Sequence record: DRR723986_1848 | DNA length: 64,000 nucleotides | Direction: 5' to 3' (one strand) | Part shown: positions 1 through 64,000 of the stretch, one piece after another | How positions within the stretch are numbered: the first letter of the stretch is position 1 | How the letters are laid out: each line of letters starts with the position of its first letter | The notes under the pieces: model-generated | Database searches by the model: none | What the model was told of the DNA's origin: nothing | The model's input: only the letters and a program-made list of their open reading frames with translations | Made by a program: the position numbers and the translations under genes

Positions 1-816
1 GCGCATGCAGTGGTGGATACGGCCCGGGCCCAAGCGTCCCTGCGCGATCTCAAAGCCCTTGCCCAGACCAGCAATGACATTGCCCAAAGGGACGCGCACA
101 TTCTTGAACTCCACCTCGCCGTGGCCGTGCGGCTCATCGTAAGTGCCGAACACTGGCAACATGCGTTTGACAGAAACACCAGGGGTATTCAACGGCACCA
201 GCACCATGGTGTGTTGGTGATGACGATCCAAATCCGGATTTTCTGTTCGGGCCATGACAATGGCAATTTTGGCACGCGGGTCACCAATGCCGCTGCTCCA
301 CCACTTAGTGCCGTTGATGACTACTTCATTGCCCTCCAGGGTGGCTGTGGCTTGCATATTGGTCGCGTCGCTGCTGGCCACATCAGGCTCTGTCATGCAA
401 AACACAGACCGAATTTCACCTGCAAGCAGGGGCTCCAGCCATTCCTTTTTTTGCTCGGCATTGCCGTATTTCCACAGCACTTCCATGTTGCCGGTGTCGG
501 GTGCGTTGCAATTGAACACCTCGGGTGCCATCAGGCTGCGGCCGGTTTCTTCGGCAATCAAGGCGTATTCCATGGTGCTCAGGCCTGCGCCAAGTTTGTC
601 ATCGGGCAGGAACATATTCCACAGGCCTGCCTCGCGCGCCTTGCTTTTCAGGGCTTCCATTTCAGGGGGAATGCGCCAGTTGTTCCACTCGCGGCCATTG
701 CACTGGGCCTCTATTTTGTCCCAGTAAGCAGCCTCTAGCGGTGCGATTTCGTTTTTCATGAAGGCGCGAACGCGCTTTACAAAGTCTTGCGCTTTGGCGC
801 TGGGTTCAAAATTCAC
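1..816 (-). CDS. Acyl-CoA dehydrogenase (N-terminal part; runs off the left edge)
   Basis: Manual minus-strand translation from GTG 816: MNFEPSAKAQDFVKRVRAFM...GLWNMFLP...APEVFNCNAPDTGNMEVL...FCMTEPDVASSDATN. The + strand ORF 10..738 is its antisense shadow. Confidence 0.9.
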   Translation of the reverse strand, partial: MNFEPSAKAQDFVKRVRAFMKNEIAPLEAAYWDKIEAQCNGREWNNWRIPPEMEALKSKAREAGLWNMFLPDDKLGAGLSTMEYALIAEETGRSLMAPEVFNCNAPDTGNMEVLWKYGNAEQKKEWLEPLLAGEIRSVFCMTEPDVASSDATNMQATATLEGNEVVINGTKWWSSGIGDPRAKIAIVMARTENPDLDRHHQHTMVLVPLNTPGVSVKRMLPVFGTYDEPHGHGEVEFKNVRVPLGNVIAGLGKGFEIAQGRLGPGRIHHCMR

Positions 817-900
817 AACCGGTCTCCTGATTATTTTGACGGTTCGGCTTGTTTCCTCCGATATCATCCATGCTAACGGAAATTACAAGGTGTCAACAAT

Positions 901-2034
901 ATGCGTGCTTTGGGCAAAGTTTTGATTGCAGTGGTCCTGCTGCCAGTGGCGGTTATTGGTGGTGTGGTGTTGTTTGGTTCAACGCTTGTGGAACCTGTGG
1001 CCTGGAAGCCGGCACCCATGCCCAGTTTGACCGCAGGGCCCTATGCCAGCAACAATTTGCTGGACCAAGCCGAGGTATTTGGCACGTACAACCTGCTTCA
1101 GCCCGAGTCAATCGAACCTGGCCCTGATGGCTTGTTGTACACCGGCATGAACACCGGTGAAATTGTTCGGTTTGACCCAGAGAATCTGCAAGTCAAAGAA
1201 AGCCCCCAAACCACGCCCTTTGATCTGATTGCCAACACCAAAGGCCGCCCCTTGGGTTTGGTGTTCCATCCAGAGGGTTTTCTGGTGGTGGCCGATGCGA
1301 TCAAGGGCTTGTTGAAAGTGACCCTGCAAGGCGAAGTCACAGTGCTCTCGACTGAGTCGGAAGGTGTGCCATTCAAGTTTGTAGACGATGTGGCGGTGAG
1401 TGCCGATGGCCGCTATGCCTATTTTTCGGATGCTTCCAGCAAGTTTGATTTCAACAATTATGTGCTCGATGTGCTTGAACACGGCCCGAACGGACGATTG
1501 CTTCAATATGATTTCCAAACCGGTGAAACAAAAACATTACTCAGTGGTTTGCAATTTGCCAACGGTGTAACAATTTCAAAGGCTGGCGACTATGTGTTGG
1601 TGAACGAAACTGGCGAATACCGAATTGTGCGGTATTGGTTGCAAGGTGAGAGGGCCGGAACTCGCGATGTGTTTGTCGATGGCTTGCCCGGTTTCCCAGA
1701 CAATATTCGCACGGATGTGGACGGAAACTACTGGGTTGCCGTACCCAGTTTACGTGACCCCCTGCTCGATTCCCTTGCCGATCAACCTGCTGTTCGAAAA
1801 GCAATGGCAAAATTATTGAACTACGTTCAATTCCCGATCAAGCCCAAGGCCATGGCGCTGGCGATCAACCCGCAAGGCACCGTGATTGCCAATCTGCAGG
1901 CGGAGAAGGCGGGTGCTTACTATTATTACGTCACGCAGGTGACGCCCTTTAATGGCAAACTGTACCTCGGGTCAGTGCATATCAACGGAATTGCAACTAT
2001 TTCCAATCCACTGGGTCAGTCACCAAGCGAATAA
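901..2034 (+). CDS. Strictosidine synthase / SMP-30 family beta-propeller enzyme
   Basis: N-terminal membrane anchor; GRPLGL, FSDASSKF, GLQFANGV and LPGFPDNI motifs. Confidence 0.88.
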   Translation: MRALGKVLIAVVLLPVAVIGGVVLFGSTLVEPVAWKPAPMPSLTAGPYASNNLLDQAEVFGTYNLLQPESIEPGPDGLLYTGMNTGEIVRFDPENLQVKESPQTTPFDLIANTKGRPLGLVFHPEGFLVVADAIKGLLKVTLQGEVTVLSTESEGVPFKFVDDVAVSADGRYAYFSDASSKFDFNNYVLDVLEHGPNGRLLQYDFQTGETKTLLSGLQFANGVTISKAGDYVLVNETGEYRIVRYWLQGERAGTRDVFVDGLPGFPDNIRTDVDGNYWVAVPSLRDPLLDSLADQPAVRKAMAKLLNYVQFPIKPKAMALAINPQGTVIANLQAEKAGAYYYYVTQVTPFNGKLYLGSVHINGIATISNPLGQSPSE

Positions 2035-2049
2035 AACAGGAGAGAAGAA

Positions 2050-2553
2050 ATGGCCAAAGCAGCAAAGAAACCCGACATGCCCTCAATCAATATTGGCATC
2101 CCAGATGCCAAGCGTGCCGCGATTGCTCAGGCGCTTAGCCGTTTGCTGGCCGAGACCTACACCTTGTACCTGACCACGCACAATTTCCACTGGAACGTGA
2201 CCGGAAAAATGTTCAACACCTTGCACACCATGTTCATGGGTCAGTACACCGAAATGTGGAATGCTGTCGATCCAATCGCAGAGCGTATTCGGGCGCTTGG
2301 TTTTCATGCGCCAGGTTCGTATGCCGAATTTGCGAAGTTAAGTACTTTGAAAGACGCGCCCGCCAAGCCGCCCAAGGCCATGGAAATGGTGGAAATTCTT
2401 GCCAAGGGTCACGAAGCGATTGCACGCACCGCCCGCGAAATTTTTCCAATCATCGAAGACGGCGATGATCAGCCGTCTGCTGATTTATTGACTCAACGCA
2501 TGGACATTCACGAAAAAACCGCCTGGATGTTGCGTGCCTTGCTGGAGGATTAA
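2050..2553 (+). CDS. dps: Dps family DNA starvation/stationary phase protection protein
   Basis: THNFHWNVTG, LH..F..QY, AERIRALG and HEKTAWML motifs. Confidence 0.92.
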   Translation: MAKAAKKPDMPSINIGIPDAKRAAIAQALSRLLAETYTLYLTTHNFHWNVTGKMFNTLHTMFMGQYTEMWNAVDPIAERIRALGFHAPGSYAEFAKLSTLKDAPAKPPKAMEMVEILAKGHEAIARTAREIFPIIEDGDDQPSADLLTQRMDIHEKTAWMLRALLED

Positions 2554-2642
2554 TTCAGGTAATTGGTTTTAACCCAAGCGGTGGGCCGACTTGTTTTGCC
2601 CCCCATTTGCATCTGTTTTATCTTGCAGCGAGTAGTGTTAAC

Positions 2643-3191
2643 GTGACTGAAAAAATTTCTCCAGACCCCAGCGACTTTGACTACGAGGCTGCGCTACTGG
2701 CCTGCGCGCGCGGTGAAAAATTTGCGTTACAGGCAATTTATGCACGAGACAGCCGCTGGTTGTTCGCGGTGGCTTATCGGATTGTGAAGCGGCGTGAGCT
2801 GGCTGAAGAGGTTTTACACGATGCCATGGTCAAGGTCTGGAATCGATCTCGGTTATACTCTCCCGCCTTGGGGTCTGCGCGCGGTTGGGTGTACACGGTG
2901 GTGCGTAACCAAGCGTTAAATACTGTGCGCAAGCGCTCGATGGAAGTGTCTTCCGAAGAGCACGATATTCCGGAGTTGTCGACCAATGACAATCAGGAGT
3001 TGGCGCAAGAAGCCGAAAAACTCAGTGTGTGTTTGGGCAAGCTGGACGAAACCAAACGCAACGCGATTGTGCTGGCTTTTGTCGATGGTTATACCCACGA
3101 ACAAATTGCACAACGATTGAATTCGCCCCTCGGCAGCGTCAAAAGCTGGATACGCCGGGGATTGTTGAAATTGAAGGAGTGTTTGTCATGA
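2643..3191 (+). CDS. ECF sigma-70 factor (SigK/RpoE-like)
   Basis: Region 2 AEEVLHDAMVKVW; region 4 THEQIAQRLNSPLGSVKSWIRRGL. Start chosen at GTG 2643 (ORF track begins at 2607). Confidence 0.88.
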   Translation: MTEKISPDPSDFDYEAALLACARGEKFALQAIYARDSRWLFAVAYRIVKRRELAEEVLHDAMVKVWNRSRLYSPALGSARGWVYTVVRNQALNTVRKRSMEVSSEEHDIPELSTNDNQELAQEAEKLSVCLGKLDETKRNAIVLAFVDGYTHEQIAQRLNSPLGSVKSWIRRGLLKLKECLS

Positions 3192-3907
3192 CAGAGACGA
3201 CGCAGACAGAAGCCAAGATTGTTGAGGCTGGCGAGTACGTGCTCGGCGTAATGACAGACGCTGAGCGACAGGATTTCGAGCGACGCTTGAACCAGGACCC
3301 CGAGCTGGCCAAAGAAGTGAGCAGTTGGACAGAACACTTCGCCGCCATGTCCAGAAAGTTTGAGCAAGAACCCGTGAATGCCAAAGTGTGGGCCAAAGTA
3401 GACCGTTCAATCGCCATGGCAGGAGAAAAAGCCTCAGCATCGACGGCCTCGCCTTTCGCGTGGTTGTGGAAGGGATGGGCGGTGGCAGCCAGTGCTGCAG
3501 CGGTGGTACTGGGTGTGCAGCTGTTGGGTGCCAGCCAGGAACTTAACGATGGACCTCGGTATGTGGCGGTGATGAAAAGCCCCGACAAAACCACGGAGTG
3601 GCTTGTTGAGGCGCGGCCCAACGACACCATTCGCGTGTATCAAATTGGTGGTCTGCCCATTGAAGGCAACCCCGCCAATATGGGAAAAAGCTTGCAGCTA
3701 TGGACCAAAGCCCCCACCGACGCTGGTCCTACATCCCTCGGTTTGATGGAATTGGGAAAGCCTCTGGAATTGCCCGCGGACATGTTACCCAAGCTGGTTG
3801 AACAGCAGTTGTTTGAAGTGACGCTGGAGCCAGCAGGTGGATCTCCTTTGGGCAACCGACCTTCCGGTGAAATCATGTTCATTGGTACTGCTGTGGCGTT
3901 GAAATAA
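3188..3907 (+). CDS. Anti-sigma factor, RskA-like
   Basis: AGEYVLG N-terminus, single TM helix, LQLW...FEVTLEPAGGSP...PSG; overlaps the sigma factor stop (ATGA). Confidence 0.85.
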   Translation: MTETTQTEAKIVEAGEYVLGVMTDAERQDFERRLNQDPELAKEVSSWTEHFAAMSRKFEQEPVNAKVWAKVDRSIAMAGEKASASTASPFAWLWKGWAVAASAAAVVLGVQLLGASQELNDGPRYVAVMKSPDKTTEWLVEARPNDTIRVYQIGGLPIEGNPANMGKSLQLWTKAPTDAGPTSLGLMELGKPLELPADMLPKLVEQQLFEVTLEPAGGSPLGNRPSGEIMFIGTAVALK

Positions 3908-3923
3908 ATTTGATGGTAAGAAT

Positions 3924-3956
3924 AAAAAAACCCCGGTCTTTTGGACCGGGGTTTTT
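3924..3956. terminator. Bidirectional rho-independent terminator
   Basis: AAAAAAACCCCGGTC-TTTTG-GACCGGGGTTTTT between convergent genes. Confidence 0.85.
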
Positions 3957-3975
3957 GTTTGGTCAATCAGTTTTA

Positions 3976-5730
3976 TTAGAACTTGATTGTCAAAGCGCGT
4001 ATATCCGTGCTTGCAGTTGCACCAGTTCCAATTTCTGCGGTTCCACTGGCGGTAGATACCGGGCTTATTTGAACCGCGGCCGGTGTGCCTGATGCCGCAA
4101 GTGCGGAGGTGAACAAGCTAAATGCACCCGTAGCACCCACCCTGTTTGCCATCAAAACCATACCATTGTCGCCGCCGGAAATATCAAAACCACCATACTG
4201 ATTAAAAATAGTGCTGAAATTTCCAATTAGGGCAAGCACACCACCATTTGCATTGGTTTGCTGCAATAGTCGATTATTCCTGGTATCGATATCAAAGAGC
4301 CTTGTTGAGCTTGGTAAGGGATTGGCGAAGCTGTTTGTGTATGCAACTTGACCGATGTTGAAATCAGCTGGAGTTGGTGCTGTGGCGAAAGCAAGTGGGA
4401 TGTCACGGATAGACTCTCCGCCTCCGTCCACAACTGTTGGCGGAACCCTTAGATTTTCTGATTCTTCTGTCACAGGCACCATATTGGCATCAGTGACAAT
4501 AGCAGTGCTCACTACGCGAAGCGCATTCGCCATTGGATTGAAGTCGATCGTGTAGCTTCTTCCGTCGGTAATTCCGGTTGTGATTGGATTAACGGCAGCG
4601 ATAGTGACCGTTGATGCAACAGTAGCTGCACCGGTATCAGGGTTAATTTTGAAAATTCTTCCGCTGCTTGATAATCCATAGAGAGTGCTGTTGGCTGGAC
4701 GGTAGTCGATTGAGAGCAAACTCTCATTCATGGCCAAGCCAGATAAGCTTACAGCAGTCACTTGATTTGGTGTACGGATACCAAATTTCAACAAACGTTG
4801 CGCTCCACCGGTAGCCCCATCCAATGCGATGGCTTGCGGCGCAGCAGGTTGCACTAAAGCCATTCCGATAATGCCCGATACGTTGAGATTGCCGATTAGA
4901 GTGGCAACTGTAGGTGGAGTCATACTCGGTGGAGTGGGCTGAAGTGGCAACGTTGCTGTTGAATCAGGAATAGCGATTCGATAAAAGCCGATATTGCTAC
5001 CCACATTCAGTAATGCGTAGCCTACGTTGTTGCGGGAATCAATATCAAACCCTGCTATTCCTTCGGCATCTGCGCCAAGTGATGCCACTACAACTTGTGT
5101 GCCATCATTGGGTGGATTTTGGAATATCAGATTATCGGCATCTGTATCAATATTAAGCAAACGTGTGCTGGTGGTGCCGTCGAACGAGTTGGTGTAGGCT
5201 GCGCCAGAAATGTCAGCATCTAAATCAGAAATTGGTCCATCAACCGTAGTTTGACCAGCAGTCCGTGCAGGCATCCCTGGGGCGTCGACTACAAAAATTC
5301 TCAGATTTTCTCCAGTGTCAGCAATAACACGCAGCGCATCAGCCATCGGATTGAAGTCAACTGCAAAAGATGTCGCTGCTGGATTTAAAGTAGCGGTCAG
5401 AATTGCACCAGCTGTAGCCACACCGGTTGCTGTGTTGATCGTATATAGACGCCCACCGTTGGCTGGTGTAGTTGTGCGTGCAATCGCATAAAGTTGGCCA
5501 TCTCTAGGGCGGAAATCCATGCCCAGAAGTGTATCCCCTGCCATTAAGCCGCTGACTGCAACAGAGGTGCGAATTACGCTCGGTTGGTCACGATTAAATG
5601 TGGCCAGTTGCCCATTTGATGTCAATACAAAAACATCACCCGCACTGAGCACGGTGTTGTCGTCCGAAAAACAACCACCCAATACCAAACTGGACAAAGC
5701 CAGCGCCACAAATTTTTTCTTGAATTTCAT
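3976..5730 (-). CDS. DUF4394 tandem-domain lipoprotein
   Basis: Lipobox LVLGGC after MKFKKK; two repeats of GMDFRP/SIDYRP...DFNPMA.ALRV...AYTNSF. Confidence 0.75.
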   Translation of the reverse strand: MKFKKKFVALALSSLVLGGCFSDDNTVLSAGDVFVLTSNGQLATFNRDQPSVIRTSVAVSGLMAGDTLLGMDFRPRDGQLYAIARTTTPANGGRLYTINTATGVATAGAILTATLNPAATSFAVDFNPMADALRVIADTGENLRIFVVDAPGMPARTAGQTTVDGPISDLDADISGAAYTNSFDGTTSTRLLNIDTDADNLIFQNPPNDGTQVVVASLGADAEGIAGFDIDSRNNVGYALLNVGSNIGFYRIAIPDSTATLPLQPTPPSMTPPTVATLIGNLNVSGIIGMALVQPAAPQAIALDGATGGAQRLLKFGIRTPNQVTAVSLSGLAMNESLLSIDYRPANSTLYGLSSSGRIFKINPDTGAATVASTVTIAAVNPITTGITDGRSYTIDFNPMANALRVVSTAIVTDANMVPVTEESENLRVPPTVVDGGGESIRDIPLAFATAPTPADFNIGQVAYTNSFANPLPSSTRLFDIDTRNNRLLQQTNANGGVLALIGNFSTIFNQYGGFDISGGDNGMVLMANRVGATGAFSLFTSALAASGTPAAVQISPVSTASGTAEIGTGATASTDIRALTIKF

Positions 5731-5818
5731 TTGAATCCCTCTGTCGTTGATGCTTAAAACAGGTGCCAAACTACATGTCGACACAGAGGGAACACTGGGT
5801 GGGGTGTTTTGGATGCAG

Positions 5819-6529
5819 CTAGTTGATTTGTCCTTTCTGCTTCAGGCCTTCAAGATTCAGAATTTCAATATTGCCGCGCCCCAGCAACAGCAAGCCTTCA
5901 TGTTCCAGTTCTTTGAGCATCTGGTTCACTGTTTGCCGTGAAATCGACAGCATGGCCGAGAGCTTCTCTTGTGACACATGCAGCGTGCGAGCGCTTACAG
6001 TGCTGCTGTCCGATCGTATGCCATAGCCTTCGGCCATTTGGAGCAGGCGGCGTGCAAGGCGCGTGGGGGTGGGCAGAAGCGCTGCGTCTTCGATGGCGCC
6101 GAATATCAGTCGAACCTTCTGAGTCAACAGCAGGCCAAATTCGCGCCAGTAATTTGGATTGTCTGAAATCAGCTGATCGAGCAGGGCTTGACGCACATGA
6201 AACACAGTGGCGGGTCCATCTGCCAGCGCATCGTGGGTACGGGGTTGGCGATCAAACAGGCAAATTTCTCCAAACCAGTCTGGTGGGTCAATCAGGGTCA
6301 GGATCACGTGCTTGTCCTCGGCGCCGTGTTTGCTCGCGCCCACAATTTGAACCGACCCACTGAGCACCGCGTACAAGCCGTCAGCACAGTCGCCTCTTGA
6401 AAACAGCCGTTGCCCGTTTTGAAACTGTCGCAAGACGCCGTGTTTTAGCAGGGCCTGTTGCAGGTTAGCGGGCAAATTGGCAAACCATTTTCCACGGTTC
6501 AATATTTGTTGAATGTTGTGTGTTTGCAT
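5819..6529 (-). CDS. Crp/Fnr family transcriptional regulator
   Basis: cNMP domain (FGEICLFDRQPRTHDA) and HTH SQEKLSAMLSISRQTVNQML; start placed at ATG 6529. Confidence 0.88.
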   Translation of the reverse strand: MQTHNIQQILNRGKWFANLPANLQQALLKHGVLRQFQNGQRLFSRGDCADGLYAVLSGSVQIVGASKHGAEDKHVILTLIDPPDWFGEICLFDRQPRTHDALADGPATVFHVRQALLDQLISDNPNYWREFGLLLTQKVRLIFGAIEDAALLPTPTRLARRLLQMAEGYGIRSDSSTVSARTLHVSQEKLSAMLSISRQTVNQMLKELEHEGLLLLGRGNIEILNLEGLKQKGQIN

Positions 6530-6670
6530 TGTTTTTTGGTATGTCTCCACCTGTCCTACTAAATTAGCATCAAATGTCAGGCAATTGACAGACCTTTCAG
6601 GCTTGATTTGTAACCATATAAGCTCAAAATCAAACATTTAGAGTATTTCCCGCTTCAAGGAGAACAAGCC

Positions 6671-7192
6671 ATGAGAACGTTGGTCGACCAACTGGCAACT
6701 TATGCCACGTATCATCGTGACCCGCGCAATATTGCCACGCACTTCGTGGGCGTTCCTATTATTGTGTTGTCGGTGTTAATTCTGTTGTCGCGTGTGTCGG
6801 TGGATGTGGCCGGTATTGCGGTCACGCCCGCCTTGGTGGTGTTTTTGCTATCCAGCCTGTTTTATCTCAAGTTGAGCCTTGGCTATGGTTTGGCCATGTT
6901 TGTGATTCACGGGGCCTTGCTGCTCGCCGCCGGGCATTTCGCAACCCTGAGTACTGCGGCTTGGTTAGGTGCTGGCGTTGGAATTTTTGTGGTGGGTTGG
7001 ATTATCCAGTTTGTGGGCCACTATTACGAAGGTCGCAAGCCCGCCTTTGTTGATGACTTGATTGGACTGGCCATCGGCCCACTGTTTGTAGTAGCCGAAC
7101 TGGGTTTTCTAATTGGCTTGGGCAAGAAAACCCAAGCGCAAGTTGAGGCCATTGCCGGCCCGGTGCGCCGACGCGAAACGGCCAGCGCTTAA
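6671..7192 (+). CDS. DUF962 / Mpo1-like membrane protein
   Basis: YHRDPRNIATHFVGVP and QFVGHYYEGRKPAF motifs. Confidence 0.85.
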   Translation: MRTLVDQLATYATYHRDPRNIATHFVGVPIIVLSVLILLSRVSVDVAGIAVTPALVVFLLSSLFYLKLSLGYGLAMFVIHGALLLAAGHFATLSTAAWLGAGVGIFVVGWIIQFVGHYYEGRKPAFVDDLIGLAIGPLFVVAELGFLIGLGKKTQAQVEAIAGPVRRRETASA

Positions 7193-7220
7193 GTCAAAAC
7201 CAAGTGTCGCAGGGGGTTCA

Positions 7221-7553
7221 TTAGAACCCCCAATGCACATCCACCTCTTTTTTCGCGGCTTCTTCCAGCATTTTCATCAAAGGGTAAGCCCTTTGTTCAA
7301 GGCCCACATGATTTTTCAGGGCGATTTTTTCTTCCGCGCTCAGCTCATCTTCATTAATCGGGTTTTCAGCTCGAGCCATGCGCTCAGCATTCACTGCCGC
7401 CACCAGCTGTGCATGGGCATGGTTTAGGTCTCGTGGTTCAATCACGCCCCTCTCACTGGGTTCAATACCCATAATCCGGAACAGTTGGTCTGCATTGGAT
7501 TTGAACATCACAATGTCGCCGGCTGCTTTCGATTTGAATTTCACAATACCCAT
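7221..7553 (-). CDS. DUF1840 family protein
   Basis: MGIVKFKSKAAGDIVM...QRAYPL..ML......V.WG pattern. Confidence 0.75.
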   Translation of the reverse strand: MGIVKFKSKAAGDIVMFKSNADQLFRIMGIEPSERGVIEPRDLNHAHAQLVAAVNAERMARAENPINEDELSAEEKIALKNHVGLEQRAYPLMKMLEEAAKKEVDVHWGF

Positions 7554-7643
7554 TCTGTCCACACTCTGGTTATCACTGCTATTGATCTGTATCAAGAGCC
7601 CCTACAATGGAGCACCTGCCTAATTTTCGCCTCAAAGCGCCTC

Positions 7644-8186
7644 ATGAAAACAGCCTTCGCTCAAAGCCGCGCCATTTTTGTCTATCTGCTTGCATTATGC
7701 GCCCTGGTTGCATGCTCGCCCCAGTTCAATTGGCGCGTGGTGCCCAATACCGACATCGGCTATATGGCTACTTTTCCCGACAAGCCGGCGCAGGCCACCC
7801 GAACCATGGATTTGATCGGTTTGCAGGTGCCTTTGACTTTGCAAGCCGCGCAAATTGACGGTCTGTATTTTGCTGTGGGCACGGTGCCCCTGCAGGGCGA
7901 ACTGGCAGCGCAAGGCCCAGCCCTGCGCGATGCGTTGGCCCAGGCGGTTGCCAACAACATTGCAGCGGGCCAGGCCGAGGTAAAGCCCATTCAATGGTTG
8001 GGCAAAACTGTTTATGAAATGTCGATCCAAGGCAAGTTGCCAAGCGGTGAAGAAGCTTTTGCGCAAGCCCGGTTCTTTGAGCACCAAGGTACATTGTATG
8101 AGGTGTTGATGATGGGCCCTGGCGAGGCTGCCAATCCCGATTCAGCCACTTCCTGGTTCGGCGGCTTTTCCCTTCTGGGGCAGTAA
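7644..8186 (+). CDS. Hypothetical lipoprotein
   Basis: Lipobox LVAC followed by SPQFNWR; coupled to the MFS gene (TAATG). Confidence 0.65.
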   Translation: MKTAFAQSRAIFVYLLALCALVACSPQFNWRVVPNTDIGYMATFPDKPAQATRTMDLIGLQVPLTLQAAQIDGLYFAVGTVPLQGELAAQGPALRDALAQAVANNIAAGQAEVKPIQWLGKTVYEMSIQGKLPSGEEAFAQARFFEHQGTLYEVLMMGPGEAANPDSATSWFGGFSLLGQ

Positions 8187-9496
8187 TGCAGTACAACCCG
8201 GAAAACGTCTCACGCGAGATTGGGCCAGATGGTGTAGAGCACATGTATGTGAATGGCAGCCTTGCCATGCGCATGTTCATTATTTTCGCGGCCGCCTATG
8301 TGATGTCCTATGCGTTCAGGGCCATCAATGCGGTCATCGCCCAACCTTTGGTTCAGGAACTGGGACTCACTGCCGGGCAGTTGGGTTTTCTGGCCTCGGC
8401 GTACTTTCTGTCGTTTGCCATCATGCAGTTGCCCGTCGGAGTCATGCTCGATCGCTACGGCCCAAGGCGGGTTGAGGCTGTGCTGATTGGTTTTGCGGCC
8501 TTGGGCGCGCTGTTGTTCGCGGTCGCCGATTCTTACCTGGTGTTGTGGTTGGGCCGAGCCTTGATAGGTGTGGGCGTTTCGGCCTGTTTAATGGCGGCTG
8601 TAAAGGCCTACTCCCTTTATTTTAGGCCACACATGCAGGCCAGTCTGTCATCCTGGATGTTGGTAGCCGGGTCGCTTGGGGCACTCACCGTCACCACACC
8701 CGTAGAGGCCGCCCTGCCTGCTTTGGGTTGGCGCGGCGTATTTGGTGTGGCAGCAGTGTTGTGTGTATTGGCGGGTCTGGCACTGTGGTTTGCTTTGCCC
8801 GCTTTGTTCAAACCCCAAAAAACCCAGTCGGTTGCCGACATGGCCCAGGGTTATCGGGCCATTTATGCACACCCTCATTTTTGGCGTGTTGCGCCTTTGG
8901 CCATGATCACGCAAGGTGGTTTCATGGCTTTTCATGGGTTGTGGGTGGGACCTTGGTTCACCAATGTGATCGGGGTCAGCAATGCACAGGCCGCGCAAAA
9001 CATGTTCTGGATTTCCGCAGTACTGATGCTGGGTTATCTCGCTTTGGGCTTTCTGACCAAACGGGTGTCCAAGGCAGGGGGCGACGAAGATCAAATCATG
9101 TTGATCGGCATGGGATTGTCTTTGCTTGTGTTTGCCGTTCAAATTGTGCAGGGTGAGCAGTCAAGCCTGTGGGGCTGGTTGGTCCATGCTTTCCTGATCT
9201 CGTCCGGCATCATGACTTACGCCACTTGCAACAAACCATTCCCCAAAAAACTCACGGGCCGGTCCAGCACTGCCTTGAATCTGCTGATCTTTATTGGTGC
9301 TTTCAGCATTCAATGGGGAATCGGCATAGGCATTGATACCTTTGTGGCATTGGGGTTGAACAGCACCGATGCCATGCGGTTATCGCTGACCATTTTATGG
9401 ATTCTGCAATTGCTCAGCTGGATTTGGTATGCTCGACCTGGTCGCAAGGCAAGTCATCTAATTCCGTTCGGGACAGGACAACAACATCGGGGGTGA
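8186..9496 (+). CDS. MFS transporter
   Basis: Multiple TM segments; motif A GVMLDRYGPRR. Confidence 0.88.
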   Translation: MQYNPENVSREIGPDGVEHMYVNGSLAMRMFIIFAAAYVMSYAFRAINAVIAQPLVQELGLTAGQLGFLASAYFLSFAIMQLPVGVMLDRYGPRRVEAVLIGFAALGALLFAVADSYLVLWLGRALIGVGVSACLMAAVKAYSLYFRPHMQASLSSWMLVAGSLGALTVTTPVEAALPALGWRGVFGVAAVLCVLAGLALWFALPALFKPQKTQSVADMAQGYRAIYAHPHFWRVAPLAMITQGGFMAFHGLWVGPWFTNVIGVSNAQAAQNMFWISAVLMLGYLALGFLTKRVSKAGGDEDQIMLIGMGLSLLVFAVQIVQGEQSSLWGWLVHAFLISSGIMTYATCNKPFPKKLTGRSSTALNLLIFIGAFSIQWGIGIGIDTFVALGLNSTDAMRLSLTILWILQLLSWIWYARPGRKASHLIPFGTGQQHRG

Positions 9497-9498
9497 GC

Positions 9499-10872
9499 AT
9501 GGCTCAGGCTCTAGTGGAGGACAGTGGTCACGACACCTTGGGGCAGAGTGTTGGCTGGACCAGCCCTGACTACTTCAATGAGCAGGAATGCCTGAGCAGC
9601 ATGGAGCGTGTGTTCGACGTGTGCGCCACCTGCCGGCTCTGTTTATCCCAGTGCAATACTTTCCCCTCCCTGTTCGATCTGATTGATGAATCTGAAGATT
9701 CAGAGCTTGGCAGTGTGCCCAAATCGCGCTACCTGGACTTGGCTGATCAATGTCACCTGTGTGATCAATGCCATCTCGGTCACTGCCCATACAGCGCACC
9801 CCACCCTCAGCAAATTGATTTTCCGGCGACCATGCTGCGGGCCAAGGCCATCAAGTTTGCCAAGGGCAGCATCGGTCACGCCAGCGCTGCAGGGCGGCAC
9901 CATCCTTTCTCTCATCTGGCGGGTGTTCCGGTTGTCGCTGCGTTGGCAAATACAGTGGTGGGCAGCAGTGCCGCGCGCAAGTTGATTGAACGCAGCACGG
10001 GTATTGACGCACAAGCCTGGTTGCCCAAGTTGGCCAAGCAAACATTTCTTGCCCAGGAGCGCGAGCTGATTCTGGCACACCCCACGCAGGCGCCTGTGGT
10101 GGCAGATCACAGCCTGGTGCCCCGGCAAGTCGCAATTTACGCGGGCTGCTATATCAATTTGCACGAACCTGAAATTGGTCAGGACTTGATTCAGGTGCTG
10201 CAGCACAACGACATTGAGTGCGTGATCGCCAATCTTGAGGGCTGTTGTGGGCAAGCCAAACTGACCAAGGGTGACATTTCCGGTTTTGCGGCAGTGGCGC
10301 GGGCCAACATTCCGAGCTTGCTGGCCTTGGCTGAAAGTGGTTATGCGATTGTGTCCCCTAGCCCAAGCTGTGCGCGAATTTTTACTCACAAGTTGCCCGC
10401 TCTTTTTCCGGCAGATACAGACATTCAGCGGGTGAAGGACGCATTCTGGGCACCCACGGAGTATCTGGTCGCCTTGCACGGCGAAGGCGCTTTAAGAATT
10501 GATTTCGTCAATACTTTGGGCAAGGTGAATTATCACGAGCCATTCCTGGGCGGCGCCCATTTGGGCATTGCACGGCACACCGAGACGTTGTTGGGCCTGG
10601 TGCCCGACACCAAGGTGAATGTGGTCAAGGGCAGCCCCGGCTTTGGTAGTCATTGGGGCAATCAGCGCGAAGATTATCCTGTGGCGATAAAACTGGGACA
10701 GCGCGTGTTCAGGCAAATGGCTGAGCCGGCTGACTATTTGACAACAGACTGCCAGTGGACCGGGAGGCAAATTGCCTGGGGTATTGAAATCCTGGACGTT
10801 GTCCAGACCTCTGACAAAAAACCGGAGCTGGCCCACCCGCTGACCTTGCTGCGAATGGCTTACGGATTGTAA
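9499..10872 (+). CDS. Fe-S oxidoreductase, GlpC/HdrD-like (4Fe-4S plus CCG domains)
   Basis: CATCRLCLSQC and CHLCDQC...CP ferredoxin motifs; GCCG and SPSC. Confidence 0.75.
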   Translation: MAQALVEDSGHDTLGQSVGWTSPDYFNEQECLSSMERVFDVCATCRLCLSQCNTFPSLFDLIDESEDSELGSVPKSRYLDLADQCHLCDQCHLGHCPYSAPHPQQIDFPATMLRAKAIKFAKGSIGHASAAGRHHPFSHLAGVPVVAALANTVVGSSAARKLIERSTGIDAQAWLPKLAKQTFLAQERELILAHPTQAPVVADHSLVPRQVAIYAGCYINLHEPEIGQDLIQVLQHNDIECVIANLEGCCGQAKLTKGDISGFAAVARANIPSLLALAESGYAIVSPSPSCARIFTHKLPALFPADTDIQRVKDAFWAPTEYLVALHGEGALRIDFVNTLGKVNYHEPFLGGAHLGIARHTETLLGLVPDTKVNVVKGSPGFGSHWGNQREDYPVAIKLGQRVFRQMAEPADYLTTDCQWTGRQIAWGIEILDVVQTSDKKPELAHPLTLLRMAYGL

Positions 10873-11575
10873 GTCGGCTGCTGAGCCACAGGCGATTGGC
10901 TGCCCGCCTCGCCTCCCAGCGTTTTTCTGTACTGAATGGCGGTGGCAATGTGTTTTTTCTCGATTTGACTGGCTTGGTCCAGGTCGGCCAAAGTGCGTGC
11001 CACCCGGCAAATCCGATGCAGTGCCCGTGCTGAAAGATGATTTTTTTGTGCATAGGCCAATAGTAGTTTTTCAGCGCCGCTGGCGGGTTTGCAATGCTTG
11101 TTGATTTGGCCCGCACTCATTTCGCCGTTCAGGCAGCCTTGGCGTTCAAGTTGAACAGTGCGGGCTTCCTCAACCCGCTTGCGTAGCCCTGCGCTGCCGC
11201 CCAATTCGGTCGGTTCTGTTTCCCCTTGCAGCAGCGCGCCATGGTCAATCGCCTGCACTTCCACTGAAATGTCCAGCCGATCGGCCAACGGACCAGACAA
11301 TTTGTTTTGATATTTCCTCACTTGCTCGGGAGTGCACCGACATTCTTTTGCCGGGTGTCCCAGCCAGCCGCAGGGGCAAGGGTTGTGGGCGCACACCCAC
11401 AAAAACTTTGCCGGAAAACTGGCTTGGTGACCCGATCTGGAAATATTCACCCGGCCAGTTTCAAGTGGCTCCCGCAGCGACTCCAGACAACGTCGATCGA
11501 ATTCCAACACTTCATCGGTGAATAAAATGCCCTGATGAGCCAGGGTAATTTCTCCCGGGGAGGGTGGGTTTCCGC
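10860..11575 (-). pseudogene. comM: comM/yifB 3' fragment (disrupted by the transposon)
   Basis: NPPSPGEITLAHQGILFTDEVLEFDRRCLESLREPLETG...NPCPCG...LSGPLADRLD...SARALHRICRVARTLADL; joins in frame with the 50927-51793 fragment. Confidence 0.93.
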
Positions 11576-11681
11576 TGTTAATTCTATTTAATAATGCGAC
11601 TACCGATCTTGTAAAATCAAGGATTTAAACGCATTATATTAGCTAAATAATGCGACTAATTTCTGCTTTTTAATGCGACTA
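11576..11681 (+). repeat. Left transposon end with three putative TnsB-binding sites
   Basis: TGTTAATTCTATTTAATAATGCGACTAC; (A)TAATGCGACTA at 11591-11602, 11647-11658 and 11671-11681. Confidence 0.88.
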
Positions 11682-11699
11682 GATAGGAAATCATAATTA

Positions 11700-12365
11700 A
11701 TGACGCAACTGGATTCTGAGCGCCCGGTTCGACCGCTCAAAACAAGTAGAAGGTGCTTGACTGGCCGTGTTTCGACGGGTGGAGGTAGCGCAAACTTTGA
11801 ATCCTCTCTAGAAAGGGATTGGATTGCCGTATTGGACTTTCACCCTGCGGTTAAAAGTATCCGTGAACAACCTTTCTCCCTCTACTACGATCTTGATGGG
11901 GTTAAAAGGCGCTACACGCCAGACGTTTTGGCTGAGTGGTCAACGCCTAAAGGTAACGTCAAAACAATAGTGTATGAGGTAAAGCCGATTGACGAATTGA
12001 GAGCCAATTGGAAAACATACCGACCACGATTTAAAGCTGCGGTTCGATACTGCCGATCGAGAGGCTGGAAATTCAAAATTGTGACTGAGCGCGAGATCAG
12101 AACACCCTACTTGAAAAATGTTCAATTTCTTCGACGCTACAGAGCCCTTGATCCCCAAAAGTTGACTGGTGATCAGCTTCTCTACACTCTTAAAGCTCTA
12201 GGGCCAACTACGCCACAAGCTCTATTGGCTGCATCGTATCTTTACCAGGAAACCAGATTGAAGGCCATTCCAGAACTTTGGAGGTTGGTGGCTTGCGGAC
12301 AGATTGGTGTTCTTCTAGATGAAAAGTTGACTATGAACAGCACCATTTGGTTGATCGGAGCCTGA
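11700..12365 (+). CDS. tnsA: TnsA endonuclease
   Basis: FESSLERD...EQP...YTPD...YEVKP PD-(D/E)xK pattern; first gene inside the left end. Confidence 0.9.
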   Translation: MTQLDSERPVRPLKTSRRCLTGRVSTGGGSANFESSLERDWIAVLDFHPAVKSIREQPFSLYYDLDGVKRRYTPDVLAEWSTPKGNVKTIVYEVKPIDELRANWKTYRPRFKAAVRYCRSRGWKFKIVTEREIRTPYLKNVQFLRRYRALDPQKLTGDQLLYTLKALGPTTPQALLAASYLYQETRLKAIPELWRLVACGQIGVLLDEKLTMNSTIWLIGA

Positions 12366-12366
12366 T

Positions 12367-14301
12367 ATGCCTGGCATTTCAAAAGCATTCTTCAAGGTGG
12401 AAATTGGCCAATTAGTGACCTATAAAGAGGAGCGATTCAAGATCACCCATCTGATTTCCGTGGAGAGTGTTCTGGCGTTGAACTTGCGAACGCTCGAGAG
12501 CGAGCGTCTTTACATCGATGAGATCAAGCTCGTAGCAAATGACGATGGTTTAAAGGACACAAATGTTGTAGGTCATAACGACCTAACACTTTATAGCGAG
12601 GAGGAGTGGGCTCAAGCTCAACGTAGATTTTTAGTGATCAAACCACTGCTGGAGAACCCGATCCGTTCTCGAACCGATGCTGAAAAGATTGCTGATAGCA
12701 GTGGTGTTCATGTAGCAACCTTGTACCGTTGGCTGAAGAACTATCAAGAGGCTGGACATGTATCTGCTTTGGTTCCATCAAAACGAGGCCGAAAGTATGG
12801 GAGTAAGTTGTTGGCTCAGGAGCAAGAAAAAATCGTCGAGAGCGTGATTGAAGATATTTATCTAAACAAGCAGCGTCACAAGCCCCAGGATGTGATTGAA
12901 GAGGTCAATAGACGATGCCGCTTAGCGAAAATTGCTGCCCCTCACTCAAACACTGTGCGTCACAGGCTCAAGCTACTTGACCCAGCAGCCACGATGCGAC
13001 TAAGAGGATTCAAGGAGGCAGCTCGTAACAAGTACGCCCCTATTCTTGGGCAATTCCCTGGCGCCGATTATCCACTTGCGGTGGTGCAAATCGATCACAC
13101 GGAAGCTGACATTATTTTGGTGGATGAAGTTCATCGAAAGCCGATAGGCAGACCTTGGATGACTTTGGCCATTGACGTATGTACTAGAACAGTTGCTGGT
13201 CTTTACGTCACCTTCGAAAAACCCAGTGCCGCATCTGTAGGTATGTGTATTGCTCACGCAATTTGTCCTAAACGTGAGTATCTCGCCGAGCTTGGAATCG
13301 AGGGTGACTGGAGTGTTTGGGGTGTCATGAGTGTTATTCACACGGACAATGCAAAAGAGTTTCGCGGCGTGGTTCTTGATAGGGCTTGTGTTGAATACAA
13401 CATCGATTTGCAGTGGAGGCCTGTGCTCCTGCCGCATTACGGTGGTCATATTGAGCGCCTGATGGGCACAATGGCCAATGAGATTCGCAAACTGCCAGGT
13501 GCAACTTTCTCAAACCCAACGAAACGCAAAGGTTACGACTCTGAAAAAAATGCAGCGATGACACTTAAGGAATTTGAGCGTTATTTAGTGGATTTCATAG
13601 TCAACGTTTATCACCAGCGCGTTCACTCGCAACTGGGAATGTCGCCCCGACGAAAATGGGAGTTGGGCGTGATGGGGGACGAGCATATGACAGGAACCGG
13701 GATCATGCCGATTCCCGAGGACCCGCTTAGAGTGCGTTTGGATTTCATGCCATTTTTTGAACGGACTGTTCAACAATATGGAATCAAAATCGATTGCATC
13801 ACTTATTACGATCACATCCTAGATCCCTATATCAACTCAATTGATCTAGAGAACAAGCGCGAGAAGAAAACCTTTGTTGTCCGTCGAGACCCACGGGACA
13901 TCAGCAAGATCTATTTTTTCGATCCTGCTGACAACAGGTATGTTGTCATCCCTTATCGAAATATTGGCCAACCCGCGATGAGCGTGTGGGAGCTAAAAGA
14001 AGTTCAGCAGTTACTGAAAACTCAAGGGAAAGAAGATGTCGATGAAAACATGATCTTTGAGGCCTTGGGACGAATGCGTTCTCGTATTGAAGAAGCGAAA
14101 CACAAGACTAAAGCTGCTCGCCGTCAGGCTACAAGAAATCCCTCTATGAACGGGGCTAATCCAAACACAGGAAAATCTAACGCCAATTTGACTTTAAAGT
14201 CGAGCTCTTTCCCGCTGATCGAGTCAGCTTCCGTTGCCAATGAAGATGACCCTTTTGCGCAAGATATTGAGCCCTTCGATGAGATCTCACTGAGACGATG
14301 A
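12367..14301 (+). CDS. tnsB: TnsB/TniA DDE transposase
   Basis: HTH (VHVATLYRWL); catalytic QIDHT, HTDNAKEF and GGHIERLMGT; Mu C-terminal VRRDPRDIS. Confidence 0.93.
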   Translation: MPGISKAFFKVEIGQLVTYKEERFKITHLISVESVLALNLRTLESERLYIDEIKLVANDDGLKDTNVVGHNDLTLYSEEEWAQAQRRFLVIKPLLENPIRSRTDAEKIADSSGVHVATLYRWLKNYQEAGHVSALVPSKRGRKYGSKLLAQEQEKIVESVIEDIYLNKQRHKPQDVIEEVNRRCRLAKIAAPHSNTVRHRLKLLDPAATMRLRGFKEAARNKYAPILGQFPGADYPLAVVQIDHTEADIILVDEVHRKPIGRPWMTLAIDVCTRTVAGLYVTFEKPSAASVGMCIAHAICPKREYLAELGIEGDWSVWGVMSVIHTDNAKEFRGVVLDRACVEYNIDLQWRPVLLPHYGGHIERLMGTMANEIRKLPGATFSNPTKRKGYDSEKNAAMTLKEFERYLVDFIVNVYHQRVHSQLGMSPRRKWELGVMGDEHMTGTGIMPIPEDPLRVRLDFMPFFERTVQQYGIKIDCITYYDHILDPYINSIDLENKREKKTFVVRRDPRDISKIYFFDPADNRYVVIPYRNIGQPAMSVWELKEVQQLLKTQGKEDVDENMIFEALGRMRSRIEEAKHKTKAARRQATRNPSMNGANPNTGKSNANLTLKSSSFPLIESASVANEDDPFAQDIEPFDEISLRR

Positions 14302-14302
14302 A

Positions 14303-15193
14303 TTGATGACTAAATTCGCGCATCTAAATGAGGAGGTTGCTGACGTACTGACTCTTCCTACTCCGGAAAGGATCGAGTTCTGCCAGTCGGATCGTTGGGT
14401 TGGATACACCAGGGCAACTCGAATTCTTGAACAATTAGATCAGCTACTCATCTATCCAAAAACACTTCGGATGCCAAATCTTTTGGTCGTGGGGAGAAGC
14501 GGTAACGGAAAAAGCTCAATATTAGAGCGGTTCGCCTGTCGCCATCCAATCCAGATTACCGCAGCTGGGGCGCCCATGGCGCCTCTGTTGCATATTGAAA
14601 TGCCAGATACCCCCGATGAGTCCGAATTGTGGTCAACAATTCTTTGGGCACTGGGTATATCACACCGTGAAAAAGACCCTGCCTCGCTAAAAAAACGTCA
14701 GGTGAAATCCGCACTTCAATACGCTTCAGTCAGATTACTGGTCATTGACGAATTCAATAACCTGTCCAATGCTGGGAAAAAAGCGGCGGATTTATTGGCT
14801 GCCATCAAGGGATTAAGCAACGATTTAAAAATATCAATCGTCGCAGCGGGCACTCAGGCTGCAATCAACGCGCTGAACTCTGATCCTCAAATGAAATCGA
14901 GATTTGAGCCAGCACCTTTAGATAGGTGGCGGCTTGATGCGGAGTATTTACGGTTTTTGGCAAGTTATGAAAGGTTATTACCCTTGGCGGAACCTTCAGG
15001 CTTGGCCACAAGAGAGATTGCTCCAATTATTTATGGCATGTGCGGAGAGACGATCGGCTCGACCGTGAAGCTTTTGAAAGCGGCAGCTTGTTTCGCGATT
15101 AATAATGGCGTTGAGAAGATAGATGCGCGTGTTCTCAAAAACTTGCCCTGGACCAAACCAGGAGAATGGGATGAAGTGGCTCGCCGACTATGA
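14303..15193 (+). CDS. tnsC: TnsC/TniB AAA+ ATPase
   Basis: DRWVGY; Walker A GRSGNGKS; Walker B LVIDE; DPQMKSRF. Confidence 0.92.
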   Translation: MMTKFAHLNEEVADVLTLPTPERIEFCQSDRWVGYTRATRILEQLDQLLIYPKTLRMPNLLVVGRSGNGKSSILERFACRHPIQITAAGAPMAPLLHIEMPDTPDESELWSTILWALGISHREKDPASLKKRQVKSALQYASVRLLVIDEFNNLSNAGKKAADLLAAIKGLSNDLKISIVAAGTQAAINALNSDPQMKSRFEPAPLDRWRLDAEYLRFLASYERLLPLAEPSGLATREIAPIIYGMCGETIGSTVKLLKAAACFAINNGVEKIDARVLKNLPWTKPGEWDEVARRL

Positions 15194-16284
15194 CTCACCT
15201 TGAACCCTGGGTCATTCGTCCAGCTCCAAATTCAGGTGAGCTTTTAAGTTCTTACTTGATTCGGATTTCACGAGCCCATGGAAGAAGCCCGGGAGCGTTC
15301 TATCGCCAATTTTTCCCAAATAACACGTGTTGGAGAATGGACTTAGACCGTAACGCGAGTGAGCGCTTCCTGGAGGACCTTTCGCGGTTTGTCAAGATTG
15401 ATGACCGAGTACTCAAGGACTTGACGTTAAGATCTTGGATGGAGAACCTCGATACGAAAACCGGGAAATCAGCTAAGGCTAATGTTGCTGTAACTCCATG
15501 GATTAATTCCTTGGGTGTGCACAAACAATCGACTAGAAAGCACACACTCTCTTTCTGTCCTTCGTGCTTGAAAGAGAAGAATTTCTTGCGTAAAGAATGG
15601 CGTCTCTCGTTCGTGACTGTGTGTGCTACACATCGCAATACTTTGATTGATGGTTGCCCCAATTGTGATGCGCCATTTGTTTACCTTGGACAAGGTTTAG
15701 CTTGGCCGAGTTGTAATCAATGCGGACATTCATTTCTTGTTCAAGAAGGTGCTCTTGATGAATTTATATTTGGAAATCTATGTGATTTCCAACATCAATT
15801 ACTCCGAGGTTTGATGGATGATAAGGTGGTTTTTTTCGGGCATCATCTTTCTGCGCAAGAGTTTTTCTCAGGTATTTACTTGGTACTTCGAGCCGTAAAA
15901 CTCAGACTTAGAATACTTGGAAATAGGCCTTGCCTTTCATTAATGCTCGGATCTGTCTCTTCAAAGAGAGTCGAATTTACCCGGGTCAATGAACGCGTAC
16001 ATCAGTGTTTGTTGCTAAATGAATTGATTAAAGATTGGCCTTGCGGTTTTCTTGCCATTTGTAGTGAGATTGGCTTGAGCCAACGTGTATTTGATGACTC
16101 GTACAAATTACCTATTTGGTTGAGGAGCGTTGTCGATCAGTTAAAACCAGGGCAAAGCAGGATTCGCAAGCCTCAACTCTGTACGGTACGTAAGCAGTTA
16201 AGGCAAATCCATAGGCGGAAAACTGGTGATTGGCGTGCTGAACGCGCTAATTTGCTTCTGACAAAAGCGGGTTTTCAGCTATGA
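15190..16284 (+). CDS. tniQ: TniQ family protein
   Basis: P..GELLSSYLIR N-terminus; FCPSCL...WRL..VTVC..H...L.D.CPNC zinc motif. Confidence 0.88.
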   Translation: MTHLEPWVIRPAPNSGELLSSYLIRISRAHGRSPGAFYRQFFPNNTCWRMDLDRNASERFLEDLSRFVKIDDRVLKDLTLRSWMENLDTKTGKSAKANVAVTPWINSLGVHKQSTRKHTLSFCPSCLKEKNFLRKEWRLSFVTVCATHRNTLIDGCPNCDAPFVYLGQGLAWPSCNQCGHSFLVQEGALDEFIFGNLCDFQHQLLRGLMDDKVVFFGHHLSAQEFFSGIYLVLRAVKLRLRILGNRPCLSLMLGSVSSKRVEFTRVNERVHQCLLLNELIKDWPCGFLAICSEIGLSQRVFDDSYKLPIWLRSVVDQLKPGQSRIRKPQLCTVRKQLRQIHRRKTGDWRAERANLLLTKAGFQL

Positions 16285-17807
16285 GCATAGATTCAAAATT
16301 TGGGCGTTATTGTGATGAATGTGGGGACACAATCAGCAAGGCCCATCGAATTTATTTGCAAAGAGACTACTGTACAAAATGTTATGTACGTATTTTTGTG
16401 CCCAAAAGTTGCTCAACCTGTGGCAAATCTACCCGTGTACATCGTCTCGAAACAACACCTCCGGTATGCCGTCAATGTACCAATCAAGGGCGAGTCTGTA
16501 TTAGATGTGAGAAGACGTTCACCAAAGCTGGATTGATCAGCGATGGGAAACCGGTGTGTCCGTCCTGCGTGCCGTTTTTTCGAACGCCAAATCCTTGCGG
16601 GGCTTGCGGCAAGATGTCAACGAGATTGTCCGCAATGCCATCTTTAGGCATTAACGACAAAGTGTGTGACTCGTGCCGCTACAAAGTAACTCATCGTACC
16701 TGTTCCGTTTGTCGTCGATACCGAAAAGTTGCCGGGAATACAGATGCTGGAGCTTCGTACTGTATTGCCTGTGTGCCTGGTTCAGAAAGCGCACACAATT
16801 GCCCTCAATGCGGAGTTCGAATCCCTGGTAATGGCAACGGGAAATGTATTGGGTGTCTTAACAGTATCCGACTTGAGAAAGAAGCGATGCTGCTAGCATC
16901 TTCGCTTTCGCACGACTGGGCGAAATCTCTTTGCATTGGTTTTGCGAACTGGTTATGGCAGCGTCACAAACAAGCCCCCAATCTCTGCGCTAAGTACCGA
17001 ACAAATCACCTGATCATCCAACAGCTGGATGCGACTTTTGTAGAGGTCGCGGATATATCGTCAAAAGCTTTATTGAGCAATTTCGGAACAGCAGCAATCA
17101 GACGACATCTGTTGTTATTTAAGTATTTGCAAGAGGCGTTGGGCTTTCATATCTCACAACAGGAAAAGTCTGATGCTTCAGACGCGCAGCGAATTCACCA
17201 AAACTTGTTGGATAACAGGAGTCAACCTTGGGCGAGCATTTTGATAGGTTATGTAAGTTGGCTTGAAGACCAAAAAGTATTGCTTCGCACCAGACGCCTT
17301 TATCTTTCAACAGCCGTGTCGTTTTGCCAGGCAGTGAAAATAAAGACTGCCTTTTGGGACGAGAAAAACGCCTACAAATTCTTGCGCACCAATCCAGGTT
17401 GCGAGGCAAATACTTCCAAGTTTGTTACATACTGCAGAGACGTTCTCGGTTGGCGTGTGGCAATGCCAAGGGTCAATCACGGTAAGACCGTGGCCAAACC
17501 TCCTAGAACAGTTAGCAGGCTTAAATTATTACTAGCTCGGGTGAAGGAGAATGGCATTGAACAGACTGACCAAAACACTCTTCGCTCAATTCTCGCTATA
17601 TCGCTTGGAATCAAATCCTCGGCATTGAAAGAAATTGATGGCTCGAGCTTCATGCGGATCAATACTTCTCTATTTATTCGTGTAGGAGACGAGTCAATAA
17701 AAATTCCTGACTCACTAGATCAGATTTCTGAAGCGTATATGAAATCGCTCAGCCATCAAGATCCGCGTGCGAGTTCGCTTGATGAGCACGAGACCAGCAG
17801 TAACTAA
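16281..17807 (+). CDS. TnsF/TniE-like zinc-finger target selector
   Basis: 12 CxxC motifs in the N-terminal half, then a helical region resembling tyrosine-recombinase core-binding domains; coupled to tniQ; element sits in comM. Confidence 0.7.
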   Translation: MSIDSKFGRYCDECGDTISKAHRIYLQRDYCTKCYVRIFVPKSCSTCGKSTRVHRLETTPPVCRQCTNQGRVCIRCEKTFTKAGLISDGKPVCPSCVPFFRTPNPCGACGKMSTRLSAMPSLGINDKVCDSCRYKVTHRTCSVCRRYRKVAGNTDAGASYCIACVPGSESAHNCPQCGVRIPGNGNGKCIGCLNSIRLEKEAMLLASSLSHDWAKSLCIGFANWLWQRHKQAPNLCAKYRTNHLIIQQLDATFVEVADISSKALLSNFGTAAIRRHLLLFKYLQEALGFHISQQEKSDASDAQRIHQNLLDNRSQPWASILIGYVSWLEDQKVLLRTRRLYLSTAVSFCQAVKIKTAFWDEKNAYKFLRTNPGCEANTSKFVTYCRDVLGWRVAMPRVNHGKTVAKPPRTVSRLKLLLARVKENGIEQTDQNTLRSILAISLGIKSSALKEIDGSSFMRINTSLFIRVGDESIKIPDSLDQISEAYMKSLSHQDPRASSLDEHETSSN

Positions 17808-17867
17808 CTTTACCAATACTGGGTCATTGGCCTGAGTTGGTTGCCCGGAAACTAAATGAGTCCATTT

Positions 17868-18806
17868 CTATGAGGCAGTAATAAACCGACAAGCTGAGTC
17901 AATTTCGGTTTTGTGTGTTCGAATCATTTTCTTCGCTTCTGCCTTCAGATTCTCGATGTTTCCATTGGTTGCGTTATCCATATCGTCTGACGCACTCGTT
18001 AGATCAGTTTGAAGGCGCACGTATCTGTCCCCTAGAAACATATTCATTTGATAGTTGGCTGCGTCGGAGACACCATCGAACATACAGCTCAACAAAGGGG
18101 CCAACCAGCCAGCCTTACCCCAATCCTTGGCTTCGGAAAAAGAGATCGGACGAATTAACTGGCCTGTGCCAATTGATAGGATAAAAAACTCCTCACTATC
18201 GCCAAAGATCTTTTTCGCCTCTGCATATGCGGAGACTGAGGGGCTGTTCATAAAAACACCGCCATCGATCAGGGCCCGATCAACTCCTCCTATCGGTATC
18301 AACGCAGGCTCAAAGTATGTGGGGGCGGCCGAAGTAGCACGTGCAGCGTGTTTCATCAATACAGACCGGTACTCTTCTCGCCAACTTTTAAAGAAAACAG
18401 GTTCTCTCCGGTGAATGTCATAGCTTGTAATAAGTGTTTTTGTCAAACCAGATCCAATAGGCGCGTCACCAAAGTATTCATCAAGAACTCGGTCTAGTCC
18501 CTTGTGAGAATAGAGTTCGTCGGTTAGGCCGCCAACGGAAGAAACACCCTTCCAAAGAGAACGTGAAAAAATTTCTTTCCCTCTAGATTGATAGATTTCG
18601 GCCAAGTCTCGTGCAGAATATTGTGGCTTACCGTTCCCATCATCCTTTGATATTCCCAAAGCTATTATTGCTCCGGTCGAGGTTCCAGCGATCAAATCAA
18701 AAGATGCAGAAATGGCCTTCCCTGTTTTTTGCTCAATCTCTGCCAATATCAGTGCTGGAATTAAGCCCCGAATACCGCCACCGTCGATACTTAAAATTCG
18801 TTTCAT
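17868..18806 (-). CDS. Patatin-like phospholipase
   Basis: ILSIDGGGIRG, GTSTG nucleophile elbow, SAAPTYF and DGG; start placed at ATG 18806. Confidence 0.92.
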   Translation of the reverse strand: MKRILSIDGGGIRGLIPALILAEIEQKTGKAISASFDLIAGTSTGAIIALGISKDDGNGKPQYSARDLAEIYQSRGKEIFSRSLWKGVSSVGGLTDELYSHKGLDRVLDEYFGDAPIGSGLTKTLITSYDIHRREPVFFKSWREEYRSVLMKHAARATSAAPTYFEPALIPIGGVDRALIDGGVFMNSPSVSAYAEAKKIFGDSEEFFILSIGTGQLIRPISFSEAKDWGKAGWLAPLLSCMFDGVSDAANYQMNMFLGDRYVRLQTDLTSASDDMDNATNGNIENLKAEAKKMIRTHKTEIDSACRFITAS

Positions 18807-18866
18807 CGTCGTATTTCCTTCTTGAGAAAGTTCCTGGTTAAGACTTTTCAAAAGCTGAGAATTGGC

Positions 18867-19478
18867 CTAGGGTTTGGAACATTCGAAATAACCGTCTTTA
18901 GCTTCGCTGGTTGGACACCAAGTAGACATATTTACGACATACGAGCTAGGGCGCACGACTTGCGCCTTACCGACGATATCTTCTGCTTCAGCGCGGGAGA
19001 CAACCACCTTAACGCTTCGGAATGATCCAGATCGTCGAAACACCGCAGCATCTCCAATGCCCATGCGCTGAGCAGTTTTTGTAACTTCAAACTTCGCTGC
19101 TTCAAGGGTTGTATCTCCGCCGAAAACAACTCCCCAGGTACCAGATGGATCCGTTGCAGAAGTAGATTGTTCAAAAGTGGATAACTGAGGAAGTGTGGTA
19201 TTTTCGACCAGGGCAGTGGCTGTCGCGTTAGACATGGGAACCCCAGAATAACGATTGATTACCTCAACCGCCCAGAGCCTAAGATTTCGGTTCTCACTGG
19301 TTTGTTCAGTTTTGGGATCTTGCCTGAGTATTGCTGTCGCAAGTTCCACGAACTTCATTTCGCTGTCTCGCTGCTTGTTTGACGTAGCTACCTGATTGCC
19401 TAAAAATGCGAGTGCAATTGGTATAAATAAAGCCGCAACTGCTTTACTGGCGATCTCGATCTTTTGCCAACTATCCAT
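18867..19478 (-). CDS. Hypothetical single-TM protein with a possible SPOR-like C-terminal domain
   Basis: TM helix AVAALFIPIALAFLG; C-terminal WGVVFG...A.....R.G.FRSV; co-oriented with the patatin gene. Confidence 0.5.
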   Translation of the reverse strand: MDSWQKIEIASKAVAALFIPIALAFLGNQVATSNKQRDSEMKFVELATAILRQDPKTEQTSENRNLRLWAVEVINRYSGVPMSNATATALVENTTLPQLSTFEQSTSATDPSGTWGVVFGGDTTLEAAKFEVTKTAQRMGIGDAAVFRRSGSFRSVKVVVSRAEAEDIVGKAQVVRPSSYVVNMSTWCPTSEAKDGYFECSKP

Positions 19479-19831
19479 CTTTCTCTCCCGTTTAACTGGG
19501 ACTGTCAAAGTTAGGTCATGCGGCAAGAAATAACACTTCTCTCCGCGCATTACTCTGAAGATGGCATTTGCAATCGAGCGTTATGATTATTTTAAAAGAC
19601 TATAAGTCAAGGAAGATCAGAGTGAAAGTATCCGGACCGGAGCTTTACAGGAGATGGGATACTTAAAATTCTCAGAGCTTCGATGGCGGCTTGATCTTCA
19701 TTAGGTACGTGCTTTTATTACCCCTCATTTGAGGGGGGTAGTGGAAGTGACATTCAAAACTACAGACAGGCTCGCGTCCCTAAGTGAGAGGGCCTTTAAT
19801 GATTTTTCCAATTTGTCTTTAGCGAATTTCA

Positions 19832-21727
19832 ATGAGCTCGAACGCAGAAATAAAAATCAGTGGATTTCCCGAAGATGGCGGTTATTGGTTTATTAAATGG
19901 ATTGATGAATTCAAGCTTCCTCACCTCGCAACAAGTTCAGCATCAGTAAAAGTAGTACTTCAAAAGCTTAGGTCTGTCGATTTTCACAATCTAAATAATT
20001 TAGGTCCGACTGATATTCGAAGTATTCTTGGGCAGCGTAAAAAGGATGCAGATGTAATCATTGAGATTCGTTGTCCACTAGTGATGCCTGGAACGTTACC
20101 TTTAGTATTTATCGGGGCAATCTATCAGAAGGGGGTCTATGTCGGGCGGCTGCCCACTCGTCGGCGTACGATTGCACTGGCTGATGGCGGCCAAGAAGGG
20201 TTCGAGTTATCACTCTCCCAGCAAATCACCCCTCCGCCGGGCTGGCCTCAAGGTGCCCCCTACAGTCTTCTCAATCGTTTTGAATATTCAGTTGTACCCA
20301 ACATCATGAGATCTTCAAGATGTTTGGTGATTAATCGTGGTGAGGATACATTCATCATCCCCCGAATGACCATTTTTAAGGCCTTTTACGCCCCTCACAC
20401 TGAGCTTGCAAAAGCATTTTGCGGCGGCCCCTGGAATGATCGTCTAAGTGAAGTTATTTGCTTAAGTGATTTTGAGTCGGGGCTTAAAACTCGAAAGGTT
20501 ACGAATCCAGAACAATGGAACATAATTCTTCAGGTAAGGGTTCCTGACGCGTTCGCTCCCCTTTTAGCTTTATTTTACTTTGATGATTTTGCTAGATCGT
20601 GTGCTTCTTTAATCTATTCGCAAAGCCTTCAGGACAGAGAAGGAAGAGCAAGAAATCCTTGGTATGCGAGCGCACGAATCCCCTTTAAATCAGACAATGA
20701 GGATTTAAAGCTAAACGTATTAGGATTTAGTCTTCGGAGCCATTTTCACCTCGATCAAGCAGGCGAAAATATCGAGAGGCGGAAGTTTCTGGTCACTGAA
20801 ATTATTGGATGTTCATGGCCAAGCTATATTCCCTCAATTGGCTATGAGCGAGCAAATAGCGGAACTGAGAGTCAGAACCCCATTCCCGTCGACGAGCAGG
20901 CACCTTATGCAGGCACGCCTGCCGGAGAAATTGAGCGTCCAGGTGCAGAGCTAGGTGCAACTCACGACGCAGATGTCACTTCGCCGATAACCCATCTCAA
21001 CCACACTGAATTTCACTGGATAAACAAACCTACGCTATCAAAGCTGGAGAAACTAAGTAGCAAGAAGTATTCAACACCTCCACGTGATGACGTTCCCGTT
21101 CATAGCGAAAGGATGTCTACAGGTGAAGACACATACCAAAATGATGCTGTTGGTAAAGGGTTGGCTGAGCATCGGATTCGGACGCCCGAAAAAAGATTTA
21201 AAAGCATCCTCGAGGTTTTCGCACAACTAAAGTGTGACGGAATAATCTCCAGCTTTAACGTGTTGCCTTGTGCTGAAAGTCAGTATGAAATTATTCGAGA
21301 TGGTTTGTCTTGCTGGAGCTTTGAGGAGAAAACGGGTGTAAGACCAAAATATCGCCCTCGCCGAGGATGGCGTTTGGTTAAATTCGATAAGAATAGCCGG
21401 CAAGGCTGTATTTATCGTTGCGCGTTAGTTGTTCGATTGATTATCAATCAGAGGGTCTTGTTTTGGATTGAAATTGAGTGTCGCGGAACGGGTGAAGGTG
21501 GTTTTCGCTCCCCTGTTTTGGCAGATGTTGTGCCTCCGACGGCTAGAACTATTTCTACAGCTTTGGAGATCATAGCCGAGAACAAAGGGATCAATATGGA
21601 ACCTCCATTGAACAATGCTTTTGCTCCGCATGGTGTCAAAGCAAGTTGTTACAAACACGTCTACGAAAAAGACTCGAATTCAAAGTTTGATGCTGGCTCC
21701 ATCGGTAGATTTTTAAAGCAAATATGA
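19832..21727 (+). CDS. TnsE-like protein (putative replication-associated target selector)
   Basis: 631 aa; FIIPRMTIFKAFY, STGE...KRFKSILEVF.QL and RCALVVRL......FWIEIE segments recall the Tn7 TnsE layout (from memory). Confidence 0.5.
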   Translation: MSSNAEIKISGFPEDGGYWFIKWIDEFKLPHLATSSASVKVVLQKLRSVDFHNLNNLGPTDIRSILGQRKKDADVIIEIRCPLVMPGTLPLVFIGAIYQKGVYVGRLPTRRRTIALADGGQEGFELSLSQQITPPPGWPQGAPYSLLNRFEYSVVPNIMRSSRCLVINRGEDTFIIPRMTIFKAFYAPHTELAKAFCGGPWNDRLSEVICLSDFESGLKTRKVTNPEQWNIILQVRVPDAFAPLLALFYFDDFARSCASLIYSQSLQDREGRARNPWYASARIPFKSDNEDLKLNVLGFSLRSHFHLDQAGENIERRKFLVTEIIGCSWPSYIPSIGYERANSGTESQNPIPVDEQAPYAGTPAGEIERPGAELGATHDADVTSPITHLNHTEFHWINKPTLSKLEKLSSKKYSTPPRDDVPVHSERMSTGEDTYQNDAVGKGLAEHRIRTPEKRFKSILEVFAQLKCDGIISSFNVLPCAESQYEIIRDGLSCWSFEEKTGVRPKYRPRRGWRLVKFDKNSRQGCIYRCALVVRLIINQRVLFWIEIECRGTGEGGFRSPVLADVVPPTARTISTALEIIAENKGINMEPPLNNAFAPHGVKASCYKHVYEKDSNSKFDAGSIGRFLKQI

Positions 21728-21847
21728 TTTTGATTATCAGCACCAGTTGTGTTGTTACCCACTAGATTCGCGAATAAATGAGTTTAGTTGCAGTATCCGA
21801 CTTGATCTTACAATTGCCTTGCCAAAGGGTGGGGTTCTCCGTTTTGA

Positions 21848-22050
21848 TGTAGGTGCGAATCTTCATCAAAAACGGCGAGTAATCGCCAAACGAGTAACCC
21901 CATGAACACTGTGAATCAAGGTGCAATCAAACACAAGATCGCATTGCTGAATCTGGCCCAGGAACTGGGCAATGCTCCAAAGCCTGCAAGATGATGGGCT
22001 TTTCTCGCGACACCTTTTACCGTTGTCAGCACGCCGAGGAAGAAGGTAAT
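21848..22050 (+). pseudogene. IS481-family transposase N-terminal remnant (frameshifted)
   Basis: From ATG 21902: KHKIALLNLAQELGN then a frameshift to SKACKMMGFSRDTFYR; TGT-starting putative end at 21848. Confidence 0.7.
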
Positions 22051-22119
22051 GTCCTGCCTCGAATTTTTCGATCCAGCGTCACTTAATTACAATGGTTTCT
22101 CAACGCAGTGAGAAACGAA

Positions 22120-22284
22120 ATGAAACGAGCCCGATTCAGTGATGAACAAATTGTTCGGACCCTGAGAGAAACCGACAAATACACAGTTGTTGAAGTAGCC
22201 AAACGCCACGGAGTAAGCGAACCGATGGTATACACATGGCGCAAGAAATTTGGCGATCTGGAATCTGACAAAGGTCTTAGCTGA
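22120..22284 (+). pseudogene. IS3-family OrfA remnant
   Basis: MKRARFSDEQIVRTLRE...VAKRHGVSEPMVYTWRKKFG followed by a premature stop; no OrfB. Confidence 0.75.
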
Positions 22285-22543
22285 TGTTGCTTTGGGCGCT
22301 GGTTTGTGTGTGGTGGGGACCTCGAAAAGCCCACCGTGGGCCCATCAAATTTGGCTGATCGTTGAAATATGATCACTTCGCCCACAAAGTGATGCGACCC
22401 CATGAAAAAAAGCAAGTTGACAAAAAGGTCAGTCTTGAAGTACGCACTTAGCAGTTTAAGGGGTGAAGATGGTTTTTATACTTTAAATTAACAATAGAAA
22501 TGGGCTGTAGCCAAAGTAGAATAGACGTAGGCTGCTAAGTAAT

Positions 22544-23206
22544 TTATAGCTGCTGCTTCTCAGCAAAATACGAATAAATATCGTCTATCAAAGGGCCTTT
22601 GTATTTTTCGACATAGGTATCATTTCTCAGGCCGCACTCAACTTTTTGGAGTTGAGCGCGTATAGGTGCCCATTCACTTTGGGTCACGCAAGCAAGTTTT
22701 GCGATATAAAAAATTCTGCGCGACAAGAAAAAACGATCGAATGGTGGATCCATTCTCAGTAGTAGATGCAGCAATTTTTCCTTGTCTGTCACTACTTCAA
22801 AAATTGGATGCACAGAATTTGCGAACAGCACATCAAGATATGGTTTCACTTGCTCAATATTGGCTTGCAAAACCTCACCGATATATGGTTTGGTGAAGAC
22901 ATCTGCATTAAACAAAGCACATGCTGTTGGTGATGTTGCAGCGGAGTAAGCAAGTCCTCCGGCTAGGGCGCTGAATCTTTCCAACGCCTTCTCTACATCT
23001 GATTGAACCTCAATACACCCCACCCCTACGCTTACGTCATATGCCTTTGGTGATGCCATATATCGAAAGGCAACATAACAACTCATCTCTGAATTGATCG
23101 CTCTTTCGAAGGCGTAAACCTTTTGCATTGGCATGGGCATTGCAACGGGTACATATCCACGCGCAGTCATGTCAGTGGTCAGCATTCTTGTAAAAGGTGA
23201 ATTCAT
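22544..23206 (-). CDS. Putative immunity protein of the RHS toxin
   Basis: 220-aa ORF 15 bp downstream of the RHS stop codon; no signal peptide; positional inference. Confidence 0.6.
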   Translation of the reverse strand: MNSPFTRMLTTDMTARGYVPVAMPMPMQKVYAFERAINSEMSCYVAFRYMASPKAYDVSVGVGCIEVQSDVEKALERFSALAGGLAYSAATSPTACALFNADVFTKPYIGEVLQANIEQVKPYLDVLFANSVHPIFEVVTDKEKLLHLLLRMDPPFDRFFLSRRIFYIAKLACVTQSEWAPIRAQLQKVECGLRNDTYVEKYKGPLIDDIYSYFAEKQQL

Positions 23207-23221
23207 AGCACAGCTTATAAA

Positions 23222-26200
23222 TTACGGTCTGCCAGTTTGCATAGTTCGCACATCTGCGCCTGAGCTTTCCAAGATTGTTTTCAGTCGGAAGGAACTGAAT
23301 TGGGCCGCTCTGTTGGAGCTGAAGTCAATACCGATATATATGACTCGCCTTACCGTGATTGACTCCAAGCCCAACGGCACCGTTGCCCCATACTCATAAA
23401 CTTTGGCATCAAATTTGACCTGTGCCATATTTAACTTGAGAACGTCACCGATTGTTGACTTCACCTCGACAGCTACGTACCTTCCATCAGGATCAGTCAT
23501 AAGTAAATCATACACCCGAACCTGAGTCCCGTCAGTCGCCGTTACCTGACGGCCTTTGAATTTATAGTTATCCGACTCCAATCTAGCGCGAGCAATCTTT
23601 TCTGCATCGCTGCCCCGCATGTTGGGGCCGCGACCATTTTTTGAATCCCAACCGTCAGAGTGCGAAACCTGATTATACAAATAAGCAAACGCTCCGGTAA
23701 TCGCTCCATTGGAGAACTTTCCACCGGTCAGTTCAGATACTGTTCCGCCCACCGTACCGGCCATCAATGCACCTGCGAGCTTGTCTGAAAATGTTGTGCT
23801 TCCCGCAAATTCAGCAATGTATGGAGAAGTGATTTTCGTGAATCCCCCAGCAAGTGCTCCACTGCCGCAATCTCCACCGTTAAGCGTGGCTGAGGCACAA
23901 CCTAGGGCTGCATGCGAAGCAATTGCTTCAGCACTGGCAAATGTTCCAGGCGCTGTCCCGAATTTCTGCCCAATTTGCCCGGCAAGCCCACCTGTGAATC
24001 CACCAATGAATGCGCTTTTCAGGTTACCTCCACTACCCACAAAGCTGCCAGCAAATCCACCTGCTGCACCTGCACCAAAGGCTCCACCAATAAATTTACC
24101 AGCTGTATACCAATCACCAACACTGATGCCCACAGCAATTCCTACTACTGCTCTGAACAGACTGTTCTTGAACAACTTCTTGAGGAAGAATCCAGAGGGA
24201 TCTGTATAACTGAGCGGGTTGTTGTTCACATACGCATAGCGGTTGTAGTTCTGCAGGTTCGTCGGCTGCGCTATAAACGGATCCGCACTCATGAATCTAC
24301 CTAAGCTCGCATCGTAAATACGCCCGTTCATATGCACCAACCCCAGATGATCTAGATGCTCATGCCCAGTGAATCCGCGATCGGTTTCGCCCAATAAGTG
24401 GCCGCCATTGGCCGTGTAATCCGTCCCGTTGAGGTTTCGTCGCTTGCCCCACGCGTCGTAGCTGTACCTCTCCAGTACCGTACCCGTCGCTCCCGTTATC
24501 AACACAATGCTGCCTAAGTGGTCCTTATGCAGGTATTTAGTGATCACTGTCTCCGTGGTTGTTTCAGACTGACCTAACAAACTTCCAAGTAGGTTGGGCT
24601 TCACCACTGAAATTGAGTCTATATGCAGCACTTTACCCGCAATGTAGTATTTTGCTTGTGAGGAACTGGTGCTAGTGTTGCTGCTTTGCTCCAACTCAAA
24701 GTTATCCACATACCATGTGATGACGTTTAATCCGTTGTATGCCGCAGTTTGTTTGACGCGCTGGTGCTCGGGGCCGTACCTAAAGCTGCTGTTCTGACTG
24801 CCCTGCGTGATGTTATCAACCATGTTAAAGCTCATCCAGCTCACAGTGGCTCCGCCCCCTGTGAGCATATTGCCGTTGGCGTCATATGTGTAGCTCGGGC
24901 TGCTCGCGCCATGCACACTGCCCGTGATTTTGGTGAGTTGGTGTGGCTTGGTTGTGGTGCCGTAGGTGTATGTGCGGGCATCCTTAGTGAGGATGTTGCC
25001 GTACTTGTTGTAGGTTGCCGTTTTGCCGGGAACGCCGGTGGTGCCGGTGGTGCTGGTCAGGCGGTTCAAGCTGTCGTAGCCGAAGTTCTCTGCCCGGGCA
25101 ACTGGGGTACCGTTGTTGCCGGGTGCTCCAAAGTCCATCCAGCTTCTAGCGCTCAGATTGTTCTCGCTGTCGAAGCTGTATCCCTCGGAGAGTCGATCCG
25201 CCGTGGTTGTATTCGTACCCACCGCGTTGGTCTTCAAACGTCCCCAAGCATCGGATTGCGCCACTTCAATCAAACCATTGCCCATGGTAACTCGGGCAAT
25301 CTGATCCATCCCGCTAGCCACAAGACTGTGCATTTCCCACAGTTTTGTGTTGGCATTGTGATTAAATTGGCGAATTAAGCCGACTCCGCTGTATTCGTTG
25401 CGCACGATAAAGCCGGCTGTGGGCGCGGCATTGGTGGTGGGAGCTACATTAGGTTGTACGCGCGCTGGGTACACGTGGCGGGCCACACGCCCGGTAGTGG
25501 ATTCATAAACAGTGCCGCTCCAGAACACGTTGCCATCCATGGCAACCCGTTCACTTACTTCCCGCCCGATACTGTCATAACAATGCACTCTGTTGTAACC
25601 GGTGCTGGTGGTAGCCTGAGTCAGCTTGCCTTTGGCGGTATTCGGTGCTGCAGCACAATGGCTGCTGTGAGTATCATAGCTCCAGGTGCTGATCAGGTCA
25701 GCTTCTCGCCTTTCGGTTTGACGCCCAGCCACATCGTAGGCAATAGTGGTGAGTTGGCCTTTGCCATTTTGCTGGAGCCGAAGCTCACCAATTGCGTTGT
25801 ACCGGTACTGCCACGTGCCCATGTGAGAATCTGTCATGGCGGTCTTTCTGCCACGAAGATCGTAGGTCATCGTTGTGATGATTCCGCTGGCATCGGTCTG
25901 GATCTGATTGCCCAGCGCATCATAGGTGTGGGTGATGGTGTTGTTTTGCGCATCGGTTACGCTGATCAACTGACCCAGCACGTTGTAGGTGCTGCTTGTG
26001 GTTTGCCCTTTGGTGTTCGTGCTGCTGGTGCTTAAACCGTTGTAAGCCACCGTGCGTGCATATCTCCCATTGACCTTGTTTGCAGTGTTGGTAGCACCTG
26101 CATCCTCCGTTTCTTCTCGCACCACCCGGTTGAGGATGTCGTAGGTGCTGTAGGCCCACTGAATGGTCTGTGCAGCAGTATGTCCGATACTGTCCGCAAG

Positions 26201-27013
26201 GTAAGTGTTGCTCTTTTTGGCCACGCGACCCCATGCGTCATAAACAGTGTCTTGCGTGTTCCAGGTCCAGGAGGCGGTGCCAGTAAGCACCTGAGTTTGG
26301 CTGCGAATGGCACGATTTTGGTTGTCATAGTACGTCCTTGAGACTGGGCCGATCTGTGCGTTACCGCTACTGAGGCTGCCAGTGCGAATGTAATAGTACG
26401 GTGTCACACCCTGAATACTGGTGGGGCAGGCACCCGAGGTCGAACCTGCACAGAACGCGTATTCCCAGTAAGTCTTGCTACCATCGGGACGCACCTCACC
26501 AGTCTTTCGTCCAAAGTCATCATATGTCCAGGTGGTGATAAGTCCATTGGGGCCAGTTTGTTTGCTCACCGTACCAAAGCGTAGATCAAACTCTTGGGTT
26601 TCACTGTGCCCCAGTGAGTTCGTGTTGCTTGTTGGGAACTGACCTCCCACCGGATTCACGGCAGTGGCGCTGTAACTGGTGGTCAGGGTACGCGTAGTAA
26701 ACTGGGTGTAGTTGCCACCGACACTGGCTGTGGCCGGGGGCGCTGGGGGTGCGGCGGCCTCATTGCCCACACCCGCAATGGCCGAGCCGTTGCAGTTTCG
26801 AGTTTGGGTGGCCGTGCGGTTGCCATAAGCATCTAGGGTATATTGGGTGGCCACACACAAAGTGGCATTGGTCGGTTCGACCACCTCACGGATCAGAACC
26901 CCATCGGCGTCATACACAAAAGCGCTGGTTCTGGTAACTGTCTCTGCTTGAGCAACTGTTGCCGCAAACAACAAGGGCAGTGCAAGCTTCAGGGTCTGAT
27001 GTAGTGGTCTCAT
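23222..27013 (-). CDS. RHS/YD-repeat toxin (TcC-like) with signal peptide and C-terminal PD-(D/E)xK nuclease
   Basis: Signal ...LFAATVAQA-E; YD repeats; RHS core RGFTGHE...MNGRIYD...GRFMSADP...NPLSYTDPSG; C-terminal RVYDLL...VAVEVKS. Confidence 0.88.
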   Translation of the reverse strand: MRPLHQTLKLALPLLFAATVAQAETVTRTSAFVYDADGVLIREVVEPTNATLCVATQYTLDAYGNRTATQTRNCNGSAIAGVGNEAAAPPAPPATASVGGNYTQFTTRTLTTSYSATAVNPVGGQFPTSNTNSLGHSETQEFDLRFGTVSKQTGPNGLITTWTYDDFGRKTGEVRPDGSKTYWEYAFCAGSTSGACPTSIQGVTPYYYIRTGSLSSGNAQIGPVSRTYYDNQNRAIRSQTQVLTGTASWTWNTQDTVYDAWGRVAKKSNTYLADSIGHTAAQTIQWAYSTYDILNRVVREETEDAGATNTANKVNGRYARTVAYNGLSTSSTNTKGQTTSSTYNVLGQLISVTDAQNNTITHTYDALGNQIQTDASGIITTMTYDLRGRKTAMTDSHMGTWQYRYNAIGELRLQQNGKGQLTTIAYDVAGRQTERREADLISTWSYDTHSSHCAAAPNTAKGKLTQATTSTGYNRVHCYDSIGREVSERVAMDGNVFWSGTVYESTTGRVARHVYPARVQPNVAPTTNAAPTAGFIVRNEYSGVGLIRQFNHNANTKLWEMHSLVASGMDQIARVTMGNGLIEVAQSDAWGRLKTNAVGTNTTTADRLSEGYSFDSENNLSARSWMDFGAPGNNGTPVARAENFGYDSLNRLTSTTGTTGVPGKTATYNKYGNILTKDARTYTYGTTTKPHQLTKITGSVHGASSPSYTYDANGNMLTGGGATVSWMSFNMVDNITQGSQNSSFRYGPEHQRVKQTAAYNGLNVITWYVDNFELEQSSNTSTSSSQAKYYIAGKVLHIDSISVVKPNLLGSLLGQSETTTETVITKYLHKDHLGSIVLITGATGTVLERYSYDAWGKRRNLNGTDYTANGGHLLGETDRGFTGHEHLDHLGLVHMNGRIYDASLGRFMSADPFIAQPTNLQNYNRYAYVNNNPLSYTDPSGFFLKKLFKNSLFRAVVGIAVGISVGDWYTAGKFIGGAFGAGAAGGFAGSFVGSGGNLKSAFIGGFTGGLAGQIGQKFGTAPGTFASAEAIASHAALGCASATLNGGDCGSGALAGGFTKITSPYIAEFAGSTTFSDKLAGALMAGTVGGTVSELTGGKFSNGAITGAFAYLYNQVSHSDGWDSKNGRGPNMRGSDAEKIARARLESDNYKFKGRQVTATDGTQVRVYDLLMTDPDGRYVAVEVKSTIGDVLKLNMAQVKFDAKVYEYGATVPLGLESITVRRVIYIGIDFSSNRAAQFSSFRLKTILESSGADVRTMQTGRP

Positions 27014-27241
27014 GTCCGTCTGAACCTTCTGTTCTGTAGTTTAGTTATTGGTCTTATTCGCTTGGCTCAAGTGCTTAACCTTGTTGATTTGGATAAGCCT
27101 TCTGGATTTATCCTGACCAACATGGAAGTCCTGATGGACCTGGCTCCAATTAATTATTTCTTTAATACTTGTATTTCTATCCTCAATACCTACCAAAGTA
27201 GACGGTTTTTAAGGTGTCGACTTTTCTAAAACCATTTGTAA

Positions 27242-30175
27242 TCAAGGCTTGACGTGGGTAACTGCACTTTTAATTAGTCGGCCCTGTCTGGCTCGCTCGG
27301 CATTACTGTCGTACGTGTTGTTGGTCGTGCGGCTATAACCACTGGCTGTTCCATCAGCGTTTAGTGTTTGCTCTTGCATCTGAGTGACGTTCCCAAACCC
27401 ATCCAGTGTGATAAGAGTACGTTTTCGTGGCAGCTCTGACCCTTGTTGCGAGGTGGATGTCATTTCCCACTGCCGGGTGGTGCTATCCACAGTGTACGGG
27501 ATCACAATCTGCCCGTTGAGTGCTGCCGTACCACACGTTTGAGCAGTGGAATTGGTTGGGGTTCTTACCCGAATGATGCTGTCCGTCTGCTCACGCAATC
27601 CGCCCAATGGCAACTTAACCTGAGTTTGCACAGTCATTCCCAAACAGGGCCACTGTTGCGAGTACGTTGAGCGCAACGTCGGCATCGACACACCGTCTGA
27701 ACCTGTCATCTGGCTCTCCATCCACTCAAACCCCAAAAAGCCTCGACCATACTGTCGGTCAACTTTCCCCCCAAAATATCTAAAGTTTGTGGTGCTGAAT
27801 CCTCCAATACCGTTTGACTCACGAACTTCCTTGGTTACGACATAACCGCCTGGCAAGTTTGCCAATGGCCATATGTAACCGGATTGCGAGCTAAATGATG
27901 AGATTTCTTTAGAAGAAGAAAATATGGGTATGATTTCATGACTACTAACACTGATTTTTTTAATAGTTGAATAATGAGAGCTTTTCTGCAGTTTACAAAC
28001 CAAGCCGGACGTACGCCTTATGCAAAAGTCAGGCTTTCCATCATTATTTAAATCCACAAAACGACCAGTAGAATAGGTAGAAGCTAACTCTAAGTCTGCC
28101 CCGGGCTCAAGACTCACCCCATTTACGAGTACTGGGGTTAAGTTTAAGATCGAGCCTAAATAACAGCGGATCACCAGATTTTCGCGGAAGCAAACATCAG
28201 GAAAGTTATCTTGATTTACATCTCCGAAGTAAAAATAGGACCCTTTGATCGGAGAGGACCATCCGGCAGCATCGGTAAAAGCTGGATATCTATTGGCTGC
28301 TATTAAAAAATCAGAGAATCCAAGGCTTCCGGGAAGATTGGATGGCGACACGCTAAGGCCGCAACGATAACCTGAAGATGTTTTTACACAAAAGTCATCG
28401 CTACCATCATTGGAAATGTCAGCATAAACGATTGAATTAACATATGAAGTAACACCGGAGGGCAAGCTAGGGCCATTGACCACCCTGATGAAATTAATAC
28501 CATCACTCAGGTGACATTTTGAGACCCCGTTAATTCCACATACATCGACAAAACCATCACCATTGATGTCTGCGAACCTGATTGTGCTGTAGGCGGATTC
28601 GTTTGCCCATCCTAGAGAATCAGAGAACGCTGGGCCGCGTTTAGGTAACCCAAAGCTTGAGCCGTTCCCCAACCAGCAAACTATACCATCTGCATCTCTG
28701 CCACATAAATCGGAGAAAGAGTCGCCATTGAAGTCCAGATAAATCAAAGAAGAATATCTAGATTTTTGATTCCATCCGGCTGAATCGCTTAGATTTGGCC
28801 CTCTGAAACTAGTTGGGAAAGAATTTCCTGTACCAATCCAACAGACGATCCCTGATGTGTCTTTGGCACATATATCTGCTTTTCCGTCACGGTTAAGATC
28901 TGGATACTGAATAGTTGAGTAGCGTTGAGTGACACCCCATCCTGCTGAATCAGACAAAGGCGGTCCATTGAAGGGTGATAGAAACTGCCCGCCATCAAAT
29001 ACTCTACACTTAATGCCTGTGGATTCTCTGTAGCAAAGGTCGCTATTACCATCTCCATTCAGGTCAGGGTAAGAGATGGTCTCATAGTATTCTGACTTAT
29101 TAAAAGAGTTAGCATCAGACAGTCCATTTACTGAAATGGCTTCATTAAGGTCAGAATAAATTATATTTTGGGTGTTTAAGTTCCACTCGAATGCTACACT
29201 CGGCAAACAATTGGATGCCACACACTCTTGAATAGATGTCAAATATTTCTCGTTGTTCGCCCCACCCACTTGATAAGTAAGTTGGTAGGATAAAACAACC
29301 TCACCGCTCAAGCTCCATTGTGGAGAATAATCGACTGTACCCGTGTAAGTTATAGATGGGTTTTTACGAATCTGGATGCCTCGGATGGTACTGCCGGTGA
29401 TGTAATAATAACCAGCCCCTGCGGTGAACTGCCCACCCTCTAATACTAATTCGGTTTTACCAAACGGATCTTGGGCAGTGCCATACCCAAATTCAACACA
29501 ATAATCAAATCCTTTGTTTAACCTTATGTTACCGGTGTAGCAAACAGCTCTAATCATATTTGGATTAAAGCTGGTAGTGTAAAATGCCTTCCAATAATTG
29601 CCCTTAGAGTCAATTACAGATTCCAATACAAAGCTGTGTACAAATAAAGGAATCGTGGTATTAAAAACTCCGATTCTTTTAACAAATTTTTTAATTTCAC
29701 CTGCCTTTGTATGAACCTCAAAATACTTAGATTTATCCAGCGAAGATGTGTCAACGCCAATGATCTTGGATCCATCATATAATTGTGTTTCATATATCGC
29801 ACCATCTTGATGGTATGCGCCTGACTTTAATACGAGTCTTACTCCATCAAGACACCAAACGTCTGAATTGGTGTAAGACAAACTCCCCTTAATACCATCT
29901 ACTTCTAAGGATTTTGCGCATCTGTGAATTGTGCTCAATCCACCAACAACAAATCCTTTGCCCAATATGTCATGTGAATAACCGCTGTTGTACTCAATTG
30001 TTATGGGAGGCTTAACACCTGCTATACCTGGAGGTAATCTGAGTGGATATTTATATTCAAATGCACCTGACGCATTAACATCCCAAATTCCGCGTCTATC
30101 CATTTGTGCATTCGAATTTAATTGATGAAAAGCAACAAAGAGCGTGAATGTGATTTTAATAATTTTGTTTAGCAT
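27242..30175 (-). CDS. SpvB/TcB-like protein with FG-GAP repeats and signal peptide
   Basis: GAFEYKYPLRLPPGIAGVKP...LGKGFVVGGLSTIHRC (SpvB-like start); seven DxNxDGxxD repeats; GRGFLGF TcdB-mid-like motif. Confidence 0.8.
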   Translation of the reverse strand: MLNKIIKITFTLFVAFHQLNSNAQMDRRGIWDVNASGAFEYKYPLRLPPGIAGVKPPITIEYNSGYSHDILGKGFVVGGLSTIHRCAKSLEVDGIKGSLSYTNSDVWCLDGVRLVLKSGAYHQDGAIYETQLYDGSKIIGVDTSSLDKSKYFEVHTKAGEIKKFVKRIGVFNTTIPLFVHSFVLESVIDSKGNYWKAFYTTSFNPNMIRAVCYTGNIRLNKGFDYCVEFGYGTAQDPFGKTELVLEGGQFTAGAGYYYITGSTIRGIQIRKNPSITYTGTVDYSPQWSLSGEVVLSYQLTYQVGGANNEKYLTSIQECVASNCLPSVAFEWNLNTQNIIYSDLNEAISVNGLSDANSFNKSEYYETISYPDLNGDGNSDLCYRESTGIKCRVFDGGQFLSPFNGPPLSDSAGWGVTQRYSTIQYPDLNRDGKADICAKDTSGIVCWIGTGNSFPTSFRGPNLSDSAGWNQKSRYSSLIYLDFNGDSFSDLCGRDADGIVCWLGNGSSFGLPKRGPAFSDSLGWANESAYSTIRFADINGDGFVDVCGINGVSKCHLSDGINFIRVVNGPSLPSGVTSYVNSIVYADISNDGSDDFCVKTSSGYRCGLSVSPSNLPGSLGFSDFLIAANRYPAFTDAAGWSSPIKGSYFYFGDVNQDNFPDVCFRENLVIRCYLGSILNLTPVLVNGVSLEPGADLELASTYSTGRFVDLNNDGKPDFCIRRTSGLVCKLQKSSHYSTIKKISVSSHEIIPIFSSSKEISSFSSQSGYIWPLANLPGGYVVTKEVRESNGIGGFSTTNFRYFGGKVDRQYGRGFLGFEWMESQMTGSDGVSMPTLRSTYSQQWPCLGMTVQTQVKLPLGGLREQTDSIIRVRTPTNSTAQTCGTAALNGQIVIPYTVDSTTRQWEMTSTSQQGSELPRKRTLITLDGFGNVTQMQEQTLNADGTASGYSRTTNNTYDSNAERARQGRLIKSAVTHVKP
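27990..29135 (-). repeat. Seven intragenic FG-GAP-like repeats, each with a Cys pair
   Basis: Consensus GP.LSD..GW....YS.I.Y.D.N.DG..D.C......G..C; coordinates approximate. Confidence 0.75.
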
Positions 30176-30714
30176 TGTACAGACCTTCTATTTGTTTATG
30201 TTTTTACCTGCACTGAAAAAACTTTGCTGCTGTAAATGTGAATTTAAAATACGATTTATTATTGATCGGTTAATTTTTCTTCTCTTAGTCTAATTGTATA
30301 AAGAAATAAAAATTCAACTTTGATAAGTTTGTCCCTTAAAATGCTCGCAATCTATAACTTTGCGTCTTAGTGTTTCGCTGATTCCAGTAGAGAGCCGTTT
30401 GATGTCAAGTTAGGTTCATAATCATCGAGTTACGCAGAAGATTAAAATTATCAAATTTTTTTAAAACTTGTTACCTTCAATGTCTGCATCTGCTCAAGGT
30501 ACGGGACGAACTTCTACGTACTATTGGGACTGTTACTTGCACACACAATTAGATAGATTAAATTTTCATCTTTATATCCCTAAAATGAGGGGGGAGGAAG
30601 CGTTAAGAAACTCTGAAGGATCTGGTTTGAACACAGAATTTTTAATGTTTGGTGGCATTTCTAGGCCCAATCGCAATACACTGTTATCAAGACTAATTCG
30701 AAAAATTTGTCAAA

Positions 30715-31155
30715 ATGTGTATCTCGTCGAAACGGTATCTGGGCTTTACTCTGCTTGAACTGCTAGTGGTACTCGTCATTCTTGGTCTCTTGGCAGCTTA
30801 TGTTGGACCACGCTATTTCGGTCAATTGGGCAAAGCTGAATCCAAATCAGCTCAAACGCAAATCAATGCATTTGGCAAAGCACTGGATGCCTATCGCCTA
30901 GACACAGGTAGCTACCCGGGTACTGCGCAGGGCTTGATGGCTTTGTATCAAAAACCAACGCAAATCAATAATTGGTTCGGGCCTTATTTGGACAAGCCGC
31001 CACCTGCCGACCCTTGGGGTAGAGCCTATGAATATCGATCTCCAGGTCAGCATGGAGAGTACGACTTATTTACTCTTGGTAAAGATGCAAGCCCCGGTGG
31101 TGACGCAGAAAACGCCGACATCACCAGTTGGGTTCCTGTTGGAAATTCACGTTAA
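30715..31155 (+). CDS. gspG: Type II secretion major pseudopilin GspG
   Basis: G-FTLLELLVV prepilin site; ALDAYRLDTG.YP, GPYL and DPWG..YEYRSPG. Confidence 0.92.
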   Translation: MCISSKRYLGFTLLELLVVLVILGLLAAYVGPRYFGQLGKAESKSAQTQINAFGKALDAYRLDTGSYPGTAQGLMALYQKPTQINNWFGPYLDKPPPADPWGRAYEYRSPGQHGEYDLFTLGKDASPGGDAENADITSWVPVGNSR

Positions 31156-31161
31156 ACCGGT

Positions 31162-32349
31162 ATGCCGCAATTCACCCTCACAGCCATTGATCAATCTGGA
31201 ACAATTCAAACCAAGCGAATCAATGCTGGCACAAAGCAGCAGGCCGAATCGTGGTGTGTGGAATCAGGGATGCAGGTTATTTCGGTTAAGTTACCGCTGA
31301 GCCAACGTTTCACTAGTGGCACACGCTCAAGCTTTAAGTTAATTCCTTTTGCCGAAGAATTGCTCGCACTTCAAAAGGCGGGGCTTTCAATTACAGAAAG
31401 CTTAAGTGGCCTGCACAGCAAGGCCAATGAATCCCAGAAGCCAGTTTTATCTGGTCTAATCCAAAGCATTCAACAAGGACAATCTTTTTCTGAGGCTTTG
31501 GCCAACTATCCAAACGAGTTCCCCACCCTCCTTCGCGCCTTGGTGCAGGCCGCGGAAAAAACCTCGAACTTGCCTCAAGCCATCGAAAAATACCTTGAAT
31601 ATGCTCAACAGGCTGACCTCATCAAACGCAAAATTTCCAATGCAGCGCTTTACCCCAGCCTTCTTTTGTTGGTGGGTGGGGGGGTGCTGATGTTTTTGCT
31701 GATGTACGTAATTCCACGCTTTGCCGGAGTATACGAGGGGCTGCAAGGCGACCTACCCTGGTTATCTGAGGTGCTTCTATGGTGGGGTCGCGCCATGCGG
31801 GATCATGCGGTATGGGTATTCACAGTCCTTGCAGCATTGGCTTACGCCATTTATTCAACAATCAAGAATACTCACTATCAACACAAGGTCTTGCAACTTG
31901 TGCTGCGCAATTCCACCGCGGCAAAACTTTGGCAAGGCTACACCTTGAGCAGACTATACCGAGCACTGGGTTTGTTGCTTAGTGGAGGGATACCCGTGCA
32001 AATATCACTGGCGCAGGTAGAACAATTGCTGGGGCAAGATGAAGCCCATCAACTAAGAAAGGTAAGCCAACGTATTGAGCAAGGTGAACCTCTTTCAACT
32101 GCCTTGGCGGAATCAAAATTAACTACTGAAATTTCATTTCAAATGTTGACCGTGGGTGAACGTACAGGTTCTGTGGGCGAAATGCTCACCAAAACTGCCC
32201 AGTTTTTAGAAGCTGATACCAGCAAGGCTGTGGAGGCATTTTCCAGAATATTCGAGCCCGTGTTGATGGCACTGATCGGCTTGATCATCGGTGTGGTGGT
32301 GGTACTGATGTACATGCCCATCTTCGAATTGGCCAATAGCTTGCAATGA
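31162..32349 (+). CDS. gspF: Type II secretion inner membrane protein GspF
   Basis: Two T2SSF domains; AALYP, GERTG and EPVLM...MYMPIF. Confidence 0.9.
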   Translation: MPQFTLTAIDQSGTIQTKRINAGTKQQAESWCVESGMQVISVKLPLSQRFTSGTRSSFKLIPFAEELLALQKAGLSITESLSGLHSKANESQKPVLSGLIQSIQQGQSFSEALANYPNEFPTLLRALVQAAEKTSNLPQAIEKYLEYAQQADLIKRKISNAALYPSLLLLVGGGVLMFLLMYVIPRFAGVYEGLQGDLPWLSEVLLWWGRAMRDHAVWVFTVLAALAYAIYSTIKNTHYQHKVLQLVLRNSTAAKLWQGYTLSRLYRALGLLLSGGIPVQISLAQVEQLLGQDEAHQLRKVSQRIEQGEPLSTALAESKLTTEISFQMLTVGERTGSVGEMLTKTAQFLEADTSKAVEAFSRIFEPVLMALIGLIIGVVVVLMYMPIFELANSLQ

Positions 32350-33932
32350 TGAGCAACGAACCAACTTTCACAACCAATCCCTTTGCTTGGCCAACGCTGA
32401 CTAGCGATGCCCTAGGCACGCTCGAGCCAGATTTTGCAGCCCTACCCATCTCCGCAGTTCGAAAATGGTCATGTGCCCTGGCGTTTTGCGAAGAAAATCG
32501 AGAAACTGTTTGGCTGGTGTGCGATCCGCACAAGCAACACCTGTTTGATTGGGCCATTGAACACCTACCCGAAGAAGCCTTGCAAAATCCCAGGTTAGTG
32601 CGTGAAGAGGATTTCAACACATGGCTAAATACGCTTGAAGGGGCGATGCGAGCGCTCACCCAAACCGACGATTTAACTTCAGATGCAAGTGATCGCAGGG
32701 AACAAGGATTACACCTTTCCATGGCCAGTATTTCGCAAACAGACAATGCCGTGGTCAGACTGGTCGACTCCACCTTGTTCGATGCCTTGCAGGTGGGTGC
32801 ATCCGATATTCACCTTGAAAGTGATCCTTCCGGGCTCACGGTAAAGTACCGGCTGGATGGTGCTTTAAATCAGGCTACAAAAATTGATACCTTGGCCATG
32901 GCAGACCAAATGATTTCCAGAATCAAGGTACTTGCTGAATTGGATATTGGCGAGCGACGCATTCCGCAAGATGGTCGCTTTAAGGTGACCTGCCTAGGTA
33001 AATCGATCGACTTACGCGTATCGATTATGCCCAGCGTGTATGGCGAGGATGCCGTTCTGCGTTTGCTGGATCGAAGTACATTGACTTCTCAATCACAGCA
33101 ACTGACGCTGGAAACCTTGGGGTTTGACAAGTCCACTCTTACGCAAATTCGCCGATTGGCTAAGGCACCCTACGGTATGTTCCTGGTCACAGGTCCCACA
33201 GGATCGGGAAAGACCACCACGCTGTACGCTGCACTTACAGAGTCAAAAACTGAGGAAGAAAAAGTAATCACCATTGAAGATCCTGTGGAGTACAAGCTGG
33301 ACGGCGTTTTGCAAATACCAGTGAATGAGAAAAAGGGATTGACCTTTGCCAAGGGTTTGCGATCAATTTTGCGCCATGACCCAGACAAAATCATGGTGGG
33401 GGAAATTCGCGATGCAGACACCGCGCAGGTTGCAGTTCAGTCGGCGCTTACCGGGCATTTGGTGTTTACCTCGGTTCACGCCAACAATGCATTCGACGTA
33501 CTGGGACGATTTTTACATATGGGCCTGGACCCTTACACTTTTGTATCTGCATTAAATGGGGTGGTGGCACAACGCTTGGTGCGAATGCTGTGTGAGCATT
33601 GCAAGCAACCCATGCTCAGCGATGAAGCGGATTTCAATTTGTTTCAAAGTTTGGGACACGAACATACAGACCTGCAAACGTATCCACTATTTAAACCTGT
33701 GGGCTGTTCGCACTGCCGGGGTACTGGCTACAAAGGCCGAAAAGCGATTGCCGAAGTGCTTTTAATTGATGATGTGCTGCGCGACAAAATTGCCAATCGG
33801 GAACCGATGCAAACGATTAAAGCCTATGCACTAAGCAAAGGTACGGTACCTTTGCTCGAAAAAGGAATGCAGCTAGTTAGAGCAGGTAAAACCACTTTGG
33901 ATGAGGTGAGCCGTGTGGCCTTTTCCAACTAA
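32346..33932 (+). CDS. gspE: Type II secretion ATPase GspE
   Basis: ASDIHLE, PQDGRF, Walker A GPTGSGKTT, LRHDPDKIMVGEIRD and two CxxC motifs. Confidence 0.92.
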   Translation: MMSNEPTFTTNPFAWPTLTSDALGTLEPDFAALPISAVRKWSCALAFCEENRETVWLVCDPHKQHLFDWAIEHLPEEALQNPRLVREEDFNTWLNTLEGAMRALTQTDDLTSDASDRREQGLHLSMASISQTDNAVVRLVDSTLFDALQVGASDIHLESDPSGLTVKYRLDGALNQATKIDTLAMADQMISRIKVLAELDIGERRIPQDGRFKVTCLGKSIDLRVSIMPSVYGEDAVLRLLDRSTLTSQSQQLTLETLGFDKSTLTQIRRLAKAPYGMFLVTGPTGSGKTTTLYAALTESKTEEEKVITIEDPVEYKLDGVLQIPVNEKKGLTFAKGLRSILRHDPDKIMVGEIRDADTAQVAVQSALTGHLVFTSVHANNAFDVLGRFLHMGLDPYTFVSALNGVVAQRLVRMLCEHCKQPMLSDEADFNLFQSLGHEHTDLQTYPLFKPVGCSHCRGTGYKGRKAIAEVLLIDDVLRDKIANREPMQTIKAYALSKGTVPLLEKGMQLVRAGKTTLDEVSRVAFSN

Positions 33933-34590
33933 ACAGTTGTCTGCGTATTTAAGCAGCCAGAGCTTGGTAGCGTGGGAAACGTCACCAGGGAATGGGCATG
34001 ACCAGTTGAAAAAGTTGTCTGCGATCCAACTTGAAGAGTTAACAGAATCCATCCATGTTCAGGGTAAGTTACCTCCCGCCATGAAGCGACATAAAACAAC
34101 CCTTCGCTTGGCACCCAGCCTGGGGCGCTGCTACACGCTACAAGCTGCAAACACTAAGCTCGGTTCATTTGAACTTAAAGGGCTTGCCGAGCACTGGGGT
34201 AAAACTTTCATGGGACCAAAGTACTCGGCATGGCAATGGCAGGCCATGCAAATTCAACCTGGCGACCCTATTTTGTTATGCGCGTGCCAGGTGAATACCC
34301 AATACCTGAACGTGTTCCAAACAGTTAAACCTGAACTGCTCAACCTGATTGACTCGTTGAAAGCCAACGAATCAGCTTGGGTGATTTGTCACGATGAAAT
34401 TTTGGTGCAAAGCGCACTGGTTAAGGATGGAGTTATTAGATCTATTCGCACCTGGCCAAGTCATTACGCCAACCATGTGAAAGAGATAGTCGAAAAACAC
34501 ATGTTGCTCGCTGATGATACTCGCGGGAAAAACATTCACCACGTGGTTGAATCACATCTTGGGGAGGTGCAAATCCATGGCGCGGCATAG
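33913..34590 (+). CDS. T2SS operon protein, possibly a GspL/PilM-like cytoplasmic component
   Basis: Position between gspE and the PilN-like gene; overlapping starts and stops. Confidence 0.45.
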   Translation: MWPFPTKQLSAYLSSQSLVAWETSPGNGHDQLKKLSAIQLEELTESIHVQGKLPPAMKRHKTTLRLAPSLGRCYTLQAANTKLGSFELKGLAEHWGKTFMGPKYSAWQWQAMQIQPGDPILLCACQVNTQYLNVFQTVKPELLNLIDSLKANESAWVICHDEILVQSALVKDGVIRSIRTWPSHYANHVKEIVEKHMLLADDTRGKNIHHVVESHLGEVQIHGAA

Positions 34591-35080
34591 CATCAATTTT
34601 TCAAGTAACCAGCAAAATGTGCAACGCGACAAGATAGTACTTGGATTGCTGCTACTGGCTTTAATCGCCCTGCTCTTTGGGGTGTATGCAACTCAGGTGC
34701 AACGCGAGCAAGCACGCTCAAGGCAACAGTTACTTCAGGATAAGCTTGTTGAGGCAAAGAACAATAAGCCCGCCACACTAGAGAAGAAACTTCAAAACTA
34801 TTGGACGGAATCAAAGACCAATTGGGCTGGGCTTTTTTCCACACTCGAGGAGGTAAAGAATCCAGACATTACTTTGCTGTCTATTGATCCTCAACTCTCT
34901 GAAAAACGTGTACTCATTTCTGGTCTTGCTAAGAATCAGGAAACACTTAATTTGTACCTAACCAAGTTGGAATCTTCAACAGTACTGAAACAAGTGGAAT
35001 TACAACGTTACCGCCGGACCACCAACAGCCCCAATGGTTTAGAGTTTTTTGTTGTGGCTCAATGGATTGCTCATGACTAA
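34577..35080 (+). CDS. PilN-domain protein
   Basis: TM plus coiled coil plus W..LF..LE....DITLLSI...V.ISG.AK. Confidence 0.7.
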   Translation: MARHSINFSSNQQNVQRDKIVLGLLLLALIALLFGVYATQVQREQARSRQQLLQDKLVEAKNNKPATLEKKLQNYWTESKTNWAGLFSTLEEVKNPDITLLSIDPQLSEKRVLISGLAKNQETLNLYLTKLESSTVLKQVELQRYRRTTNSPNGLEFFVVAQWIAHD

Positions 35081-35624
35081 GCCTTCTCAATCCCTTGCCC
35101 AACTATTGCACGCGCTACTGGAAAAGCGTGACATGCGGATCGCAGTGATCGCTGTGCTGCTTACCGTGAATGTGATCTTGGCGATTTGGATAGGAACAAA
35201 TATCCACGAAACCGCTAAAACTCAACGGGATACCTTGGTTTTAATACAAACCAATCAGTCAGCGCTTGACGCCGTGGACGCAGAACAACACGGGCAACGC
35301 GAACTAGAGGCAAGGATCAATAATAGACTGGCCAGTCGTGATGATCTAAACGGTTTGATTTTGTCGTTGGAGAGCACAGCCCCGGCACACGGAGTGACTC
35401 TCTCTGATGCCAATCAATCTTTTGTGGAAGCAAGTCGTGACAAGTTATCTCATTCTCTGATTCAGTACAGTGTGCAGGGAAGCTATGCTGGTGTGCTGCA
35501 GTTTGTTGCCGAGTCGCTGAACAAACACGAAGCATTAGTGCTCAATAGCTTAACCTTTCGTCGCTCAGATCCTTTAGTCAGCAACTTGCAAATCAACCTT
35601 GAATGGGCGCTGTATTACCGATGA
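35073..35624 (+). CDS. GspM/PilO-like protein
   Basis: TM helix; VQGSY..V.QFV...L....ALVLNSLTFRR. Confidence 0.65.
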   Translation: MTKPSQSLAQLLHALLEKRDMRIAVIAVLLTVNVILAIWIGTNIHETAKTQRDTLVLIQTNQSALDAVDAEQHGQRELEARINNRLASRDDLNGLILSLESTAPAHGVTLSDANQSFVEASRDKLSHSLIQYSVQGSYAGVLQFVAESLNKHEALVLNSLTFRRSDPLVSNLQINLEWALYYR

Positions 35625-36166
35625 AACCCCCAATGAAGAATTTGCTGTTTCAACCAAAGGTTCGGCTCGCATTGCTGCTCAGCCTTTTGCTTGGATTGCT
35701 GATTTTGAATTTGACAGCAATACCCGTTCAAAACCCGGACCAAGAGCACGATGTTGCGAAAATGCCTGAATCTGCCAACAAACAGAAGAATGCGCTCGGT
35801 CCTTACGGTGCTCAAGTGGGACGAGTCAAGTGGGAGCCATCTGGCGAAGACATTTTTGTAGAAGCTTCTGTGACTCCAGTAACCGAGGAACCTGTTCGAC
35901 CTCCTGAACCGCCTGCGCCAACAGTTCCTCCACCAGCGCCTGAACCAGTGGCACCACCATTGCCCTACGTTGTCATGGGAAAGTTCAAAAGCGGCGAGAA
36001 ATCTACGCTATATCTTCGAGCGGGAAACAACACAATCCCAGTATCAGAAGGCGATTTACTCGGAAGCGGTGATTACAAAATTGAAGGCATTTCAGAATCC
36101 GAGGTGTCGATTCGATACCTGCCCATGAACCATTTACACGAACTGAGTTTGAGTGGCCTAGAGTGA
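35621..36166 (+). CDS. PilP/GspC-like assembly protein
   Basis: TM helix, Pro-rich linker, APPLPY.VMGK...GD.L...YKIE.I. Confidence 0.55.
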   Translation: MKPPMKNLLFQPKVRLALLLSLLLGLLILNLTAIPVQNPDQEHDVAKMPESANKQKNALGPYGAQVGRVKWEPSGEDIFVEASVTPVTEEPVRPPEPPAPTVPPPAPEPVAPPLPYVVMGKFKSGEKSTLYLRAGNNTIPVSEGDLLGSGDYKIEGISESEVSIRYLPMNHLHELSLSGLE

Positions 36167-38109
36167 ACAAAAACAAGCTAATTAAATTGACCTTCCTTGC
36201 TTTGCTGCTATCCGGCTGTGCCGCATCACAAGCGTATCGCGAGGGCAACAAACTTTTAGAGGCAGGAGATTCATTCACCGGTTTGGCCAAACTTGAAGAG
36301 GCCATGATCAAGGACCCGATGAATACGGAATACAGAGCAGTGTATTTCAGACAGAAGGAAAGCTTGATTAACCGCACCCTGGCGCAAGCTGAAAGCAAGG
36401 CGAATCTTGGAGCCTTTGATGATGCGAGAGGCGACTTTAATCGAGTTCTAGGTTTGGATGCCAACAACATTCGTGCAATCCGCGGCTTAGAACAACTTGA
36501 AGCGGCTGCCAAAGCCAATCAACTATCCAATGAAGCAACACAACTCCTTCGGCAAGGTAAGCTTGCTGAGGGCAACAAACTGCTTGATGAAGCACTGGCA
36601 CTGCAACCCACCAATGCAACATTGTTGAGTTTGAAAGACGAGTTTGAACAGGAGATGGGAGTAAAGGCCAAACAGGCCGCAACAGAGCTTGGGCCACAGT
36701 TCAGAAAGGAAGTGTCATTTAGTTTCAGGGATGCACCGGTTGCATCTGTATTTGACGCCTTGGTACACGCTACGGGCATCAATTTCATTTTCGACAAAGA
36801 CGTGCGAACAGACACACGTACCTCGATGACCATCAAACAAAAACCCATGATTGATGTACTACGAGTGATCTTGTCGATGAATCAACTCAACCATCGAGTT
36901 CTAGACGAAAGCACGATATTGATTTACCCAAACACGGCCGCCAAAGCTGACGAATACCAAGAACTAATCATCCGGAATTTCTACTTAAGCCATTCGAATG
37001 TTCAGCAAACTGCAAACATGCTGAAATCCATGGTGAAGGCCAAAGAAATTTTTGTAGATGAAAGGTTAAATCTCATTGTGATGAAGGATACCCGCGAGAC
37101 TATAAACCTGGCGGAAAAGCTCATTGCCACACAAGATTTGCCAGAGCCCGAAGTAATGCTGGAATTGGAAGTTCTGGAAATCGCTACCAACAAGATGCGA
37201 GATCTTGGTATCCGTTGGCCTGATCAAATTTCTGGCTCAGTCACTGGGTCTGGTGGCGTTAGAGGCGAACTAAGCTATGACGAGTTTAGAAATCCATCCA
37301 AAGGCTTGGTCACCATACAAGTTAACAATCCCCTGATCACCGCAACATTGCGCCAATTGGATGGTGATGCAAGCCTGTTGGCCAACCCTCGTATTCGAAT
37401 CAAAAACAGAGCGAAAGCAAATATTTTGATTGGTGAACGCGTGCCGGTGGTAACCACCACCACAACTGCCAATGTGGGTACGAGTGAATCGGTCAATTAC
37501 TTGGATGTCGGCTTGAAGTTGAATTTGGAACCCATCATTTCACTTGATCAACAGGTCTCAATGAATGTGAGCCTTGAAGTTTCCAATATTCTAGAAACAA
37601 TTACGCGCACATCGGGTTTACAGACCTACCGACTAGGTACACGAAACGCTTCCACTGTGCTGAGAGTAAAAGATGGAGAGACGCAGATACTAGCGGGACT
37701 GATTCAACAAGATGAGCGAAACTCTGCACAGCGAGTTCCCTTTCTGGGCGACTTTCCCGTGCTGGGTCGTCTGTTCTCAAGTACATCAGAAAATGGCGTA
37801 AAAACAGAGATTGTGTTGTTGATTACCCCCAGAATTATTCGGAATATTCCGCTACCCGTCAGTGGCAAGAGCGAAATTTTCTCGGGCACACAAAACGCTT
37901 TGGGTGCAACACCAATTCAATTAAGAGCATTGTCCAACGCAAGCACAAACAACAACGAAAACCCACCCCCTACACCGGCCAACGATTCGGTGATTAATGA
38001 AAGCCAAATGAGCATTCAAGCCCCGTCAGTTGTTGAGCAGCCTCTACCTGGAAATCTCAACAATGAGCAAGGCATATTCATTCCGCCCATGCCCGGAGTT
38101 AGTCAGTGA
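36163..38109 (+). CDS. gspD: Secretin GspD with N-terminal lipoprotein signal and TPR-like region
   Basis: LLLSGC lipobox; VMLELEVLE, LLANPRIR, VPFLGDFPVLGRLFS and LLITPRII secretin motifs. Confidence 0.9.
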   Translation: MNKNKLIKLTFLALLLSGCAASQAYREGNKLLEAGDSFTGLAKLEEAMIKDPMNTEYRAVYFRQKESLINRTLAQAESKANLGAFDDARGDFNRVLGLDANNIRAIRGLEQLEAAAKANQLSNEATQLLRQGKLAEGNKLLDEALALQPTNATLLSLKDEFEQEMGVKAKQAATELGPQFRKEVSFSFRDAPVASVFDALVHATGINFIFDKDVRTDTRTSMTIKQKPMIDVLRVILSMNQLNHRVLDESTILIYPNTAAKADEYQELIIRNFYLSHSNVQQTANMLKSMVKAKEIFVDERLNLIVMKDTRETINLAEKLIATQDLPEPEVMLELEVLEIATNKMRDLGIRWPDQISGSVTGSGGVRGELSYDEFRNPSKGLVTIQVNNPLITATLRQLDGDASLLANPRIRIKNRAKANILIGERVPVVTTTTTANVGTSESVNYLDVGLKLNLEPIISLDQQVSMNVSLEVSNILETITRTSGLQTYRLGTRNASTVLRVKDGETQILAGLIQQDERNSAQRVPFLGDFPVLGRLFSSTSENGVKTEIVLLITPRIIRNIPLPVSGKSEIFSGTQNALGATPIQLRALSNASTNNNENPPPTPANDSVINESQMSIQAPSVVEQPLPGNLNNEQGIFIPPMPGVSQ

Positions 38110-38582
38110 ATACAAGAGTACACGACGGGTTCACGCTCATTGAACTCTTGATCGTGGTGGTAATTATGGGGGTACTTGCGTCCATTGCTTTGCCCCTAAC
38201 AGAACTGGCTTCCAAGCGCGCAAAGGAGGAGGAACTGCGAACAGCTCTTCGACAAATCCGCACAGCACTGGATGCCTATAAGAAAGCTGCTGATGAAAAC
38301 AGAATTGAACGAGCATCCGATGCATCAGGCTACCCACCCAACCTTGCGGTGCTGGTTGATGGCGTTCCCGCCATTAACATTCCAGACAGACGCCCTATTT
38401 ACTTTTTGCGTCGAATGCCACGTGACCCCTTCGCCGATAAAAATACGCCCGCAATAGACACGTGGGGTTTAAGAAGTTATGAGAGCCCACCCGATGCCCC
38501 CAAGCCTGGTGATGATGTTTTTGATGTGCACTCCAAATCCACTGAAATTGGTTTTAACGGCATTCCATACAGGCAGTGGTGA
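38106..38582 (+). CDS. Type II secretion pseudopilin (GspG-like)
   Basis: G-FTLIELL; LRQIRTALDAYK...YFLRRMPRDPF. Confidence 0.85.
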   Translation: MNTRVHDGFTLIELLIVVVIMGVLASIALPLTELASKRAKEEELRTALRQIRTALDAYKKAADENRIERASDASGYPPNLAVLVDGVPAINIPDRRPIYFLRRMPRDPFADKNTPAIDTWGLRSYESPPDAPKPGDDVFDVHSKSTEIGFNGIPYRQW

Positions 38583-38587
38583 ATAGA

Positions 38588-38971
38588 ATGTACAAAAACA
38601 AACACGGTTTTACGTTGATTGAACTCTTGGTAGTACTGGCTATTTTGGCAACGCTTCTCACAATTGCTGTTCCTCGATATTTCAGCAGTGTCGGCAGTGC
38701 TAAGGAGGCTTCGCTGAAACAAAACTTACTAGTACTTCGCGATGCTATCGACAAGTACCATGCAGACCATGGCGAATATCCAAACAGCCTTGAGGCGCTT
38801 GCGAAAGATAGATATATTCGGTTCGTTCCTGAAGACCCCATTACCCAATCTAAAGAATCTTGGATTTTGATAAAACCCCAAGGCGAAGATGAGGAATCAA
38901 AACTTATCTATGATGTGCGAAGTGGGGCACTTGGTAACTCCAGGGATGGAGAGCCGTATGCAAGCTGGTAG
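38588..38971 (+). CDS. Type II secretion pseudopilin (GspG-like)
   Basis: G-FTLIELL; LRDAIDKYHAD.G.YP.SL...YIR.VP.DPIT. Confidence 0.85.
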   Translation: MYKNKHGFTLIELLVVLAILATLLTIAVPRYFSSVGSAKEASLKQNLLVLRDAIDKYHADHGEYPNSLEALAKDRYIRFVPEDPITQSKESWILIKPQGEDEESKLIYDVRSGALGNSRDGEPYASW

Positions 38972-39398
38972 AGAAATCTGTGTAAGCCAAGATGGATTTA
39001 CCTATCTAATTCTGCTTTTTTCAATCGCAATTCTGGGTATTGGGCTTGCCACCACGGGCGTGATCTGGAGTACAGAATCGCGACTGGCCAAAGAACGAGA
39101 ACTTGAATTTATCGGTCAAGAATTCGTTCGTGCTATCGAGAGTTATTACAACGCGACCCCAGGAGAAGTGAAGACTTACCCGCCGACTCTAGAGGACTTG
39201 GTGAGCGATACACGATTTTTGTTTACGAAGAGACATCTGCGGAAAGTTTACGCAAACCCATTCACTGGTGTTGTCGATTGGGAGGTTGTTAACCATCCCC
39301 AAGGGGGTATTAGTGGAATTAAGTCAGGGATAAATAACTCCTTTTCACAAAAAGAATTGATATTCATCACCACACCGCTAAGACCAGCAACAATTTAA
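38958..39398 (+). CDS. Type II secretion pseudopilin lacking Glu5 (GspK-like position)
   Basis: G-FTYLILL (no E5); RHLRKVY.NPFTG. Confidence 0.75.
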   Translation: MQAGREICVSQDGFTYLILLFSIAILGIGLATTGVIWSTESRLAKERELEFIGQEFVRAIESYYNATPGEVKTYPPTLEDLVSDTRFLFTKRHLRKVYANPFTGVVDWEVVNHPQGGISGIKSGINNSFSQKELIFITTPLRPATI

Positions 39399-39522
39399 TC
39401 CGATTAGTTGTAAAGACCCCTGCTCAAAGGGCCTATGTGTCTTGATCCAAACAAACTAGACAAGAAATATAAGTATGATAAGGTACTTAAAGTTCCTAAA
39501 TTATGGAAACATCGGTGTACTT

Positions 39523-39738
39523 ATGAAAGTATGGTTTGATACTAAAAAAATACAAAAATTAGGACGGGTTTCTCTTTCAGAGATGCTCCTACGAAATGCG
39601 GGGCTTAGTGAGGGTGATACCGTTAATATTTACTTTGACGCCAATACTAGATGCATAGTGTTGGAGCGAGCCAATGCTCAAGAAAAGACTTTGGAAGAGA
39701 GATCTTCTACAACAAGCAAGCCGGGAAAGAAGAAATGA
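39523..39738 (+). CDS. AbrB/MazE/SpoVT-like DNA-binding protein
   Basis: KIQKLGRVSLSE.LLR..GLSEGDTVNIYFD swapped-hairpin pattern; ATGA overlap with the next gene. Confidence 0.65.
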   Translation: MKVWFDTKKIQKLGRVSLSEMLLRNAGLSEGDTVNIYFDANTRCIVLERANAQEKTLEERSSTTSKPGKKK

Positions 39739-40643
39739 TCATGACATCCAGTGAGAGATATTCAGGGCATGAGTCCTTTGTGTGTAGGTTCGGTTGGCTT
39801 ACTAAAATCCATCGAGCAATTCAAAAAGATTCTTCGATTCTGAGAAATGATGATCTGGCGATTCAAACACTTGGAATTGGCCGAAATATGGTCAAATCTT
39901 TGCAGTTTTGGGCTGAATCGACAGGAGTAATTAAAGCCAATGGGGAGGGTGGTCATCAGTCTGGGCCACTCGGACAATTGTTGCTCAGCGCCGATGGCTG
40001 GGATCCGCACTTGGAGTCTCTAGAATCGCTTTGGCTTGTTCATTGGGCAATAAGTTCGAAAGCAAATTTGGGTGCTTGGAACTTGGTATTTGGTGAATCC
40101 AAGCTGACTCGTTTTGAGAGAGAACGATTAATTTCCGCGTTAAATCAACGAGGTTCGACGGGAACCAAAACCTTGGCTACTAGTACCCTTGAGCAGCACA
40201 CTTCAATATTCATTAATAGCTATCTTGCCACCGTTAGAAATGGGGACGATACCTCTTGGTGTCCGCTGCAAGATCTGGGTATTCTTAAAGCATCAAAAAC
40301 AGAGGATGGTCGCATAGTTTTTAACACAGAACTTTCGTTGCCAATTGGATTGAGCCCGCGGGTATTTGCGATTGCCTTGATCGACTACATTGGAAACGTC
40401 AGCAATGGCGGCTGGACTGTAGATTTCAAGGAAGTTTTGAAAGGTAGTTTCAGTCCAGGCCTAGTTTTTCGTCTAGATGAGTACAGGCTAAGAGATTTGA
40501 TTCAAGTATGTGTTGATGAGTTATTGAAGGACGAGTTGACGTTTGTAGATACAGCAGACACTCAAAGTTTGGTGTTAAGGCCTGGGAATTTGACCTCGCA
40601 GTATCAGGTTTGGAGCGATGTGGAGAGACATGATTATGCATAA
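39735..40643 (+). CDS. DUF4007 protein, SspB-like
   Basis: SGHESF..RFGWL.K, LGIGRNMVKSLQFW, DPHLE...SLWLVHW, CPLQDLG and DTADTQ motifs. Confidence 0.82.
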   Translation: MIMTSSERYSGHESFVCRFGWLTKIHRAIQKDSSILRNDDLAIQTLGIGRNMVKSLQFWAESTGVIKANGEGGHQSGPLGQLLLSADGWDPHLESLESLWLVHWAISSKANLGAWNLVFGESKLTRFERERLISALNQRGSTGTKTLATSTLEQHTSIFINSYLATVRNGDDTSWCPLQDLGILKASKTEDGRIVFNTELSLPIGLSPRVFAIALIDYIGNVSNGGWTVDFKEVLKGSFSPGLVFRLDEYRLRDLIQVCVDELLKDELTFVDTADTQSLVLRPGNLTSQYQVWSDVERHDYA

Positions 40644-43600
40644 AAAAATAATTGACCAGATTCCCCTTTCTAGCTTGCACACCAGATCTATTTCACTTGA
40701 TCGAGACCTTCTGGAACCGATTGCTTTAAAGAACTATGTAGTCACTCCAAACAGCCTTTCAGCCCTACAGATCATAAGTAGCGGTTTGTCATCGGGGCAG
40801 GCCCAACGAGCATGGAAAGTTGTGGGGCCTTACGGAAGCGGGAAGTCGGCATTTGCTGTATTGCTTGCTCAATTGTTAGCGGGAAAATCAAACTTCCCGG
40901 TGGCAGCAAAGACAGTAAGCTCGATAGCACCCAAAGTGGCTAAAGGTTACGTGAACTGCAAAAGGCTTCCTTTGGCGGTTGTCGGGTCGAGAGTTTCATT
41001 TGGAACCGCTTTTGCTGCGTCGATTGCTAAGGTAGTTGAGGGATTCGGACGAGGTAAATCTGTACTGAAGATTCGAAAAAGATTGGATCTAATTGCTGGT
41101 ACTTATGAAGGGGTTCCTTTTAATTCCGCTGTTGGCGATATGGCTTTGGATTTGTCGGCCGCAGCCCAATCTGAAGGGTATGAGGGAGTAATTCTTTTAA
41201 TCGACGAGGTTGGTAAGTTCGTCGAATACGCTGCACTGTATCCAGAACATGGCGATTTGATTGCGCTCCAACAGATTGCGGAGTGCGCGTGTCGAGTAGA
41301 AGACAATAGTATCGCAGTGGTAGCCATGCTGCATCAGCATTTCGCAAGTTATGCGGCTGGAGTTGGCCGTTCGCTAGGAGATGAGTGGCATAAGGTGGCT
41401 GCACGATTTGAGGAAATTGCATTTGATGAGCCGGTTGAGCGATACGCTCAGTTTGCGAGTCAGGCTTTCAGTGCGGGTGATCTGAGTCAAGAAAGGCAAA
41501 TTGTCACTGCTGCTCGTAAGGAATATGCGCGAGCTGTAAAACAAAATATTTTGAGAGCACCAACTTCTGTTGAGAAACTGTTGTTTGACAACGCCGAATC
41601 GCTTTTTCCTTTACACCCGATGTCGCTTGCAGCTGCCGCTACTATTTGTAAGAGATATGGACAAAGCGAACGTTCATTCCATGCATTTTTGTATGGTGGT
41701 GAATTGTTTGCTGTGCGTGATTTTGCGGAGCGCACTGATATATCTGCGAGGTCTTGGTATCGGATCCAGGATCTCTATGATTATTTGATTCAGGGAAACG
41801 CACTTCGATTCAGGGAGTTAGATACTGAGCGGAGATGGACCTTCGCGAAAGAGATGATTGAGCAACACTCTGGTGAGAGTTTTGGTTGTTCGTTGCTCAA
41901 AGTAATCGCCGTCTTTGAGTTGGTTAAATCAACTCTTGGTTTAAAGGCGGACTCCGCCACATTAGGCTGGGCTTTAGGTGAGTCGAATATTGATCTGGTC
42001 GAGGCCCAGTTAGCCAAGTTTACTGAACTAGGAATCTTGATTAAACGATATAGCTCTGCGGAATATGCATTCGCAGTTTCAGGGGCTGTTAATGTTGAGG
42101 CGTTGTATGAAAAGGCCGCTCGATCACATGAGAATGATTGGGCCGTCAAAGGCATCACAATTGCTCTTGCGCAAAAGCTAATTGTTGCGAGTCGTCATTA
42201 TGATCAAACCGGAACAATTCGCACCATATCAACTTTGGTCGGTACCTTGGACAATTGGCCACAAATTCCCTCACTTCGGGACGACACGGCGCGACCAGAT
42301 GCATGGATAAAGCTGATCTTGATTTCGGCTGACACTACCCAAGCCAAGGAATGCGAGTCACGCTTTTCATCTGAAGAAGAGCCTCTCGTGGTAAATAGTT
42401 ATTTGAAGCTAACTGCGCAGGGTCGGGCTGCTCTGTCTGAGTATGCAATTTGGTCTTCAATTTTGGTTGAAATTAAAGCCAAGAGTCTGGATCCGTGGAC
42501 TACTCGATATGTCAGTTCTCGAGTCAATAAAGCGAGTGAGGATGTAGAGGTTTTGGTTTTGTCTGAGTTGATTCCTGCTGGAATCAAAGAAGGCCCATCC
42601 TATTGGCATCGTGGTTCTAAAATCGAAAATAGTTCCATGATGAATCCAAGCCAGATCGCCTCTTGGTTGTTTGATCGTGTTTACCGTAAAGCACCGACGA
42701 TTGTTAACGAGTTGATCAACAAGGATCGACCTGCATCAGCCATTGTTCTAGCACGTCAACGTTTATTTGAGTTTTTGCTCGCCGAGGAGAAAACGAAAAG
42801 GCTCTGCGAAGAGCATGAATACCCACCGGAACGCTTGATTCACACGTCACTGCTTAAGCAAACAGGAATTTGGTGTGAGTCGGGCTCAGCATGGATGTTA
42901 GTCAATCCACCTAAACTGGACAGTTCCAACAATCTATCGGCGGTTTGGGACGAGATTTCTGCCCTGCTTAAACGACCGCAATCTATTAGTTTCCTTGAGT
43001 TGCTCACATCACTTGCGGCACCACCGTTTGGTGTACGCAATGGACCTGCGGGTATTTGGGCTGCGCTTTATCTGATCATCAATAGAAAGAGATGCGCAAT
43101 CTTCGAGCGCGGCTCCCTGGTGTTGGAACTGACTCCAGAGCATCTGATGCGTATGTACAAAAATCCTCATACGTTCGAGGTTCGAGAGTTGGCAGGTGAG
43201 GACGAGAGTAAGAGGCTCATTTCCGATTATCAGGAAGTTTTCTCGTCAATTGGTTGCCAAGTACCCGCTGAGCCATCTTTCCTGGAGATGACCCGGGCAT
43301 TGTATCGTTGGTTTATTCGATTGCCCGATTTCTCCAAGTCCACTTTGCGAATTGGCAAGGATGCTGCGATTGTGAAAACAATTCTGAGTAAGGCTGTAGA
43401 TCCAATTGCATTGTTGACAGATACCCTTCCGCGGGCGCACAAGGACTCTAAGTCTAAGATGGCTTTCAAAAAATGGCTCGTTGATGCACTTACAGATCTT
43501 GGTATGGCACACAGACGTTTGCAAGATGAGGTGGCCAGCGAACTCAGCAAAGGATTTGGTATTACTGGTCCATTGCAACGGATTCGTGCTCAATTGCAGA

Positions 43601-44073
43601 AAGAATGTAGTCGAGAGGCATCAACACTTGCTGATGCTGATCTCAGAAGTTTCATTCTGCGTTGTACAGATGTGGTGTTGACTGATGAAAAATGGTTGAA
43701 CTCGGTGGCGAGCTTGATAGCCCATCGTCCGTTGGATTCTTGGCATGACGATACGTTAGCTAAGTTCCAAGAAGAATTGACAGAGCTTTGTGGACGCTAT
43801 CGTCGCTGGATGCAACTGGTAATGAAGCGTGGTATCGCACCGAAAGCTGCCGAAAGATTCGTGGGCTTAACATTAACGATGCCTGGTGGCGATGAGTCGC
43901 AAATTTTTGCTGCCTGTACTGATGCATCTGATGCGATAGCGAGAAATGTTATGAAGTTGATAAATGAGTCCTCAGGCGTCAATACTGAGTTGGCAGAGGC
44001 CGCGCTTGCCCAAGCGTTGTTGCAAATTCAGTTAAATAAAACATTGAAATCCCAAGAGGTAAGCAATGGCTGA
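40630..44073 (+). CDS. Large P-loop ATPase, SspC-like
   Basis: RSI.L.RD; Walker A GPYGSGKS; Walker B ILLIDEVGKF.EY; FPLHP...GQSERS; PPFGVRNG. Confidence 0.78.
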   Translation: MIMHKKIIDQIPLSSLHTRSISLDRDLLEPIALKNYVVTPNSLSALQIISSGLSSGQAQRAWKVVGPYGSGKSAFAVLLAQLLAGKSNFPVAAKTVSSIAPKVAKGYVNCKRLPLAVVGSRVSFGTAFAASIAKVVEGFGRGKSVLKIRKRLDLIAGTYEGVPFNSAVGDMALDLSAAAQSEGYEGVILLIDEVGKFVEYAALYPEHGDLIALQQIAECACRVEDNSIAVVAMLHQHFASYAAGVGRSLGDEWHKVAARFEEIAFDEPVERYAQFASQAFSAGDLSQERQIVTAARKEYARAVKQNILRAPTSVEKLLFDNAESLFPLHPMSLAAAATICKRYGQSERSFHAFLYGGELFAVRDFAERTDISARSWYRIQDLYDYLIQGNALRFRELDTERRWTFAKEMIEQHSGESFGCSLLKVIAVFELVKSTLGLKADSATLGWALGESNIDLVEAQLAKFTELGILIKRYSSAEYAFAVSGAVNVEALYEKAARSHENDWAVKGITIALAQKLIVASRHYDQTGTIRTISTLVGTLDNWPQIPSLRDDTARPDAWIKLILISADTTQAKECESRFSSEEEPLVVNSYLKLTAQGRAALSEYAIWSSILVEIKAKSLDPWTTRYVSSRVNKASEDVEVLVLSELIPAGIKEGPSYWHRGSKIENSSMMNPSQIASWLFDRVYRKAPTIVNELINKDRPASAIVLARQRLFEFLLAEEKTKRLCEEHEYPPERLIHTSLLKQTGIWCESGSAWMLVNPPKLDSSNNLSAVWDEISALLKRPQSISFLELLTSLAAPPFGVRNGPAGIWAALYLIINRKRCAIFERGSLVLELTPEHLMRMYKNPHTFEVRELAGEDESKRLISDYQEVFSSIGCQVPAEPSFLEMTRALYRWFIRLPDFSKSTLRIGKDAAIVKTILSKAVDPIALLTDTLPRAHKDSKSKMAFKKWLVDALTDLGMAHRRLQDEVASELSKGFGITGPLQRIRAQLQKECSREASTLADADLRSFILRCTDVVLTDEKWLNSVASLIAHRPLDSWHDDTLAKFQEELTELCGRYRRWMQLVMKRGIAPKAAERFVGLTLTMPGGDESQIFAACTDASDAIARNVMKLINESSGVNTELAEAALAQALLQIQLNKTLKSQEVSNG

Positions 44074-44893
44074 AACAAAGAAAGTTAGGCATATTTTGAG
44101 TCTCTCCGGCGGAAAGGACAGTGCCGCATTGGCCATTTACATGCGCGATCGAGTGCCTGAAATGGAATACATATTCAGCGACACAAATAAAGAACTTCCC
44201 GAGACTTACGAGTATTTGGAGAGAATCTCAAGCTATCTTGGTAAGGAAGTTATTCGTCTCAACGCCGATGTAGGTTTTGATCATTGGTATGAAATGTATG
44301 GAGGAATGATCCCTTCTAATCATCGGAGATGGTGTACTAGAGCTCTGAAGCTAAAACCATTTGAGCAGCATTGTGGGAACGATGAGGTGATCAACTATGT
44401 GGGTCTGAGGGCGGAAGAAAATAGAAGCGGTTACATTAGTCACAAATCCAATATCAAGGCGGTTTATCCATTTAAAGAAGACGGGCTTGTGCTAAGGGAT
44501 ATTGAGGCAATTTTACGTGAGTCGGGTGTTGGTATGCCTCCATATACAAAGTGGGGTAGAACGCGTTCAGGCTGTTATTTTTGTTTCTATCAACAAAAAA
44601 TTGAATGGGTTCGACTGAAAGAGACCTATCCTGAGTTGTATGACAAGGCCAAGGAATACGAAAGGCCCTATGAGAAAACTGGTAACTTTTTCACTTGGAG
44701 TCAAGGCGAAAGTCTAGTTGAGATGGAGCAGCCTGAGCGCGTTGAACAGATTAAGCGTGAGCACATCATTCGCATTGAAAGAATCAAGGCTCGAAAGGAA
44801 AACACAACGTTATTGGAAATTTTCGCTGATGCTGAAACAACTGAGGAGCCTGATGATGATGACGATCAGGGGTGTTTGGTTTGCCAACTTTAA
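44066..44893 (+). CDS. PAPS reductase family protein, SspD-like
   Basis: PP-loop SGGKDS; RWCT..LK; RSGCYFCFYQ; C-terminal CLVC. Confidence 0.85.
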   Translation: MAETKKVRHILSLSGGKDSAALAIYMRDRVPEMEYIFSDTNKELPETYEYLERISSYLGKEVIRLNADVGFDHWYEMYGGMIPSNHRRWCTRALKLKPFEQHCGNDEVINYVGLRAEENRSGYISHKSNIKAVYPFKEDGLVLRDIEAILRESGVGMPPYTKWGRTRSGCYFCFYQQKIEWVRLKETYPELYDKAKEYERPYEKTGNFFTWSQGESLVEMEQPERVEQIKREHIIRIERIKARKENTTLLEIFADAETTEEPDDDDDQGCLVCQL

Positions 44894-44905
44894 GGTGGTT
44901 TTCAA

Positions 44906-47287
44906 ATGTCATTTGTAATTACAGCCAGGACAATTCTACATCTTGGTTCAGATCTAATTTCATCAGATGCCGTTGCGATTTATGAGCTCATAAAAAACGC
45001 AATTGATGCGAAATCAAAGAATGGTGTTGATGTTAGTTTCGATATTGTGATTCGTCAGTCTGATTTCTCTTTTGCGATGAGTACGACAACTGATCCTGAT
45101 TTTGATTTGGAAGCCGCTAAGCAATCTTTTATTGGAAAAATACTACCGGAAGCAAGGCCTGAGCTTAGAAAAATGTTTCTTGATTCAGTACAAGGGGCAG
45201 AAACAAAGGATGATCTACGTAAACGTGTGCTGCTGGCTTACCGCGATAGTAATCGCATTATTGTCAGCGATTCGGGCCATGGAATGACTCGTGACGAGTT
45301 AAAAAGTATTTATCTGACTATTGGAACTATTAGTAGGGCTAAAGCTGTTCGAGAAGCTGTGCGGACAGGTAATGATAGTGCTCCCCCATATCTTGGTGAA
45401 AAAGGAGTGGGTCGTCTCGCTGTAATGCGACTGGGATGGAAGGTACATATTGAGACTGTAACAAGCAAAGAGAAAGTCACCAACGTTCTAGAAATTGATT
45501 GGAAGCGTTTTGAGGAGGCGGATGATGCTGCTGTATCGACAGTAGAGTTAAATCCAGTAGCTGGGAATGAGAAAACAGGTGATGAGTCATTTACTCGAAT
45601 TACGATCTCAGATCTCAGATCTAGCTGGTCAATATCACGACTTAACCAAATAGCGCGAGAACAAATAGCCCGGATGATGGATCCTTTTTCTTGGGAGGGG
45701 AGAAGATTCCAGATTCGTCTAAGTATAAACGGAGTTCCGATTCAACCAGTACGGCAAATTGTTGATGAGCTCTTGCAAAATTCTCATGCCAAGTGTGTCG
45801 GTAAGTTTTACTTGAATGGCGGACGACCAGCATTAACCGCTAAAGTTGAGTCCTCGTTGTATCTGGGGGATACGAAAGAGCTAAATTTTGATTTGGTGGA
45901 TCTGATGGGTATGGTTGGGCTTAGAGAGTCAGGCTTACCGAGTTCTGTTTTGCGATCCATAGGACCGTTTACCTTCGAATTGTATTGGTTTAATAGACAA
46001 AGACTGCGTGGTATTCCTGATGTGGGCGATCGAAAGGCTGTATCAGATTTGGTGAGAACCTGGGCTGGCGTTTGTTTGTTTCGGGACGGCTTTAGAGTTC
46101 TACCATATGGTGACCCAGGCGATGACTGGTTGGGCCTAGATATAACGGCACTGGCGTCAAGTGGTTACAAGCTAAACACTAAACAGATTATTGGCCGAGT
46201 AAATATTGGTCGAACGACAAATCCCTGTCTTCTAGATCAAACAAATAGACAAGGTCTACTTGAGACTCCTGAAAAGGAAGTTCTGGTTACTCTGATGCGC
46301 AGTCTGGTCTCGAGCTGGTGGCACGACTACCTGAATGAAGCTTCGCAGGCTCAGAAGCGAAAAGAAATTCGATCTTTCGATCCCACTGTTGAAGGAAATA
46401 CGGTCGAGGCTTTGGAGTTGCGTGCGACCCAGTCATTGAAAGATATACGTACTCAATATTCGGGCGAAGCTCAGTTACTTCGAGATGTGAGAGACGCATT
46501 TGCAGAGGTAAAGGAAGCTCACCAAAGGGCAGTTCAGCGAATATTAACAATCGAAGAGGAGAAGGAGCGTTTGACGCAGTTAGCGGGTGTAGGTCTGATG
46601 GTCGAAGTTATAGCTCATGAGCTAACTCGAGCTACGGAGCTTACTCAAGCGACGCTCAAAGATATCGGGCATCGAAAGATCGATTCCGACGTTGCCTCGG
46701 CGTTCCGCACTCTCGGCGAGCAAATTAAGGTAATTCAGAAGAGACTACAAACTCTGGAACCTCTCTCAATCACAGCACGTTTTCGACGCTCTAAGATGCG
46801 TCTCTTTGACATAGTTAAATATGTGATTGAAGGTCACTCCGCGCAGTTTGCTAGACATGATGTTGATTTTCGGTGGATGGAGGGATCCGAACATGACGTT
46901 GTTGCATTCGTAATCGAAGGGCATATAGTTCAAATACTTGAGAACCTGATTAACAATTCCATATATTGGCTTGACACAGAAAAAAAAGACTTTCCGTCAC
47001 TTCATGCACAAATCAATCTAGGAATTTACAGCAACCCACCTCGTATTATCTATTCTGATAACGGACCAGGAATACCGCCAGGCCGGAACCAATTGGTATT
47101 TGAACCATTTTTCTCAACAAAGAGTGGCATGAAGGCAAGACGCCAGGGCCTTGGTCTTTATATAGCTCGGCAAAATGCGGAAGCTTTAGGTGGCTCAATT
47201 GAGCTTGTTCAGCTTGGTAGTGTGCGTGAAAATCGTTACAACACTTTTCAATTAGATTTAAAAGAGGGGCCTAATGAGTCTGAGTGA
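44906..47287 (+). CDS. MORC/GHKL ATPase fused to a histidine kinase
   Basis: First GHKL set ELIKNAIDA, DSGHGM, GEKGVGR; RDGFRVLPYG; then H-box IAHEL and a second set ENLINNS, DNGPGI, FEPFFSTK, GLGLYI. Confidence 0.85.
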   Translation: MSFVITARTILHLGSDLISSDAVAIYELIKNAIDAKSKNGVDVSFDIVIRQSDFSFAMSTTTDPDFDLEAAKQSFIGKILPEARPELRKMFLDSVQGAETKDDLRKRVLLAYRDSNRIIVSDSGHGMTRDELKSIYLTIGTISRAKAVREAVRTGNDSAPPYLGEKGVGRLAVMRLGWKVHIETVTSKEKVTNVLEIDWKRFEEADDAAVSTVELNPVAGNEKTGDESFTRITISDLRSSWSISRLNQIAREQIARMMDPFSWEGRRFQIRLSINGVPIQPVRQIVDELLQNSHAKCVGKFYLNGGRPALTAKVESSLYLGDTKELNFDLVDLMGMVGLRESGLPSSVLRSIGPFTFELYWFNRQRLRGIPDVGDRKAVSDLVRTWAGVCLFRDGFRVLPYGDPGDDWLGLDITALASSGYKLNTKQIIGRVNIGRTTNPCLLDQTNRQGLLETPEKEVLVTLMRSLVSSWWHDYLNEASQAQKRKEIRSFDPTVEGNTVEALELRATQSLKDIRTQYSGEAQLLRDVRDAFAEVKEAHQRAVQRILTIEEEKERLTQLAGVGLMVEVIAHELTRATELTQATLKDIGHRKIDSDVASAFRTLGEQIKVIQKRLQTLEPLSITARFRRSKMRLFDIVKYVIEGHSAQFARHDVDFRWMEGSEHDVVAFVIEGHIVQILENLINNSIYWLDTEKKDFPSLHAQINLGIYSNPPRIIYSDNGPGIPPGRNQLVFEPFFSTKSGMKARRQGLGLYIARQNAEALGGSIELVQLGSVRENRYNTFQLDLKEGPNESE

Positions 47288-49277
47288 ACTCTTTGTCAAG
47301 CGCGGAATCGTCTGTGCGCATATTATTGATGATGCTTTCGATACCCTGCCATCGTACGCTATGGGGCCAGACGAAGCTCAAGCTGCGCTGGAAAACTTTG
47401 AAGAAGAGGACTTTAACAATATTTGCAAAATTCTCAAGTTGAAGTCTTGTGATGAGGACGGCATACGAAAGTCCTTACAGGATATCCAAAGTATCCATGA
47501 ATTATTCAAAAAACGAGCTTCCCTTACAGAAAAAGCCTCGGGAATATTGTTCAATTCATTTGATAAAGAGACTGCAGGGAAGGTAGAGCTCGTTCAACCA
47601 CTTGTGAATTTGTTGAAAGATAACGGTGTTAATTGCCATTGTTTTGGTGTGGATTATTTACCTAAGGGTGTAGATGCCCCACAACTTTTATTCATTGACT
47701 TGAAGTTAAAAGAAGGTGCTAAAAGTGATGTAACACATGTGGATGCAGTTAAGGTATTTAAATCTCTATCGACTGTGCACAAAGATTGCAAGCCATTTGT
47801 TTTTCTGATGTCTTCCCTTAAAACAGTACTCCCCGAGAAACGTGAATTATTCCGGCGCGATGCTGAGTTATTTCAGTCTGAATTTGAAGATCTAGACAAG
47901 GCAATTTTCACAAATGGAGATGAGCTTTCTCGGGTTTTAGGAAGTTATACTCAGTCATTAGAACTCCTCGGTGATCTCCGTGACAAGATGAAGGCTTTTC
48001 AGGGCGGGATAGAAGGAGCCGCTAAGAAAGTTATGCATCAACTTCGCGCACTTGATTTAGCCGATTATTTCGTTCTTTATCACAATACGATAGCAGTTGA
48101 AAAAATCAAACTTGGCTCTTATGTTGTTGAAATGTTGCTGGAGTTTTTGGCTCACGAAGTTGAAGGACAGGGTGAAGTTTGGGATTTAGCGAGGTCTCTC
48201 GATCAATTAGAGTTGAAGGACTTGCCGCGAGCTCGTTTTGGAGTTACGCATGCAGTATCTCGACTGTATTCCGCAAATATGATGCATTCGGAAGCGATGC
48301 TCCGTTCTGAAGAAGCTGCAAAAGAGGGGCCGGCACAGGGTTACTTTTTTACTGGTGATATTTTCGTTGATGCGCAAGCATTTAATTTGTCCATTCCAGA
48401 CAGAGCTTATGCAATAGTGACGCCAGCATGTGATCTGGTTAGACCTGAAAAATTGAAGGAACGTACATTGCTAGTTTGCGAGGGAAGTGTTCGGGCAGTT
48501 AACCCCGGGTCGTCCACATTGATTGCAAAAGACGGTCTGCCAATTACAGTTATGAATAATTTACGCAATACGGATCAGTTTATAGCAATTGAATGGAACA
48601 AAAAAAAGCTTCATACCTGGCATGAGGCCGAACAGTTAAAGTTTTCCGATCCTTCACAATGTTCGCTGGTACGTGTAGGTCGACTTAGATCTACCTACGC
48701 ATTGCAATTGCAGCGAGCGATCACATCTGATCTTAGTCGAGTTGGCACACAAAGGCCACCAAGTGCATTAGTACCTCATCAACTTCGGTGTTTCGTATCA
48801 GATAGTATAAAATGGCATGAAGTTTACTTTGATCTGAATACTGACGCAGCTGCGCTCACAGATTCAGAGAGTAGCGGAAAAAAGCACACATTGTTTGTGT
48901 TGACAGATTCGACTATTCACAAGGTTTTTATTAAGATTGATGCATGGATCAAGAATAATCCTAACGTTGTTAATAAAGTCTCGATTGAAAAAATATTGAA
49001 AGACGATGTTAGAAACGCATTACGTGGGTATAAGCAAAAAGTACCTCAGCCTAAGAAACCAGGCGATAAAGTCGACGTGACAGCCTATCCATTAGAGGTT
49101 ATTTGGACAGGAGTAGACCAGAAATTAGTCGCTATGACTCGGGCGGGTTCCGGATCGATATACTCACAAATCGCAGATGGTCATACTGTAAACGGTACCC
49201 AGAATACTTGTGTTGTATTTAAACTGGAAGTGCCTTCGGAACCTACGGAACAAGTCGCTACTCAGAACCCGGCCTAG
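47274..49277 (+). CDS. Receiver-like domain protein with an uncharacterised C-terminal domain
   Basis: AHIIDD, LLFID and FLMSS receiver-type strands; C-terminal TGDIF...VTPACDL...RLR..YA.QL......SRVG; overlaps the kinase stop. Confidence 0.62.
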   Translation: MSLSELFVKRGIVCAHIIDDAFDTLPSYAMGPDEAQAALENFEEEDFNNICKILKLKSCDEDGIRKSLQDIQSIHELFKKRASLTEKASGILFNSFDKETAGKVELVQPLVNLLKDNGVNCHCFGVDYLPKGVDAPQLLFIDLKLKEGAKSDVTHVDAVKVFKSLSTVHKDCKPFVFLMSSLKTVLPEKRELFRRDAELFQSEFEDLDKAIFTNGDELSRVLGSYTQSLELLGDLRDKMKAFQGGIEGAAKKVMHQLRALDLADYFVLYHNTIAVEKIKLGSYVVEMLLEFLAHEVEGQGEVWDLARSLDQLELKDLPRARFGVTHAVSRLYSANMMHSEAMLRSEEAAKEGPAQGYFFTGDIFVDAQAFNLSIPDRAYAIVTPACDLVRPEKLKERTLLVCEGSVRAVNPGSSTLIAKDGLPITVMNNLRNTDQFIAIEWNKKKLHTWHEAEQLKFSDPSQCSLVRVGRLRSTYALQLQRAITSDLSRVGTQRPPSALVPHQLRCFVSDSIKWHEVYFDLNTDAAALTDSESSGKKHTLFVLTDSTIHKVFIKIDAWIKNNPNVVNKVSIEKILKDDVRNALRGYKQKVPQPKKPGDKVDVTAYPLEVIWTGVDQKLVAMTRAGSGSIYSQIADGHTVNGTQNTCVVFKLEVPSEPTEQVATQNPA

Positions 49278-49326
49278 AGAAAAATGCCAGATTGTATTGT
49301 TGAAATTTCATGGATTAAGCTTTTGG

Positions 49327-49854
49327 TTACAGATAGACACCATAACGAATGGCGGATAGCAGATTGGATATCACCTGCTGGCCCACCACGGTATCAAAGT
49401 AATCTGCAGGACGATGGCCACCCAAGGCGTCATTGTGACTAAATGCCCAAGTTCCGAGCCACTCGGCGGCATCAAATCCTTCAGGATCGCCACACTCCTC
49501 AACAATATTTTTTACTTGTCCTATTAACAAGTGAATTCCAATGATCTGGTTAGACAGACTTTTTTTCTGACTGGGTGAGCCTCTAGACTTGATTGAGTAG
49601 GCCAAAGAAAGAGAGATGCCGAGACTGTGGGACAAGTTAGCCAAACTGACTCCCATGGCTTGGGCAGTTTCATAAAAATACCCAGCAGGGATTCCAGCTC
49701 TGATCAACCCAACGCGCTCTACTAGAGTGGTTTTGTAGACAGAACTTATGTAGTTGGCAAATTTATCTTTTTGAGGCGATGAACTCGACAATTTTGACTC
49801 CACAAATTTCCTTAGACTTATTGGCCAATGTATCCTAGGCACTTGAAAAAACAC
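49327..49854 (-). CDS. Xre/MbcA/ParS-type antitoxin (DUF2384), orphan
   Basis: ERVGLIRAG.P...GDPEGFDAAEWL..W.....ALGG.RPADYFDT..G; true start uncertain. Confidence 0.75.
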   Translation of the reverse strand: MFFQVPRIHWPISLRKFVESKLSSSSPQKDKFANYISSVYKTTLVERVGLIRAGIPAGYFYETAQAMGVSLANLSHSLGISLSLAYSIKSRGSPSQKKSLSNQIIGIHLLIGQVKNIVEECGDPEGFDAAEWLGTWAFSHNDALGGHRPADYFDTVVGQQVISNLLSAIRYGVYL

Positions 49855-50139
49855 AGCGATCGAGCCGCTAAGTGGCCGGCACGTAATGTTGTTTTTAGGT
49901 GAGTTAGATCGGTTATGACTAAACTGGCTCTCAAACCTTGACGATCCTTATGTGCATAGTGCGGGGCAGACAGGGCTACGTCGCTAGCTTAGCGAGTCCT
50001 CGTAAGGATTGCTATTGAAGTTTTATGGACGAACTAGGAGTGGCGCTGATTGAAGTTTTTCAAGTTTCAAAAATCCGATCCTAAACTTGAGCGATTTCTC
50101 ACTGGATTGATTTTTCGAATCAAATGATTTAATGTTCCG

Positions 50140-50826
50140 ATGAATCGGAGCATATATTCCATGAATATAACTAAATACTTATCGATCGCTGGAGCAGCAT
50201 TTGTGTCAGGTTTGACAGAACGTGAACTGAACCGAGTAATTGATGAGATGCTTGTACCAGATGAGTTGGTTGTTCAGAGTAACGGGGGCAGGAGTTTTTC
50301 ACCGCTGGGCATTGCTTTTGCAAAGTTTTACTTCCGATTGGCTCCAATACTGAGTGCGACGACCAGGAAGCAGATCATTAATCAAGCATACGAGAATTTC
50401 CATGTACAAGGCGAAGGCTTCAATTTCTTGGGTGAGGTTGTGGTGGGAGCCAAAAGTTGGGAGATTTCGGTTGATATAGTTAGAGTTGATATTGCCCCTT
50501 TTGTGCGTGAGGTTTGGTCGAATTTACGCTTGGTGGATGCAGCTGAAAGTTCGATTACACAGGACGATTCGGTGATGTCTGGGCGTCCCGTATTCAAGGG
50601 AACAAGGCTTCCAGTCGACTTGGTTGTCGGTGTCAAGGAACAGTCAATAAGTATTCAAGAAGCTCAAGAGGCCTACCCATTCTTAACCAAAGAGCAAATT
50701 GAGGCGGCGGAAGTCTACCTCAAGCTCCACCCTCCCCGTGGGCGCCCTAGACGCCTGACAGAAGTGAACCCAAAGCTCAAGGTATTAAGGCCGAGAGCCA
50801 AAAGCGAAAGAAATTTTGACGATTAA
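50140..50826 (+). CDS. DUF433-domain protein (putative antitoxin), orphan
   Basis: ITQDDSVMSGRPVFKGTRLPV...AYPFLTKEQI...Y...HPPRGRP. Confidence 0.78.
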   Translation: MNRSIYSMNITKYLSIAGAAFVSGLTERELNRVIDEMLVPDELVVQSNGGRSFSPLGIAFAKFYFRLAPILSATTRKQIINQAYENFHVQGEGFNFLGEVVVGAKSWEISVDIVRVDIAPFVREVWSNLRLVDAAESSITQDDSVMSGRPVFKGTRLPVDLVVGVKEQSISIQEAQEAYPFLTKEQIEAAEVYLKLHPPRGRPRRLTEVNPKLKVLRPRAKSERNFDD

Positions 50827-50879
50827 CATCGAATAGCTTCGGAATGTAGCGCTGAGCAGAACTCAGGCGGAATGATTGT

Positions 50880-50926
50880 TGGTCGCGTATTTACGTGTGT
50901 AGTCGCATATTTAAACGGAAATAACA
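50880..50926 (-). repeat. Right transposon end
   Basis: Reverse complement TGTTATTTCCGTTTAAATATGCGACTAC matches the left end at 23/28; a second degenerate site GGTCGCGTAT at 50881. Confidence 0.88.
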
Positions 50927-51793
50927 TCCGCCGCCGATCAATGCAGCCATGGTGCTGCTAGGGTGTGGGTTTCTAAAAGGGCGCTGCGGGCTCAGCATGT
51001 CGCTTTCGCCTTTCAGGCTTCGAATGGCCGAGATCTCCAGCGAGTCTTCAAAAGGCAAAGGTGGCATCAGGCTGCCTACGCGCTGCGCCAGCATCGACTT
51101 TCCACTGCCCGGTGGGCCCACCAGGCGAATGTGGTGTTGACCCGCCGTGGCGGTCAGTAAGGCATGTTTGGCGGTTTGGTGACCAATCACTTCGGCCATG
51201 TCCAGTGGGTTGGTCGTGCTCGAATGGTTTGATGCCAGGTGTGATTGTTGTTCCAGTGGCTGGCCATGCCCCACCAGATGCGCAGCCGCTTCAAACAAAT
51301 TGCCGGCGCCGAATACTGCAAGGTCGGGCACAGTGGCTGCAAGCCTGGCTGGCGCTTTGGGCATCATCAGCTTGATCGTGCGCTGGCGTATGCAGGCCTC
51401 CTTTCGAGCAGCAACTGCCAGGGCAAAAGGACTGCGTACGCCAGTCAGTGCACCTGACAATGACAGTTCTCCAGCGAACAACCAGTCAGAGAGATCGGCT
51501 TTGGCCAATTGGCCCGAAGCACTGGCGATGCCCAATGCGACTGCAAGATCAAATGCCGCACTGCCCTTGGGAAGGTCAGCCGGCGCGAGGTTGACTGTAA
51601 TTCGCTGAGAGGGAAACTCGAATCCGCTGTTGAGCAAGGCCGATCGTACTCGTTCTTTGGATTCACGGATTTCGGTATCGGGCAGACCGACCAGCGCGAA
51701 GGAAGGCAAGCCGGCTGACAAATGAACCTCAATTTGAACCGCGACAGGGCGAACGCCCACAAAGGTAAGACTGTGAAGGGTGGCTAGAGGCAT
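50927..51793 (-). pseudogene. comM: comM/yifB 5' fragment (disrupted by the transposon)
   Basis: GLPD..IRESKERVRSAL, ITVNLAPADLPK, Walker A GPPGSGKS, RPFRNPH..S...ALIGGG, then reads into the transposon end. Confidence 0.93.
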
Positions 51794-51901
51794 GGTGCGG
51801 ACAACAGTCAAACCCCGAGGATTATCCCCACGCCGCTTCTTTTTGCAAATGAGTGCTTCGGTTGGCGTCACCCGGTGGACGACGCCTGACAGAGGGCTCG
51901 A

Positions 51902-52132
51902 TCAGGTTCGTTTCTCGAGCTCAGCCACGCGCAATTCGAGTGCATGCACCTTTTCGCGCAGCCGGTTAAGCACTTCCTTTTGGATTTCAAAATCTTCAAG
52001 GCTCACAAACTCCATGTCTTGCAAACCTTGCCGAATCAGCTGTGTGACTGGATTCTCCATGTTTTGAAGGCCTTTTGCGTTGAGCAATTCGCCTACTTTG
52101 GCCGTGATGGCATCGAAAGGATTGTTCGCCAA
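51902..52132 (-). CDS. ubiK: Accessory factor UbiK (YqiC/BMFP) family
   Basis: FVSLEDFEIQKEVLNRLREKV.ALE.RVAELE; typical position between comM and glnK. Confidence 0.8.
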   Translation of the reverse strand: MANNPFDAITAKVGELLNAKGLQNMENPVTQLIRQGLQDMEFVSLEDFEIQKEVLNRLREKVHALELRVAELEKRT

Positions 52133-52161
52133 TGTTTACCCCGAAAGAGTTTTATCGCGTC

Positions 52162-52189
52162 GCACCAAAACAGTGCACCAAATTGGTGC
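52162..52189. promoter_or_regulatory. Tandem NtrC-binding sites
   Basis: GCACCAAAACAGTGC and TGCACCAAATTGGTGC match the GCAC-N7-GTGC consensus. Confidence 0.75.
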
Positions 52190-52272
52190 TGCGGCGAAAA
52201 ATTCAAAAAATTGAATCCCTATTGTGCCCGAAAAAGGGGGATTTATCGTGAAATTACCGACGAGTTCATGGT

Positions 52273-52288
52273 TGGCACACTTCTCGCT
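52273..52288 (+). promoter_or_regulatory. Sigma-54 (-24/-12) promoter of torF-glnK-amtB
   Basis: TGGCAC-ACTTC-TCGCT with GG-N10-GC spacing. Confidence 0.7.
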
Positions 52289-52343
52289 AATAGACCCTTG
52301 CCAAAAAAACTTTACGGCATTCATCTATTTTTAGGAGAGTGAG

Positions 52344-53117
52344 ATGAAAAAATTAGTACTGGTCGCTGCAATCGCCGCAACTACTTTCGGGGCTGTTTCA
52401 ACTGCACAAGCTGTTGAAGTGACTACCACTGCAAACGCCAACCTCACCACCGACTATAAGTTCCGTGGTATTTCCCAAACCAATGCAGGCCCAGCTTTCC
52501 AGGGTGGTTTTGACGCCGCTTTCAGCAACGGTTTCTACATCGGTAACTGGAACTCCAACGTTTCTTTCACTGGCGCTACTGGTGCCGGTCTGGAAATGGA
52601 CTTCTACGGTGGCTACGCTGGCTCTTTCGCCAACGGTATTGGATATGACGTGGGTGCTTTGTATTACTTCTACGAAGGCGCAGCTATTACCCCAGGTTTG
52701 CCCGAACTCAATACATTGGAAGTCTACGGTAAGTTGACTTACGGTGGTGCATACGCCAAGTTGTCAGTCGCTGCTTCCGAAGACTACTTCGGCTTCCAGG
52801 GCGTCAATAGCCAAAATGATCAGAGCGGATCAACATACCTCGACTTGGGTTACACATTCCCATTGTCCGATGCTTTGTCTTTGACCGCTCACTACGGTTT
52901 GACATCGTTCGACAAGGACATGGCCGACCTGCGTCCAGGTGCTACCGGCACAATCGACTCCTATGCTGACTACAGCATCGGCGCTACATATGCCATTAGC
53001 CCAAAGTACTCAATCACCGCAGCCTACATCGAAACTGATGACGATGCGCAAGCACTGATCAACAACGATGACTTGACCGACGGTTCTTTGGTAGTGACTT
53101 TCAGCGCCAAGTTCTAA
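52344..53117 (+). CDS. TorF family putative porin
   Basis: Signal peptide; TDYKFRGISQT..GPAFQGGFD; C-terminal Phe. Confidence 0.85.
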   Translation: MKKLVLVAAIAATTFGAVSTAQAVEVTTTANANLTTDYKFRGISQTNAGPAFQGGFDAAFSNGFYIGNWNSNVSFTGATGAGLEMDFYGGYAGSFANGIGYDVGALYYFYEGAAITPGLPELNTLEVYGKLTYGGAYAKLSVAASEDYFGFQGVNSQNDQSGSTYLDLGYTFPLSDALSLTAHYGLTSFDKDMADLRPGATGTIDSYADYSIGATYAISPKYSITAAYIETDDDAQALINNDDLTDGSLVVTFSAKF

Positions 53118-53140
53118 ATTGAATCCAGACAGCGCTCTGA

Positions 53141-53527
<387 letters not shown>

Positions 53528-53548
53528 CCAGAGAGAAGTGAGGAAATC

Positions 53549-55003
53549 ATGAGAAAACTTCTGACTGTCTGGCTTGCGGCCGCAGCACTGGGTTTCAGTG
53601 TTGCCAGTCCCGGTGTATTTGCTCAGGAAACCCCTGTAGCGCCTGCCACCGAAGCCACCGAAACAATGGCTGCTCCCGTCGAGGCAGCTCCTGCCGAAGC
53701 GCCTGCCGCTGAAGCTCCCATGGCCGCAGAAGCTGCTCCCGCAGAAGAAGCTGCCCCAGCTGTTGAACAAACAGTGAACAAAGGCGATATCACCTGGATG
53801 ATGGTCGCGACTATTTTGGTTATCTTCATGACCATTCCTGGCTTGGCATTGTTCTACGGCGGCTTGGTCCGCGCAAAGAACATGTTGTCTGTGCTGATGC
53901 AGGTAATGTCCGTGTTCTGTCTGATCGTGGTGTTGTGGGCTGTATACGGCTACAGCTTGACTTTCGGCGGTGGTGACAATCCGTTCGTGGGCAACTTCAG
54001 CAAACTGTTCTTGAGCGGCGTGACACCTGACTCCCTGTCAGCCACGTTCACTGAAGGCGTGATGATCCCTGAATTCATTTTCATCGCATTCCAGTCCACA
54101 TTCGCGGCCATTACCTGTGCCCTGATCGTGGGTGCATTCGCCGAGCGCATCAAGTTTTCTGCAGTGTTGCTGTTCTGTGCAATCTGGTTCACTTTCAGCT
54201 ACGTGCCAATCGCTCACATGGTGTGGGACGCTGCTGGTTTCATCTTCGCAGATGGCGCAATCGACTTCGCTGGCGGTACAGTGGTTCACATCAACGCTGC
54301 AGTTGCAGGTTTGGTGGGTGCTTACATGATCGGCAAGCGTGTTGGTTACGGCAAGGAAGCCATGACTCCACACAGCCTGACATTGACCATGGTTGGTGCA
54401 TCCATGCTGTGGGTGGGTTGGTTCGGTTTCAACGCTGGTTCCAACCTGGAAGCCAACGGTGGTGCAACATTGGCCTTCATCAACACATTGTTGGCAACTG
54501 CTGCCGCAACACTGAGCTGGGCCGCTGCTGAAGCACTGCTGAAAGGCAAGGCGTCCATGCTGGGTGCCGCTTCCGGTGCAGTGGGTGGTCTGGTTGCGAT
54601 CACACCAGCCTGCGGCACAATCGGCCCAATGGGAGCTCTGATCCTTGGCTTGATGGCTGGCCCAATCTGTCTGTGGGGCGTGACTGGTCTTAAGAAGATG
54701 TTGGGTGCAGACGATGCACTGGACGTGTTCGGTGTACACGGCGTAGGCGGTATCTTGGGCGCCTTGATGGTAGGTGTGTTGTCTGCACCTAGCCTGGGCG
54801 GCACCATGGGTGACGACTTCGTAATCGCTTCCCAGTTGGCAGTGCAGGCCAAGGGCGTGGTGATCACTATCGTTTGGTCTGGTATCGTGGCTGCAATCTC
54901 CTTCAAGCTGGTAGACCTCATCGTTGGCCTGCGTGTGTCTGAAGATGCAGAGCGCGAAGGTCTGGACATCACCTCTCACGGTGAAACAGCCTACAGCAAG
55001 TAA
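53549..55003 (+). CDS. amtB: Ammonium transporter AmtB
   Basis: PGLALFYGGLVR, DFAGGTVVH, WFGFNAGS and DDALDVFGVHG. Confidence 0.95.
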   Translation: MRKLLTVWLAAAALGFSVASPGVFAQETPVAPATEATETMAAPVEAAPAEAPAAEAPMAAEAAPAEEAAPAVEQTVNKGDITWMMVATILVIFMTIPGLALFYGGLVRAKNMLSVLMQVMSVFCLIVVLWAVYGYSLTFGGGDNPFVGNFSKLFLSGVTPDSLSATFTEGVMIPEFIFIAFQSTFAAITCALIVGAFAERIKFSAVLLFCAIWFTFSYVPIAHMVWDAAGFIFADGAIDFAGGTVVHINAAVAGLVGAYMIGKRVGYGKEAMTPHSLTLTMVGASMLWVGWFGFNAGSNLEANGGATLAFINTLLATAAATLSWAAAEALLKGKASMLGAASGAVGGLVAITPACGTIGPMGALILGLMAGPICLWGVTGLKKMLGADDALDVFGVHGVGGILGALMVGVLSAPSLGGTMGDDFVIASQLAVQAKGVVITIVWSGIVAAISFKLVDLIVGLRVSEDAEREGLDITSHGETAYSK

Positions 55004-55055
55004 ATACACTCTCCACTTAGGTGGAATCCTTCAGCCCGGGGTAAAGGGCTGATTC

Positions 55056-55080
55056 AAAGGCACCTTCGGGTGCCTTTTTT
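55056..55080 (+). terminator. Rho-independent terminator
   Basis: AAAGGCACC-TTCG-GGTGCCTTTTTT. Confidence 0.85.
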
Positions 55081-55166
55081 GCTTCACCCCCCGATTTTCC
55101 CTCCTCAATGTGGCGGTGCAGCGTTTTGGATTACACTTGGCGAAGTGTCTTACCCAGAGAATGTTG

Positions 55167-56456
55167 ATGGTTCCACATCTTGTAACTGCTTTAACCGGTC
55201 CACTGTTGGATCTTGAAAAACGAATGCTCGACAAGACCACTGAAATTGAGCGGTGGTTTCGCATGGCCTGGAATGAGAACACGCCGCCTTTTTACAGTTC
55301 AGTGGATGTGCGCAATGCAGGTTTCAAGCTTGCGCCTGTTGACACCAACCTGTTTCCTGGCGGTTTCAACAATCTCGCCCCCGACATGATGCCGCTGGCC
55401 ATTCAGGCCGCCGTGAGTGCCATTGACAAAATTTGTCCGGAAGCGCGCAGCATGGTGCTGGTACCGGAGAACCACACCCGCAACACCTTTTACCTCACCA
55501 ATGTGGCCCGCTTGGCTGCCATTTTGAAGCAAACCGGTCTGGATATTCGTCTGGGTTCCGTGTCGCCCGACATCACCGAACCGACCCGTTTTGATTTGCC
55601 GGATGGTCAGCACATTGTGCTGGAACCGCTCAAGCGCTACGGTAGCCGGGTTGGTGTTGATGGGTTGGAGCCATGTGCGGTGTTGTTGAACAACGATCTT
55701 TCCGCAGGTGTTCCTCCAATTCTGCAAGGCATTAAAGACCAAATCCTGTTGCCCCCTTTGCATGCTGGTTGGGCCACCCGCCGCAAGAGTACGCACTTCA
55801 AAGCCTATGATTCAGTCGTTGAGGCTTTTTCTGAAATGCTGGAAATTGATCCCTGGTTGATCAACCCGTATTTCACGCACCGCAATCAGTTGAATTTTCA
55901 GGAGCGCGTGGGTGAAGAGGCCCTGGCGCAGGCTGTCGATGAGGTGCTTGCCAAAACACGCATCAAATACGCTGAATACGGCATAGACGAGCAGCCTTAT
56001 GTGGTGGTCAAGGCTGATGCAGGCACCTACGGCATGGGCATCATGACTGTAAAGGACGCCTCGGAAGTGGTTGGCCTGAATCGCAAGCAGCGCAACAAAA
56101 TGTCGGTGATCAAAGAGGGCCTGCAGGTGTCCGACGTGATTATTCAAGAAGGTGTGCACACCTTCGAGAGCATTGAAGACGCCGTGGCCGAGCCTGTGGT
56201 TTACATGATCGACCGCTATGTGGTGGGCGGTTTTTACCGAGTGCACACTGGCCGTGGCCGCGATGAAAACCTGAATGCACCTGGCATGCACTTTGTGCCT
56301 TTGGCATTTGAAACGCCATGTAACACACCCGACTGCAGTGATCGCCCCGACGCCGCGATGAACCGTTTCTATGCTTATGGCGTAATCGGCCGTCTGGCCG
56401 CGTTGGCTGCTTCGCAAGAGCTGGAGGCTACAGCAGGTATGGAGTTGGCCGCATGA
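55167..56456 (+). CDS. gshA: Glutamate-cysteine ligase (betaproteobacterial GshA)
   Basis: MVPHLVTALTGP, PVDTNLFPGGFNN and KADAGTYGMG; upstream of gshB. Confidence 0.9.
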   Translation: MVPHLVTALTGPLLDLEKRMLDKTTEIERWFRMAWNENTPPFYSSVDVRNAGFKLAPVDTNLFPGGFNNLAPDMMPLAIQAAVSAIDKICPEARSMVLVPENHTRNTFYLTNVARLAAILKQTGLDIRLGSVSPDITEPTRFDLPDGQHIVLEPLKRYGSRVGVDGLEPCAVLLNNDLSAGVPPILQGIKDQILLPPLHAGWATRRKSTHFKAYDSVVEAFSEMLEIDPWLINPYFTHRNQLNFQERVGEEALAQAVDEVLAKTRIKYAEYGIDEQPYVVVKADAGTYGMGIMTVKDASEVVGLNRKQRNKMSVIKEGLQVSDVIIQEGVHTFESIEDAVAEPVVYMIDRYVVGGFYRVHTGRGRDENLNAPGMHFVPLAFETPCNTPDCSDRPDAAMNRFYAYGVIGRLAALAASQELEATAGMELAA

Positions 56457-57415
56457 GCAGTCGGAGTTTTGTGTGCGTCATTGATCCGCTCACCAGCCTG
56501 AATCCGAAAAAAGATTCCTCCATCGCCATGATGGAATCGGCGCAATCGCGTGGCTGGAAAGTGGGCGTGATCGAGGATGGAGGCATGCATTGGGCGACTG
56601 GTGTTGGTGTTCGCGCCCAGGTGGTGTGGATTGCAATTGACCGGGCCAGCAAGCCTTGGTATTCCGAGGTGGGTCGTGAAGAGGTTGCATTGAAAGACCT
56701 TGATGCCATCATCATGCGCAAAGACCCACCGTTCGATGCCGAGTTTGTGACCGCTACCTGGCTTCTTGAACAGGGCGAGCGTGAGGGTGCGCGAGTGTTC
56801 AATAGTCCGCGGGCCATTCGTGATCACAACGAAAAATTCACCATTGCCCAGTTTGAACAATTTGTAGTGCCTACCCTGGTTTCGCGCAACGCCGCCCAGC
56901 TTCGCGGTTTTCTGGAACAACATCCTGATGCCATTGCCAAACCTCTGGATGGCATGGGCGGCACGTCAATTTTTCGCATGAAGAAAGGCGATCAAAACGT
57001 GGGCGTAATACTGGAAACCCTGACCGACTATGGCCGCAAAACCGCCATGATTCAGCGCTATATTCCCGACATTGTGGACGGCGACAAACGTGTGTTACTC
57101 ATCAATGGCGAGCCGGTACCTTATTGTCTGGCACGATTACCCAAAGAGGGTGAGCACCGAGGTAACCTGGCTGCGGGGGGCACAGGCAGGGCACAGCCCT
57201 TGAGTGAAAGCGACTGGCACATTGCCCGCACATTGGCACCCGAATTGAAAAAGCGAGGGCTATTGCTGGTGGGACTGGACATCATCGGGCAGAACCTCAC
57301 CGAGGTGAATGTCACAAGCCCCACCTGCTTTCGCGAGATCATGGATCAAACCGGATTTCCCGTGGCAGACACTTTCGTGCAAGCCGTTGAAACAGCCTTG
57401 CAGGAGAAGCACTGA
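56453..57415 (+). CDS. gshB: Glutathione synthetase
   Basis: KDSS.AMM, MRKDPPFD, KPLDGMGG, RGNLAAGG and EVNVTSPT. Confidence 0.94.
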   Translation: MSSRSFVCVIDPLTSLNPKKDSSIAMMESAQSRGWKVGVIEDGGMHWATGVGVRAQVVWIAIDRASKPWYSEVGREEVALKDLDAIIMRKDPPFDAEFVTATWLLEQGEREGARVFNSPRAIRDHNEKFTIAQFEQFVVPTLVSRNAAQLRGFLEQHPDAIAKPLDGMGGTSIFRMKKGDQNVGVILETLTDYGRKTAMIQRYIPDIVDGDKRVLLINGEPVPYCLARLPKEGEHRGNLAAGGTGRAQPLSESDWHIARTLAPELKKRGLLLVGLDIIGQNLTEVNVTSPTCFREIMDQTGFPVADTFVQAVETALQEKH

Positions 57416-57879
57416 TGTTGGGCTTGGTGCTGGTGACTCATGCGCCTTTGGGTGACGCCATTGCCCAATGCGTGAAACACGTGATGGGTTCTTTGCCTGA
57501 TGGACTGGCTGTGGTGGATGTGCCTGCGGATGAAGACATTGAACAGTCTGTGCAGCGCATTCAAGCCGCTGCGCGGCAGGTTCATGCGGGTGAAGGTGTG
57601 GTGTTTTTGACTGACCTGTTTGGTGCAACTCCTTCCAATGCCGCGGTGCGTGCTGGCGTGGAATCGTTGAATTTGCCGACTGTGCTGGTCTCGGGCTGCA
57701 ATCTACCCATGGTGCTGCGTGCACTTGGGTTTCGGGATTTGCCCATCAATGACGTGGCCGAACGTTTGGTCATGGGCGGCCGAAACGGTATCGTAAGCAC
57801 TGGTGCAACAGCGCCACAACGTCAAACCTTTAACCCGGCGAAGAACGATGATTCAGCAAGAAATCACCATCAGCAATAA
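57415..57879 (+). CDS. PTS EIIA, mannose/fructose type
   Basis: LVTHAPLG, TDLFGATPSN and NLPMVLR. Confidence 0.85.
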   Translation: MLGLVLVTHAPLGDAIAQCVKHVMGSLPDGLAVVDVPADEDIEQSVQRIQAAARQVHAGEGVVFLTDLFGATPSNAAVRAGVESLNLPTVLVSGCNLPMVLRALGFRDLPINDVAERLVMGGRNGIVSTGATAPQRQTFNPAKNDDSARNHHQQ

Positions 57880-58117
57880 ACTGGGCCTGCATGCGCGGGC
57901 TTCGGTCAAACTGACACAGACGGCCAGCCGTTTTCAGTCCGAAGTGTGGATTGGCAAGGCAGGCCGGCGCGTGAATGCAAAAAGTATCATGGGTGTCATG
58001 ATGTTGGCCGCAGGGAAAGGACACAATGTGCTTCTTGAAGCGGAGGGCAGTGACGAGGCTGAAGCCATCGCCGCACTGGTGGCCTTGATTGATGACAAAT
58101 TTGGCGAAGGCGAGTAA
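57848..58117 (+). CDS. ptsH: HPr phosphocarrier
   Basis: NKLGLHARAS and NAKSIMGVMML. Confidence 0.93.
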   Translation: MIQQEITISNKLGLHARASVKLTQTASRFQSEVWIGKAGRRVNAKSIMGVMMLAAGKGHNVLLEAEGSDEAEAIAALVALIDDKFGEGE

Positions 58118-58120
58118 ACC

Positions 58121-59872
58121 ATGACCCTGGCCTTGCATGGCATTGCAGTATCAAGAGGCATTGCAGTCAGCCGAGCCCTGGTTTGGGACACGGCGATGCG
58201 GGACATTCCCCGCAATCGCATTGAAAAAAAATCCGTTCGTTTCGAGAAAAAGAGATTCGACAACGCGGTCAAACGCGTCGCTGATGAGTTGGTTGAAATT
58301 CGCAGTCAAATTGCAGCTGACTCCCCTGCAGAGTTCGATGCGTTCCTGAACTTGCACAGCCTGATTCTGGCCGACCCGATTCTGTCCGAAGAGCCCAAAA
58401 ACCTGATTCAAAGCAAGTTGATCAATGCCGAGTGGGCGCTGATCGAGCAAATGGAAGTGCTCTTGGAGCAGTTTTCCGCCATTGAGGATGATTACTTCCG
58501 CGAGCGCAACAGCGATGTGCGTCAAGTGGTTGAGCGCATTCTGAAATCACTGCGAGGTCATGCCACAGCTCTGCCCTTGCCTCCCGAGGGTGAGAATGAA
58601 GACCCCTGGCTGATTGTTGCGCACGATATTTCGCCAGCCGATATGGTGCAACTCAAAGGCCGCCGCGTGGGCGCTTTCGTGACCGAGATGGGTGGTGCAA
58701 CCTCTCACACCGCGATTGTGGCGCGCAGCCTTGGCATACCTGCGGTCGTGGGTGTGCCGCGCGCGCTCGAGTATGTGCACAACGGCGATTTGGTGGTGGT
58801 CGACGGCAAGGTAGGTGCCGTGTTTCTGGACCCCGCTGCGATGGTGGTGGACGAGTACCAGCGCAAACAGGCCATTTTGGCTTTGTCGCGCCAGCGCCTG
58901 AAGCGGCTGATTACCACCGAAGCGCGAACCCAATGCGGCCGTCGAATTGAGTTGCTGGCCAACATTGAATTGCCCGAGGACGTGAAAGGCGTGGTGGATG
59001 CGGGGGCCGATGGTGTAGGCCTGTTCCGGTCCGAATTCCTGTTCATGAACCGCAAGGAATGGCCTTCTGAGGATGAGCAGTATGAGGCGTACCGAAAGGT
59101 AATCAAGGCCATGAAAGGCAAGCCGGTCACAGTTCGGACACTGGATTTGGGCGCTGACAAAACCCTGCAGTTTGATGGGGCCAACAGCAGTGCGCCACCC
59201 GTGTCCAGCACTTCAGCGCTGGGGTTGCGTTCCATTCGCTTCAGTTTGGCTGAGCCCGCCATATTTCTCACCCAAATTCGCGCCTTGTTGCGGGCTGCCA
59301 AGCATGGTCCAGTCAAAATCCTTTTGCCGATGCTCACCAACATTCGGGAAACCAAACAAGCTTTGGCCTACATTGATATGGCGCGTGAACAATTGCTCGA
59401 GCGCCGTTTTCAGGCCAATCAGGCCGTGCCAATCGGCGGCATGATCGAAGTGCCCGCGGCTGCGCTCAGCCTGCCGCATTTCTTGAATTATCTGGATTAC
59501 GTGTCGATCGGCACCAACGATTTGATTCAATACACGCTGGCAGTTGACCGGGTCGATCACCAGGTGGCGCACTTGTACGACCCCCTCCACCCCGCGGTGT
59601 TAAGGCTTGTCTTTGAGGTCATCTCCAGCGCTGAAAAAGCGGGCGTGCCTGTGAGCGTATGTGGTGAAATGGCGGGCGATATTCGCCTGACCCGCTTGTT
59701 GCTGGGCATGGGCCTTACCCAGTATTCCATGCACCCGTCGCAGTTGTTGGATGTGAAAGAGTTGCTGCTGAAAACCGATTTTGAGGCCACGCAAAAATTG
59801 GTCAAAAAAGTGACTCGGTCATTTGACATCGATAAAATTGATGCCCTGATGCATCAATTGCACGAAGACTGA
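58121..59872 (+). CDS. ptsI: PTS enzyme I
   Basis: GGATSHTAIVARS, GVGLFRSEF, SIGTNDLIQY and VCGEMAGD. Confidence 0.94.
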   Translation: MTLALHGIAVSRGIAVSRALVWDTAMRDIPRNRIEKKSVRFEKKRFDNAVKRVADELVEIRSQIAADSPAEFDAFLNLHSLILADPILSEEPKNLIQSKLINAEWALIEQMEVLLEQFSAIEDDYFRERNSDVRQVVERILKSLRGHATALPLPPEGENEDPWLIVAHDISPADMVQLKGRRVGAFVTEMGGATSHTAIVARSLGIPAVVGVPRALEYVHNGDLVVVDGKVGAVFLDPAAMVVDEYQRKQAILALSRQRLKRLITTEARTQCGRRIELLANIELPEDVKGVVDAGADGVGLFRSEFLFMNRKEWPSEDEQYEAYRKVIKAMKGKPVTVRTLDLGADKTLQFDGANSSAPPVSSTSALGLRSIRFSLAEPAIFLTQIRALLRAAKHGPVKILLPMLTNIRETKQALAYIDMAREQLLERRFQANQAVPIGGMIEVPAAALSLPHFLNYLDYVSIGTNDLIQYTLAVDRVDHQVAHLYDPLHPAVLRLVFEVISSAEKAGVPVSVCGEMAGDIRLTRLLLGMGLTQYSMHPSQLLDVKELLLKTDFEATQKLVKKVTRSFDIDKIDALMHQLHED

Positions 59873-59961
59873 TCCAGCAACCGGCCCGCCCTTAAAGCCC
59901 GTTTGCGATTTATACTCAAGGGCTTGCGAAAACCAACCACCAACCAAAGAAACGCCGTATT

Positions 59962-61098
59962 GTGTCTGCCAACCAGTCCGTGGGCTTCGTAAAGCCCGAG
60001 CTTATTGAATTTACTGCACCGCTGTTGCTGGAGTGCGGAAAATCCCTGCCCAGTTATTCGCTGATGGTTGAAACGTATGGCACACTCAATGCCGAGAAAA
60101 GCAATGCTGTGCTGGTGTGCCACGCATTGAATGCCTCTCACCATGTGGCAGGTCTGTACGAAGGGCAAGACAAGAGTGAGGGCTGGTGGGACAACATGGT
60201 GGGCCCGGGAAAGCCGCTGGATACCAACCGGTTCTTCGTGATTGGCGTGAACAACCTGGGTTCATGCTTTGGTTCTACCGGCCCCAGCAGCATCAACCCG
60301 GAAACCGGTAAACCCTATGGCGCCGACTTTCCGTTTGTCACTGTTCAAGACTGGGTGAATGCGCAGGTGCGGCTGGCAGATTACTTTGGCATCGAAAAGT
60401 TTGCTGCAGTCATGGGGGGCAGCCTGGGCGGCATGCAGGCCCTGCAATGGAGCCTCAGCTACCCCGACCGCGTGGGTCACTGCATGGTGATTGCCTCAAC
60501 TCCAAAGCTGAGCGCACAGAACATTGCCTTTAACGAAGTGGCGCGCCAGGCCATCGTGACCGATCCCGATTTTCATGGCGGCAATTATTATGAGCACGGC
60601 GTGGTACCCAAGCGCGGTTTGCGACTGGCTCGAATGATCGGCCACATCACCTACTTGAGCGGCGACGACATGGCCGAAAAGTTTGGCCGCACCCTGCGCA
60701 ACGGTGATTACAATTACGGGCTGGAGGTGGACTTCCAGGTGGAAAGCTACCTGCGCTACCAAGGCGACAAGTTTGCAGATTACTTTGATGCCAACACCTA
60801 CTTGCTGATTACCAAAGCGCTCGATTATTTTGACCCCGCGCGCCACACGGGTGGCGACTTGGCCAAAGCGCTTGAAGCGGCCAAAGCCAAATTTTTACTG
60901 GTCAGCTTTACCACCGACTGGCGTTTTGCCCCCGAGCGAACCCGCGAAATCGTGGAGGCCCTCATGGCCAACCAGCGCGATGTCACTTACGCGGAAATTG
61001 ACGCCCCACACGGTCACGATGCATTCTTGTTGACTGACGAGCGCTACCACAATGTGGTGCGTGGCTACTTTGAGCGCATTGCCAAGGAGCTTGCATGA
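59962..61098 (+). CDS. metX: Homoserine O-acyltransferase MetX
   Basis: [17 protein letters not shown] and HGHDAFL. Confidence 0.93.
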
Positions 61099-61736
61099 AA
61101 ACACTGCACGCTGTTCGCCAAGACATACAACCGTTGCCCATCGCAGTGCCCCGGGCCGATCTCGATTTGATCGAAAGCTGGGTACCCATGGGCGCACGTG
61201 TACTCGATTTGGGTTGTGGTGATGGCTCATTTCTGGCCCGTTTGATGAAAACCCGCAAGGCGACCGGCTATGGCGTCGAAATCGACGACACCAATGTGCA
61301 GCGCAGCGTCGCCAACGGCATCAATGTCATTCAGCAAGATCTGGAAAAGGGTCTGGCCATGTTCGAGGACCATGCCTTTGATGTGGTGATTTTGTCGCAA
61401 ACCCTGCAAGCCATGCACAACACCGAGCGAATCCTCAAAGAGATCGCCCGGGTTGGGAAAGAAGGCATCGTCAGCTTCCCCAATTTTGGTCATTGGTACC
61501 ATGTGTGGTCGATTGCCTTGGGTCGTATGCCGGTGTCCAAACAGATGCCTTATCAGTGGTACAACACCCCGAATATCCACCTGTGCACCCCCAAGGATTT
61601 TGAAGCGCTGGTTGCTCAAATCGGACATAAAGTACTGGGCAAACAACTTTTTTTGAACGGTGAGCCTGTTGAATTGTTGGGCAATTTGCGCAGCACTTTG
61701 GCGGTTTATCGTTTCAAGCCCCAGTTTGCCAACTAG
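61095..61736 (+). CDS. metW: Methionine biosynthesis protein MetW
   Basis: [18 protein letters not shown] and WYNTPNIH. Confidence 0.92.
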
Positions 61737-61745
61737 GCCAACTTC

Positions 61746-62075
61746 ATGAAAAGCCCGCAACCCACCCCGCTTGAAAACGAGTATTGGCGGCAGGTTAAAC
61801 GAATCACCGGTCGATTACTGGTGGTGTGGATTGGGCTGATTCTTGGTGTGGTTCTGTTTATTCCCCAACTCGGTATCACGGTGTATGGGGTTCCCTTGAC
61901 TTACTGGGTCATCTCCAGTGTGCTGCTTTTGAGTTTTTTAGGATTGGTGGCCTGCTACGCGTGGCGCATGGATAGGTTAGAATTGAAATTCAAACGAGCG
62001 GTGGAAAACAACCGCAACTATCTTGGAGACACGAATGAAGAGCAGCACCGGCGAGGTGGGAAAGCCCCTCACTGA
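61746..62075 (+). CDS. DUF4212-like small membrane protein
   Basis: YWR......LL.VW...G.PL.YW...YAWRMDRL. Confidence 0.6.
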   Translation: MKSPQPTPLENEYWRQVKRITGRLLVVWIGLILGVVLFIPQLGITVYGVPLTYWVISSVLLLSFLGLVACYAWRMDRLELKFKRAVENNRNYLGDTNEEQHRRGGKAPH

Positions 62076-64000
62076 CACCAAAGGCACGCCACTGCGTTTT
62101 GTAACCGGTTCGTCCCTGTTTGACGGACACGATGCAGCAATCAACATGATTCGCCGTTTGTTGCAAAGCCAAGGTGCTGAAGTCATTCACTTGGGGCACA
62201 ACCGTTCCGTTCAGGAATTGGTGGACGCCGCTATACAGGAAGATGCCGACGGCCTGGCCGTGAGCTCCTATCAAGGCGGGCACAATGAATTTTTCAAATA
62301 CATGGTGGACGAGCTAAAAGCTCAAAACGCCGGCCATATTCAGGTGTTTGGCGGCGGCGGTGGTGTTATTTTGCCCGCCGAAATCGAAGCCCTTCAAGCC
62401 TATGGTGTGAATCGGATTTACAGCCCCCAAGATGGCCAGAAAATGGGCCTGGAGGGCATGATCGGCGACATGATCGCCCGCGCGGCACAAGTGCGCGATG
62501 CCCGCAAAAAGATTGACACGGCTTGCACACCTCAAAGCATCAAGGCCTTGGCCAACGACTGGCCGCTGCTGACCCAACTGATTACCCGCCTTGAGCGTGA
62601 CGAAGTGCCTGCTGCCGATTTGGAAGTGATTCGCGAGCAAGCCAAAGCCAGTAAAACCCCAGTGTTGGGCATTACCGGTACGGGTGGCGCAGGCAAGTCG
62701 AGCCTGACTGATGAGCTGATTCGCCGCCTGCGCATGGACCATGGTGATGACCTGACCATTGGCGTGGTGTGTGTAGACCCTTCCCGCCGTAAAACCGGCG
62801 GTGCATTGCTGGGCGATCGCATCCGGATGAATGCCATTGGCCCTTGGGCTGGCAATGGCCCCAAAGTATTCATGCGCTCACTGGCCACCCGCGATTCCGC
62901 TCAGGAAGTACCCGCTACTCTGCCAGATATTATTGCCTTGTGTCGCGCTACGGGTTTTGATGTGGTGCTGATTGAAACTCCGGGCATTGGCCAGGGCGAT
63001 GCGGCCATCGTGCCGCATGTGGATTTCAGCCTGTATGTGATGACACCGGAATACGGTGCAGCCAGCCAGCTTGAAAAAATCGACATGCTGGATTTTGCCG
63101 ATTTTGTGGCGGTGAACAAATTTGACCGCAAGGGCGCACTCGATGCCCTGCGGGATGTGTGCAAACAGGTGCAGCGTAACCGCATGGCTTTTACCAGCAT
63201 GCCCGACACCATGCCTGTGTACGGCACGCTGGCCAGCCGGTTTAACGACGATGGTGTCAGCGCCCTGTATAAAGCATTGCGCGCAGCCCTGCCCATTGCC
63301 AAGCCTTCCAAAGGCTTGTTCAATTCAATCGACACCAAACATTCCACCACCCTGAAAGCCGTAGTGCCTTCCGAGCGCGTGCGTTATCTGGCTGAAATCG
63401 CACAGGCTGTACGCAGTTACAAGGCGCAAGTACAAAAAGACGTGGCTGCAGTGTACGACCTGGAATGCATGCAACGTGCCCAAGCCCTATTGCTTGAACA
63501 CAAGCCTGACAAAACCAAGGCGGTGGAAGCGCTGGATGACATTGTCGAACTGACGAACACTCGAATCAGCATGGCTGCGCAAAAGGCCATGAAAGACTAT
63601 TCAAAGCTGACTGAGGGTTACCAAGGCGACACGCTGACCTATGAAGTGCGCGGCAAGGCCCTGCAAGCACCGTTGACCGTGACTTCGCTCAGTGGCCTGA
63701 AAATCAATCGCGTCAGTCTGCCCAAGTTCACCAGTCGGGCCGACCTGCTGAAATTCGTGATGCTGGAAAACCTGCCGGGTTATTTCCCCTTCACCGCAGG
63801 CGTGTTCCCCGTGAAGCGGGAAGGCGAGGACCCTACCCGCATGTTTGCCGGTGAGGGCGACCCCGCACGCACCAACCGCCGTTTCAAAATGCTCAGCAGT
63901 GCAAGCGATGCCAAGCGATTGTCGACTGCTTTTGACTCGGTCACCCTGTACGGTTTTGATCCCGACCTGCGCCCCGACATTTACGGCAAGGTGGGCACCA
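62035..64000 (+). CDS. icmF: Fused isobutyryl-CoA mutase/MeaB GTPase IcmF-like (runs off the right edge)
   Basis: Manual translation from ATG 62035: SLFDGHDAAIN (B12 DxH), GTGGAGKSS, DPSRRKTGGALLGDRIRMN, EDPTRMFAGEG. Confidence 0.88.
   Translation, partial: MKSSTGEVGKPLTDTKGTPLRFVTGSSLFDGHDAAINMIRRLLQSQGAEVIHLGHNRSVQELVDAAIQEDADGLAVSSYQGGHNEFFKYMVDELKAQNAGHIQVFGGGGGVILPAEIEALQAYGVNRIYSPQDGQKMGLEGMIGDMIARAAQVRDARKKIDTACTPQSIKALANDWPLLTQLITRLERDEVPAADLEVIREQAKASKTPVLGITGTGGAGKSSLTDELIRRLRMDHGDDLTIGVVCVDPSRRKTGGALLGDRIRMNAIGPWAGNGPKVFMRSLATRDSAQEVPATLPDIIALCRATGFDVVLIETPGIGQGDAAIVPHVDFSLYVMTPEYGAASQLEKIDMLDFADFVAVNKFDRKGALDALRDVCKQVQRNRMAFTSMPDTMPVYGTLASRFNDDGVSALYKALRAALPIAKPSKGLFNSIDTKHSTTLKAVVPSERVRYLAEIAQAVRSYKAQVQKDVAAVYDLECMQRAQALLLEHKPDKTKAVEALDDIVELTNTRISMAAQKAMKDYSKLTEGYQGDTLTYEVRGKALQAPLTVTSLSGLKINRVSLPKFTSRADLLKFVMLENLPGYFPFTAGVFPVKREGEDPTRMFAGEGDPARTNRRFKMLSSASDAKRLSTAFDSVTLYGFDPDLRPDIYGKVGT

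Follow-up and report, generated by a model that had tools for sequence, protein, structure and literature searches.

Gene content of the locus

The window (the whole stretch of DNA analysed, 64,000 nucleotides) comes from a Limnobacter-like freshwater/marine bacterium and contains a Tn7-like transposon inserted in yifB/comM, whose cargo includes an immunity candidate, an RHS toxin gene and a TcB-like gene, all on the minus strand, and an 11-gene type II-like secretion operon on the plus strand (Table 1). The TnsA, TnsB, TnsC and TniQ genes, the matching inverted repeats at the two ends (TGT.../...ACA) and the 5-bp target duplication are those of a Tn7-like element; three TAATGCGACTA repeats lie close to its left end, and its GC content is 46%, compared with 54% in the flanks. 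The 508-aa ORF of the transposition gene block had no match in the family profile scans. The same transposon also bears SspBCD and a patatin-type phospholipase, and therefore the island does collect unrelated cargo.

Table 1. Positions of the features discussed, numbered from the first nucleotide of the window.
Feature	Position	Strand	Remarks
yifB, two halves	10860-11510; 50891-51871	-; -	gene split by the insertion
Target-site duplication TCCGC	11571-11575 (left); 50927-50931 (right)		5 bp; direct sequence reading
Tn7-like transposon	11576-50926		39,351 bp; carries toxin genes and secretion operon
tnsA	11700-12365	+	Pfam TnsA
tnsB	12367-14301	+	Pfam, Mu-type TnsB
tnsC/tniB	14303-15193	+	Pfam TniB/TnsC
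tniQ	15190-16284	+	Pfam TniQ
508-aa ORF	16281-17807	+	in transposition gene block (11700-17807)
110-aa ORF	22083-22415	-	no Pfam/NCBIfam family matched
Toxin genes and secretion operon	22544-39398	-/+	immunity candidate, RHS toxin, TcB-like protein (-); 11-gene operon (+)
Immunity candidate	22544-23206	-	220 aa, 24.9 kDa; 15 bp downstream of toxin gene, same strand
RHS toxin	23222-27013	-	1263 aa, 135 kDa
RHS toxin, C-terminal tip	23225-23677	-	residues 1113-1263; predicted PD-(D/E)xK nuclease
RHS toxin, pre-toxin		-	residues 943-1112; glycine-rich, DUF637-like; LYN end at 1112-1114
RHS toxin, core-end motif		-	YTDPSGF, residues 936-942
RHS toxin, shell		-	to about residue 935
RHS toxin, signal-peptide-like start	26945-27013	-	residues 1-23; home-made heuristic and inspection by eye
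TcB-like protein	27242-30175	-	977 aa, 107 kDa; SpvB-like N-terminal region, seven-blade FG-GAP propeller (about 340-735), TcdB_midN-like C-terminal part
TcB-like protein, signal-peptide-like start	30107-30175	-	residues 1-23; home-made heuristic and inspection by eye
Divergent intergenic spacer	30176-30714		between TcB-like gene and operon
gspG-like gene	30715-31155	+	major pseudopilin
gspF-like gene	31162-32349	+	platform
gspE-like gene	32346-33932	+	ATPase
Four assembly-platform genes	33913-36166	+	1: 225 aa, cytoplasmic, GspL/PilM position; 2: 188 aa, PilN-like, one membrane span; 3: 191 aa, PilO/GspM position, one membrane span; 4: 187 aa, GspC/PilP position, one membrane span
Secretin gene	36163-38109	+	648 aa; lipoprotein-type start LLSGC, then TPR, STN/N0, Secretin_N and Secretin domains
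Three minor pseudopilin-like genes	38106-39398	+	158, 131 and 169 aa

A first-pass annotation of this DNA had described three minus-strand genes (977 aa, 1263 aa and an immunity candidate), a divergent 11-gene T2SS operon and an AT-rich spacer of about 540 bp as a mobile system lacking PAAR, VgrG, Hcp and TcA genes, and our analysis bears out this description. The ORFs were recovered as described, the spacer measures 539 bp with 33% GC, the system is transposon cargo, as the terminal repeats and the 5-bp duplication show, and none of the ORFs scanned across the 64,000 nt matched the PAAR, VgrG, Hcp or TcA/VRP1 families. No gap in the island's gene map could hold a large unscanned gene, and the family scan found no chaperone gene at the locus. 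A promoter scan of the spacer gave no more sites than expected by chance. Relatives of the 110-aa ORF adjoin RHS copies in genome G024 of the same genus (62-69% identity over 56 and 64 aa), and this ORF may serve as a reserve immunity gene or have an accessory role.

The toxin proteins and the immunity candidate

The 1263-aa protein scored 76.1 bits against Pfam RHS_repeat (cut-off 22) and 66.8 bits against the NCBIfam model Rhs_assc_core TIGR03696 (cut-off 32.5). Its YTDPSGF sequence, which we take to be the core-end DPxG motif of RHS polymorphic toxins, separates the shell from the pre-toxin and the tip, and the protein thus combines RHS repeats, core domain, core-end motif, variable tip and a downstream immunity candidate, as expected of an RHS/YD polymorphic toxin. 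The tip has 646 relatives at E<=0.001; among the 29 that were scanned, 11 carry RHS families (two of them fused SpvB/FG-GAP/RHS proteins) and seven carry DUF637. E99 and K101 are invariant and D85 nearly invariant in an alignment of 34 sequences. There was no hit to a Pfam Tox-REase family, and the structure model of the tip (pLDDT 83.4) gave SfsA as the best Foldseek match (E 3e-5, TM 0.49), along with EndoMS/NucS, AF1548 and Card1, with two CdiA-CT nucleases among the weaker matches. As modelled, the tip is a PD-(D/E)xK nuclease fold in which the D...ExK residues are kept, and it is a predicted enzyme.

At loci L107 and L108 the RHS protein shares 95% identity as far as residue 1120 and is unrelated from there on, and the 220-aa gene is absent; the exchange point falls directly past the LYN motif, and the small downstream gene changes along with the tip. 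The 220-aa protein has no signal peptide and matched no Pfam or NCBIfam family, and its gene position and its absence from these tip-swapped loci make it a candidate for the immunity function.

The TcB-like protein, to which a protein encoded in a Limnobacter MAG is 98% identical, scored 66.9 bits against FG-GAP_3 (Pfam cut-off 26.9), 24.0 bits against TcdB_toxin_midN, under the cut-off of 24.8, and 15.9 bits against SpvB, a weak call under the cut-off of 22; in the precomputed Pfam annotation of relatives of the same length, the SpvB, FG-GAP and TcdB_midN families are all present. The fold model of this protein (pLDDT 43.7) was too poor for use. None of the five Limnobacter genomes searched matched VRP1 (0/5), a genome-wide negative that is weak because the control search matched nowhere either.

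Both toxin proteins had been said to begin with signal-peptide-like sequences and to contain paired cysteines. The former were found again by a home-made, crude heuristic checked by eye, and the latter are evident as 22 cysteines in the TcB-like protein, each of the seven FG-GAP blades holding one C-x8/9-C pair, and eight in the RHS protein, arranged as four close pairs. About 19 of 24 TcB-like homologues of around 970 aa have a similar start (by eye), and so do the majority of the RHS-linked ORFs at other loci, the two halves of split RHS genes among them. Judged from their sequences, both proteins look Sec-exported. Together the pair amounts to about 242 kDa, which is larger than well-known T2SS substrates.

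The secretion operon

The T2SS core set is present, namely GspG pseudopilin, GspE ATPase, GspF platform and secretin. GspG reached 163 bits, above its NCBIfam equivalog cut-off of 88.85, and the Pfam families T2SSE (410 bits), T2SSF (153 bits) and Secretin (141.6 bits) all scored above their cut-offs. The other NCBIfam equivalog scores were under the cut-offs (GspD 161 vs 351, GspE 484 vs 630 and GspF 238 vs 424 bits) and the profile scan found no match in the operon to the GspC, GspH, GspI, GspJ and GspK families; we therefore call it an "unorthodox" T2SS. The secretin scored slightly higher with the PilQ model (173 bits, likewise under the equivalog cut-off) than with that of GspD. Across 12 related loci, the second platform position matched PilN in nine, the third PilO or T2SSM_b in eight and the fourth T2SSC in one, weakly, and the first matched no family in any of them (0/12). 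The 169-aa pseudopilin-like protein has a prepilin-like GFT start without a glutamate at position 5. Since the secretin, GspE and GspF all score under their cut-offs and the platform is PilMNOP-like, the machine may have a pilus-type function. An orthodox GspD was found in all five Limnobacter genomes searched, and this operon is therefore an additional one.

Recurrence of the pairing

We placed the secretin in a tree of 82 rows. The clade holding this locus (15 rows, SH-aLRT 100) comprises 11 RHS-linked loci, four with an unreadable flank and none free of RHS genes, and all 34 RHS-free rows fall outside it. None of 500 label shuffles clustered the RHS linkage as tightly, a figure to be read with rows of one genus counted as non-independent. 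On this phylogenetic evidence the pairing is not a chance neighbourhood, because every readable locus of a fully supported clade is RHS-linked and none of the 34 RHS-free loci lies inside. The association of this T2SS subtype with RHS genes, whose failure the first-pass annotation had named as grounds for rejecting its proposal of a B-C shell assembled in the periplasm and exported by a dedicated T2SS, was upheld in silico for the clade (11/11 readable loci), and does not extend to the subtype as a whole, in which 34 of 47 readable loci have no RHS gene in the DNA read. The neighbours of those RHS-free loci are lytic transglycosylases, regulators, polysaccharide export genes, subtilases, a polysaccharide lyase and PhoX.

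In two genomes of the same genus, G025 and G024, the same 11 genes stand divergent beside a TcB-like/RHS pair, with identities to this locus of 31-45% for the TcB-like protein, 58-63% for the RHS protein and 76-79% for the secretin. The 40-60 kb read around these modules contained no Tns genes; in both genomes, then, the module is kept outside a transposon. G024, at 100% completeness, has two TcB-like/RHS pairs, and a search for the T6SS sheath family VipB found nothing in it. The RHS genes sometimes lie within the operon and share its strand, as at the Aquabacterium locus L099 and at L100, both in the clade, and at the Roseateles locus L103, outside it; there they have ordinary toxin/immunity ends (a WHH nuclease with SUKH-1; a Tdi1-like protein). 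On a plasmid of Eleftheria terrae, a gene annotated as "RHS repeat-associated core" diverges from the operon. On soil metagenome contigs (L110, L122 and L117/L118), distant TcB-like/RHS genes adjoin another kind of T2SS set, a classical one with GspD N0, GspJ, GspK and T2SSM_b. On the secretin tree, the pairing recurs at least three times, and a further case involves an unrelated type of T2SS. Such an operon was not seen in the 20-40 kb read around the TcB-like/RHS pairs of G035 and G040, nor at 10 of 17 metagenome loci, several of those contigs being only 2-4 kb long.

Proposed mechanism and alternative explanations

RHS toxins count among the most widespread weapons of bacteria, and for the many versions with a signal peptide and no T6SS parts little is known of the export route. 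We regard as probable, with some reserve, that the locus is a self-contained antibacterial weapon on a Tn7-like transposon, made up of a two-gene RHS toxin and a dedicated non-canonical type II machine. We infer that the neighbouring machine exports the toxin, and likewise that the pair assembles in the periplasm, passes the secretin, binds a receptor by means of the propeller and acts diffusibly, and that the 220-aa protein confers immunity. The TcB-like protein (propeller and part of the shell) and the RHS protein (remaining shell and toxin) would each be translocated over the inner membrane by Sec, then fold in the periplasm and form disulfides, jointly enclosing the C-terminal toxin. The GspE ATPase, the GspF/L/M-type platform, the GspG pseudopilus and the TPR-bearing lipoprotein secretin would drive the particle, or its halves, through the outer membrane. 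Outside, the particle would behave as a large bacteriocin, its propeller most likely attaching to the target cell and the glycine-rich pre-toxin aiding entry of the PD-(D/E)xK nuclease tip, and the 220-aa protein would shield the producer.

The operon could instead encode a type IV pilus-like fibre machine with the RHS and TcB-like proteins associated with the fibre, at its tip or base, for contact-dependent delivery, adhesion or control of extension, and no free particles would be formed. The resemblance of platform genes to PilN and PilO, the higher PilQ score of the secretin and the lack of a detected TcA-like partner for the propeller fit such a machine, as do Bdellovibrio RHS-family proteins that adjoin pilus genes and for which a pilus-control role is proposed (PMC3818213). 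We nevertheless think it unlikely, as the first gene of the operon scores above the GspG equivalog cut-off, the operon has neither a PilT-type retraction ATPase nor a long major pilin, the toxin genes end as complete polymorphic toxins do and are accompanied by immunity genes, and distant relatives are paired with a classical T2SS set including GspJ and GspK. The proposed Bdellovibrio role (PMC3818213), together with the predicted arrival of both proteins in the periplasm, might also suggest that the pair is no weapon but serves the envelope of the producing cell, for instance by helping to assemble or regulate the machine in the periplasm or at the outer membrane. This is very improbable given a tip with a nuclease fold common on polymorphic toxins, which is swapped directly past LYN where the RHS core is 95% identical, together with the co-changing small downstream gene.

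The two gene sets might also be mere neighbours in a competition/defence island, with the RHS pair leaving by lysis, in vesicles or through the housekeeping T2SS and the operon exporting other proteins. SspBCD and the patatin-type phospholipase on the same transposon, the other secreted-enzyme genes beside most loci of the operon subtype, the orthodox GspD in all five Limnobacter genomes searched and the release of classical Tc toxins by lysis (PMC10847048) fit this reading. However, the pairing is found in 11 of 11 readable clade members, from several genera and in differing genomic settings, RHS genes sometimes lie within the operon, and there are the repeats noted above, at least three on the secretin tree and a further one with a T2SS of unrelated type; taken together, this makes mere neighbourhood quite improbable.

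Returning to the export of an RHS weapon by its own machine, we would give about even chances to a wider proposal, that a betaproteobacterial clade of non-canonical T2SSs is specialised for Sec-dependent, periplasm-folded RHS shell toxins (split halves or TcB-like and RHS), a weapon class beside T6SS-Rhs, CDI and Tc that Tn7-like transposons and plasmids spread as one unit, and in which the split into two signal-peptide-bearing halves may let big particles exit via the secretin. The pairing of RHS genes with a secretion machine, recurrent in many bacteria, points to a little-studied export route for RHS toxins. This locus and its relatives offer a compact model, open to testing, of two toxin genes, one immunity candidate and eleven machine genes in a water bacterium that is not a pathogen. 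If this link is real, the uncharacterised "unorthodox" T2SS clusters of Ralstonia and relatives acquire a function, the T2SS cargo range is widened in size and type, and a secretion machine travels jointly with its toxin on a transposon.

Comparison with known systems

The toxin pair resembles the TcB-TcC cocoon of Tc toxins (Photorhabdus, Yersinia) in its FG-GAP propeller, RHS shell, Rhs-associated core, variable tip and distribution over two genes and, less certainly, in an SpvB-like start and a TcdB_midN-like region. It differs in that no TcA was found, both proteins have signal-peptide-like starts and paired cysteines, and the tip is an antibacterial-type predicted nuclease with an immunity candidate; the split point also lies earlier, at 977 aa, TcB of Tc toxins having about 1470 aa. 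Classical Tc toxins are cytoplasmic products that leave the cell by lysis (PMC10847048). With T6SS Rhs effectors the system shares the RHS shell, the core-end DPxG motif, the polymorphic C-terminal toxin and the adjacent immunity candidate, whereas here a signal-peptide-like sequence replaces the PAAR/pre-PAAR start, the locus has no PAAR, VgrG, Hcp or chaperone gene detected by family scan, and the carrier genome G024 gave no VipB match. The DUF637-like glycine-rich pre-toxin, with its LYN end just ahead of the variable tip, recalls CdiA-CT, and Burkholderia-type CdiA tips are marked by (Q/E)LYN; unlike in CdiA, the tip is borne by an RHS shell instead of a filamentous haemagglutinin-type protein, and CdiB is missing.

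The closest precedents make the system less novel than the first-pass annotation had assumed, since an XpsD-dependent RHS bacteriocin (PMC7259588) and an Rhs-gspG linkage (bioRxiv 10.1101/2025.05.08.652813) are already published. The preprint links Rhs families of Xanthomonas and Ralstonia to gspG and predicts export by T2SS; it reports just the gspG neighbour within 5 kb and states that T2SS secretion was not functionally confirmed. "Unorthodox" T2SS clusters of Ralstonia are also on record (PMC5080846). On the Ralstonia GMI1000 megaplasmid, a 1858-aa RHS ORF diverges from gspG of the same operon type, with the same gene order and a secretin 43% identical to ours; however, that secretin lies outside the clade of this locus, and the Ralstonia RHS protein is one long ORF without a TcB-like partner. 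The consulted portions of both reports (bioRxiv 10.1101/2025.05.08.652813; PMC5080846) describe no Tn7 context. Bcn-A of Xanthomonas perforans, an RHS bacteriocin modelled by its authors with a plug, a beta-propeller and a YD barrel, is active in cell-free supernatant and loses its activity in an xpsD mutant (PMC7259588); it is likewise an RHS-family toxin with a downstream immunity gene, and it depends on a T2SS secretin (XpsD). In that account Bcn-A is a single 1398-aa protein served by the housekeeping Xps system, whereas here the toxin is split over two genes and the transposon provides a dedicated 11-gene operon of a different subtype. The locus is a real and coherent system.

Composition of the toxin module and the adjacent secretion operon

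The open reading frames proposed in the first-pass annotation were all present, and across the spacer from the toxin genes lies an intact eleven-gene operon running in the opposite direction. By our own simple rule and by inspection, the N-termini of both toxin proteins run from a short charged segment through a hydrophobic core to a cleavage motif of small residues, in agreement with the signal-peptide-like starts claimed for the two halves; about 19 of 24 TcB-like homologues of ~970 aa, judged by eye, have a hydrophobic extension before the conserved SpvB start. The paired cysteines were likewise recovered, as one C-x8/9-C pair per FG-GAP blade over the seven blades of the TcB-like protein (22 cysteines in all) and as four close pairs in the RHS protein, a pattern that, at the sequence level, suits folding outside the cytoplasm. 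An AlphaFold model of the TcB-like protein, built on a 7-sequence alignment, had a pLDDT of 43.7. Around the toxin genes, sites resembling promoters or terminators were not commoner than in shuffled sequence, and 17-22% of the words sampled from positions 25000-34000 were present in four metatranscriptome runs.

The operon encodes, in order, GspG, GspF-type and GspE-type proteins, four small proteins, a secretin and three prepilin-type proteins. Its designation as a T2SS holds in part: GspG passes the NCBIfam equivalog cut-off and the secretin and prepilins are there, but the GspF- and GspE-type proteins, while over the Pfam cut-offs, fall below those of the T2SS equivalogs. The four small proteins occupy the assembly-platform positions and, in 12 related loci, the second position matches PilN in nine, the third matches PilO or T2SSM_b in eight, the fourth gives a weak T2SSC match in one and the first has no family match. 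The secretin starts with a lipoprotein-type LLSGC box, and a TPR region precedes its STN/N0 domain. In the Roseateles genome G045 (locus L103, 3133-5472), the secretin of the RHS-linked operon has a cohesin-like domain at its C-terminus (Pfam E 1e-6) that is missing from the window's secretin.

As had been claimed, none of the window ORFs scanned matched a PAAR, VgrG, Hcp or TcA family. Given the signal-peptide-like starts of both proteins, we rejected a reading as T6SS cargo, for want of PAAR, VgrG and Hcp, and one as a classical Tc A-B-C complex, for want of TcA. Among five Limnobacter genomes, the T6SS sheath family VipB was found in four, with no match in G024, a Limnobacter genome with two TcB-like/RHS pairs. 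VRP1 (TcA) had no match in the five genomes, nor in control genomes, which makes its absence weak evidence. All five have an orthodox GspD, and the RHS-linked operon is therefore an extra system.

Features of the toxin module, the transposon and its other cargo
Feature	Position	Strand	Remarks
yifB/comM, C-terminal half	10860-11510
Tn7-like element	11576-50926		39,351 bp; ends are matching inverted repeats
Patatin-like phospholipase	17868-19550	-	PADLOC 'Effector: Phospholipase' models, 227 bits
631-aa ORF	19832-21727		no family
220-aa ORF	15 bp downstream of RHS gene		no known family
RHS toxin, 1263 aa	23222-27013	-	RHS repeats and Rhs-associated core
Core-end motif YTDPSGF	RHS residues 936-942
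Glycine-rich segment	after YTDPSGF, ends in LYN (1112-1114)		weak DUF637 similarity
TcB-like protein, 977 aa	27242-30175	-	strong FG-GAP propeller signal; TcdB_midN score borderline; SpvB score weak
Intergenic spacer	between the divergent toxin genes and operon		539 bp, 33% GC
SspB, SspC, SspD	39651-44893	+	DNA phosphorothioation defence; PADLOC 356, 1496 and 391 bits
793-aa double-HATPase protein, then 667-aa ORF	44906-49277	+	weak restriction-enzyme similarity; no family
yifB/comM, N-terminal half	50891-51871

Linkage of RHS genes to one secretin lineage

A TcB-like gene was found in two of the 25 other genomes of the genus searched, and in both the TcB-like and RHS genes diverge from the same eleven genes. 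Identity to the window was 31-45% for the TcB-like protein, 37-53% for the platform and 76-79% for the secretin, and the 40-60 kb read around these two modules held no Tns genes. In G024, a 28-aa gspG fragment (82% identical; locus L014, 8032-8115) lies among extra RHS copies ~10 kb from the operon, together with two ORFs related to the 110-aa ORF of the window (4858-8515); these look like rearrangement remnants in an RHS array.

The window's secretin type has >7000 relatives and is very common in betaproteobacteria; in Limnobacter humi, a protein named GspD (P0128) shares 79% identity with the window's secretin. Among 80 loci taken through the secretin alignment, gene order was conserved in nearly all, and the flanking DNA read contained RHS genes in eight. 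We built a secretin tree of 82 rows, comprising 77 of these loci (three whose match spanned <=480 query residues were left out), the window, two Limnobacter genomes, the Ralstonia GMI1000 megaplasmid and an Eleftheria terrae plasmid. A locus was termed RHS-free when >=2.5 kb read upstream of gspG gave no RHS match, farther genes lying outside that span. The 15-row clade that includes the window (SH-aLRT 100) has 11 RHS-linked rows, four whose contigs were too short for a call and none that is RHS-free; all 34 RHS-free rows fall outside it. The survey of co-occurrence called for in the first-pass annotation thus found an association, in 11 of 11 judgeable rows of the clade. RHS linkage is also seen in the Ralstonia and Roseateles loci, which lie outside this clade, so that at least three changes of state are needed on the tree. 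Where a genome has several paralogous secretins of this type, the RHS genes adjoin the copy most like the window's. The RHS genes of the linked loci terminate in recognisable toxin/immunity pairs. They are often divided in two, with a separate signal-peptide-like start on each half, and some are found within the operon on the same strand.

Outside the RHS-linked clade, the flanks of loci of the window's operon subtype (L020-L098) often hold an SLT lytic transglycosylase next to the operon (nine ORFs in eight of 41 loci), and other neighbours are OmpR-type regulators, polysaccharide export genes and genes for secreted enzymes (a subtilase with Big_7, a polysaccharide lyase and PhoX), which suggests that other clades of the machine carry other cargo.

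A search of genome contigs with the single TcB-like protein as query found no relatives; in metagenomes, an alignment of its seven closest sequences yielded 17 loci. T2SS-type genes adjoin the toxin genes in seven, and none were seen in the other ten, several of these contigs being very short. Among the metagenome contigs, L107 and L108 carry nearly the same module as the window, and L117 and L118 look like a single lineage. The machine of L110 (GspD with an N0 domain, GspJ, GspK, GspE with an MshEN domain) and L122 (T2SSM_b) is of another, classical kind, so the link to RHS genes is seen again with a T2SS of an unrelated type. In two genomes, G035 and G040, the DNA read around TcB-like/RHS pairs contains no such operon.

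Toxin tip and immunity candidate

The last 150 residues of the RHS toxin have 646 relatives at E<=0.001. Of 29 scanned, 11 matched RHS families (among them two fused SpvB/FG-GAP/RHS proteins), seven matched DUF637 and the remainder had no Pfam family. In an alignment of 34 sequences E99 and K101 are invariant and D85 nearly so, and this alignment gave a confident model (pLDDT 83.4). A sequence search of solved structures with the tip gave no match; the top structural matches of the model are PD-(D/E)xK nucleases, namely SfsA (E 3e-5), EndoMS/NucS, AF1548 and Card1, with two CdiA-CT nucleases ranked lower, all at modest TM-scores of 0.39-0.49. The tip thus best matches, as a structural prediction, a nuclease of the PD-(D/E)xK fold. 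Complex prediction for the tip and the 220-aa protein scored 0.00, which is uninformative either way. In L107 and L108 the RHS gene is 95% identical to the window's up to residue 1120, with nothing similar after, and the 220-aa gene is absent; to judge from these sequences, this is the swapping of tip and immunity gene expected of a polymorphic toxin.

Tn7-like element and its other cargo

The mobility claimed for the module is borne out by its position as cargo of a Tn7-like element, with Tns genes, matching ends and a 5-bp duplication. The element splits yifB/comM, and between the two halves lie TnsA, a Mu-type TnsB, TniB/TnsC and TniQ. Three TAATGCGACTA repeats are close to the left end, TCCGC flanks the element on both sides, and the GC content is 46% compared with 54% in the flanks. 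In the marine-type contigs L107 and L108, whose toxin module is 92-95% identical to the window's, a yifB N-terminal half (88% identical; 14669-15385 and 21615-22331, respectively) lies about 5.7 kb past the RHS gene. This suggests a related element that is likewise inserted in yifB but has another cargo arrangement.

No SspA-like gene was seen adjoining the SspB, SspC and SspD genes. A 227-aa ORF of no family adjoins the patatin-like phospholipase gene, and these two, with the 631-aa ORF, may form another defence or attack module. A Pfam and NCBIfam scan of the 220-, 110-, 227-, 631-, 508- and 667-aa ORFs gave no match. The right end of the transposon (49327-50826) encodes two further proteins, one of 175 aa on the minus strand with an Xre/MbcA/ParS-type antitoxin domain and a DUF433 protein of 228 aa.

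Proposed function and comparison with known systems

The first-pass annotation had proposed a B-C shell assembled in the periplasm and exported through a dedicated T2SS. Its observation of the genes and operon is confirmed and its interpretation, supported in part, is the leading hypothesis. We consider it reasonably probable that the module is a transposon-borne antibacterial weapon, in which both shell proteins would cross the inner membrane via Sec, fold in the periplasm and exit through the adjacent non-canonical T2SS, the nuclease tip would be delivered, and the 220-aa protein would protect against it. The chief physical doubt about export is size, since the pair totals about 242 kDa as computed.

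The main rival, to our mind rather unlikely, is that a pilus-like machine presents the toxin on a fibre; in Bdellovibrio, an RHS protein has been tied to pilus control (PMC3818213). We give still less credence to mere co-location of the toxin genes and the operon, which is hard to reconcile with the secretin tree and with the repeated, independent RHS-T2SS pairings. What little weight remains goes to a role inside the envelope, or to something that we have not considered.

A full-text literature search found no secretion-machine clade dedicated to RHS toxins, no TcB-like/RHS pair that bears signal peptides and has an operon to itself, and no such toxin and secretion-operon module on a Tn7-like element. 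Partial precedents for the proposed export route are in print. The RHS-family bacteriocin Bcn-A is active in the supernatant and inactive if made in an xpsD mutant (PMC7259588). Linkage to gspG is reported for a Xanthomonas Rhs family of 180 sequences and a Ralstonia Rhs family of 56, and their export by a T2SS is predicted and stated to be not functionally confirmed (bioRxiv 10.1101/2025.05.08.652813). Ralstonia has two 'unorthodox' T2SS clusters, described with no function, one of which is said to have gspE and gspD separated by four hypothetical genes (PMC5080846), and polymorphic toxins have already been sorted into 'T2SS' and 'TcdB/TcaC' trafficking classes (PMC3482391). Because T2SS-dependent or gspG-linked RHS toxins have thus been published, the system described here is not a new category.
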